Shown: positions 1 through 48,649 of the stretch, in pieces | Position numbering within the stretch: position 1 is the first letter of the stretch | Layout: every line of letters begins with the position of its first letter | Assembly (NCBI GenBank): GCA_023444765.1 | Contig: JAEXLY010000159.1 | Location: 1-48,649 of the forward strand | DNA from: Pseudomonadota bacterium | Lineage (GTDB): Bacteria > Pseudomonadota > Gammaproteobacteria > Xanthomonadales > Xanthomonadaceae | Reading direction: 5' to 3' | DNA: 48,649 nucleotides | Notes under the pieces: model-generated | Database searches by the model: none | Seen by the model: the letters and a program-made list of their open reading frames with translations, nothing else | Told to the model about the DNA's origin: nothing | Made by a program: the position numbers and the translations under genes

Positions 1-411
1 GCGCGCCGGGCGTTCGCGTGGATGCGCGGCATGCCGCGCAAGCCATACACGCTCACCGCGCCCTGGATCGCGCGCAGGACATCCAGTCTTGCTGGCCGCG
101 GTCCCGGTCGCGGGTGCGAAGCTCACCGGCTCTGCTGGCCCGGCCTTCGGTCGCCCGTGGGCCTCGATGATCCAGGCCGCGTCAAGGAACGGTCAGCAGG
201 GGCTCCGGGCTGGGGATTACGGATGGCAGCGCATGGATACGCTGCGGCGGCGAGGCAGCCATGGGTGAACGCCGGGCGCGGCGCCGGCCGGGTCGCGACG
301 CGGGTTGACCGGGCCGGGGAGCAATACCCGCAGCGACGGCGTCCGTCCGCAAGCCCGGAACCACCACCCGATCCCCGTCCGCCCGGCTTCCCGGGAGTGG
401 AGAACAGCCAC

Positions 412-438
412 AAAAAAGCCCCGGAAGTCCGGGGCTTC
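412..438 (-). terminator. Rho-independent terminator downstream of tRNA-Pro
   Basis: Minus strand GAAGCCCCGGA-CT-TCCGGGGC followed by a T6 run. Confidence 0.8.
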
Positions 439-471
439 TGCAAGTACGCGGGTGAACCCGCGATGCTGAAT

Positions 472-548
472 TGGTCGGGGTAGCCGGATTCGAACCGACG
501 ACCACTTGTCCCCCAGACAAGTGCGCTACCAGGCTGCGCTATACCCCG
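472..548 (-). tRNA. tRNA-Pro(GGG)
   Basis: Reverse complement CGGGGTATAGCGCAGCCTGGTAGCGCACTTGTCTGGGGGACAAGTGGTCGTCGGTTCGAATCCGGCTACCCCGACCA; 77-nt cloverleaf, GGG anticodon, TTCGA loop, CCA end; usual position after ihfA-merR. Confidence 0.97.
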
Positions 549-560
549 GATCGGGTGGCG

Positions 561-566
561 ATTATA
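561..566 (-). promoter_or_regulatory. -10 box of tRNA-Pro promoter
   Basis: TATAAT on minus strand 12 nt upstream of the tRNA, followed by GC-rich discriminator; no clear -35. Confidence 0.55.
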
Positions 567-630
567 CGCGACCGGACGCGTTCGGGGTCGGCTCCGTGGC
601 TGAACCGTTCCGCGGATGGGTCGCGTCGCC

Positions 631-987
631 CTAGCGCTTGAGCAGCGCCAGGATCTCCTCCAGCTCCATGCGCACCTGGCGCACGATCTGGCTGCTCATG
701 GTCGATTCCTGCTTCGCACCCTCGCCTTCCAGGCGCAGGCGGGCACCGCCGATGGTGTAGCCCTGCTCGTAGAGCAGGCCGCGGATCTGGCGCACCATCA
801 GCACGTCGTGGCGCTGGTAATAGCGGCGGTTGCCACGGCGCTTGACGGGCTTGAGGCTCGGGAACTCGGTCTCCCAGTAGCGCAGCACGTGCGGCTTGAC
901 GTCGCACAGCTCGCTGACTTCGCCGATGGTGAAGTAGCGTTTGGCCGGGATCGGCGGGAGTTCGCGGTTGCTGCCCGGATCAAGCAT
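631..987 (-). CDS. MerR-family HTH regulator (ihfA-linked), 118 aa
   Basis: [39 protein letters not shown]...; conserved position after ihfA; start ATG overlaps end of ihfA. Confidence 0.92.
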
Positions 988-1282
988 CGTGCGGCCCGGT
1001 GTAGGTTTCCACGCGTTCCTTGAGCTTCTGCCCCGGGCGGAAGGTGACCACGGTGCGCGCGGAGATCGGGATCTCCTCGCCGGTCTTGGGGTTGCGCCCG
1101 GGGCGCTCGTTCTTGCGGCGCAGGTCGAAGTTGCCGAAGCCCGAGAGCTTGACCTGGCGGCCCTGCTCGAGCCCCTCGCGCAACACGCCGAAGAACGCAT
1201 CGACGAACTCCTTCGCCTCGCGCTTGTTGAGCCCGACTTCCTCGTAGAGCTTTTCGGCCATTTCCGCCTTCGTCAACGCCAC
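980..1282 (-). CDS. ihfA: Integration host factor subunit alpha
   Basis: ALTKAEMAE...[45 protein letters not shown]; follows pheT; GTG start. Confidence 0.97.
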
Positions 1283-1303
1283 GCCATTCCCCCGGATACC
1301 ACG

Positions 1304-3688
1304 TCAGCTTCTGATCCTGGCGCCATGCTCCTGCTGCAGCGCTGCGATGACCGCAGCCACCGCGACATCCACGTCACTTTCGGTGAGAGTGCGCGAATTG
1401 TCTTGGAGAATCAAGCCAGTTGCGAGACTTCTGAATCCTGGATCGACCCCTTTCCCGACATAACGGTCGAACAGCCGGAGTTCGGCCAGCAGCGGGCCCG
1501 CGGCTTGGCGGATGCTGGCCTCCAGCGCCGACCAGGGCACGCCCTCGGGGGCGACGAACGCGAGATCCCGGCGGACGGACGGATAGCGCGACAGCGCGCG
1601 GGCGCGCGGAACCTCGCGCCGGCGCAGCGGCTCCAGGTCCAGTTCGAAGGCCAGCAGGGTGCCCTCGATATCCAGCGCGCGCAGCAGGCGCGGATGCAGT
1701 TCGCCGATCCAGCCCAGGCGTACCGGCGCCTCGCCATCGATGCGCACGACCTCCGCGCTGCGGCCGGGGTGTCCATGCGGCGCGTTCGACGGGCGGTACT
1801 CCAGTCGCGCGCCGGTGCATGCCGCCAGGCTGTCGAGGTCGCCGCGCAGATCGTGGAAATCCGCAGGGCGCGGCGCCACGCCCCACTGCTCGGCCCGCGC
1901 GCTGCCCTGGATGACCGCGGCGATGCGCGGCGTTTCCACCGGCGCTTCGCCCTCGGCCTGCGCGAACACCTTGCCCAGCTCGAACAGGCGCACGCGCGAC
2001 TGCTGGCGCGCCAGGTTGCGGGCGGCCGCGGCCACCAGTCCGGGCAGCAGTTGCGTGCGCATCACCCCCAGTTCGGCGCTGAGCGGGTTGGCCAGTTCCA
2101 CAGCGCCCGCCCCGGCCTGCCAGGCCCGCAGCAGGGAGTGGTCGACGAAGGCGAAACTGACGGCCTCGAAGTAGCCGCGCGCCACGAGATGCGCACGCAG
2201 TTCATCCTCGCCTGCGCGGGTTTCGCCCGGCACGGCGATGCGCGCAGCAGCGCCCGGCAAGGTCGTGGGGATCGCGTCGTAACCGTGGATTCGCGCGACC
2301 TCCTCGATCAGGTCCTCCTCGATCGCGATGTCGAAGCGACGGCTGGGCGGCAACACCCGCCACCCCCCGTCGATTGCCGAAACCTCCATACCAAGCGCGC
2401 ACAGGATCCGCGAGACTCCGGCATCGGGCACATCCAGGCCCAGCACGCGCGCCAGGCGCGCGCGCCGCAGGACGATGGGCTGCGGCTGCGGCAGGTGGTC
2501 GGGCAGCACCGCCTCGACCACCGGTCCCGGCTGGCCACCCGCTATGTCGAGGACCAGCCGGGTGGCCAGTTCGATCGCGGCACGCGGGAGCGCCGGATCG
2601 ACGCCCCGTTCGAAACGGTGCGCGGCGTCGGTGTGCATGCCCAGTCGCCGGCTGCGGCCGATGATCGCCGCTGGCGCGAAGTGCGCCGATTCCAGGAACA
2701 CGTTGCGCGTGGTGTCGGTAACGCGGGTATCGAAGCCGCCCATCACCCCGGCCAGTGCGACCACGCGGTCGGCGTCGGTCACGGCCAGGAACTCGTCGTC
2801 CAGGGCCACCTCGCGACCGTCGAGCAGCTTCAATGTCTCGCCGCCGCGCGCCCTGCGCACGCCGACCGGGCCGGTGAGCAGGTCGCGGTCGAATGCATGC
2901 ATGGGCTGGCCCAGTTCCAGCATCACGTACTGGGTCACGTCGACCAGCAGGCTCACCGGGCGCACGCCGCTGCGGCGCAGGCGCTCGGCCATCCACACCG
3001 GCGTGGCCGCGGCCGCGTCCACGCCCTCGATCACACGGCCGAGGTAGCGCGGCGCGTCGGCACCGGCGTCGAGTCGCACCGGCAGCGTGGCCTCGATCGA
3101 CGCGGGAACCGGGGTCGGTTCGAACGGCGCCACTTCGCTGCCCACCGCCGCCGCCACGTCGAACGCGATACCGCGCAGGCTGAAGCAGTCGGCGCGATTG
3201 GGGGTGAGTTTGATCTCGATGCTGGCATCGGGCAGGCCGAGGTAGTCGGCCAGCGGCGCGCCCACCGGCGCATCCTCCGGCAGCTCCAGCAGGCCCGAAG
3301 CATCGGCATCGATGCCCAGTTCCTTCGCCGAGCACAGCATGCCGTTGGACGCCACGCCGCGCAGTTTCGCCGCCTTGATGGTGAGCTCGCCGACCTGCGC
3401 GCCGATGGTCGCCAGCGGGGCCACCAGCCCCGGTCGCGCGTTGGGTGCGCCGCAGACGATCTGCAGCGTCCCCCCCCGCCCGGCATCGACCTGGCAGACC
3501 TGCAGGCGGTCCGCCTCGGGATGCTTCTCCGCCGACACGATGCGCGCCACCACCACGCCGTCCAGGGTTTCGCCCAGCGCCGAGACATCCTCGACCTCAA
3601 GACCGATCGCGGTCAGCACCTCGGCCAGGCGCTCGCGCGTCGCGTCGGTGGGGACGTGCTGGCGGAGCCAGTTTTCGCTGAATTTCAT
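1304..3688 (-). CDS. pheT: Phenylalanine--tRNA ligase beta subunit
   Basis: MKFSENWL start, tRNA-binding OB fold (HPEADRLQVC, IVCGAPN), TPNRADC, RFERGVDP, C-terminal SRYPSVRRD; 794 aa. Confidence 0.98.
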   Translation of the reverse strand: MKFSENWLRQHVPTDATRERLAEVLTAIGLEVEDVSALGETLDGVVVARIVSAEKHPEADRLQVCQVDAGRGGTLQIVCGAPNARPGLVAPLATIGAQVGELTIKAAKLRGVASNGMLCSAKELGIDADASGLLELPEDAPVGAPLADYLGLPDASIEIKLTPNRADCFSLRGIAFDVAAAVGSEVAPFEPTPVPASIEATLPVRLDAGADAPRYLGRVIEGVDAAAATPVWMAERLRRSGVRPVSLLVDVTQYVMLELGQPMHAFDRDLLTGPVGVRRARGGETLKLLDGREVALDDEFLAVTDADRVVALAGVMGGFDTRVTDTTRNVFLESAHFAPAAIIGRSRRLGMHTDAAHRFERGVDPALPRAAIELATRLVLDIAGGQPGPVVEAVLPDHLPQPQPIVLRRARLARVLGLDVPDAGVSRILCALGMEVSAIDGGWRVLPPSRRFDIAIEEDLIEEVARIHGYDAIPTTLPGAAARIAVPGETRAGEDELRAHLVARGYFEAVSFAFVDHSLLRAWQAGAGAVELANPLSAELGVMRTQLLPGLVAAAARNLARQQSRVRLFELGKVFAQAEGEAPVETPRIAAVIQGSARAEQWGVAPRPADFHDLRGDLDSLAACTGARLEYRPSNAPHGHPGRSAEVVRIDGEAPVRLGWIGELHPRLLRALDIEGTLLAFELDLEPLRRREVPRARALSRYPSVRRDLAFVAPEGVPWSALEASIRQAAGPLLAELRLFDRYVGKGVDPGFRSLATGLILQDNSRTLTESDVDVAVAAVIAALQQEHGARIRS

Positions 3689-3700
3689 GGACGAAATTCC

Positions 3701-3798
3701 GTGATTCGTGATTGGTGGTTCGTGATTCGAAACAGCAGGAACAGGCAACTGGAGTTCGCGACGGCAGTCCGCTTCTGCGAATCACCAATCACGAATCA
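3701..3798. repeat. Heptamer-based inverted repeat element, copy 1 (pheS-pheT spacer)
   Basis: GTGATTC GTGATTG GTGGTTC GTGATTC ... GAATCAC CAATCAC GAATCA. Confidence 0.85.
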
Positions 3799-3804
3799 AG
3801 TTCC

Positions 3805-5383
<1,579 letters not shown>

Positions 5384-5396
5384 TGTTCAGCCCTCC

Positions 5397-5600
5397 TCAG
5401 AGATACGGAAGCATGCGGTCCAGACGGCCCGCGTCCTCGGCACGAACATGGTTCGTCTGCCGCAGGTTGCGCTTCCGCTTGGTCGCCTTCTTGGTGAGGA
5501 TGTGGCTGGTGTTGGCGTGGCCTGCCTTGTACTTGCCGGAAGCGGTCTTCCGGAAGCGCTTGGCCGCGCCGCGATGCGTCTTGATCTTGATCTTTGACAT
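5397..5600 (-). CDS. rpmI: 50S ribosomal protein L35
   Basis: [15 protein letters not shown]...[15 protein letters not shown]; between infC and rplT. Confidence 0.98.
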
Positions 5601-5795
5601 AGCGGTGTCCTGGGGTCGTTTCTAGTACTGGTCCGGGCGGCGTCCCCTCACGTCGGGCCTTGCGGCTGAGCCGCGGCACCATCCGTTCGAACGCGCTTTC
5701 CTTCCTGCCTGACCGGTTTGTAAGCCTCTGATTCCCGGAGGAAACAGGGCGGGTCCAAGGTCTTGCGAGTAGCGCCCGGGCGAACCGGGCCGGCC

Positions 5796-5824
5796 ATTAT
5801 GCCTGCTGGGGGGCGGGCCTGCAA
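5796..5824 (-). promoter_or_regulatory. Sigma70-type promoter for rpmI-rplT
   Basis: TTGCAG-N17-CATAAT on minus strand about 195 nt upstream of rpmI. Confidence 0.6.
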
Positions 5825-5843
5825 TCCAGAGCCGTCCGCCGCG

Positions 5844-5970
5844 CTCCCTCCCCCCCTCGCGGGGGAGGGCCGGGGTGGGGTCCGCCGGAGCGAGGCTGCC
5901 AGAAAAGCGAAGCGCGCCTGACGGCGCGCTCCCCCACCCTTTGCCCTCCCCCGTGAACGGGTGGAGGGGA
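5844..5970. repeat. REP/MITE-like palindromic element between infC and rpmI
   Basis: CCCTCCCCC..GCGGGGGAGGGCCGGGGTGGGG ... CCCCACCCTTTGCCCTCCCCCGTGAACGGGTGGAGGGG; terminal hairpins in inverted arrangement. Confidence 0.7.
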
Positions 5971-6003
5971 ACGGGATGCCTCACGCGCCTTCAGCGCGTG
6001 GGT

Positions 6004-6525
6004 TCACTTCTTCTTGGGGGCGATCATCATCACCATCTGCCGGCCTTCCAGGCGCGGGCGCGATTCGATGACGATGTCCTCGCCGAGGTCGGCCTCGATC
6101 CGTGCCGCCATCTCGCGACCCAGTTCCTGGTGGCTCATCTCGCGGCCACGGAAGCGGATGTTGACCTTGATCTTGTCGCCTTCCTCTAGGAACTCGCGCA
6201 TCTTGCGCAGCTTGATCTGGTAGTCGCCCTCGTCGGTGACCGGACGGAACTTCACTTCCTTGATCTCGACCTGCTTGGACTTCTTCTTGGCCTCGTTGGC
6301 CTTCTTCTGCATTTCGAACTTGAACTTGCCGAAGTCCATGATCTTGCAGACCGGCGGATCCGCGTTGGGCTGGATCTCCACCAGGTCGAGGCCTTCGTCC
6401 TGGGCCATTTGCAATGCTTCGTCGCGCGACAACACGCCGACCATCTCGCCGTCGGACCCGATCACGCGCACGCGCGGCACGCGGATCTCGTTGTTGCGTC
6501 GATTCTGCTTGTCCTGGGTGCTAAT
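6004..6525 (-). CDS. infC: Translation initiation factor IF-3 (ATT start)
   Basis: [35 protein letters not shown] extends in frame to ATT at 6525 preceded by GGAG. Confidence 0.97.
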
Positions 6526-6621
6526 ACTGCGTCTCCGGAAAGGGGGAGGCGGGCACGCTCAGCGGCGCCCGCCAGGGCCGTAGGTACGGATTTTTAACGG
6601 ATTCGGGCCGCGATACAACTG

Positions 6622-8526
6622 TCAGCCGCGGTTTTCCGACAGCAGGCGTTCGGCGAAGGCCTCCACAGGCATGCTGCCCAGGTCCTCGCCCGCCCGTGTC
6701 CGGACCGCCACCGCGCCGGCCTCCTTCTCGCGCTCGCCGACCACCAGCAGGTAAGGCACGCGCTGGAGGGTATGTTCGCGGATCTTGTAGCCGACCTTCT
6801 CGTTGCGCAGGTCGGACTGCACGCGAAACCCCTTTGAATTCAGTGAGTTGACCACCTCACTCACGGCATCGGCTTGGGCGTCGGTGATGTTCATCACCAC
6901 CGCCTGGACCGGCGCCAGCCAGGCCGGGAAGGCGCCGGCATGGTGCTCGATCAGGATCCCGATGAAGCGCTCCATGGAGCCGACGATGGCCCGGTGCAGC
7001 ATCACCGGGGTGCGGCGCTGGCTGTGCTCGTCCACGTACTCGGCGCCGAGCCGCCCGGGCATCATGAAATCGACCTGCATGGTCCCCAGCTGCCAGGTGC
7101 GGCCGATGGCGTCGCGCAGGTGGTATTCGATCTTGGGGCCGTAGAAGGCGCCCTCCCCTGGCAGTTCCTGCCACTCCACGCCCGAGGCGCGCAGGGCCGA
7201 GCGCAGGGCCTCCTCGGCCTTGTCCCAAGTGGCGTCGTCGCCCAGGCGGTTCTCGGGGCGCAAAGCGATCTTGATCTGGATGTCCCCGAAGCCGAAGTCG
7301 GTATAGACCTTCAGCGCCTGGGCGTGGAACGCGCGCACCTCGGACTCGACCTGTTCCTCGGTGCAGAACACGTGGCCGTCGTCCTGGGTGAAGCCGCGCA
7401 CGCGCAGGATGCCGTGCAGCGCGCCCGAAGGTTCGTTGCGGTGGCAGGCGCCGAACTCGCCGTAGCGGATCGGCAGGTCACGGTAGCTGTGCAGCCCCTG
7501 GTTGAACACCTGGACATGGCCCGGGCAGTTCATCGGCTTCACCGAGTAGGTCCGTTTCTCGGACTCGGTGAAGAACATGTTGTCCTGGTAGTTGTCCCAG
7601 TGGCCGGACTTCTTCCACAACTCCACGTCCAGGATCTGCGGGCAGCGCACCTCGCCGTAGCCGGTCTCGCGGTACACGCGGCGCATGTACTGCTCCACCA
7701 CCTGCCACAGCGCCCAGCCCTTGGGATGCCAGAACACGAGGCCGGGGGCCTCTTCCTGCAGGTGGAACAGGTCCTGCGCCTTGCCGATGCGGCGATGGTC
7801 GCGCTTCTCGGCTTCCTCGATGCGCTGGATGTAGGCCTTGAGCTGCTTCTCGTCGGCCCAGGCGGTGCCGTAGATACGCTGCAGCTGCTCGTTCTTCGAA
7901 TCGCCGCGCCAGTACGCGCCCGAGATGCGGGTGAGCTTGAAGGCCTTGAGGAAGCGCGTGTTGGGCACGTGCGGACCGCGGCACATGTCCACGTATTCCT
8001 GGTGGTGGTAGAGGCCCATGGCGGTGACTTCCGGGCCCATGTCGTCGATCAGGCGCAGCTTGTAATCCTCGCCGCGGGCCCTGAATACCTCCACCACCTC
8101 CGCGCGCGGGGTCATCTTCTTGACCACGTCGTAATCCTGCGCGATCAGCTCGCGCATGCGATGCTCGATCGCCGCCAGGTCGTCGGGCGTGAACGGCCGC
8201 TCGCTGTGGACGTCGTAGTAGAAGCCGTCCTCGATCACCGGACCGATCACCATCTTCACTTCCGGGTACAACTGCTTGACCGCGTGCCCGACCAGGTGCG
8301 CGGCCGAGTGGCGGATGATCTCCACCCCTTCCGGGTCCTTCGGAGTCAGGATCTGCAGCGACGCGTCGCGATCGATCAGGTCGCAGGCATCGACCTGGCG
8401 ACCGTCGACCTTGCCGGCCACGGTGGCCTTGGCCAGGCCGGGGCCGATCGACCGGGCCACGTCCATGACCGTGACCGGATGTTCGAACTCGCGGCGGCTG
8501 CCGTCTGGGAGGGTGATGGTGATCAT
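6622..8526 (-). CDS. thrS: Threonine--tRNA ligase
   Basis: [13 protein letters not shown] domain, [37 protein letters not shown]; 634 aa. Confidence 0.99.
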
Positions 8527-8530
8527 GGGA

Positions 8531-8617
8531 GTGGTTCGTGATTGGTGATTCGTGACTGGTGATTCGCAAGGCGGGTGTCCGGGCTTTCCGGATCACCAGT
8601 CACCAATCGCGAACCAC
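8531..8617. repeat. Heptamer-based inverted repeat element, copy 2 (thrS leader)
   Basis: GTGGTTC GTGATTG GTGATTC GTGACTG GTGATTC ... GGATCAC CAGTCAC CAATCGC GAACCAC. Confidence 0.85.
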
Positions 8618-8632
8618 GGCGCTCCGCGCCAC

Positions 8633-8657
8633 AAAAAAAGCGCCACGAGGGCGCCCT
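8633..8657 (-). terminator. Attenuator terminator upstream of thrS
   Basis: Minus strand AGGGCGCC-CTCGT-GGCGC followed by T7. Confidence 0.8.
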
Positions 8658-8677
8658 GCGGGTGACCTCGGCGATCC

Positions 8678-8704
8678 TCAGCGCTGGGCGGTGGTAGTGC
8701 TCAT
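8678..8704 (-). CDS. thrS leader peptide MSTTTAQR
   Basis: ATG AGC ACT ACC ACC GCC CAG CGC TGA; three tandem Thr codons just before an alternative antiterminator/terminator. Confidence 0.75.
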   Translation of the reverse strand: MSTTTAQR

Positions 8705-8847
8705 GTCGCACGCTCGGCCGGCGTTTCCGCGGGCCACCTCATGGGCGGTGGTGCCGCGATTCTACCCCGGAACCGCGCGTGTTGCGCTGCACCGCCGGCC
8801 ACCGGCGGTCGGTGGCATGATGCCCTGAGCCACCTGCAGCGGGCCGC

Positions 8848-9888
8848 ATGAACATCCGGGGAAAACCCACGTCGCTCGACATCGCACACCTGGCCGGCGT
8901 GTCCCAGCCGACGGTGTCGCGCGCCCTGCGCGGCAGCCCGATGGTGAACGAGGAGACGCGCCGGCGGATCCTGGCCATCGCCGAGCAGCTGAACTACAAG
9001 GTGGACAAGAACGCATCCAACCTGCGGGCCCAGCAGTCGGGCACCCTGGCGCTGCTGCTGTTCGAGGACCCGACCTCGGACGAATCGCACATCAACCCCT
9101 TCTTCCTGCCGATGCTGGGTTCGATCACCCGGGCCTGCGCGCGCCGCGGCAAGGACCTGCTGATCTCGTTCCAGCAGCTGTCCAACGACTGGCACGCCGA
9201 CTACGGCGACAGCCACAAGGCCGACGGACTGATCCTGCTGGGCTACGGCGACTACCTGGCCTACCAGGGCAAGCTGGCCACGCTGATGTCGCAGGGCACG
9301 CCGTTCGTGCGCTGGGGCGCGGTACTGCCGGACCAGCCTGGGCTGTCGATCGGCTGCGACAACATCGGCGGCGGGCGCCAGGCCGGAGAACACCTGGCGC
9401 GGATCGGCCGCCGCCGCGTCGCCTTCCTCGGGGATGCGTCCAGCCACTATCCCGAGTTCCTCGAACGCTACGAAGGCTGCGACGCCGCGCTGCGCGAAGC
9501 GGGGACGTCCCTGGACCGGTCACTGCAGGTGGATGCCGAAAGTTCGGAGGATTCCGGCTACGCGGCCGCGCAGGCGCTGCTCGAGCGGGGCCTGCCGTTC
9601 GACGCGGTGTTCGCGGCCAGCGACCTGATCGCGATCGGCGCGATGCATGCGCTCACGGGGCATGGGTTGCGCATTCCGGAAGACGTGGCGGTGGTGGGCT
9701 TCGACGACATCCCCGCCGCCCGCATCGCCACCCCGGCGCTGACCACGATCAACCAGAACACCACCCTGGCCGGCGAACTGCTGGTGGACAGGCTGGTGGC
9801 GCTGGTGGAAGGGACGCCCGCGGCAAGCGAGCGGCTGCCGGCGACGCTGGTGGTGCGGCGGTCGAGCAGCGAATCCCCGGCTACCTGA
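8848..9888 (+). CDS. LacI-family regulator (MalR-like) of the maltose locus
   Basis: N-terminal HTH TSLDIAHLAGVSQPTVSRAL; sugar-binding domain with IPEDVAVVGFDD and PALTTI. Confidence 0.95.
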   Translation: MNIRGKPTSLDIAHLAGVSQPTVSRALRGSPMVNEETRRRILAIAEQLNYKVDKNASNLRAQQSGTLALLLFEDPTSDESHINPFFLPMLGSITRACARRGKDLLISFQQLSNDWHADYGDSHKADGLILLGYGDYLAYQGKLATLMSQGTPFVRWGAVLPDQPGLSIGCDNIGGGRQAGEHLARIGRRRVAFLGDASSHYPEFLERYEGCDAALREAGTSLDRSLQVDAESSEDSGYAAAQALLERGLPFDAVFAASDLIAIGAMHALTGHGLRIPEDVAVVGFDDIPAARIATPALTTINQNTTLAGELLVDRLVALVEGTPAASERLPATLVVRRSSSESPAT

Positions 9889-10064
9889 TGGATGCATCGC
9901 GCTGGGAAGGCGCACTGCAGCCGGCGCCGTGCATCACCGTGTAGCCGAGGCACCTGTCCCTCCAGAGGCCAGCGAACGGATCGCATACCGGCGCCCGCGC
10001 TGCCCGCCGCCTTGCCTCACGAAGCCGGCTTGCGGGTCCATGCAGGCATCAGCCCGCGCCCGGT

Positions 10065-11813
10065 TCACCGGGCCTTGTCCGCACCGGCCCGGTGTCCGGA
10101 CATCGCCTCGCCCAGCGCCCGCAACAGCCCGGGATCGCTTAGCGGCACGTCGCGCAGGAGCACGCGCACGCCGTGTGCCGGCACCTCGAGGTCGATGCGA
10201 CCTTCGATCTCGACCTCGCTGCCGTCGAAGCCATCGCGCCAGCTGCCGCGTTCCACTGGACCCTCGATGGCGATGCGCGCGGCAGAGTCGCCCTTGTTGA
10301 GCAGAACCAGCGCCGTCTGGGCCACGCCGCCGCGCTGGTAGACACGGTAGAACGCGGCCTGGTCGCCCTCCAGCTTCAGGTTGAGCTGGAGGCCCCGCTG
10401 CAGCGCCGGAGAGTCGCGTCGCAGCCTGGCGATGCGCTGCAGCGGTGCGAAGATCGGGCTCTGTGCCGCCGCATCGATGCGCTCCTGTCCGTAGTAGTTG
10501 CGGTTTCCGGCATGCTCGGCGCGGCCGCGCATGAACCCGGTTTCCGATCCGTAGTAGAGCACCGGGATCCCGCGCGCAGTGAACAGCCAGTTGTGCGCGT
10601 CGATGAAGCCGTCGTCGCTGGCATCCATGCGCGGCATGTCGTGGTTGTCGTAGAACGTGGCCAGATCGTAGGGATTGGCATACGGACCGTCCTGCAGGTG
10701 CAGCGCGGGCGCCAGCCGCTCGTAACCCGCGCCCTTGCGGCCGAACACTTCGTCCATGGCCTGTTTCATGGGGAAATCGAGCACGCTGACCTCGCCGTGC
10801 CCGGGCTGCGTATGCACGGCGATCTTCTCCGCCTCGTAGTCGAAGGCCTCGCCGAACATGAAGAAGCCCGGGCGCTTGCGGCGGATGCGGTCACTGAACT
10901 GCTGCCAGAAGCTGCCCGGCATCCAGGCGATGGTATCGATGCGGAAAGCGTCGGCTCCCTGGTCGATCCACTGTTCGTAGGCACCGGCGAGGTAGTCGAG
11001 CACCGCGGGACTGGTCGCGTCGAAGTCGCTGAGCTGGGCGAGGTTGCCGTCGTAGATCGATCCCTGCGCGGCGTCCACGGGACCGACATTGCCGTAGAAG
11101 GCGTGCAGCGGGTTGCCGGCCGGATCGAGCTGCTGCGGCGGCAGGTTCTGGTGGTCGGCCAGCAACCGCCCTTCGCGATCGTAGATGCGGCCGTACATCG
11201 GCTGGCCGACCGGCATCGTCCAGGCCGGCGAGCCGTGATTGCCGACGATGTCGAGCACGAGCTTCATGTCACGCGCATGCACGGCGCGCGCAAGGTCGGG
11301 GAAGTCCATGCCGGGGCTGGGCAGGTGTTCGTCCACCCGGTAGAAGTTCACGCCCCAGTAGCCGTGGTATCCGGTCTTGCCGCGGTCGCTGAGGAAGCTG
11401 TCGCAGCCGGGCGCCGTGCCGCCGGTAAAGGCTTCGTCCGGGTTGTCGACGATGGGCGTGATCCACACCGCGCCGAAGCCCATGCCATGGATGTAGTCGA
11501 GGTTGGCGGCCAGGCCCTTGAAGTCGCCACCGAGGTAGCCGATGTTGCCGGCCACGCCGTCGCACGGCGCCAGCGGAATGTCGAAGGTGCGGTTGACGCC
11601 GCCCTGGTCGCGGTGGTCGTTGCCCGGATCGCCATTGACGAACCGGTCGGTGAGCACGAAGTACACCGCGTGACTGGCGAAGGGCTCGAGCGTGCCGTGG
11701 AACTCCTGGGCCGCCTCGTCCGCGTCCGCGGCCGGCCTGGCATCCGGACGCGCGTCGCTGCAGGAGACCGCCAGGCAGGCGCAGGCCAGGACGGCAAGAA
11801 TCGATGGGCGCAT
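10065..11813 (-). CDS. GH13 alpha-amylase / cyclomaltodextrin glucanotransferase-like lipoprotein
   Basis: Lipobox LAVSC; YFVLTDRF, GGDFKG, GYHGYW, FRIDT, GEAF, DNHD catalytic regions. Confidence 0.9.
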   Translation of the reverse strand: MRPSILAVLACACLAVSCSDARPDARPAADADEAAQEFHGTLEPFASHAVYFVLTDRFVNGDPGNDHRDQGGVNRTFDIPLAPCDGVAGNIGYLGGDFKGLAANLDYIHGMGFGAVWITPIVDNPDEAFTGGTAPGCDSFLSDRGKTGYHGYWGVNFYRVDEHLPSPGMDFPDLARAVHARDMKLVLDIVGNHGSPAWTMPVGQPMYGRIYDREGRLLADHQNLPPQQLDPAGNPLHAFYGNVGPVDAAQGSIYDGNLAQLSDFDATSPAVLDYLAGAYEQWIDQGADAFRIDTIAWMPGSFWQQFSDRIRRKRPGFFMFGEAFDYEAEKIAVHTQPGHGEVSVLDFPMKQAMDEVFGRKGAGYERLAPALHLQDGPYANPYDLATFYDNHDMPRMDASDDGFIDAHNWLFTARGIPVLYYGSETGFMRGRAEHAGNRNYYGQERIDAAAQSPIFAPLQRIARLRRDSPALQRGLQLNLKLEGDQAAFYRVYQRGGVAQTALVLLNKGDSAARIAIEGPVERGSWRDGFDGSEVEIEGRIDLEVPAHGVRVLLRDVPLSDPGLLRALGEAMSGHRAGADKAR

Positions 11814-11814
11814 G

Positions 11815-13320
11815 TCAGGCCTCTGCGATGGGAAGTCGGGCGGGAGTGCCGGGCGACGGCAGACGCACGCGCAGCGTGCACAGGCCGGCGATGAACATGC
11901 ACGCGCCGCCCAGCATCAGCACGCGCATCGGATCTCCGTCGAACAGCCGCGACAGCAGCACGCCCAGGGTGCTGACCGCCACCAGCTGCGGGATCACGAT
12001 GAAGAAATTGAAGATGCCCATGTACACGCCCATCTTCGCCGCCGGCACGCTGTCGGACAGCATCGCGTAGGGCAGCGACAGGATCGAGGCCCAGGCGAAC
12101 CCAACGCCGACCATCGACAGCAACAGCCACTGCGGATCGCGCACCAGCGCGACCGACAGCAGGCCCAGCCCCCCCAGCCACAGGTTGAGCAGATGGCTGC
12201 CGCGCAGGCCGATGCGCCGGGCCAGCCACGGAATGGCGATGGCGGCCAGGGCGGCGAAACCGTTGTAGGCGGCGAACAGCACGCCGACCCAGTTGGCGCC
12301 CTCGTTCCATGCCGCCGACGCGGTATCGGTGGTCGCGTAGTGATGTCGCGTCACCGCCGCGGTGGTGTAGATCCACATGCAGAACAGGCCGAACCACGAG
12401 AAGAACTGCACGACGGCCAGCTGGCGCATCGTCGCCGGCATCGCGTGCAGGTCCGCGGCCAGCGCGGGCAGCAACGCACCCTCGCGCAGGCGCGGCGCGA
12501 GCAGGCGCAGCAGCCCGTAGGCCAGCGGCAATGACGCCAGCACGTAAAGCAGGCGATCCCAGCCGAGTTGCCACACCACCGCGATGCCCGCCAGGCCCAC
12601 GACCAGCCACGGCATCCCGCCGCCCGCCGGGGGTACCGCGCCGACCTGCGCCGGGCCGCTTCCCGAAGGTTCGGCGTCATCGAACGACTGCAGCACCTCC
12701 GGCGGGTATTCGCGGGTGCGCACGATCGTCCACAGGATCGCCAGCAGCAGCACGGTGCCGCCGGCGTAGAAGGCGTAGCGGACCGTGTCGGGCACCTGCC
12801 CTGGCGCTGCAGTGTTGGCCACGCCCCACCTGGCCAGCAGCCAGGGAAGCAGGCTCGCCACCACCGATCCCACGCCGATGAAGAACCCCTGCATGGCGTA
12901 GCCGGTGGGGCGCTGCCTCGGCGAGAGCTGGTCGCCGACGAACGCGCGGAACGGCTCCATCGACACGTTGAGGGAAGCGTCCAGGATCCACAGCATGCCG
13001 GCCGCGATCCACAGCTGCGGAGAGTTGGGCATCACGAACAGGGCCAGCGTCGAGAAGATCGCGCCCCAGAGGAAGTAGGGCCGGCGACGCCCGAGGCGCG
13101 TCCACGTGCGATCGGAGAAGTAGCCGATCACCGGCTGCACCAGGAGCCCGGTCAGCGGCGCGGCGATCCACAGGCCGGGCACCTGCTCCATGTCGGCCCC
13201 GAGCGTCTGGAAGATGCGGCTCACGTTCGCGTTCTGCAACGCGAAGCCGAACTGGATCCCGAGGAACCCGAAACACATGTTCCATATCTGCCAGAACGAC
13301 AGCTGCGGTTTGCTCGCCAT
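11815..13320 (-). CDS. MFS maltose/maltodextrin transporter (MalT/SUC-like)
   Basis: LSFWQIWNMCFGFLGIQFGF, SDRTWTRLGRRRPYF, MGIFNFFIVIPQ; many TM segments. Confidence 0.92.
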   Translation of the reverse strand: MASKPQLSFWQIWNMCFGFLGIQFGFALQNANVSRIFQTLGADMEQVPGLWIAAPLTGLLVQPVIGYFSDRTWTRLGRRRPYFLWGAIFSTLALFVMPNSPQLWIAAGMLWILDASLNVSMEPFRAFVGDQLSPRQRPTGYAMQGFFIGVGSVVASLLPWLLARWGVANTAAPGQVPDTVRYAFYAGGTVLLLAILWTIVRTREYPPEVLQSFDDAEPSGSGPAQVGAVPPAGGGMPWLVVGLAGIAVVWQLGWDRLLYVLASLPLAYGLLRLLAPRLREGALLPALAADLHAMPATMRQLAVVQFFSWFGLFCMWIYTTAAVTRHHYATTDTASAAWNEGANWVGVLFAAYNGFAALAAIAIPWLARRIGLRGSHLLNLWLGGLGLLSVALVRDPQWLLLSMVGVGFAWASILSLPYAMLSDSVPAAKMGVYMGIFNFFIVIPQLVAVSTLGVLLSRLFDGDPMRVLMLGGACMFIAGLCTLRVRLPSPGTPARLPIAEA

Positions 13321-13493
13321 GCATGCTTCCCCAACGATGCCGCGCGCATTGTCACCGTTTTGCGCGCCGATGCACCCGCCGCGACGCAACAGGCGCGACC
13401 ACCGCGGGAGCCGGCCCGACGCACGCAGTACCCCTTGTTTTCAGCGGTTTCACGCCAGTCGCGAGCTTCGATCCGGCGACCGGGCGCCGCGCG

Positions 13494-13511
13494 CATGCAT
13501 ACGTATTCATG
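13494..13511. promoter_or_regulatory. Putative LacI-family operator between MFS transporter and alpha-glucosidase
   Basis: Palindrome CATGCATACGTATTCATG; second copy at 15271. Confidence 0.75.
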
Positions 13512-13592
13512 CCGCTGCCTGCCCCGCCGCGGGCCTGGCGGCGCCGTCGATGTGGAATAGTGCCGCCGTCCAGAAACCGGTCGGAGTCGCGC

Positions 13593-15245
13593 GTGGCAGG
13601 GGATGCATCGGCAAGGGAGTGGTGGCGCGGCGCGGTGATCTACCAGGTCTATCCACGCAGCTACAAGGATACCGACGGCGACGGCGTGGGCGATCTGCCC
13701 GGCATCGTCGACCGGCTCGACTACATCGCCTCCCTCGGCGTGGACGCGATCTGGATCTCGCCGTTCTTCAAGTCGCCGATGGCCGACTTCGGCTACGACA
13801 TCGCGGACTATCGGGACGTCGACCCGCTGTTCGGCACGCTCGCCGACTTCGACCGCCTGCTCGCCAGGGCTCACGAGCTCGGCATCCGCGTGATGATCGA
13901 CCAGGTGCTCAGCCACACCTCGGACCAGCACGCCTGGTTCCGCGAGAGCCGGATGAGTCGCGACAACCCCAAGGCGGACTGGTACGTGTGGGCCGATCCG
14001 AGCGAGGACGGAACGCCGCCGAACAACTGGATGTCGCTGTTCGGCGGTGTCGCCTGGCGCTGGGAGCCGCGCCGCGAGCAGTATTACCTTCACAACTTCC
14101 TGGCCGCCCAGCCGGACCTGAACTTCCACAACCCGGACGTGCAGGCCGCGACCCTGGACAACGTCGAGTTCTGGCTCGACCGCGGCGTGGATGGCCTGCG
14201 CCTGGACGCGATCAACTTCTGCTTCCACGACCGCCAGCTGCGCGACAACCCGCCCAAGCCCGCGCACCTGCGCAGCGGTCGCGGCTTCAGCACCGACAAT
14301 CCCTACGCCTACCAGTACCACTGGTACAACAACACGCAGCCGGAGAACCTGCCGTTCCTTGAGTCGCTGCGGGCCTTGCTCGACCGCTATCCCGGCGCCA
14401 CCACGCTGGGCGAGATCTCGTCCGAGGACTCGCTCGCCACAACGGCCGAGTACGTGAACCCGCGACGGCTGCACATGGGCTACAGCTTCGAACTGCTGAC
14501 CAGCGATTTCAGCGCCGCATACATCCGCGGCACGGTCGAGCGCCTGGAAGCGGCGATGATCGATGGCTGGCCATGCTGGGCCATCTCCAACCACGACGTG
14601 CAGCGCGCGGTGACCCGCTGGGGCGGCGCTCGCCCGGGCCCCGCCTTGGCGAAGATGCTCGTCGCCCTGGTGTGCTCGCTGCGCGGTTCGGTGTGCCTGT
14701 ACCAGGGCGAAGAGCTCGGGCTGCCGGAAGCCGACGTTCCGTTCGAGGCGCTGCAGGACCCCTACGGCGTCACCTTCTGGCCGAACTTCAAGGGTCGCGA
14801 CGGCTGCCGCACGCCGATGCCGTGGACGTCCGACCCGTTGGCCGGCTTCACGATGGGAACGCCCTGGCTTCCGGTTCCCGCGGACCATCTGGCGCTCAAC
14901 GTCGAGGCCCAGGACACGGACCCCGGCTCGGTGCTCAACGCGACCCGCGCGTTCCTCGCGTGGCGTCGCGAACAGCCGGCGCTGGTAAGCGGCTCGATCC
15001 GATTCCTCGACACGTCCGAACCGGTACTGGCGTTCGTGCGCGAGTGCGAGACGCAGCGCGTCCTCGCGGTGTTCAACCTGTCCGGCACGCCAGTGACGTT
15101 CGCGTTGCCGGCTGGTTTCTCCGCGGCGCAGGCGCTCGTCGTCGAAGGTCTGCCACCGTGTGCGGCGCGAACGGAGAGCGTCGATCTGCCGCCCCACGGC
15201 GCGTGGTACGGCGCATTGCCAATGGGTGCCCAGCACCTCGGATAG
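13593..15245 (+). CDS. GH13 alpha-glucosidase
   Basis: WWRGAVIYQVYPRS, DGDGVGDL, GLRLDAIN, SNHD, YQGEELG, GRDGCRTPMPW; GTG start after GGAG (start inferred). Confidence 0.93.
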   Translation: MAGDASAREWWRGAVIYQVYPRSYKDTDGDGVGDLPGIVDRLDYIASLGVDAIWISPFFKSPMADFGYDIADYRDVDPLFGTLADFDRLLARAHELGIRVMIDQVLSHTSDQHAWFRESRMSRDNPKADWYVWADPSEDGTPPNNWMSLFGGVAWRWEPRREQYYLHNFLAAQPDLNFHNPDVQAATLDNVEFWLDRGVDGLRLDAINFCFHDRQLRDNPPKPAHLRSGRGFSTDNPYAYQYHWYNNTQPENLPFLESLRALLDRYPGATTLGEISSEDSLATTAEYVNPRRLHMGYSFELLTSDFSAAYIRGTVERLEAAMIDGWPCWAISNHDVQRAVTRWGGARPGPALAKMLVALVCSLRGSVCLYQGEELGLPEADVPFEALQDPYGVTFWPNFKGRDGCRTPMPWTSDPLAGFTMGTPWLPVPADHLALNVEAQDTDPGSVLNATRAFLAWRREQPALVSGSIRFLDTSEPVLAFVRECETQRVLAVFNLSGTPVTFALPAGFSAAQALVVEGLPPCAARTESVDLPPHGAWYGALPMGAQHLG

Positions 15246-15270
15246 ACCCCGCGGGAAGCCCGTTTTCCCG

Positions 15271-15288
15271 CATGAATACGTATGCAGG
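15271..15288. promoter_or_regulatory. Putative LacI-family operator upstream of TonB-dependent receptor
   Basis: CATGAATACGTATGCAGG; its first 16 bp equal the reverse complement of the 13494 site. Confidence 0.75.
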
Positions 15289-15399
15289 ACGGCCCGGCTG
15301 CTGCACGCCGCGCCTACCATTCGTCCAGGCAACTGGCACCACCGTCGGCACTTTCGCCGGCGTCTTATCGCAGAAGCAGCATTCCTTCGGGAGGGGACA

Positions 15400-18156
15400 A
15401 TGTTGAAACCGGAACGCACCCTGTTGAGCGTCGCACTGGCATCGGCCATCGCGCTGGCAGCCACCGATGCGCACGCGCAGGCGGCCGCAACGCAGGCGCC
15501 CCAGGACGCCAGCGAGATGATGGAACTGGACACCGTCGTGGTGACCGGCATCCGCCGCGGCATCGAGGACGCCATCTCGACCAAGCGCGAGGCGACCTCG
15601 ATCGTCGAGGCGATCTCCGCCGAGGACATCGGCAAGCTGCCCGACGTCGGCATCGGCGAGTCGATCTCGCGCCTGCCCGGCGTTTCCGCGCAGCGTGTCG
15701 CCGGCCGCGCGCAGGTGATCAGCGTCCGCGGCCTGTCTCCGGACTTCTCGACCACGCTGCTCAACGGCCGCGAGATGGTGAGCACAGGCGACAACCGCAG
15801 CGTCGAGTTCGACCAGTACCCGTCCGAGCTCGTCAGCGGCGTGACCATCTACAAGACGCCCGACGCGGGACTCATCGGCCAGGGCCTGTCCGGCACCCTG
15901 GACATGCAGACGGCGCGCCCGCTGAACTTCTCCGACACCGTGGTGGCCGTCAGCGCGCGCTACCAGGAAACCTCGCTCGGTTCCGCGGCGAACGTGGGTG
16001 ACGACGGCGGCCGTTTCAACGTGAGCTACATCGACCAGTTCGCCGACGGCACCCTCGGCCTGGCCATCGGCTGGTCGCATTCGGACACGCCCATCCACGA
16101 GAACCAGGTGGGCCTGTACGAGCCATGGCAGGCGATCGGCGACGACTGGCGACCGGGCGTTCCTGCCGGGACCTACTACTCCGACGGCATCAAGGCGCTG
16201 CGCCGCACCGGCAAGCTCAAGCGCGACGGCGTGATGGCGACGCTGCAGTACCGTCCGTCCAACGCCTGGACCAGCACGCTGGACCTGTTCTACTCCAAGG
16301 CCGAGCAGGTGGACACGGCCAACCAGTTCGAAGTCCACATCGGCGACTACAACGGCGGCTTCGACCGCCTCGGCGTGACCAACCCGCGCATCAACGGCAA
16401 CGGCACCTTCACCGGTGGCACGGCCAACAACGTCTACCCGCTGGTGCGCGGCATGTACAACGACCGGGAGGACAAGATCGAAGCCGCAGGCTGGAACAAC
16501 GATTTCGGCATCGGCAACGCGCGGGTGGTCGCCGACATCGCCTGGTCGCGCACCACGCGAGACGAGCTCAGCCTGGAGAACAACACCCAGCTGATGCCGC
16601 AACCGCAGCTCGACAGCGTGGATCTCGATTTTCGCCTGGACGGCTTCTCGCAGCTCGTGCCGGGCCGCGACTACTCCGATCCCGAGGCCCTGTTCCTCAC
16701 CGGCACCATCTACGGCTCCGGCTATGGCAAGACCCCGCGCGTGGAGGACGAGCTGACCACGTTCAAGCTCGCCGCGTCGCTGCCGATGGACGGCTTCCTG
16801 TCCGACCTCGATCTGGGCCTGAACTACACCGACCGCTCCAAGAACAAGCGCCAGCCCGAAGGCAACATCAACCTCGGCGCGCAGGGCGACACCACCATCG
16901 CCGGCGACCTGCAGTACGGACTGGTCGACCTCGGCTTCGCCGGCGTGGGCTACATCCCGTCGTGGAATGTACCCGGCGCCGTCGCCCGCTACATGACCTT
17001 CAACCCGGTCGAGGATCTGGACTACCTGATCCCGAAGGCGTGGACGGTCGACGAGCAGATCACGACCGCATTCGCCAAGGCCAACATCGACACCGCGTGG
17101 GGCAACGTCGGCGTTCGCGGCAACTTCGGCGTCCAGGTCCAGCATGCCGACCAGTCGTCGAGCGCCAACTACTGGGACGGCTCCCAGCCGGAAGGCAGCC
17201 AGGTGATCCCGATCACCAAGGGCAAGACCTACACCGACATCCTGCCCAGCCTCAACCTGGCGTTCCTGTTCGAGAACGACAGCACCCTGCGTGTCGCGCT
17301 GGCCCGCCAGGTGGCGCGTCCGCGCGTCGACCAGATGCGCGCGTCGATGGAGTTCGGCGTCGATACCTCCACCGGCATCCCCGGCGCGAGCGGCGGCAAC
17401 CCCGAGCTGGATCCGTGGCGCGCGAACGCGTTCGACATCTCCTACGAAAAGTACTTCGGTACCCGCGCCTACGTCGCCGCGGCCTACTTCTACAAGGACC
17501 TGCGCAGCTACATCTACACGCAGACGCGCGATGGCTACGACTTCACCGACCAGGTGGCGTCGTGGCTGGAAGCCAACGGCGACACGCTGCCGCCGGGCAT
17601 CGTGGTCCAGAACACCGGTCGCTATTCGGCGCCCTTCAACGGCGCCGGCGGCAAGCTGCAGGGCCTGGAACTGTCGGCATCGCTGCCGCTCGACCTGGTG
17701 TTCGGCGACGCGATGCGCGGCTTCGGCGTGGTCGCCAGCGCCAGCTTCAACGACAGCGACATCACCGTCCTGGCGCCGGAGAACCAGAGCAGCGTCGGCA
17801 GCGACCCGATCACCCTGCCGGGCCTGTCCGATCGGGTCTACAACCTCACCGCCTACTTCGAACGCAACGGCTTCGAAGCGCGCGTGAGCCAGCGCCGGCG
17901 ATCGGACTTCATCGGCGAGATCGGCAACTTCTCGGGCGAGCGCACCCTTCGCTACGTGGTGGGCGAGAACATCACCGACGCCCAGCTGAGCTACAGCTTC
18001 GGTGGCGACAGCGCACTGGCCGGCATGACCCTGCTGTTGCAGGCAAGCAACCTGACCGACGAGTCCTACCGGACGTACGCGGGCAGCAAGGACCGCCCCC
18101 TCGAGCGGATCGAATGGGGCCGGACCTACCTCCTCGGCGTGAACTACCGGTTCTGA
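15400..18156 (+). CDS. TonB-dependent receptor (maltodextrin uptake)
   Basis: Signal peptide, TonB box DTVVVTG, plug AEDIGKLPD...RLPGV, C-terminal GVNYRF; GAGGGG RBS. Confidence 0.95.
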   Translation: MLKPERTLLSVALASAIALAATDAHAQAAATQAPQDASEMMELDTVVVTGIRRGIEDAISTKREATSIVEAISAEDIGKLPDVGIGESISRLPGVSAQRVAGRAQVISVRGLSPDFSTTLLNGREMVSTGDNRSVEFDQYPSELVSGVTIYKTPDAGLIGQGLSGTLDMQTARPLNFSDTVVAVSARYQETSLGSAANVGDDGGRFNVSYIDQFADGTLGLAIGWSHSDTPIHENQVGLYEPWQAIGDDWRPGVPAGTYYSDGIKALRRTGKLKRDGVMATLQYRPSNAWTSTLDLFYSKAEQVDTANQFEVHIGDYNGGFDRLGVTNPRINGNGTFTGGTANNVYPLVRGMYNDREDKIEAAGWNNDFGIGNARVVADIAWSRTTRDELSLENNTQLMPQPQLDSVDLDFRLDGFSQLVPGRDYSDPEALFLTGTIYGSGYGKTPRVEDELTTFKLAASLPMDGFLSDLDLGLNYTDRSKNKRQPEGNINLGAQGDTTIAGDLQYGLVDLGFAGVGYIPSWNVPGAVARYMTFNPVEDLDYLIPKAWTVDEQITTAFAKANIDTAWGNVGVRGNFGVQVQHADQSSSANYWDGSQPEGSQVIPITKGKTYTDILPSLNLAFLFENDSTLRVALARQVARPRVDQMRASMEFGVDTSTGIPGASGGNPELDPWRANAFDISYEKYFGTRAYVAAAYFYKDLRSYIYTQTRDGYDFTDQVASWLEANGDTLPPGIVVQNTGRYSAPFNGAGGKLQGLELSASLPLDLVFGDAMRGFGVVASASFNDSDITVLAPENQSSVGSDPITLPGLSDRVYNLTAYFERNGFEARVSQRRRSDFIGEIGNFSGERTLRYVVGENITDAQLSYSFGGDSALAGMTLLLQASNLTDESYRTYAGSKDRPLERIEWGRTYLLGVNYRF

Positions 18157-18182
18157 TTCCCTCCCACCGGGCACGCCAGCCG

Positions 18183-18216
18183 CCCCCGCCGGATTCCTCC
18201 TCCGGCGGGGGTTTTT
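18183..18216 (+). terminator. Terminator after TonB-dependent receptor
   Basis: CCCCCGCCGGA-loop-TCCGGCGGGGG followed by TTTTT. Confidence 0.85.
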
Positions 18217-19123
18217 CATGTCCGCTGCACGACCGCGACCGGGCGCCTGCAGGATCCGCTGCACTCGTGCGACGGTGGTAGAAGGCCCTGTCCGGCCCGC
18301 CGCCAAAGCGCTCGGTCCGGCTTCACCCACGTGCAGGCCCAGCCAAAGTGTCTTCCGATGGCGGCCAGGGACGGGCACACCCGCCAGCGCCTCCGGGCTG
18401 TCCCTGCGCGCCGGAGCGTGCACAAGCAGCGGCCCGACCGCGACGGCGCACTACGGAGGCCGACGTGAAGTCGTCCCACGCGGCGTGAGTACGCCGCATT
18501 CGATCGGGGCGTACCGCCTTTCGGTCTGGACGTTGCGTCTTCGACTGCGCGCGGATCATGTATTCGCCCGGTCAAGCCCCCGTACCGAGCGGATGCCCAC
18601 CGATCCGGGGGCCCTGGTTCTTCCCTCGCCGTTCCGCGACGAAGCCCCTTCGCTCGCCAGCGGCGTATCGACAACCACGCGACAATCCGTGGCAGAGCCC
18701 TTGACGACGATGCGTCAGGCCGCGTCGCGGAAGCACGCGGCTGAGGATGGACCTTCGGCACCAGCACACCGTCGTCGGGCGGGCGCACGGACTGCGTGAA
18801 GCTGCGTTCCCGACCTCGTGCCTCCGACTGGCGCCGGTCATGCCGGCGATCCGGTGGCCCTGATCGGCCTGGAAGGCTTCATCTACGACCAGGACGGCGT
18901 GGTTCGCGCCAAGGCGCACGTGCCGCAGGATGAGGACCATGCGGACGGTGCCGCCCCGCTGGCCGAGATCCGGACGAGGAGGCCGTCATCGACGGCGGGC
19001 GCCAGGCAAGCATCGCGGGCGCCGTGGCACATCGCGCGAGTCATCCGCGGCGAAAGCCATGATGGCCCCCGCCAGCCCCCCCCCCGCCCCGCCACCCGGG
19101 GACGGAGCCGGGGAGGCCAGGCA

Positions 19124-19151
19124 CAAAAAAACCCGCCGGCTGGCGGGTCTT
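19124..19151 (-). terminator. Terminator downstream of the tRNA-Val 3' fragment
   Basis: Minus strand ACCCGCC-AGCC-GGCGGG followed by a T run. Confidence 0.75.
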
Positions 19152-19185
19152 CCTGTCCGGAAACACAGCTTTAAGCTGTTGATTC

Positions 19186-19233
19186 TGGTGGGCGGTACAG
19201 GGTTCGAACCTGTGACCCCTACCATGTCAAGGT
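19186..19233 (-). other. att site: displaced 3' 48 bp of tRNA-Val(GAC)
   Basis: Reverse complement ACCTTGACATGGTAGGGGTCACAGGTTCGAACCCTGTACCGCCCACCA; D arm and 5' acceptor strand absent; integrase starts 71 bp away. Confidence 0.9.
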
Positions 19234-19282
19234 CAAATTCAACGCCATCAGATCAACATCTTAGTGTAGCCTGTTCGCATTA

Positions 19283-19300
19283 GGGGACAATTTGGGGACA
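19283..19300. repeat. GGGGACA direct repeat, candidate integrase arm-type sites
   Basis: GGGGACA-ATTT-GGGGACA between att core and integrase start. Confidence 0.45.
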
Positions 19301-19304
19301 GTAG

Positions 19305-20396
19305 ATGGCCACAATCGTACAGAGAGCGTCCGGACGCTGGCAGGCGAAGATTCGACGGGCAGGAGGCAAGGCCGCCTCGCGCACCTTCCCCACCAAGTCG
19401 GCCGCCGAGCAGTGGGCACGTAGAGAGGAAAGTCAGATCGACAGGGGCGAGTGGCGCGACCAGACGCTTGCCCACCGAACGTTTGTGTCCGAACTGCTGC
19501 AAGAGTACGAGTCAGAAGTCGCCGCTAAGAAGCGGTCGGCTCCCGTCACGAGGTTCCACCTAGCCCGCTTTCGTGAGGATCTGGGGCATCTGCGCCTCGA
19601 GCAGCTGACCCCTACAGTTATTAGCCGGTGGCGGGACGAGCGGCTCAAGTACGTCCAGCCGGCGACGGTGGGCAGAGAACTTGCGACTCTGGGTGGCGCT
19701 TTGAATTGGGCCCGCAAAGAGAAGATGATCCCGATCCCGGAGAACCCCGTAGGTGGCATTCGACGGCCTGCGCCAGGGCGAGCTAGAGAGCGCCGCTTGC
19801 TGCCGGGAGAACGTGAAGCACTGCTTGCTGTCCTCACTAGTGCGCAGGAGCAGCGACAAGGGCCCATCCGAAGTGGGCGATACCAAACCGGCACGAGAAA
19901 TCCTTGGCTGCTCCCTCTGGTCGATCTGGCCGTGGAGACCGCCATGCGTCAAGGCGAGCTGCTGTCCCTCCGCTGGTCAGACGTGGACCTAAAATCTCAA
20001 GTGGCACGGCTGGAGACTACTAAGAATGGTGACTCGCGCTTGGTGCCTCTCTCCTCACGCGCAGTAGGGATCTTGGCCAAGCTTCCGAGAGAGTCCACGG
20101 CGGATACGAAGGTCTTTCCCTGTTCGTCTGAGGCGGTGAAGCTCGCATGGCGTCGCGCCGTAACAAGAGCCCGTGAACAGTACGTTCGTCAGTGCAAGGA
20201 CTCCCGCGTTGCCATCGACCCCGCCTTCCTAACGGATCTGCGCTTTCATGATTTACGCCACGAGGCGGCTAGCAGACTCGCAGAGAAGCTGCCGAACCTG
20301 ATCGAACTCGCTGCGGTGACGGGCCACAGAGACCTGCGCATGCTCAAGCGCTACTACCACCCACGCGCAACAGACCTTGCCAAGAAGCTGGGCTAG
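19305..20396 (+). CDS. Tyrosine integrase (island integrase)
   Basis: N-terminal MATIVQRASGRWQAKIRR; catalytic TAMRQGEL, TKNG, FHDLRH, TGHRD, KRYYH. Confidence 0.95.
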   Translation: MATIVQRASGRWQAKIRRAGGKAASRTFPTKSAAEQWARREESQIDRGEWRDQTLAHRTFVSELLQEYESEVAAKKRSAPVTRFHLARFREDLGHLRLEQLTPTVISRWRDERLKYVQPATVGRELATLGGALNWARKEKMIPIPENPVGGIRRPAPGRARERRLLPGEREALLAVLTSAQEQRQGPIRSGRYQTGTRNPWLLPLVDLAVETAMRQGELLSLRWSDVDLKSQVARLETTKNGDSRLVPLSSRAVGILAKLPRESTADTKVFPCSSEAVKLAWRRAVTRAREQYVRQCKDSRVAIDPAFLTDLRFHDLRHEAASRLAEKLPNLIELAAVTGHRDLRMLKRYYHPRATDLAKKLG

Positions 20397-20439
20397 TACG
20401 CGGGTCGCACCGTTCGCTTCGATCTAGTGATCTGAGTTT

Positions 20440-20506
20440 GTAGATCCCGTAGATCCCGTAGATCCCGAAGATCCCGAAGATCCCGAAGATCCCGAAGATC
20501 CCGTAG
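20440..20506 (+). repeat. 9-bp tandem repeat: (GTAGATCCC)3(GAAGATCCC)4 plus partial unit
   Basis: Read directly; each unit contains GATC. Confidence 0.95.
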
Positions 20507-20974
20507 GTCATTTGGGGAAGTCCGGAGAATCCGCAGCGCTATTTCAGCTAGACAGACGCCGCAATGCCGTCCGGACTCATCACCAGTTTTGATCCGTTCA
20601 ACTTCAGGTCGACTGCTCCACGCCTAGCCGCCCAGTGAGATTCAGTACCGCGTCTGGCCGTCGTGCCACATACGGCGACGCAGGCATGGGGCCGCTTGAC
20701 ACAAGGTTGCCGTCCGCAATGGCGCGCTCTGCACCGAGTGGGAAGTCGAATAGGTGACCTTGCTGCTCTACGCTGGCTTTGAGGGAGGGCTCGGCCCCGA
20801 CTGGCTGAGGATCATGAGTCGGTCCGAGACAGCAGATCGATTTCATGCCCAACCAGTCGCTCCGACCGTTCCACACACCAGGAACCTTTCGATTGCTGCA
20901 ACATCGAGAGTGACGACCAACCCGCAATCATCCAGGAACTCGCGGATGTCCCGTGAGATTTCCTGAGCCACAAC

Positions 20975-21367
20975 ATGCTGTCCATCAAAGACCGATGCAC
21001 TCTCGTCAACACCATCGACACCCTGTCCCAGCTCGACCAGAATGGGAATTCCGTTGTCGCCCTTCTCCACCAGCTTCGTGGTGAGCGCTCCAACGTCTTC
21101 TGGCGCATCCTGTATGCCGAACGCCTTTGTCCGGAAGGACCCGACACCCAGACCAATAGCGCTGAGTTCCTTCGTGCTCAGGCCCTCGTTGAGCTAACGG
21201 TGTCCGGACGACGTCGGACAAACGTCGGCGAATCGATGGCAAGTGAAAGCAGCACATTGCTGCTATCCGCCGTCACCAACGCGCTGGTTCCCATGCTCAT
21301 AACGGAAATAGCAGCGATCAAGGAAGCCGAGGATATGCGGCTCGCAAATCGCGATCTATACGTCTGA
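20975..21367 (+). CDS. Hypothetical protein, 130 aa
   Basis: Protein-like composition; followed immediately by a strong terminator; no family recognised. Confidence 0.55.
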   Translation: MLSIKDRCTLVNTIDTLSQLDQNGNSVVALLHQLRGERSNVFWRILYAERLCPEGPDTQTNSAEFLRAQALVELTVSGRRRTNVGESMASESSTLLLSAVTNALVPMLITEIAAIKEAEDMRLANRDLYV

Positions 21368-21372
21368 CCTCC

Positions 21373-21402
21373 GCTCCCCGCTTCGGCGGGGAGCTTCTTT
21401 TT
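21373..21402 (+). terminator. Rho-independent terminator
   Basis: GCTCCCCGC-TTCG-GCGGGGAGC followed by TTCTTTTT. Confidence 0.85.
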
Positions 21403-22002
21403 GCTCGGGAAGCCCCTCTTCCAAAGAGCAGACGTTGAGGGCAACCCGACGCCCCCCACTTTCAGTAGCGGTCTGATCTGGAGTTCGGGTCCACTGCAGG
21501 CGACTTGGCCATCTGCTTAGACTAGGCGGCCGGCGCTTGCGGCACAGCCCCTTGACCAGAAGCCTTGAATCCTGGGACCGTTCCGAAAAGGGCGTTGCAG
21601 CACACCGAGGGTGACGCAGCGGAAGCGCAACCGCCTCAAGGCCGAAATAGAAACAGCCTAGGGCGAGGAGAGGGAGTGCCTCGCGCTTGTGAATGGACGC
21701 GCGATGGAGCGTGTCGCGTTGAAGCAATCGCGCCCTTCCGTCACTCATGGCCAACTCCATTCCTGACCGCCCCGTCGTGCTCTAAGTATCCAGGCGAGCA
21801 CCGGTCGAAATCGTTCGTGGCCACGGGCGAATAAGCGTCGCCCTCCCGTGCGGCACCGGTGGAAGCCCGTGTCCGCCTGTCCACAAGACGTCCGGAAGAG
21901 GCTCGGAGCTACGACAGGCGCCAACATGACCCGAGAGGCTCCTCGACTTACCATGAGCGGGCGCACGCGGGCCTGCAGGATTCCGGAGATGGAGAGGCGA
22001 GA

Positions 22003-25000
22003 TTGAACGAGGAAAAGGAATGGACGCCTTCCGCGTGGGGGCGCCGGTGGACCCGATCGCCGCACTGGCGCCTGCGGATGGACGGCCTGACGCTGACGCT
22101 GACCGTGGAGGGCCGGGCCCGCACGCTCAACGTCGGTGACGAAGCGACCTACCGGCTCAACGCCGGCAGGTTCTGGACCGACTTCACGGCCTTTCCCCAC
22201 ACGCGGCACGAGGTGCGGGTAGACGGGCTGCCCAATGTGCAAGGCGCCGATCTGGCCCATGCGCTGCAGCTATCGCTTGCGAACAAACGTCTATGCGACG
22301 ACGCCGCGTTTGTGCGGCGCGGACTGGATGTGGTTCGGCAGTGGCTGCGCAAGGCTACCGATCTAGAGCAAGCCGCGGATGCGGGCCACCGCTGGTTCAC
22401 CCACGACATGCAGCGAACTCTGGCCGAGTCCCGCCCAACCGTGGACGTGACAGGCATACGCATGCGGCTGAAGAAGGACCGCGTCGTGGCGCTGCTGGGT
22501 GAGGATGCCCAGGCTATCCAGCGCTCGCTGGATTTGTGGGAGTTGGACTGGGCGCGCTACTGGGCGCGCTACAACCGCGAGCACACCGAGCGCGAGTTGG
22601 TGGCGTGCAAGTCGTTGTTTGACACGGTTGAGCGCCAGCCGCTCACCGACGAGCAGGCTCGCGCGGTGGTGTGTTTCGACAACCGGGTGCAGGTGGTGGC
22701 CGCGGCCGGGTCGGGCAAGACCTCGACCATGGTGGCGAAGGCGGCGTACGCCCTCCACCGCAACCTGGTGGCCCCGGATCGCGTGGTGTTGTTAGCCTTC
22801 AACAAGCGCGCGGCCGATGAGCTGAAGGAGCGCGCGGCCCAGGCTTTCGAGCGGCTGGGCATGGAAGGCGTGGCGGTGGAAGCGTCGACGTTCCACGCGC
22901 TGGGCTTGCGCATCATCGGCAAGGCAACCGGAGAGAAGCCGGACATCCCCGACTGGGCCACCGACACGGGCGGCGGGCTGCGCAAGCTCGCGGCGATCGT
23001 TGACACGCTCAAGGATCGCGATCCGAGCTTCCGCACCCGCTGGGACCTGTTCCGCTTCGTGTTCAAGCGTGATGTGCCGGCCTTCGGCGAGCCCGAGCCC
23101 GCCGACGTGTGGGATGCCCAAGGCAGAGGCGCCTTGCTCTCGGCCCGGGGCGAGCGGGTGAAGAGCCAGGAAGAGGTGATGATCGCCGACTGGCTGTTCT
23201 ATAACGGTGTGGACTACCGCTACGAGGGCCGCTTCGAGGTGCCCACCGCCGACGAATGCCATCGGCAATACAAGCCAGATTTCTACTACCCGGCCGTGGC
23301 GCTGTATCACGAGCACTTCGCCCTGGACGCGTGCGGGCAAGCGCCCGCGCAATTCGAGGGCTACATGGACGGCGTGGTCTGGAAGCGCGAACTGCACCGG
23401 GAGGTAGGCACCGACTTGTTCGAAACGACTTCGCACGGGCTGCGCCACGGGGACGACTTGCAACGGCTGGGAGCGGAGTTGACCGCCAGAGGCGTGGTGC
23501 TGGACCCAAACCCCGATCGGCCCATCCCCGACGGTGGGAACCCGCCCATGCTCGCCGCCGAGCTCGCGGCGTTGATTCGCACCTTCATCGGCCATGCCAA
23601 GAGCAACGGGTTGTCCATCGACGCCATCCGGCAGAGGATGGAGACCCTGCCCGACGCCACGTTCAAGCCCCGGCACCGGATGTTCCTGGACCTGGCCGAG
23701 CCCATTCTGGCGGCGTGGGATGCGGCGCTGGCCGCCGAGGGTGGGATCGATTTCGAGGACATGCTCAACCTGGCCGCTGCGCACCTGGAAGCCGGCCACT
23801 GCGAAGCGCCCTTCGATCTGGTGATGGCCGACGAGTTCCAGGACGCCTCCCGCGCCCGGGCGCGCTTGTGCCGCGCCTTGGTCCAACGGCCTCACCGCCA
23901 CCTGTTTGCCGTGGGCGACGACTGGCAGTCCATAAACCGCTTCGCCGGCGCGGACGTGTCGGTGATGACCCGTTTCAGGGAGTGGTTCGGACACGGCCAG
24001 GTGCTCAAGCTGGAGCAAACGTTCCGTTGCCCCCAGGCGTTGTGCGACGTGTCAAGCGCGTTCGTCTCCAAGAACCCCGCGCAAATAGGCAAGCGTGTAC
24101 ACTCCGTGGCGTCTGGCGTGGGCCCCGTTCTGCAAGCCTTCCAGGTCGACCACCGGGACAAGCTCACCGACGCGGTCGACCGGTTCGTGATGCAACTAGC
24201 CGAAGGCGTGCGCAGCGGCGCCATCCCGCCGGGGCGCAACGGCAAGGTGTCAGTCTACGTGCTGGGCCGCTACAACACCGACCAGCAGCACTTGCCCCAA
24301 CGGTCCTCGCGCTTCAACCGTTACGTGGACGTGTCGTTCCTGACCATCCACCGGTCCAAGGGCAGCGAGGCCGACTACGTCGTGTTGCCGGAGATGGTGA
24401 GCGTGACGCGTCGGCGGAGTTTCCCGAGCACACGTGCCGACGACGCCGTGCTGGCGTTAGCTATGCCCGACGGCGACGACTACCCCATGGGCGAAGAACG
24501 CAGGCTGTTCTACGTGGCCCTCACCCGTGCCCGCCGCGGCGTTGCTCTGTTCACCGCACGCGGGTGCTGCTCCACATTCCTGCGCGAGCTCGAGGAAGAC
24601 GGTGCCGTCGTGCTGACCGACACCGACGGCAAGGCGATTCGGGAAGACAACTGCCCCGCGTGCAAGCAAGGCGTGCTGTTGCAGCGCACCGGGCCGTACG
24701 GGCCATTCCGCGCCTGTTCGAACTTCCCCGTGTGCAGCTACAAGCCGCAGCAGCGGCGCGCCCCTTCGCCCTCGGTGTTCGCCCGACAGACGCCGCAACG
24801 GCCCACTGTCGTCCGCGCTCCGCGTCCCGCTTCCCCTCGCCCACCCGCTGTCGCGCCGCCGCCCGAGCCGAAGCCGTCACGGTCGTTCCTGGGCAAGCTC
24901 AGCCAAGCCGTGTCGGAATTCGACCACCACGTCGAGCGCGCTAGCGCGCTGCAAAGCGCGACGTCCGAACTGTCGGTGAGCCTGGATGCGGAGCGCACGG

Positions 25001-25410
25001 TCGTTGAGGCGGCGCTCAAGTCGGCCCGGCAGGCCATGGATCTGGAACGCGAGCTCGCGGCCAAGGGCCCCGAGTATCGGGCCCGGTTCGAACAGTCGTA
25101 TGCGGAACTGTTCGGCGCAATCGACGACGACACTGTCGCCAACCCTTCGCCGCCCGCGTCCATGCCGCGCCGCCCTCTTCCGGATTTCGGCCGCGTGGGC
25201 ACGCAAGCCCCCCCCGACATCCAGCGGGTTATCGCCGCCAAAGTAGACGGCTTGCGCGCGGACCGTGAGGCGTTTTTGTCCGCGGTCCATGCGCAACTGG
25301 CGTCCGACGCGGCGCTGCGCGCCCGGTTCGCCGAAGACCTGCGAGACCTCAATGGCGAGCACTACTGGGTGGCCCTGGATCCCCATTCAAAGCTGAAAAT
25401 CAGACGGTGA
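22003..25410 (+). CDS. UvrD/helicase IV-like SF1 helicase with inserted PD-(D/E)xK-like domain, topoisomerase-type C4 Zn ribbon and helical C-terminal extension
   Basis: AAAGSGKT, DEFQD, VGDDWQSINRF, TIHRSKGSE, EERRLFYVALTRAR; KSQEE...YKPDFY...YHEH; CPAC...CSNFPVC; TTG start after GGAGAGG inferred. Confidence 0.88.
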   Translation: MNEEKEWTPSAWGRRWTRSPHWRLRMDGLTLTLTVEGRARTLNVGDEATYRLNAGRFWTDFTAFPHTRHEVRVDGLPNVQGADLAHALQLSLANKRLCDDAAFVRRGLDVVRQWLRKATDLEQAADAGHRWFTHDMQRTLAESRPTVDVTGIRMRLKKDRVVALLGEDAQAIQRSLDLWELDWARYWARYNREHTERELVACKSLFDTVERQPLTDEQARAVVCFDNRVQVVAAAGSGKTSTMVAKAAYALHRNLVAPDRVVLLAFNKRAADELKERAAQAFERLGMEGVAVEASTFHALGLRIIGKATGEKPDIPDWATDTGGGLRKLAAIVDTLKDRDPSFRTRWDLFRFVFKRDVPAFGEPEPADVWDAQGRGALLSARGERVKSQEEVMIADWLFYNGVDYRYEGRFEVPTADECHRQYKPDFYYPAVALYHEHFALDACGQAPAQFEGYMDGVVWKRELHREVGTDLFETTSHGLRHGDDLQRLGAELTARGVVLDPNPDRPIPDGGNPPMLAAELAALIRTFIGHAKSNGLSIDAIRQRMETLPDATFKPRHRMFLDLAEPILAAWDAALAAEGGIDFEDMLNLAAAHLEAGHCEAPFDLVMADEFQDASRARARLCRALVQRPHRHLFAVGDDWQSINRFAGADVSVMTRFREWFGHGQVLKLEQTFRCPQALCDVSSAFVSKNPAQIGKRVHSVASGVGPVLQAFQVDHRDKLTDAVDRFVMQLAEGVRSGAIPPGRNGKVSVYVLGRYNTDQQHLPQRSSRFNRYVDVSFLTIHRSKGSEADYVVLPEMVSVTRRRSFPSTRADDAVLALAMPDGDDYPMGEERRLFYVALTRARRGVALFTARGCCSTFLRELEEDGAVVLTDTDGKAIREDNCPACKQGVLLQRTGPYGPFRACSNFPVCSYKPQQRRAPSPSVFARQTPQRPTVVRAPRPASPRPPAVAPPPEPKPSRSFLGKLSQAVSEFDHHVERASALQSATSELSVSLDAERTVVEAALKSARQAMDLERELAAKGPEYRARFEQSYAELFGAIDDDTVANPSPPASMPRRPLPDFGRVGTQAPPDIQRVIAAKVDGLRADREAFLSAVHAQLASDAALRARFAEDLRDLNGEHYWVALDPHSKLKIRR

Positions 25411-25460
25411 TTGTGGCGATACCGGCCACACCCCAAAACTGTCCCTGATCTCCTCACGCC

Positions 25461-25488
25461 GATGTCAGTTCCGGCCAGAAGCGGACGT
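25461..25488. repeat. 28-bp palindromic site A (spacer CGGCCA)
   Basis: GATGTCAGTTC-CGGCCA-GAAGCGGACGT; left arm has a 1-nt deletion relative to consensus. Confidence 0.75.
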
Positions 25489-25666
25489 TCTGGCTGACCC
25501 GAACTGCCGCTTCGAATCCACTCTTTCAGAGGGTCGGCAGGGATTCGTGTAAAAAACGGCCAAAGGTGAGCTAACTGCCTGTCATAGCTGACTTTCTTGG
25601 CCGCTCCAGCCACGCGTCAGAACGGAGCATTTCTTCTTCGAGGACCGGACAACGGGCCGTAACTCG

Positions 25667-26290
25667 TTATTTCACCTCGTCCCGGTAACTCCGCCAAGCC
25701 ATGCGGAGTACCCGAGCGGAGGACCGCAGAAACATCAGCAACAGTCCACCGGCGATGACCAGATCGGGCCAGCCGGCATCGAACAGCCACACGCCGGCGG
25801 CTGCCAGCAGCACCGCAACACCCTCGTACAGGTCATTGCGCGAGCACTCCCAGGCCGATGACATGTTCACGTCGCCAAAGCGGTACGGGGTAAGCAGCCA
25901 CAGGCACAAGGCGTTGAACGCAAGATTGATCACGGCGGCGATGCCGATGGCCTCGAAGATCGGCACCTCCGGGTGGGCCAGGCGCCAGCCGATCTGGATG
26001 GCGACCGCAACCGCGGCACCGAGGATCAGCAATCCCTTGAACAACGCCACCCTGGCCTTGGCGCGCAGGCTCGCGCCGATCACTGCCAGGCTCAGCAGAT
26101 AGGTCAACGCATCACCGAGGTTGTCGAGGCTGCCCGACAGCAACGAGGACGAGCCGCTGTAGATCGCTGCGGTGATCATCATCACGAAGCTGGCGATGTT
26201 GATTGCCAGCACGATCATCAACACGCGCCGCTGCCCCGCCTCCAGGGCGCGGATATCCACCGTGCTTCCGCAGCCGCACGAATCACTCAT
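25667..26290 (-). CDS. CDF-like cation (Co/Zn/Cd) transporter, TM domain only
   Basis: SSLLSGSLDNLGDALTY, WECSRND, WPDLVIA; divergent from MerR regulator. Confidence 0.85.
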   Translation of the reverse strand: MSDSCGCGSTVDIRALEAGQRRVLMIVLAINIASFVMMITAAIYSGSSSLLSGSLDNLGDALTYLLSLAVIGASLRAKARVALFKGLLILGAAVAVAIQIGWRLAHPEVPIFEAIGIAAVINLAFNALCLWLLTPYRFGDVNMSSAWECSRNDLYEGVAVLLAAAGVWLFDAGWPDLVIAGGLLLMFLRSSARVLRMAWRSYRDEVK

Positions 26291-26349
26291 GATCATGTCT
26301 CCGAGTCGAGCGGGCGTCCGAGGATTTGCGGCCCGCTTCCAGGTCGGCG

Positions 26350-26380
26350 ATCCTAAACCCCGGAGTCGCTACAGAGTCAA
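26350..26380 (-). promoter_or_regulatory. MerR-type promoter/operator
   Basis: TTGACT-N19-TAGGAT with dyad ACTCTGTAG-CGA-CTCCGGGGT, resembling CadR/PbrR operators. Confidence 0.8.
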
Positions 26381-26384
26381 GCCC

Positions 26385-26780
26385 ATGAAGATCGGAGAGG
26401 TCGCGGAGCGCAGCGGGTGCCATCCCGAAACCGTGCGCTACTACGAGCGCATCGGGTTGTTGCCTGCCCCGCCGCGCACGGCGGGCGGGTATCGCGACTA
26501 CCGTCCCGCCGACGCGGATCGGCTGCGCTTCATCAGCCGCGGACGCGAACTGGGCTTCTCGCTGGAGGAGATCCGCAGCCTGCTGGGCCTGGCCGAAGAC
26601 GACGGGTTGTCCTGCCAGGATGTCGACCGTCTTGCCCGCGGGCACCTGCTGGACATCCGGAACCGGCTAAACGACCTGCAGCGGATGGCCTCGGAGCTCG
26701 AACGGGTGATTGGCAGTTGCAGCGGCGGCGAGCGCGGCCAGTGCGCCATCCTCGACACGCTGCGCCACCCGCCATCCTAG
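26385..26780 (+). CDS. MerR-family heavy-metal-responsive regulator (CadR/PbrR-like)
   Basis: MKIGEVAERSGCHPETVRYYERIGLL; metal-binding Cys in LSCQDV and CSGGERGQCAIL. Confidence 0.93.
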   Translation: MKIGEVAERSGCHPETVRYYERIGLLPAPPRTAGGYRDYRPADADRLRFISRGRELGFSLEEIRSLLGLAEDDGLSCQDVDRLARGHLLDIRNRLNDLQRMASELERVIGSCSGGERGQCAILDTLRHPPS

Positions 26781-26788
26781 GTCGGCAC

Positions 26789-27382
26789 TCAAGCGTCCTC
26801 TTCGCCACGGGCATCCTGCAGGATCTCGATGCCCCCTTTCAGGGCGATCGCCGCCACTGCGAGCCCCACGACGAGGTCGGGCCAGGCCCGCCCGGTCCAC
26901 AGCACCAGTCCGCCACCCACGAGCACGCCTGCGTTGGCGATGAAATCGTTGGTGCTGAAGGTCGTCGCGGCACGCACGTTCACATTGGCCTGCCGGATTT
27001 TCTTGAGCAGCCACACGCATGTCGCGTTTACCAGGCCGGCCCCCAGCGCCATCACCATCATCGTCGTACCAATGGGCTCGGCGTCACCCAGGAACCGACG
27101 GCCCACGTCGACCAGGATCCCAGCGGCGAACAGGATCAGCAGCCAGCCGGACACTTTGGCCGCCGACCGTTTCCAGGCTTGTGAGCGACTGAGTGCGAGC
27201 AGGGTGATGATGTAGACGGCGCTGTCGGACGTATTGTCCAGTCCATTTGCGATCAGAGCGCTTGAGCCGGCGGCGACGCCCGTGACCCCGAACCCCGCGG
27301 CAAGCGCGAGGTTCAGGGCGAGGACGATCAACAGGATCCGGCGCTGGTGCGCGTCGTGTATCTCGATCTTCTCTTCACTCAA
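26789..27382 (-). CDS. Second CDF-like cation transporter
   Basis: SSALIANGLDNTSD, FSTNDFIAN, WPDLVVG; TTG start right after czcA stop (inferred). Confidence 0.82.
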   Translation of the reverse strand: MSEEKIEIHDAHQRRILLIVLALNLALAAGFGVTGVAAGSSALIANGLDNTSDSAVYIITLLALSRSQAWKRSAAKVSGWLLILFAAGILVDVGRRFLGDAEPIGTTMMVMALGAGLVNATCVWLLKKIRQANVNVRAATTFSTNDFIANAGVLVGGGLVLWTGRAWPDLVVGLAVAAIALKGGIEILQDARGEEDA

Positions 27383-27383
27383 C

Positions 27384-31559
<4,176 letters not shown>

Positions 31560-31563
<4 letters not shown>

Positions 31564-32840
31564 GGGGTTGCTCCTTGGTTGTCTTGCGGGCCCGGGCCGG
31601 CGACGAATGCCTGGCCGGTCAGCCGCTGGATCTCGATCAGGGCGCGCTGGGCTTCCAGCGCAGCTGCCAGCTGTTGCTGCCGTGCGGCGGCGCGCTCCGC
31701 CTGCAGGCTCGACCACTCCAGATAACTGGCGGCGCCTGCGCGGTACGCGGTGGCGGCCGCTGCTTCGGCCTTGGCCAGACGTGGAAGCACGTCCTCACCC
31801 AGCCGCTGTGCTTCCAGGCGGGCCACCCCGAAGCGGCCATGCGCCTCAGCGAGGGTGGAGTAGAGCGACAGCCCCACGGCCTCCCGTTCGATTTCCAGCG
31901 CTGTCAACTCGGCGCGTGCGGCACGGATGCCCGGTTGTGCCCGGCGGGTGGTGCCCAGCGGGATCGAGACACTGCCGACCAAGCCGAAGTCATCGCCGTC
32001 CGCCATCCGTCGCACGCCCACCTGCCAGTCGAAGTCCGGGGTCGCTTCGCTGCGTGCCAGCTGCAGGCGTGCCTCGCCAATGCGCTGCTGATCGACGAAC
32101 TGCGCGAGCTCGGGAGTGCGTTGCAACCAGTCGGCGAGTACCGCGAAGTCCGCGATCTGGGGCACGGCGAGCAGATCGCCCCCGAGGATCTCGAATGCGG
32201 GATTTCGCTCGCCCCACAGGGCCGCGAGATGCTGGCGGGCGGCCGCCTGACGTTGCCGGGCTCGCGCGCGATCCAGTTCCGACCGCGCGAGGGCGGCCTG
32301 GGCGGTGAGTACGACCGATTCCGGCGAAGCGCCGGCCTCGTGACGCCGGCGCGCCGCAGCAACGGTGCGTTCGCGCTGGTCGACGTCCAACTGCGCAAGC
32401 TCGCCTTCGCGTTGCGCACCGACGACCGCCAGGTAGCGGCGGGCCACTTCGGCCAGGAGATCCAACCGCTGCGCCTCGCGCTCGATGGCCAGCGCGTCGA
32501 TCCGGCTTTGCGCGAGCGTGCGGCGGGCATCGAGCTTGCCGCCGCGCTCCAGCACGGAGGCGAGGCTCAGCGTGATCTCGGCGCCATCCAGGCCGCTGGC
32601 CGGGCCGGTACCGAGCACGTTCTCGACCTCGGCTCCAGCGACCAGCGCCGGGCGCAACGAGGAGCGATCCAGTTCGGCTTTCAGGGCCTCATGGCGGGCA
32701 CCAAACAAGCGTAGATCGGGATGGGCGTCGGCAACGCGAAGGAAAGCGTCGTCCAGGGTGAGGGGGTCGGCGGCGTGCGTGGGGAATGCCACGGCACACA
32801 CGGCGACGAACGCGGCCAGGGCCGCTGATCGCAAACGCAT
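31560..32840 (-). CDS. czcC: TolC-family outer-membrane factor (CzcC-like)
   Basis: Signal peptide, helical OMF repeats, ATGA overlap with czcB. Confidence 0.88.
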
Positions 32841-32896
32841 GGGGGTTGCTCCGATGAATCGAATTGACGGGAGTCGGCATCAGGCCGACGGCGCGG

Positions 32897-33289
32897 TCAT
32901 CCGAAGATCGGAGGCTTGAATGGGCTCGGCAGACGCAAGGCGGCCGGGGGCGATGCTTTTTCGACCCCCATTCGACCGGCGACCGGTCGAGTAGAAAATG
33001 AATCCAGGACCGGCAACACGGCCGCGGCTGAACCACAGCAATGGGCGAAATCCAGTAACAGGTGCAACGTCTCCGATCCGTCTTGATCGTGCGCGTCCGC
33101 CGCGGCGAACTCCGCGCCCGGATCGTTGGCATGCGGGCCGTGGCTGTGCGCGCCCGACGGATCGTGCGCGAGCTCATGCATTTCGCCAGCGGCTGTCATC
33201 ACCGGTTGGAACGCCAACCCCAACGCAAGCACACCCAGCACGACGACGCGCAGGAGCGGCAACAAGAAGCGGGGATGCAGGCGGGTCAT
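32897..33289 (-). CDS. His/Cys-rich exported metal-binding protein (CzcI-like position)
   Basis: Signal-like N-terminus, HELAH..HSHG.H, HCCG, C-terminal PFKPPI; first gene of czc operon. Confidence 0.7.
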   Translation of the reverse strand: MTRLHPRFLLPLLRVVVLGVLALGLAFQPVMTAAGEMHELAHDPSGAHSHGPHANDPGAEFAAADAHDQDGSETLHLLLDFAHCCGSAAAVLPVLDSFSTRPVAGRMGVEKASPPAALRLPSPFKPPIFG

Positions 33290-33696
33290 GGCCGCGCAGG
33301 GTACCTGCGGATGATGGGGTTATACAATTCCGCTGAATGCGTCGAGAGGGCTACAGGGAAAAGGCGCGTTCCAGTTGTCGGCCATGGCACCGCTTGTACT
33401 TGTTTCCGCTGCCGCACTGGCACGGCTGGTGATCGCGCAGCCCCGACGACAGTGCGTGTCCAGGAACTGGTGCGCCTGCTGCAGCGGTTCGATTTCATGC
33501 GCGGGGACACTGACCTCGCCGGGAGCCGCCGGGATGCCCCGGCTCAGTCTCTTCCTGGGGGCTCTTGCCGTTGCATGGGCTGCTAGCCCTTCGATGGCAG
33601 ACAGCAATACCCGCACTGCGCTCTACGAGGTCATGCGGTCGGGCTTGGCTGCCTGAGTGATCCGTGGGACGAAGTGGTGCGCGATGTTCCAACGAG

Positions 33697-33724
33697 ACGT
33701 CCGCTTTGGGTCGGAAGTTGCCCT
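33697..33724. repeat. 28-bp palindromic site B (spacer GGGTCG)
   Basis: ACGTCCGCTTT-GGGTCG-GAAGTTGCCCT; degenerate second copy at 33884-33911. Confidence 0.75.
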
Positions 33725-34028
33725 TCCGTACCACCGATAAACATCCTAGTCGGCAGGCCCAGATCCTGGGACTGCTCGCATGCCGACATCAAACGGCCTC
33801 TCCGTCTCTTGGGGCTTCCGTGTTGCAGCACTTCTTGCACTGCAGTTCAGCGATTGGTGCACTACCGCGATAACACAGAGGTTTGCGTCTGTTTGGGTCG
33901 GAACGATCGGCCCGACGAACTAGGTGCCCCAGATACGCCGCATTGGCTTGGCTTGCTCCCATGCTGACAAGAGGCACGTCGGCATTAGCGCTTCCACCTA
34001 GCGATGGCGGACGAAGGCTCGGGCGTCG

Positions 34029-34280
34029 TCAGCAGTCTGAGTCGATCACTTCCGTGTCCAGCTTGCCCTGGTGGGATGCCATGAAGGGATCAAGCGCCAG
34101 CCGCAGCTCCCTCATGGCAGCCAAGTCCTGCGGAGCGTCTCCCACCTGCCGAACGTCCGGATTCTCGTGACCAAATAGTGCCAGATACTCGTCCCAGAAC
34201 TGCTCGAATGTCTTGCTCCGGTCGAACGTCTCGATGAACCGGTGCGCCTCGGGTATCCATTCAGACGGGGGCCTGCTCAT
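34029..34280 (-). CDS. Hypothetical protein, 83 aa, translationally coupled to SRAP
   Basis: ATG overlaps SRAP stop (ATGA); MSRPPSEWIPEAHRFIETF... Confidence 0.65.
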   Translation of the reverse strand: MSRPPSEWIPEAHRFIETFDRSKTFEQFWDEYLALFGHENPDVRQVGDAPQDLAAMRELRLALDPFMASHQGKLDTEVIDSDC

Positions 34281-35212
34281 GCGGCCTCGCGGTGTTCGTA
34301 GTACGGGTGTTGTTTGTCGTCCAGGATCGCGTACAGGGTCGGCAGGTTCGACGGGGCGGGGTTGAGCCACGCATCGATATGCTCGGGCTTGATGTTGATG
34401 ATCGTCCGGTCGTGGCCCGCCGCTGCGACCTCCGGCTCCGGCTCGTCCGTGATCGCAGCGAAGGAGTACAGGTCCGGCTCTTGGCCCTTGGGGTCCGTCC
34501 AGTGGGAATACAGGCACGCGATGAACATCGGCTCGCCCGTTCGCGGGGTGAACGCCAAGACGCGGTTCTTGCCGTCCGGCCCCTGCACGTTCTCGTAGAA
34601 CACGTCGGCGACAATCAGACCATGCGCGTGCCCAAACTGTCCCCGCCAGAACCCTTCCAGGTTGTCCCGGCGGGCGTTGTACGTGCCCGAGAAATCCCGG
34701 TCGTAGGAGGAAGGCTTGCCCGCAAGGCGGCACTGATAGCGCATCGGGCGCATGACGCGCTCCCCGCCCTCCGAAACCAGCACATGGCAGAAGCTGCCCG
34801 GGAACATCCGCTGGTCGCTGGCCTTGGGTTCCGTGCGGCGTAGCGCGTCCAGCTTCTCCCGGATTTGCTCCAGCTTGTTGGTCCCGATTCGAACGTCCTC
34901 TTGCGCCTTCTTCGTGACCTTGATCAGCAGCTTGCGTTCCGCGTCGGCTACGCGCTTACGCTGGGCGAACAGCTCGCGCTCCAGGTCTGCGGTCTCCTTG
35001 GCGTCCCATAGGCGAATCAGCTCGGCAACTTCCTCGGGACCGTCCCGGAGGAATCCGATGTCCATGGCCCGGGGTGTGCGGGGGCGTTTGGCGTAGGGGT
35101 CCATACCCTCGTCCAGCCAGTACAGCCGGACGTACTCCTTAACCGTCATCTTCGATCCGGTCACCCGCTGGAATTTCTTGTGTTCGGCGCGGACCTGGGC
35201 GGAGTAGCACAT
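34277..35212 (-). CDS. SOS response-associated peptidase (SRAP/HMCES family)
   Basis: N-terminal Cys2 (MCYS), TYNARRD, FYE, FAAITD, GHDR; about 60-aa coiled-coil insertion. Confidence 0.88.
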   Translation of the reverse strand: MCYSAQVRAEHKKFQRVTGSKMTVKEYVRLYWLDEGMDPYAKRPRTPRAMDIGFLRDGPEEVAELIRLWDAKETADLERELFAQRKRVADAERKLLIKVTKKAQEDVRIGTNKLEQIREKLDALRRTEPKASDQRMFPGSFCHVLVSEGGERVMRPMRYQCRLAGKPSSYDRDFSGTYNARRDNLEGFWRGQFGHAHGLIVADVFYENVQGPDGKNRVLAFTPRTGEPMFIACLYSHWTDPKGQEPDLYSFAAITDEPEPEVAAAGHDRTIINIKPEHIDAWLNPAPSNLPTLYAILDDKQHPYYEHREAA

Positions 35213-35394
35213 GGGGCCTCCAAGGTTCGGAATGGGGCAAGGTTAGCCGGGGTGTCGGGGATTCCCTACACACGGACTCGACCCCGCCTGATAGCCGGGG
35301 TCTCGGGGCGGGAGCATCCTGCCCACACCAGCAACGCGCGGCGCACGCTGGCTCGGACAGGCCCCTCCCCTGGACCCCTGTCCGGCCGGTCGAG

Positions 35395-35769
35395 TCATCC
35401 AACCGCGCGGGCCTCCGCAGGGATGCGGGGGCTGCTGGTCTGAATCTCCAGCTCCGCTAGACGCCCACGAGCGCGCAGGGCCTCCGCACCGCGCCACGTC
35501 TGCCCGGCCAGCCATCGCAGGCGCCGTAGCTCCGAGTGCGCGTGAAGGGCCGCGTAGTGCCGCCTGGCCCATGTCTCGCACCCTGCCCGGCCGGACTCGT
35601 AGGTCCTGCAGTCCCGCGTGACGGCCAGGCGCCCCGGAAAGTGCAGCCGGGCGAACCAGCTTCCGTCCACCCGCTCGACCATCCGGGCGACCTCCGTCCC
35701 GCCCACATAGAGCGCGTCGCGAGGGCCGGTTCCGGCAGGGCCGGTAGGTGGGAGCCATCGGAGTTCCAT
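35395..35769 (-). CDS. Hypothetical protein, 124 aa
   Basis: Protein-like ORF (ALYVGGTEVARMVERVDGSWFARL...CRTYESGRAGCETWARRH) co-oriented upstream of SRAP. Confidence 0.6.
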   Translation of the reverse strand: MELRWLPPTGPAGTGPRDALYVGGTEVARMVERVDGSWFARLHFPGRLAVTRDCRTYESGRAGCETWARRHYAALHAHSELRRLRWLAGQTWRGAEALRARGRLAELEIQTSSPRIPAEARAVG

Positions 35770-35999
35770 CCCGGCAGCCTATCCATGGCCGTTTCACCGA
35801 CCGAGACTGTCAAGGACATCTCCTACCGGAGCATCTTTCTGATCGATAGCGGCAAGTTGGCACCCAGTGCGCCGTCGCCATAGAGGCGTAATCCGTGCAG
35901 TCTAGCTTCGGGTGCTGTGCGACCAGGTCCGCCCGATGGGCCCGTCGATCGAGATACCAGCGCGTGTGGCGAATGCTGACCACTGAGCCGGACGCGATT

Positions 36000-36027
36000 A
36001 GGTCTGCTACCGGCCAGAAGCTGACCT
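36000..36027. repeat. 28-bp palindromic site C (spacer CGGCCA)
   Basis: AGGTCTGCTAC-CGGCCA-GAAGCTGACCT. Confidence 0.8.
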
Positions 36028-36091
36028 AGGACCACCGCGAATCCAGGCGGCGCGAAGAGCCCTCCGTTTCCGCTCGGAGTTCAGATAGGCG

Positions 36092-37423
36092 TCACTCCGG
36101 ATGGGTAATCGCCTCGTCAGTGCTATCACATGCAGCGTTGGCGCCAACTCGACGGCTCAACTCGGCGCATAGTCCCCTTGCTTCGGCCTCGTCACCGCCG
36201 GCACGCATCAGCTGCGCAAGTCCGCGTGTGGATTCCGGATGCAGGGGTGAATGTCCGAGCACGCGGCGATACCACGCTTCCGCAGCGGACGAATCGCCCC
36301 GGCGTGCGTGACGCTGCGCGATGAGGGTGCCCAGCGGCGCACGCCACGGCCGTATCTGCACGGGGTTGCTCGCATAGCTGCGCTCCATCGTTGCGTAAGC
36401 GCCCTCGAAATAGGGCAACGCTTCCTGCTCACGGCCGGTGATCTCGAGAACATCGCCGATGTTGATCAGCGTTCCCCACGCATCCGGATCGAGCTCGAGG
36501 GCCCGGTCGTACGCGAACAGCGCGTCCTCGAAACGCCCCTGCGCGCTGGCGACGAAGCCGACGGCCTTGTGTGCCGCCGACGAGTCCGGAGCGACGGCTA
36601 CGGCCCGCTCCGCCGTCAGCCGCGCCCGCACCAGTTGCCGCGACGCTGGTTCGCGCTCGAGGTGACCATGTGCGAGCGCGTCTCCGAGGCGGGTGAACTG
36701 CACCGATGGCTGGCTTGGTAGGTCAGGCCAGCGGACCGCGCGCTGCACGAGGGCATTCGCCAGCCCAGCAAGCGCATGCGCGTCATCGGGTTGAAGGACG
36801 AGAACGCGCTCGTAAAGCTCGATCGCCGACTCGTTGTCCCCGCGTTCGAATTGGAAGTAGAAATCGTCCGCCTGGGTGGTCAGGGCGCGCGGATCGCCCA
36901 CGTCGTGCGCCGGGGCGATTCCGTGGCGTGAGAGCCACGCCGCGCCTGTCACCAGCGCCAATGCCGCCGCTGTGCACAGTGCGAGCCCGGCCCGGCGTGG
37001 CAGGCCGGATCGGGCGGGCGATCCCGCGGCGGGTGCGATGTTGGCCGGCGTTTCAGCGGACGGTGCGGACACCGTGTCCGCAATCAACCGATAGCCCCGC
37101 TTGGACAGCGTCTCGATATAGCGCGGCGCCTTGGCATCGTCGCCCAGCGCCTGCCTCAGCTTGAACACCGCTCGCGCCAGGCTGTCGTCCCCGACCACCT
37201 GACCGGGCCACAGTGCCTCCATGATCCGCTCGCGACCGACCGCTTCACCGGGCGACGCGGCCAGCAGGAACAGCAGATCCGCCACCTTTGGCTCAAGCCG
37301 CTGGGTCCCGTCCGGCCCGGTGAGCTCGCCGGATGCGCGGACGACCCGCCGGTCGCCGAGCTGGATCTCATCAGGGCAAGTTATTGATTTCAATGTGATC
37401 AGATATGCGGATGTGCGCGTCAA
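36092..37423 (-). CDS. CadC/ToxR-like membrane regulator: winged helix, TM segment, TPR repeats
   Basis: LEPKVADLL, LWPGQVVGDDSLARAVFKLRQALGD, YIETLSKRGYRL; hydrophobic segment; TPR motifs; start uncertain. Confidence 0.88.
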   Translation of the reverse strand: MTRTSAYLITLKSITCPDEIQLGDRRVVRASGELTGPDGTQRLEPKVADLLFLLAASPGEAVGRERIMEALWPGQVVGDDSLARAVFKLRQALGDDAKAPRYIETLSKRGYRLIADTVSAPSAETPANIAPAAGSPARSGLPRRAGLALCTAAALALVTGAAWLSRHGIAPAHDVGDPRALTTQADDFYFQFERGDNESAIELYERVLVLQPDDAHALAGLANALVQRAVRWPDLPSQPSVQFTRLGDALAHGHLEREPASRQLVRARLTAERAVAVAPDSSAAHKAVGFVASAQGRFEDALFAYDRALELDPDAWGTLINIGDVLEITGREQEALPYFEGAYATMERSYASNPVQIRPWRAPLGTLIAQRHARRGDSSAAEAWYRRVLGHSPLHPESTRGLAQLMRAGGDEAEARGLCAELSRRVGANAACDSTDEAITHPE

Positions 37424-37527
37424 GAAAGCAGGAGGAAACCGTCATGGCGCGGAGAGGATTGCTCGGTTCTCATGGCGCGGCAAGCGCTGGACCGCTCCTT
37501 GCAGCCCCACAAGCCCGAGACTTCCGC

Positions 37528-39033
37528 ATGCCTTTGTCCCCGAAATCGTTCCTCGCACTCGCCCTGCTCATCCTGGCCGGCGCCCCTGCGGCGTGTGCCG
37601 CACCTCCGGCCCAGCCCCCTACCGCGGCGCCGCGATCGACGCCGGCCCAGGCCGACCTGGACCACCTGTACAAAGCGCTGCAGGCGTCGCACTACGATTT
37701 GTTCGCCCACCGCCCACGCGCGGAGTACGACGCGCTGTATCGCCGGATGCGCGGCCAGCTGGAAACGTCGGCCCTTGGCCAAGACGACCTGCGGCGCGAG
37801 CTCCAGCGCTTCGTGGCCTACGGCAATGTCGCCCATGCCAGCATCGACCCGCCGATGGCCGAATGGGAGGCCTACCGGTCGGCCGGCGGCGGCGCATTCC
37901 CGCTGGGTCTGCGCGTGGTCGGCGAGCGCGTCTTCGTGCAGGACGACTACAGCGGCGTCGAGGCCATCGCGCCGGGCGACGAAGTGCGTTCGATCGACGG
38001 GGTGCCCGTGCTCGAATGGCTCGGGCGCGTCCGCACGCTCGTTTCGGCCGACAACGACTACCTGGCCTATACGCAGCTGGAGATGAGGCTCCCCATGCTG
38101 GTGTGGTGGCTCGGCGACCGCGCAGCGCAGTACGTCGTCGAGACGGCCACACCCGGGGGCGGGCACCACCGCGTGACCGTGCCCGCGCGCAGTCGCGCGG
38201 AGTTCGAAGCCGCGGCAGCCGCGGCGCCTGCGCGGTTCGAACCGGACTGGAACGAGCGCGTCGCGCGCGTGACGGAGGATGGCATCGGCTACCTGCGACC
38301 CGGCCCGTTCTACGACAACCGGGCGAACTCCACCAACCCTTGGGATCCGTCCGCGTTCCGCGCCTTCATCGACGAAGCGTTCACGCGCTTCATCGAGGCC
38401 GAAGCCGGTGCCGTCCTGATCGATCTGCGCAACAACCCGGGCGGGGACAATTCCTTTTCGGACCCGATGATCGCGTGGTTTGCCGACGAGCCGTTCCGCT
38501 TCAGCCCGGAGTTCGATATCCGCGTCAGCGAGGCCGCAAGCGCTTCGAATACGAAGCGCCTGGAGGCAACGGGCATGGACCCGGAGTCGACCTCGGCGAA
38601 GCTGGCCGCCGTGTATGCGGGTAAGCCCGCCGGCAGCCGCGTGAGCTTTCCAATTCCACTGGTGCAGCCGCGCAGCGGCGAACGCTTTACCAAGCAGGTG
38701 TACCTGCTCATCAACCGGCACTCCTACTCGAACGCCGTACTCGTCGCCGCCATTGGGCAGGATTATGGTTTCGCGACGGTGCTAGGCGAGGAAACAGCGG
38801 ATCTGACGAGCACCTATGGCGCGGCGGAGAAGTTCAAACTCCCCCATTCGGACATTGAAGTGACGTTTCCCAAGGCACGCATCCTGCGGCCCAACGGAGA
38901 CCCCTCGCCGCGGGGCGTGGTGCCCGACATCCCGATCCGGATGCCTGTGATCCCGACCGAGACCGATGTCGTTCTCGACGCGGCGCTGCAGGAGGTGCTG
39001 AAGAGCTCGCCTCGCGAGCCTGACCGCCGGTGA
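37528..39033 (+). CDS. Exported S41-family peptidase
   Basis: Signal peptide, PDZ-like GDEVRSIDG, LIDLRNNPGG, SYSNA, VLGEET, RGVVPD. Confidence 0.85.
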   Translation: MPLSPKSFLALALLILAGAPAACAAPPAQPPTAAPRSTPAQADLDHLYKALQASHYDLFAHRPRAEYDALYRRMRGQLETSALGQDDLRRELQRFVAYGNVAHASIDPPMAEWEAYRSAGGGAFPLGLRVVGERVFVQDDYSGVEAIAPGDEVRSIDGVPVLEWLGRVRTLVSADNDYLAYTQLEMRLPMLVWWLGDRAAQYVVETATPGGGHHRVTVPARSRAEFEAAAAAAPARFEPDWNERVARVTEDGIGYLRPGPFYDNRANSTNPWDPSAFRAFIDEAFTRFIEAEAGAVLIDLRNNPGGDNSFSDPMIAWFADEPFRFSPEFDIRVSEAASASNTKRLEATGMDPESTSAKLAAVYAGKPAGSRVSFPIPLVQPRSGERFTKQVYLLINRHSYSNAVLVAAIGQDYGFATVLGEETADLTSTYGAAEKFKLPHSDIEVTFPKARILRPNGDPSPRGVVPDIPIRMPVIPTETDVVLDAALQEVLKSSPREPDRR

Positions 39034-39336
39034 GAGACGATGTGGGCGGATGTATTCGACTCGTCACTGCTCGATTGCTCCAAGTAGCAGTTTTTAACGG
39101 CCAAACGAAGACCCTTGGCTTACAGGAAAGCGTCCGCTGCACCAGCGTACTCGGACGCGGAATCCTCGACATGGGTGCTCGGAGTCAAGACAAGGCGCCC
39201 GTGGCGAATGGATGAGGCCGCGGCGACTTTTATGTACAAGGCTGCTTCGCGCGGCGTTGGCGACATACGTCGAGCGGCCGCGGCTCAATCGCCTCGCTCG
39301 CAATGCGCTTCCCTCTTCCACGCACAGGAACAGAAC

Positions 39337-39657
39337 GTGAGACATCTCCTCCCGTTGTGCTTTGTTGTTCTCCTTGCCACCGGATGCGATAGCCCTTCAG
39401 CGGAACAGCCCCTGCCGACGGTTGATCGCGAGGGAACGCTCACCGTGCCGGCAGACTACGCGCCCGGTCCGAAGACCGACCTGTCGAGGGTCGATTGTCC
39501 GCAGTACCTGGCGATGACGCCCGTCGAGATGCGAAACGAGATGAAAGCGCTGTGCGCGCAGAGCACGACGCCCGAGGCGCGTGCGCGCAACCCGATGTGC
39601 GAAGCGCAGAGAATTACCGACCACTGCGAGCGCAGCGGAAAGGCAGCGCGTTCATGA
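39337..39657 (+). CDS. Small Cys-containing lipoprotein
   Basis: GTG start, hydrophobic stretch with lipobox LATGC, four further Cys; stop overlaps next ATG. Confidence 0.65.
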   Translation: MRHLLPLCFVVLLATGCDSPSAEQPLPTVDREGTLTVPADYAPGPKTDLSRVDCPQYLAMTPVEMRNEMKALCAQSTTPEARARNPMCEAQRITDHCERSGKAARS

Positions 39658-40172
39658 CGCCTACGTCGAGCGCAGTGCGCGCACTGATTTTCGTTCTGCT
39701 GTTGGCACACCTGCCCTCGACTGCGCTTGCGCAAAGTGTCCGCCTCGGGAGCGGCACCGTTTCGATCGGCGACTCCGTACAGACGCTGACGAAGGTCGCC
39801 GGCAAACCAGATCGCGTCCGGCCCTTTCCCCGCTCGCCGTCGTTCACGCTGTACGAGTATTCGCCCGACGGTCGCCAAGTGAACGTCAGCGTCAGCAACG
39901 GCAAGGTGACCGGGATCGCGGACAACACCATTGTCAGCAGACCGGGCCCGGCGGTCTTCAAAGGCATCGAACTCAATGGCAGCACCATCGTGACGGGGGA
40001 CACCCTCACGAAGCTGTTGCAGACCGCCAGAAAGCCCGACCGGATCCGATCCTCCGCCGGCGCGCCCGAGATGTCGGTATATGAGTATTTTTCCAACGGC
40101 CGACAGGTCAGCGTGACCGTCGGCAACGGTGTGGTCAGCGGCACCTCGGAAATACGGGCGATCCAGAAATAG
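39654..40172 (+). CDS. Exported protein with two tandem ~70-aa domains (DUF2845-like)
   Basis: Signal peptide; repeated GD...L...KPDR.R...YEY..xGRQV.V.V.NG.V. Confidence 0.75.
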   Translation: MTPTSSAVRALIFVLLLAHLPSTALAQSVRLGSGTVSIGDSVQTLTKVAGKPDRVRPFPRSPSFTLYEYSPDGRQVNVSVSNGKVTGIADNTIVSRPGPAVFKGIELNGSTIVTGDTLTKLLQTARKPDRIRSSAGAPEMSVYEYFSNGRQVSVTVGNGVVSGTSEIRAIQK

Positions 40173-40263
40173 TCGCCCAGAGTGATCCGCATTGTTACTG
40201 CGACCGAGGCTCGCCGAGCCTGCGCCGCTGGCACCGCCACGCGCGCTGCCAGCGGGGTCGGAG

Positions 40264-40291
40264 AGGGCCGCTATGGGTCGGAAGCGACCAT
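40264..40291. repeat. 28-bp palindromic site E (spacer GGGTCG)
   Basis: AGGGCCGCTAT-GGGTCG-GAAGCGACCAT. Confidence 0.78.
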
Positions 40292-40430
40292 GCCCTCCGC
40301 CTCAGCGATAACCATCCTGAACTCGCCTGTCCTGCAAGTGCATTACGGCCGTAGATGCGGCCACGGCACCACTGTCCGAGAGGTACACGACGAGTTCGGC
40401 GCGCTGACCGAGGTCACTCATGGACGGAAC

Positions 40431-40556
40431 TTATCCGCTAGTACCCGCTTCGGGTAGGTGACTAGAGCACTTCACGTTGCGCGCGCTCCACAGCCAAAAA
40501 AGTACGACAGATCCCCAGACGATCTCGAATGCGATGGATATGGGGTGCTCCGTCAT
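40431..40556 (-). pseudogene. Truncated membrane-protein gene (N-terminal TM only)
   Basis: MTEHPISIAFEIVWGSVVLFWLWSARNVK coupled by ATGA to anti-sigma gene; then runs into degenerate site and stops at 41 aa. Confidence 0.5.
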
Positions 40557-41614
40557 GGAGTCTCCCGTTCGGTGACCGATACGGCGGCCTTCTGATTCGC
40601 AGACTCCGTCCAGGGGAATGCATCCCGCCAGTTGAGCCACCATGCCTTGGGGGGGCGCGGAATGCGCTCCCACCATAGATTCATCGCATGCATGCTGCCA
40701 CGTGACCACGCTTCGCGGTGCTGGGCGTCCGTCTGCAAGTCGAGCAGCGCCGCCAGCTTCGAATAGACTGGCCCGCTGGCCAGTGCTGGATAGCGTGTCA
40801 GTAGACTGAGCAGAGCGAAGCTGTCCGCTGGCGTCGCCTCGCGGACGACTGCCTCCTCGCCGCCGGGCGGACGCCCTCCTTCCGCCATCGCCAGATCAAG
40901 TTGGCGGACGGCCGCGCGGAACGCGGCGCTCGACGTGGTCGCGAGGGGAATGCCACTGCGCGTCGCATCGAAGTCGAGGCCCGATCCCGCTGGCACCAGG
41001 GTCTCCTGCCCGTTGACGCGATGCATGATCCAGCCGTTGGTGACGTGGATCGTCCCCTCGCCCCGCAGGTTGCGGCTCATCTCGAATTCGCAGCCTAGGT
41101 CGACGGTCTCACTGGCACCCGCCGCAATGGCGAAGTATCCGGGGGGCGCCCAGATGCGCGCACGCACGCGCCCTTCCAGCAGTTCTAGACGATGATGGCC
41201 ACCGCGCGTATCCAGCAGCCGGATCCGCGTTCCCGGCAAGACCTCCATGCGGCCGATGCGTGCCACCTGGACTGTGGCCGATTCTCCGGCGCGGGTCGTC
41301 AGCGTCGTGCCCACGTCTAGCGCGGCCAATGCGGGACCGGCGTCCGCATCGACCGCCCATTGCCGGCGCTCCTCCCATTGCAGGCGCCAAGGCACCCAGA
41401 CGGCGACGCCGGCCATGCATGCCGCAAGCGCGATGGTGGCGGCCAGCAAGGCGCGCTGCGCGCGCCTGCGCGGAACGGCCGGCGGCGCTGCCGACCACAC
41501 CCGGTCGGGTGACAGAACATGCCGGTACCGGCGTAGCAACGACGTGAGATGCGCCAGTGTCTCGTCGCTGGGTTGCTGCGGATCCCACAGCGGATCAGGT
41601 CGTTCGATCATCAC
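40553..41614 (-). CDS. FecR-like anti-sigma factor
   Basis: Single TM, then FecR-like LTTRAGESATVQV...LELLEGRV...VDLGCEF; overlaps sigma factor 3' end. Confidence 0.75.
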   Translation of the reverse strand: MMIERPDPLWDPQQPSDETLAHLTSLLRRYRHVLSPDRVWSAAPPAVPRRRAQRALLAATIALAACMAGVAVWVPWRLQWEERRQWAVDADAGPALAALDVGTTLTTRAGESATVQVARIGRMEVLPGTRIRLLDTRGGHHRLELLEGRVRARIWAPPGYFAIAAGASETVDLGCEFEMSRNLRGEGTIHVTNGWIMHRVNGQETLVPAGSGLDFDATRSGIPLATTSSAAFRAAVRQLDLAMAEGGRPPGGEEAVVREATPADSFALLSLLTRYPALASGPVYSKLAALLDLQTDAQHREAWSRGSMHAMNLWWERIPRPPKAWWLNWRDAFPWTESANQKAAVSVTERETP

Positions 41615-42155
41615 CCCTCTCCTCGTGCTGCGTGACGATGCCTAGCGCATCGCGCAGCCGGGCCATGCCGCGATGGAGGTTCACGCGGACCGACTCCGGC
41701 GTCAGTCCGGTCAGGTTTGCGATCTCCGGACCGCTCAGGCCTTCGACCAGGCGCAGCATCAGGGTTTCGCGGTAGGCCTCGGGCAAGCGCCGGATCGCGT
41801 GCAAGGCTTCGCTGGCCTGGGCGGCCGCATCGGGGCCCGCGCCGGGCCACGCAGGATCATCGGTCTCCGCAAGGTCGCGCTCATCGACCGCGGAAACCAA
41901 ACGGTGCCGGCGTGCGATCATCGCGATCCACGGGCCGAATGAGGCGGGCTCGCGCAATTGCGCCAATCGGTCGAACGCGACGACGAAGGTTTCCTGAGTC
42001 AGTTCTTCCGCCCGTGCGCGCGACGTCACGCCCAGATGGATGGCATGCACCAGCGGCGCGAAGCTGCGGTAGAGCCACGCGAACGCCGCCTGCGATCCGC
42101 GCCGCGCGTCCTGCACCTGCTTGGCGATTTCAGCGGGATCGATCGTGGCCTTCAT
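41595..42155 (-). CDS. ECF RNA polymerase sigma factor
   Basis: AEELTQETFV, SFGPWIAMIAR, LPEAYRETLMLR..EGLS..EIA...VRVNLHRG. Confidence 0.92.
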   Translation of the reverse strand: MKATIDPAEIAKQVQDARRGSQAAFAWLYRSFAPLVHAIHLGVTSRARAEELTQETFVVAFDRLAQLREPASFGPWIAMIARRHRLVSAVDERDLAETDDPAWPGAGPDAAAQASEALHAIRRLPEAYRETLMLRLVEGLSGPEIANLTGLTPESVRVNLHRGMARLRDALGIVTQHEERGDDRTT

Positions 42156-42282
42156 GGCCCATGGGGTCCGGGGTGGCCTGGAAGTAGAGGGCGGTCCGAG
42201 CGGAAGTGTTAACACGCCGGACGCGGTTAACGCAGCGTGGCGACGCCGGCTCTTCCTTTGTGAGACCCATCGGAGACCGCAC

Positions 42283-42951
42283 ATGCCCCCCGCCAAGCCC
42301 TTGTGCCGCGCCCGTACTGCCCGTGTCGCGCGAGTACTCGTCGCGTCACTGCTTGCCGCATGCTCAGCGCCGGGTGCCGCCGCCACGCCCGTCGTCGGGT
42401 TGCCCTGCGAGGACTGCGACGTGCCCCTGGTCGGACTGCCCGCCGATCCTCCCGCCCTTGTCCGCCTGGCGCCCGAGGACGAACCCGGCGAGCGCCTGCG
42501 CCTGACCGGACGGGTGACCGACGCGCAAGGCAGGCCACGCCGCGGCGTGGTCGTGTACGCCCACCAGACCGACCGCGAAGGCATCTACCCCGGCGAAGGC
42601 GCCAAAGGCGATGACGGCATTCGCCAGCATGGACGACTGCGCGCCTGGGCCGCGAGCGATACGGACGGGAGGTACACCTTCCTGACCATCCGTCCCGGCA
42701 GCTATCCGCGCAGCACGATGCCGCAGCACATCCACCTGTATGTCATCGAGCCCGGCTGCGCGCTGTACTACATCGACGACGTGCTGTTCCGAGACGACCC
42801 GCACCTGACCGCCTCGGCCGCGCGCAACGCGAACAAAGGGCGCGGTGGCAGCGGCATCGTGGCGCCGGTGCGGACCGCGGACGGATGGCTGGCGCACCGG
42901 GACATCGTGCTGGGCCAGAACATCCCGGGCTATCCCGAGTGTGCGCCATGA
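42283..42951 (+). CDS. Exported intradiol ring-cleavage dioxygenase-like protein
   Basis: Lipobox-like LAACS, CEDC, EPGERLRLTGRV, YAHQTD..GIY, YTFLTIRPGSY, PQHIH. Confidence 0.82.
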   Translation: MPPAKPLCRARTARVARVLVASLLAACSAPGAAATPVVGLPCEDCDVPLVGLPADPPALVRLAPEDEPGERLRLTGRVTDAQGRPRRGVVVYAHQTDREGIYPGEGAKGDDGIRQHGRLRAWAASDTDGRYTFLTIRPGSYPRSTMPQHIHLYVIEPGCALYYIDDVLFRDDPHLTASAARNANKGRGGSGIVAPVRTADGWLAHRDIVLGQNIPGYPECAP

Positions 42952-43553
42952 GACCGCAGCCCTTGGGACGCTATCCCTGCGTCCTGCGCGTGCTGCATTG
43001 GCTGCTCGCCCTGATGCTGGTCCTGCAGTTCGTGCTCGGCTTCGCAGCGGAGTATGGCGCTGCGCGGATTTCCGAGGCGCTGCTGCCGCTCCATTTCCGG
43101 CTCGGCGTAATGATCCTGGGACTGACGGCACTGCGCCTGTGCCTCCGACTCGTGATGCCGACGCCAGCGGCCGACCCTGGAGAGCCGCCCGGTCTCCGTC
43201 GCGCCCGGTCGGCGGTCCATGGTGTGCTGTACCTGCTGATGCTGGCGGTGCCGGTCAGCGGGCATGTCATCTGGGTGTGGATGGGCGCGGACCGGACCTT
43301 GTTCGGCGCACTTGAAGTGCCGGCGCTGTTCGTCCCGCCCGCCGACGAAACCGGCCGCGCCGTCGCCTGGTACGTGCATGTTTACGGCGCCTGGATCCTG
43401 CTGGGGCTCGTAGGCCTCCACATACTCGCTGCAGTACTCCGCCAGCGGGCGCGAGGGGATGGGTTCATCACCCAACGCATGGGGTTCAAGCGGCTTCAGC
43501 GGGTCGGAAAGAGACATCTCGATAGAGATGTACCACTTCAGTCTGCCTATTGA
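42948..43553 (+). CDS. Cytochrome b561 (YceJ/CybB-like)
   Basis: LHWLLA, LHFRLG, VHGVLY.LM..VPVSG, VHVY...LHILAA; coupled by ATGA; C-terminus reads through site F. Confidence 0.85.
   Translation: MRPQPLGRYPCVLRVLHWLLALMLVLQFVLGFAAEYGAARISEALLPLHFRLGVMILGLTALRLCLRLVMPTPAADPGEPPGLRRARSAVHGVLYLLMLAVPVSGHVIWVWMGADRTLFGALEVPALFVPPADETGRAVAWYVHVYGAWILLGLVGLHILAAVLRQRARGDGFITQRMGFKRLQRVGKRHLDRDVPLQSAY
43490..43517. repeat. 28-bp site F (degenerate/hybrid, spacer GGGTCG)
   Basis: GCGGCTTCAGC-GGGTCG-GAAAGAGACAT. Confidence 0.55.
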
Positions 43554-44482
43554 ACCAAAGTGCCGATCCTTGGGCTTGCGCTGATCTCAGCCTGCATTCC
43601 CGAGTTGAACTCCAGAAAATCATGCTCCACGCCGTCGCTAAAGATCACCCCGTAGTCCGGCATGGCCGAGATCAGTCGCAGTGACAGCCCCGGTTCGATG
43701 CGCCCGAACACGAGCTCAGCTTGCGAACTGCGGCTCGGAAACGGCTCGCGTACGGTGAAGTAGAGGTGGTCTGATTCCCAAGGGAATCCTGCGAGCTGCA
43801 AGGCTTTTAGTTCTTCGGCGCTGGCGGGGCCGGCCATCGCCAAGGCGCCTGTCAGGAGGCTGCGGAACCAACCGGTCGAGCCCATTCCGGTCGAGACAAT
43901 GATGCCGCTCGACGAATGCGTTTCACGCCGATCATCCAGTTCGATCGTGTAACGGGCTGATACGTGCGAGCGTGGGCCGATGAACAGGTCGTTGACCGCG
44001 TGCAGTTCCTGCCCGTCGCTGAGCGTGACGCGGGCCATCGTGACCGATCGCGTATTGCGTTTCCCGGCCTGCGCTTCCGGGACGATCTTTTTCAGATCCG
44101 GTACGGCAAAGGGCAGGAGCACGCCGTCCCAACGCTTGGGATCCGGGTTTACCCCGATCACCGGCTGGCCACTCAGGTATTTCAGCGTGTTCGCCACCAA
44201 GCCGTCCTGTCCGACCACAACGACCAGGCAATCCGGCGGGAACAGGAAGTTTGGAACCAGGCTCCGCTCCAGCTTCTGCACACGCCCATAGCGAAGAAGC
44301 GTTGATTCCACGGACTCAACAGCCTGGTGGTAGACGGCGTGTTCGGTTTCATAGTCGGAGAAGTCGGCGCCCAGGTGCTCGACATAGAACCTGGCCTGCT
44401 CGACGGTGTTCAGTCGAGCAACCAGATCCTCGAGCCGTGTACGCCGCGTCACCACGATGATCCGGTGCTGCAGGGCGTCCAT
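43547..44482 (-). CDS. NAD kinase-like protein
   Basis: VVVGQDGL (GGDG variant), VIGVN, AVNDLFIG, SSGIIVSTGMGSTGW. Confidence 0.82.
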   Translation of the reverse strand: MDALQHRIIVVTRRTRLEDLVARLNTVEQARFYVEHLGADFSDYETEHAVYHQAVESVESTLLRYGRVQKLERSLVPNFLFPPDCLVVVVGQDGLVANTLKYLSGQPVIGVNPDPKRWDGVLLPFAVPDLKKIVPEAQAGKRNTRSVTMARVTLSDGQELHAVNDLFIGPRSHVSARYTIELDDRRETHSSSGIIVSTGMGSTGWFRSLLTGALAMAGPASAEELKALQLAGFPWESDHLYFTVREPFPSRSSQAELVFGRIEPGLSLRLISAMPDYGVIFSDGVEHDFLEFNSGMQAEISASPRIGTLVQ

Positions 44483-44485
44483 GGC

Positions 44486-45517
44486 CTACTTCCTCGACGT
44501 GTTGGCTGCCGGATGGGTGAGCTGCTGCAGGAGGTCGGGGGAGATGTTCAGCTCACCGATCTTGCCGGCGTTCTGGGCCAGCTCTTGGAAGGCCGCGGCA
44601 ATGATCGTGCCCGGTTCGGCGCTCCCCAGCGCCAGGGCCTGGAGCACCTTCGGGTCGACGCCGCTGACCGTCTTGATCAGGGCGTTCATGCCGTAGGCCT
44701 TGGCATCGGCTTCGCGTCTGGCATTGGCGGAGCGCAGTTCAGTCAGCGCCTCGTTCTCCTTCTCGTGCGAGATCTTGCCCTGCATCTCCTGGGCCTGGAT
44801 CTGCTGGCGCTTGTCCAGCAGCGCCCGTTCGGCCTCCATCTGGGTTTCCCGGATCTGACGCTTCTTGGTCTCGACGGCGATCTCGGTGTTGAGCTCGTTT
44901 TCCTTGACCGCGCGCTCCTGCTCGATGGCGGCGTTGCGACGCACGTACAGCGCATCATCGGCCTCCTTGAGGATCTGCTCGCGGATCGTCGCTTCCAGGG
45001 CCCGGGCAGTGTCCGGCGTCGGCTTGATGGCCAGGACTGCCAGGCTAACCAGTTCCAGGCCGAGGCTGGGGAGGCCATCCGGTTGACGCAGGCCGTCGCG
45101 GACGGCCTGCACCAGTCCTTCGGACTCGCGCAGCAATGCCTGCAGGCTCTGTCCCTGCAGGGCAGCACGCAACTGCACCTGGACCGCATTGACCACGCGC
45201 TGCGGCAACTTTCCGGGGTCCTCGGAGACGTAGTCGTTGCCGCTGGCCTTGAGCGTGAAGTTCATCAGCGAGGCCAGCAGCTTGGGTTCGGTCACGCGAT
45301 AGGTGACCTGCCCCTGGACAGTGACTTCCTGGAAGTCCGAACTGACCTCGCGGAACATGAAGGGCACGTCCACGCTTTCCATGGGGATCGAGACGAGCGA
45401 GGCGCTGGGCGAGAAGTAAAAGAAGGCCAGACCCGTGCCCTCGCGGACAGGCTGGCCATTGCGGTACTGGATCAGGTAAGTGGTGGGGCTGACCTTGGCG
45501 TAGCGGATGCCGAACAT
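44486..45517 (-). CDS. SPFH/band-7 domain protein with C-terminal coiled coil
   Basis: N-terminal beta-rich SPFH domain (DFQEVTVQGQVTYRV), long E/K/Q/R coiled coil, KIGELNISPDLL. Confidence 0.85.
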   Translation of the reverse strand: MFGIRYAKVSPTTYLIQYRNGQPVREGTGLAFFYFSPSASLVSIPMESVDVPFMFREVSSDFQEVTVQGQVTYRVTEPKLLASLMNFTLKASGNDYVSEDPGKLPQRVVNAVQVQLRAALQGQSLQALLRESEGLVQAVRDGLRQPDGLPSLGLELVSLAVLAIKPTPDTARALEATIREQILKEADDALYVRRNAAIEQERAVKENELNTEIAVETKKRQIRETQMEAERALLDKRQQIQAQEMQGKISHEKENEALTELRSANARREADAKAYGMNALIKTVSGVDPKVLQALALGSAEPGTIIAAAFQELAQNAGKIGELNISPDLLQQLTHPAANTSRK

Positions 45518-45607
45518 GGTGCTCTCCTCGGAAGTTCCTTCCAGGGGTGACGGACCCGGTCTTTCCGGTTCCGGCGCGGACGGTCGCGGCCGCGCAACGC
45601 GTCTGGC

Positions 45608-46642
45608 CTACAGCGTGCCGATGAAGCGTTCGATGATGTAGAAGTGGTCCTCGTAGACCTGCGACTCCATGGCCCGCAGTTCCGAGAGTGGGAACCAGCG
45701 TGCCTTGGCTGCGTCGTCGCTTCCCTTGACGGGTGGCAGGTCGCCGGCCGGGAACTCGAAGTGGAATGCGTGGGTGATCGTCCTGCCGCGCAGGGAGCGC
45801 TCGGGGTGGTCGAAGGCCTCTTTGGCACGGACCGAGCCGCGCAGCACTGGCGCCGGCAGTTTCAGTCGGGTCTCCTCGCGAAGCTCGCGCAGGACGGCAT
45901 CCAGGAGTCGCTCGTCACCCCGCACGAAGCCGCCGGGCAGCGCCCACTGGCCCTTGCCGGGGTGTGCGCCGCGCTCGACAAGCAGGACATGGCCAGAGTG
46001 GATGACGACGCCGTCCACGGTCACGAATGTCGGTGGATAGGGCGCGCCCTCCCAACCCTGTCGGTAGCGCTCGACAAAGCGACGCTCCTCAACCAAGGCG
46101 GGATAGGCTGGTGACGTCTCGCGGAATGCCGTCAGCAGATCTGCGGTCGACGGCGGGACATGGGCTCGGGTCATCGCCATGCCTTCATCCGAATCTTCCA
46201 GGAAGCGGTTGCGCAGCTCTTCCGCCCGCGGGCAGTCCACCAGCGGGACTTCCTCCCGCGGCCACTGTGGGAAGGCGCGCAGGTAGTCGACGCCCGAATT
46301 TTCCGGGCCTCCGATCAGGCCGATGCGCTGGGACGAATAGGCATCCGCGCCAAGGGCATCCCGGACTGCCGACTGCACCGCGGCAATCCAGGCATTCTCG
46401 TTGTAGAGGTGGTCGCGTAACGGGCGGACGAGGATGCGGGCCGAGTCGATCGACTGCGCCACGCTCAGCATCTGCCCGCGCTCAGGGGCGGTCCAGGGAT
46501 GCCTGCTGTTTCGGGCCCGCCCGGCGGACCCCATCAGGATGATGACGCGATCGGCACGCTCAAGCGCACGATGCAACAAACCGTAGTGGCCGTTGTGGAA
46601 CGGCGCGAACTGTCCGATCAGGACAAGGCTATCGAGACGCAT
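45608..46642 (-). CDS. Bifunctional NMN adenylyltransferase / ADP-ribose pyrophosphatase (NadM-Nudix)
   Basis: GQFAPFHNGH (HxGH) nucleotidyltransferase; WALPGGFV...RELREETRL Nudix box; GSDDAAKARW. Confidence 0.9.
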   Translation of the reverse strand: MRLDSLVLIGQFAPFHNGHYGLLHRALERADRVIILMGSAGRARNSRHPWTAPERGQMLSVAQSIDSARILVRPLRDHLYNENAWIAAVQSAVRDALGADAYSSQRIGLIGGPENSGVDYLRAFPQWPREEVPLVDCPRAEELRNRFLEDSDEGMAMTRAHVPPSTADLLTAFRETSPAYPALVEERRFVERYRQGWEGAPYPPTFVTVDGVVIHSGHVLLVERGAHPGKGQWALPGGFVRGDERLLDAVLRELREETRLKLPAPVLRGSVRAKEAFDHPERSLRGRTITHAFHFEFPAGDLPPVKGSDDAAKARWFPLSELRAMESQVYEDHFYIIERFIGTL

Positions 46643-46774
46643 GAGGCTCCCTCATGGCAGTGGCTGCGCCGGTCTTTCCGGCACAGGACAAGCGTACGCC
46701 TACTCAAAAGGGGCGACAAGAGGATATGCCGTGGCTTGGCAGTGTCGCGGAGACCAACCTCCCCGACTTCAGCC

Positions 46775-46809
46775 GAAGCGGACGTCCGCATCGGGTCGCA
46801 TCACGCCTT
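46775..46809. repeat. 28-bp site G plus overlapping extra arm upstream of recombinase
   Basis: GAAGCGGACGT (46775-46785) overlapping ACGTCCGCATC-GGGTCG-CATCACGCCTT (46782-46809). Confidence 0.7.
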
Positions 46810-46858
46810 GCTTCTGGGTGTAGGAGAAGCCTGACCAACCCTTCATCAGGAGTTGGGC

Positions 46859-47482
46859 ATGGCAATTCTTCACACATCTCAGCACCACGAGCCCTGGAAC
46901 AAGGGCAAGCTGATCGGGCAGAAGGCACCGCTCAAGCTGAAAGACATCTGGGCTATTCGCATTCGCCTTCAGCTCGGCCACAAGGTCCGTGACCTCGCCC
47001 TCTTCAACCTGGCGATCGATTCCAAGCTACGCGCCTGCGACTTGGTGAAGCTGCGGGTATCGGATGTTTCCCATAGCGGTCAAATGGCATCCCGCGCCAT
47101 CGTGATGCAGCAGAAGACCGGCCGACCCGTCCAGTTCGAGATCACCCAATCGACTCGCGAGGCCGTGCAGGCTTGGATCACCCACGCTGAGCTCAAGCAG
47201 TCGGATTTTCTATTTAGAAGCCGTATTTCGGACTCGCCCCACCTGTCGACGAGGCAGTACGCCCGCATCGTCCATCGCTGGGTAGAAGATGCTGGCCTCG
47301 AGTCGGGTTCCTACGGCACGCACACGATGCGCAGGACCAAAGCTTCGTTGATCTACCGCCGGACGCGAAACCTCAGGGCGGTTCAGCTATTGCTGGGGCA
47401 TACGAAGCTAGAGAGCACCGTGCGTTACCTAGGTATAGAGGTCGATGACGCCCTGGAGATCGCCGAGCAGACGGATGTCTGA
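46859..47482 (+). CDS. Minimal tyrosine recombinase (catalytic-domain-sized, 207 aa)
   Basis: AGGAG RBS; catalytic set SKLRACDL (R), QKTG (K), THTMRR (HxxR), LGH, VRYLG (Y). Confidence 0.95.
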   Translation: MAILHTSQHHEPWNKGKLIGQKAPLKLKDIWAIRIRLQLGHKVRDLALFNLAIDSKLRACDLVKLRVSDVSHSGQMASRAIVMQQKTGRPVQFEITQSTREAVQAWITHAELKQSDFLFRSRISDSPHLSTRQYARIVHRWVEDAGLESGSYGTHTMRRTKASLIYRRTRNLRAVQLLLGHTKLESTVRYLGIEVDDALEIAEQTDV

Positions 47483-47511
47483 AGCCATAAGGCTCGCTCC
47501 TCGACCGTAGA

Positions 47512-47539
47512 GGGTCGGGGAGCGGCCACAGGCGGACCC
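47512..47539. repeat. 28-bp site H downstream of recombinase (spacer CGGCCA), overlapping a hairpin at 47491-47527
   Basis: GGGTCGGGGAG-CGGCCA-CAGGCGGACCC. Confidence 0.55.
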
Positions 47540-47585
47540 TGCCCTGTCAGACGATACACATGAGCTACGGCGCGCCCGCGTGCGC

Positions 47586-48398
47586 TCAGCGAGGCTCAGT
47601 GGCCGCGATCGTCTCTTCAATCCAGTCGGCGTAGTTCGCCAGCCGAACGCCGTAGCTAGTCTCCCCGTACCTGCCCGGGTGGATTTCGGTGCCGATGACC
47701 ACGGCACGTTTCCATGCCGCGATACCTGCCACGTGCCATTCGTTGCCCATGGCGACCAGGATCGGGCCGCCGCTGTCTCCGCTTCCGAAAGAGGCCTCTA
47801 GCGGGAGCGCGTTCGGCGGCTGATCGAAGGTGTATCCGATCCATCGCCCTTCCGACACGCTGATCTCGTTGTAGCCATGCCGCAGATCGGTTCGGTTCGG
47901 ACCTTGCAGAGGGTGTCCGGTTGATCCTGTCCCTGTGGCACCCCGCCCCATGATCCGGGCGACCTTCCCCAATGCTGGGCCGTTGTAAATCCGCGCAGGC
48001 GTGACGTCCTGAATCGGCTCGCACAGCTGGATCAAGGCAACGTCGTCGGAAGATGCGATGAACTCAAAGAAGGCCGCCCAATCGCCCGACTTGAGCGCGG
48101 AGTCGATCATCTCCTGAGGAGGACTCTTGTAGCCTGGATGGATGATAATTTGGCGTACCGCTCGGGGGGTGCCCCCGACGACGACGACGTCCACGATGGG
48201 CTGCCAGCTGACCGCGTGGGCGGCAGTAACGACCCACTGTGGTGCAATCAAGACGCCGTGGCCCTCGCGAGGTACATCGGCCAGCGGCGGGAAATCGGAC
48301 GCCGCCATCCGATACTGCAGGTCCGGGACGTCGTCACGAATGACGACCGCGTTCGCACCGAACGATGCCAGGAGGAGGAGCACGGCAACACGTCGCAT
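47586..48398 (-). CDS. Secreted trypsin-like (S1) serine protease
   Basis: Signal peptide MRRVAVLLLLASFGANA; VTAAH, DVALI, GDSGGP triad motifs. Confidence 0.9.
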   Translation of the reverse strand: MRRVAVLLLLASFGANAVVIRDDVPDLQYRMAASDFPPLADVPREGHGVLIAPQWVVTAAHAVSWQPIVDVVVVGGTPRAVRQIIIHPGYKSPPQEMIDSALKSGDWAAFFEFIASSDDVALIQLCEPIQDVTPARIYNGPALGKVARIMGRGATGTGSTGHPLQGPNRTDLRHGYNEISVSEGRWIGYTFDQPPNALPLEASFGSGDSGGPILVAMGNEWHVAGIAAWKRAVVIGTEIHPGRYGETSYGVRLANYADWIEETIAATEPR

Positions 48399-48469
48399 TG
48401 GCAACACCCCTTCTCGAGAGTGTCCATTGTCGAGCCCTTGGATTCCGCTGGCAATCTGCCGCTCACGCG

Positions 48470-48497
48470 ATGTCTGCCTTGGGTCGAAAGCGGACAT
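48470..48497. repeat. 28-bp palindromic site I (best copy, spacer GGGTCG)
   Basis: ATGTCTGCCTT-GGGTCG-AAAGCGGACAT; palindrome extends to CG flanks. Confidence 0.85.
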
Positions 48498-48649
48498 CGG
48501 CTGATCGCTCTTGCGAGTTGATCAGCTGGCGCCAGAACCTAGTGCGGCCGCGCCGGCGCACGCAGCGGCGGTCGAGAGCATACTTTCGCGGAGCGAAGCG
48601 CCTACCTCCAAGTCGCTCGGCACGCTAGCCTTGGCGACCCGGCCGAGGC

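Follow-up and report, generated by a model that had tools for sequence, protein, structure and literature searches.

Palindromic sites with an asymmetric spacer coincide with the limits of exchanged gene blocks in a Xanthomonadaceae genomic island

In the window, the whole 48,649-nt stretch of DNA analysed here, a host part (1-19300) is followed by a genomic island, at whose left edge a partial tRNA 3' end (acceptor/T-arm; 19186..19232, − strand), read from the sequence, is the probable attachment-site copy. ARAGORN called no tRNA at 19186..19232, and the stretch 19176-19235 has matches of 48-58 bp, at 85-100% identity, at several places in five other genomes. The island integrase, a 363-aa tyrosine recombinase (19305..20396, + strand; PF00589, 87.4 bits), is unrelated to the small recombinase considered below, and no homologues of it were found beside site arrays at other loci. 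Further into the island, the czc metal-efflux module (25489..33696, − strand) comprises, by Pfam, two CDF genes, a MerR regulator gene on the + strand, czcA, czcB, czcC and a 130-aa ORF, with no transposase and no recombinase among its contents. Beyond it lie a module of a regulator and an S41 protease, the gene of a 207-aa tyrosine recombinase (46859..47482, + strand) and an ORF for a trypsin-like protease (47586..48497, − strand).

These modules meet at members of a cross-phylum site family whose consensus, drawn from 143 sites in other genomes, is aATGTCCGCTT-TGGGTCR-AAAGCGGACATt: two inverted 11-bp arms flank an asymmetric spacer of 6-8 bp. The spacer is of two types, T1 (TGGGTCR) and T2 (YCGGCCAG, roughly an inverted T1), which mostly alternate along the window. 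The first-pass annotation had listed six main sites and five weaker copies and had proposed a weight-matrix scan; our matrix, 30 nt wide and trained on those 143 sites, all from genomes other than the source, does place sites in the island and recovers five of the main six. The best-preserved of these is a T1 site at 48470..48497 (+ strand; score 35.7; hairpin z −2.7), which holds the first ATG of the protease ORF, so that the true start of this gene probably lies further in; the match to a protease homologue in G053 ends at 48498, likewise at a site. Site B (33697..33724, + strand; T1, TGGGTCG; score 25.1), which closes the czc module on the right, has a perfect left arm, ACGTCCGCTT, and a degenerate right arm. 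Site C (36000..36027, + strand; T2; score 19.1; hairpin z −2.8) forms the left end of the regulator and S41 protease module, and the corresponding place in G178 is also occupied by a T2 site. The T1 site at 40264..40291 (+ strand; score 19.0) has a T1 left half with two mismatches, and site A (25461..25488, + strand; T2, CCGGCCAG; score 11.8), at the left end of the czc module, is a hybrid of a degenerate left arm and a perfect right arm, AAGCGGACGT.

The sixth of the main sites is instead a T1 half-site (46782..46809, + strand; score 4.8), in which a left arm and GGGTCG are followed by CATCACGCC, 49 nt 5' of the recombinase ATG. Its sequence, at up to two mismatches, occurs nine times in the genome, four of these in the window, and an equivalent half-site arrangement precedes the recombinase gene in G226, G110, G044 and G240. 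Two of the weaker copies are supported by position. A degenerate remnant at 39087..39114 (+ strand; score −7.2) marks the right end of the regulator and S41 module, and its counterpart in G178 is a site scoring 32.1; the copy at 47512 (score 0.1) falls within 47496..47539 (+ strand), where a hairpin, GCTCCTCGACC-GTAGAG-GGTCGGGGAGC, and a CGGCCA..GGCGGAC remnant close the recombinase module on its right, the hairpin being conserved 3' of the recombinase gene and recurring in L175-L177. The remaining three, at 33884 (−14.9), 40441 (−6.9) and 43490 (1.2), score at chance level and were rejected: 27 island positions reach a score of 0, and shuffles give 21.8. The reported absence of sites from the 19-kb host part holds, with no position in 1-19300 scoring 8 or more; in the rest of the 3.45-Mb source genome no position reaches 20, and the four that reach 15 are not site-like.

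Shuffle controls speak against a chance origin of these palindromes. Four island positions reach a score of 12, while 200 shuffles gave 0.15 such positions on average and 2 at most, and the IUPAC consensus of the earlier annotation, at up to three mismatches, matches only three positions (33697, 36000 and 48470) against 0.04 expected in shuffles. Every site is intergenic on the ORF map and two form hairpins, as might be expected also of intrinsic terminators or a regulator's operator sites. We nevertheless regard chance, terminators and operators as highly improbable sources of the motif: the other four of the six window sites do not fold, no T-run stands behind any site, none of the three terminator-like calls in 28700-48649 overlaps one, and sequence conservation across phyla extends into the loop. 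Compensatory double changes in the arms show no excess (among 97 distinct sites, 25 were observed, and 500 shuffles gave 26.0), in a test biased by the picking of the sites with the matrix itself. Given this lack of compensatory excess and the four sites that do not fold, protein-binding half-sites fit the arms better than a selected hairpin.

The czc block, 8.27 kb in length, shows most clearly that the sites coincide with homology breakpoints. It is 95-99% identical in five genomes of other species (G170, G044, G052, G240 and G115), and metagenome contigs from four studies likewise carry it; 20 runs from 14 studies contain 70% or more of the words in the query stretch, the sources being soil, gut, faeces, compost, indoor and wastewater samples, and runs X1, X2, X3 and X5 match it at 99% or more. 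Homology sets in at 25471-25474, inside the spacer of site A, in G170, G044, X2, X3 and X5, and ends at 33713-33746, at site B, in G170, G044, G240, X1, X2, X3 and X5. For czc, homology thus runs from the spacer of site A to site B in three genomes and in the contigs, but not in G052 and G115, whose ends lie at 25528/25529 on the left and at 33704 and 33547 on the right. Outside the block, no two contexts have a stretch of 150 bp or more in common, except for this same pair, which belongs to one genus; not all contexts are independent, since some runs and genomes may stem from a shared organism. All copies have one and the same right arm at site A, with a left arm and spacer that differ by flank; site B is the mirror case, with a constant left arm and a variable right side. 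The module-linked arms at A and B are exact reverse complements, and across all czc contexts T2 is kept at A and T1 at B. The regulator and S41 block lies between equivalent sites in G178, where a neighbouring piece is found on the opposite side, and homology of the recombinase block has its limits at 46783 and 47538, the latter in the comparison with G226. The earlier proposal that the sites form module junctions is therefore upheld for all three blocks. In run X1, the right end of czc is joined directly after GGGTCG to CATCACGCC, the nine letters found before the recombinase gene. We looked for an empty site and found none, and the data, which consist of contigs, show neither a circle nor an excision joint.

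We consider it somewhat probable that these are recombination sites and that the blocks are exchanged in the spacer by conservative site-specific recombination, with the 207-aa recombinase as the enzyme; both the reaction type and the identity of the enzyme are what we infer from the junctions and the gene neighbourhoods. Sites of like type on separate DNA molecules would recombine inside the spacer or at its margin, moving the intervening block. With exchange at that point, a block takes its inner half-sites along and the recipient retains the outer ones. Between 25461 and 48497 the sequence would then be a chain of such blocks nested in a tRNA-integrated island, and the recombinase would work in trans where blocks or arrays have no copy of their own. 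Breakpoints within a common repeat of 20-30 bp could also originate from short-homology recombination.

A scan of genome contigs for the motif returned at least 120 stretches, and taxonomy was taken from 80 of these; the matches listed are mainly from Alphaproteobacteria, with others from Gamma- and Betaproteobacteria and from MAGs that carry the labels of other phyla, including Chloroflexota. Copy number per genome varies from an island-only set in the source genome (G000) through a few clusters in the complete genome G189 to 367 sites over many contigs of the Pseudolabrys MAG G241. The REP-like spread that the first-pass annotation had set against its own proposal thus does occur in some alphaproteobacteria, but G000 has its sites in the one island. 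Copy numbers that reach the hundreds in certain genomes and are high even where the recombinase is lacking, and doublets with gaps of 40-70 nt (60 of 313 neighbouring-site gaps), would suit REP/BIME-like extragenic palindromes with a structural role at the RNA or DNA level, at which blocks end because short repeats attract homologous or illegitimate recombination. The available portion of PMC3733652 describes comparable elements among REP/BIME, REPIN-RAYT and GTAG- or CGTC-tagged REPs: 30-nt palindromes, often paired as dimers with a 20-100 nt spacer, mostly alphaproteobacterial, of high copy number in some genomes and, for CGTC REPs, without a dedicated transposase. Against those described there, however, our sites have a stem of 11 bp and a loop of 6-8 nt rather than 8-9 and 4-5, and carry CGTC/TGTC within the paired arm rather than as an unpaired tag, although an entry catalogued there may correspond to them. 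They are, moreover, restricted to a single island in G000 and clustered in G189, where they separate unique low-GC single-ORF cassettes on one strand; no RAYT (Y1 transposase, PF01797) scored above the cut-off in any of five high-copy genomes, the arms lack compensatory change, and each czc end keeps its own spacer type in all contexts. We thus judge a purely REP-like nature unlikely.

Also in favour of our preferred reading, exchange at recombination sites, are the integron-like arrays of G189. Their units, at least ten in number, consist of a T1 site, a linker of 28-30 nt, a T2 site and one unique ORF, all ORFs being co-stranded and 82-186 aa long in 9 of the 12 listed segments; the GC content of the main array, 55-60%, is atypically low. 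The doublet is a conserved element of about 89 bp made of two simple sites, which can fold into one long hairpin. Of 18 further genomes from its genus, 5 carry single G189 cassettes on their own, and 50 of its 57 sites are listed, mostly in six clusters rather than scattered. Array L170 resembles integrons in its co-oriented single-ORF cassettes and repeated sites, whereas the window blocks are mostly multi-gene.

That the small protein is a tyrosine recombinase, as first annotated, is confirmed by a PF00589 match of 78.9 bits (gathering cut-off 27.1) over residues 43-193 and by a complete catalytic set, R60, K88, H157, R160, H183 and Y192, in a numbering that begins with the TTG at 46853. These residues align with the LRVSEL, KGNK, HVLRH, LLGH and QIY motifs of XerD (1a0p), which we take to contain XerD's catalytic residues. 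Xer/Int proteins typically have an N-terminal core-binding domain of about 100 aa, and enzymes of FimB/FimE size have none; here some 42 residues precede the catalytic domain, no core-binding domain is present, and its top NCBIfam hits are confined to the C-terminal half of each model. The protein falls short of both IntI-type integrase models (TIGR02249, 29.9 bits against a cut-off of 265; NF011946, 25.4 against 435). Related recombinases form at least 8,000 clusters and occur on 408 plasmid records, including pMOL30, where the adjoining sites are all degenerate, and Pseudomonas megaplasmids.

The association of this gene with the sites is clear in some respects and partial in others. In several genomes T1 and T2 sites flank the gene, and 9 of 15 family genomes have a site scoring at least 8 adjacent to it; 36 of 80 metagenomic loci have a site scoring at least 12 inside 4 kb, and site density near such loci is 0.134 per kb, compared with 0.0053 per kb for the part of G000 beyond the window. 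The predicted enrichment is thus seen, at about 25-fold, but among metagenomic homologues a directly adjacent site is seen in no more than 9 of 74 flanks upstream and 7 of 73 downstream, and just one of 120 listed motif loci holds the gene, one other carrying a 31-aa fragment. The assignment of the 207-aa protein as the enzyme accordingly fared less well: the complete genomes G189, G141 and G084, with 43-57 sites each, have no homologue at E ≤ 1e-6, and G241 has only a broken fragment. Such arrays might suggest that the sites are true recombination sites of another enzyme, host XerC/XerD or another recombinase, with the small gene a passenger block; consistent with this, a 326-aa tyrosine recombinase adjoins a small G189 array, and G189 sites lie 0.9-1.8 kb from its dif-like site. 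Yet the arms bear no likeness to the dif-like sequence GCATAATGCAT(A/C)TTATGT, present once each in G000, G189 and G226, their palindromic nature suggests one protein species rather than a XerC/XerD pair, and the 326-aa protein fits no integron-integrase model. With the small gene itself lying between T1 and T2 sites in site-enriched neighbourhoods, we consider another enzyme quite unlikely.

Taken together, the data suggest a widespread cassette-exchange system between unrelated bacteria, of which we found no description in the literature. If the mechanism holds, it would join integrons and dif modules as a third family of platforms for site-specific gene shuffling, with a site and a very small recombinase of its own. 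Both components are common, and the czc block illustrates how far the process reaches. Such a system would supply an exact and testable rule for the limits of metal-resistance and other accessory blocks, explain spurious ORF starts within the palindrome, and allow annotation pipelines to detect cassette arrays at present invisible. More tentatively, and with rather less than even confidence, we propose a pan-proteobacterial integron analogue, in which a block-borne 207-aa recombinase exchanges single-ORF cassettes and multi-gene operons at 30-bp palindromes, and T1-linker-T2 doublets would mimic the two-simple-site layout of attC. Were this so, it would explain the phylum range of the palindrome, arrays that standard integron finders would overlook, and the spread of an identical czc operon in soil, gut, compost and indoor metagenomes.

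Core sites of attC have the form RYYYAAC / GTTRRRY. On visual check, neither the 143-site consensus nor the G189 doublets contain such AAC/GTT cores, and the earlier view that the sites are neither dif-like nor attC-like stands. With integrons and CALINs (attC clusters without an integrase) the system has in common the tight, co-oriented single-ORF cassettes of G189, of atypical GC and separated by an element of about 89 bp, the sharing of single cassettes between species, and arrays with no integrase nearby. In contrast to integrons, its recombinase matches neither integron-integrase model, single sites can bound blocks, and blocks reach 8 kb. The recombinase-associated acquired interbacterial defence (rAID) clusters of Bacteroidales have a repeat structure. 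As described in 10.1101/471110, they too combine a tyrosine recombinase with arrays of small genes, in another phylum. Close parallels to the window lie in the dif modules of Acinetobacter plasmids, bounded by pdif (XerC-XerD) sites: as far as the accessible text of PMC6449649, PMC13141974 and PMC7399989 goes, these too have an 11-6/8-11 layout, neighbouring sites that alternate in orientation or type, and blocks of one to several genes, free of transposases, that turn up in varied surroundings and arrangements and terminate in the sites. The present system differs in its palindromic arms, unrelated to the host dif-like site, in the small, presumably dedicated tyrosine recombinase that travels with the blocks, and in its setting, chromosomal islands and arrays of Xanthomonadales and many other Proteobacteria rather than the Rep_3 plasmids those texts describe.

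The palindromic sites of the island, two 11-bp inverted arms around an asymmetric 6-8 bp spacer and named here by start coordinate, belong to a family that recurs in other genomes. With up to three mismatches the consensus of the first-pass annotation matches only 33697, 36000 and 48470 (0.04 matches expected), and with up to two it finds three matches in the whole genome, all in the window. A core search with 16 fixed bases against 185,579 species genomes returned at least 120 stretches, and the 143 sites in the stretches listed yield the consensus aATGTCCGCTT-TGGGTCA(A)-AAGCGGACATt, whose spacer is both conserved and asymmetric. A weight matrix made from these foreign sites and then applied to the window scores 48470 at 35.7, 33697 at 25.1, 36000 at 19.1, 40264 at 19.0, 25461 at 11.8 and 46782 at 4.8; four positions in the island reach 12, versus 0.15 in shuffles. 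The five main sites, scoring 11.8-35.7, are real, and the reported lack of sites in the host part also stands, since no position there reaches 8. Elsewhere in the genome no position reaches 20, so that strong sites are limited to the window within this genome. Site 46782 survives as a left arm and spacer, a half that is rare in the genome (nine copies, four of them in the window, the other five looking like chance), but not as a full site. The weaker copies fared less well: 33884, 40441 and 43490 score at chance level, and 39087 is retained only by position, a good site lying at the equivalent place in genome G178. Rfam holds no family for the sites in the window or at two further loci (L058 and L019). 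We regard the original observation as largely right.

The host genome is a draft of 3.45 Mb in 344 contigs with 70% GC, of which the window is contig C137; its relatives and the names of matching proteins assign it to the Lysobacteraceae/Xanthomonadaceae. Positions 1-19185 have the appearance of host DNA; a partial tRNA 3' end (19186-19232, minus strand) then adjoins the gene of a 363-aa island integrase (19305-20396), and together these are the start of an island reaching to the contig end. The stretch 19176-19235, containing the partial tRNA, has the same 48-58 bp in several places of five other genomes and likely represents the island's attachment site; no Rfam family was found at 18000-21900. 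At 20433-20513, 37 nt after the integrase gene, a 9-bp unit (AGATCCCGT/A) is repeated nine times in tandem; the repeats resemble iterons or arm-type binding sites. Short GTGATTC/GTGGTTC heptamer runs occupy two intergenic places of the host part (3701-3725 and 8531-8569). The island encodes a UvrD-like helicase, a czc metal-efflux block (two CDF genes, MerR and czcCBA), SRAP, a Trans_reg_C/TPR regulator with an S41 protease, an ECF sigma block, a weak NAD-kinase-like ORF with a Band7 gene and an NMNAT-NUDIX gene, a 207-aa tyrosine recombinase (46859-47482, plus strand) and a trypsin-like protease. The longest ORF of the protease gene (47586-48497) begins at an ATG within the palindrome 48470-48497; palindromes of this family can give rise to artificial N-terminal extensions and to short false ORFs.

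The ends of the czc block (25489-33696) fall at sites. The block is 95-99% identical in G170, G044, G052 and G240 (the Luteimonas colneyensis record) and present in pieces in G115, and the outer flanks have nothing of 150 bp or more in common, except between G052 and G115, which are of one genus. Homology starts at 25471 in G170, 25474 in G044 and 25460 in G240 and ends at 33746, 33740 and 33727, respectively, and all three genomes carry equivalent sites at both ends. At the left site, 25461, the right arm AGAAGCGGACGTT and everything downstream are identical in all copies, while the left arm and spacer go with the flank (GATGTCAGTT-CCGGCCA, AACGTCCGCTA-CCGGCCA, AACGTCCGCTA-TCAGCCA and GATGTCCGCTT-CCGGCCA). 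At the right site, 33697, GACGTCCGCTTTGGGTCG is invariant and the right arm varies (GAAGTTGCCC, AAAGGAGCC twice, and GAAGCGGCCC). The arms that stay with the block, one at each end, are exact reverse complements. The exceptions are G052 and G115, with block boundaries at 25529/25528 on the left and at 33704 and 33547 on the right.

Metagenomic contigs, some of which may share organisms with the genomes compared, place the boundaries in the same way. Twenty runs from 14 studies contain 0.70-0.77 of the words of a 9.9-kb stretch around czc, the share expected from the block by itself. In four runs, each from a different study, contigs match from 25471/25472 to 33713-33746 and are unlike the window beyond, with 87, 8580 and 240 unlike letters before the czc start in runs X2, X3 and X5; contig depth is 8-150 inside the block and 0-2 on its left side. 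In run X1 the contig continues after ...GGGTCG (33713) with CATCACGCC, identical to the nine letters found after GGGTCG at 46799, ahead of the recombinase gene; in that sample the czc block therefore abuts the recombinase block, and the junction falls at the same position within the site. As to an empty site, G237 has the helicase (85% identity) followed by other DNA without a site, and the czc flank of G170 is absent from all six other genomes of its genus. No excision circle was found in the contigs; the joints listed have short sides (at most 36 letters) inside czcA-like sequence and are taken as paralogues of other organisms.

Other blocks follow in part. G178 holds the regulator and S41 block (36002-39065, 78% identity) between a T2 site (spacer types are described below) equivalent to 36000 and the good site that corresponds in position to the weak 39087 of the window, and its piece matching 39721-40151 lies on the opposite side of that block. 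Homology to the recombinase block covers only 46783-47538 in G226 and 46781-47526 in G240, and the protease homologue of G053 ends at a site. Matches to the ECF, Band7 and NUDIX blocks (65-80% identity) stop at operon borders with no detectable site, which carries little weight either way.

Two spacer types exist, T1 (TGGGTCR) and T2 (YCGGCCAG). The first-pass annotation had taken the CGGCCA spacer as possibly the same site inverted; the two types are borne out, but T2 is about equally close to T1 inverted and T1 direct. All window sites share one polarity, in the order T2 (25461), T1 (33697), T2 (36000), T1 (40264), T1-half (46782) and T1 (48470). A second conserved element (CC.CC.CGATAAC...CCTAATC-like) lies 3' of T1 sites in the window, at 33725-33757 and 40292-40320, and precedes the T2 site in the G170 and G044 flanks; the element probably represents a lineage-specific form of the linker in the T1-T2 doublets described next.

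More than one site is present in 96 of the 120 mostly alphaproteobacterial loci listed, and 60 of the gaps between neighbours measure 40-70 nt. The sites listed for G189 are grouped, mostly in six clusters, rather than scattered. Its array L170 (C1:1955600-1961050) consists of at least ten units, each a T1, a conserved linker of 28-30 nt, a T2 and a segment of 285-586 bp that is unique to the unit. BLAST detects no similarity among the segments; in the main array their GC content is 55-60%, and a single ORF of 82-186 aa, always on the same strand, fills nine of the 12 listed. No integrase flanks L170, and G189 has neither an IntI-like protein nor a RAYT. L169, L171 and L172, alongside L170, are likewise integron-like arrays of single-ORF cassettes with T1-linker-T2 doublets of about 89 bp and no adjoining integrase. 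The array is not conserved across 19 genomes of the genus; lone cassettes recur in G253 (95% and 78%), G260 (84%), G247 (72%) and G249 (74%), and a doublet of about 85 bp occurs at many places in the genus. The single dif-like site of G189 (L173, C1:2151287) lies 0.9-1.8 kb from four palindromic sites (2152148-2153089), and within about 200 kb of it are the three largest arrays in that chromosome half.

A doublet can fold as one long hairpin or two (z about -3); among the six window sites only 48470 and 36000 fold, compensated double changes across 97 distinct sites number 25 versus 26 in shuffles, with no excess, and no T-run follows any site. Conservation of the arms therefore seems to be at the level of sequence, as expected of half-sites bound by a protein. 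The lack of a T-run also led us to reject an intrinsic terminator.

The 207-aa recombinase matches PF00589 only (78.9 bits), with about 42 residues ahead of the catalytic domain. Alignment to XerD gives R60, K88, H157-x-x-R160, H183 and Y192, and the protein falls below the NCBIfam cut-offs of the integron-integrase, Xer and Fim-type models. Its family is conserved and very large, with at least 8000 scored clusters; the top 120 share 75-94% identity with it and are mostly 206-208 aa long, and the family appears on 408 plasmid records. One 72%-identical homologue sits beside the cop genes of pMOL30 in Cupriavidus metallidurans (198530-199156), with only degenerate T1/T2-like remnants around it. 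The island integrase was ruled out as the link to the sites, having no homologue near other arrays.

That the sites are targets of the 207-aa recombinase, as first proposed, is favored by enrichment. The gene is present in 15 of 200 genomes of the taxonomic family, nine of which have a site (score at least 8) within 44 nt before its start or 61 nt after its stop, often T1 before and T2 after; in G226 the recombinase lies in a 12-kb low-GC island together with six sites, T1 and T2 mostly alternating. Among 80 metagenomic recombinase loci, 36 have a site (score at least 12) within 4 kb, a density of 0.134 per kb versus 0.0053 per kb in the host genome outside the window, although a site lies directly adjacent in no more than 9 of 74 flanks upstream and 7 of 73 downstream. 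A GC-rich hairpin with an 11-bp stem lies 2-20 nt after the stop in 41 of 76 metagenome loci (L175-L254) versus 15 of 122 control segments; its sequence differs between subfamilies (e.g. TAGCGACGGTC...GACCGTCGCTA), and it may be a terminator or else a diverged variant of the site. Genome-level co-occurrence is weak: the core motif (at most one mismatch) is found in 67 of 201 family genomes, in nine of 15 with the recombinase versus 58 of 185 without (these tallies include G123, and a block-homology search included G210, both flagged unpublished; nothing else reported here depends on either genome). The richest complete genomes, G189 (57 sites), G141 (52) and G084 (43), have no recombinase homologue at E up to 1e-6, and the gene occurs in only one of 120 motif loci among the matches listed. 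Spread of the motif like a REP, regardless of the recombinase, does not describe the host genome, where strong sites keep to the island; it does fit the Pseudolabrys MAG G241 (5.5 Mb, the source of L019), with 367 core-motif copies (at most one mismatch) over many contigs and one broken recombinase fragment, which is REP-like abundance in one alphaproteobacterial lineage. The first interpretation is right in its main point, that the sites are crossover points between modules; from these sequence comparisons the 207-aa recombinase is a plausible candidate for the enzyme.

The first-pass annotation knew of no formal description of the system, and we found none in the open literature on integron-like elements, small tyrosine recombinases, Xanthomonadales pdif, alphaproteobacterial REP, REPIN/RAYT or pMOL30 recombinases; 15-nt site strings occur in no paper there, and 10-nt strings match only unrelated primers. 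A survey of GTAG/CGTC REPs (PMC3733652) covers tagged REPs that have CCA tails, stems of 8-9 bp and loops of 4-5 nt; its text names no recombinase and contains none of the site strings. A RAYT-driven REP model was rejected because none of five high-copy genomes, G189 among them, has a RAYT match above the cut-off, and a likeness to XerCD/dif was rejected on sequence. The host dif-like site is present once and unrelated in sequence, and therefore the palindromic sites are not pdif, in keeping with the earlier statement that they are not dif-like. Neither the recombinase nor the site falls within integron definitions. In behavior the sites match those of dif modules, as far as descriptions of the latter go, and their arrays resemble integron arrays and CALINs.
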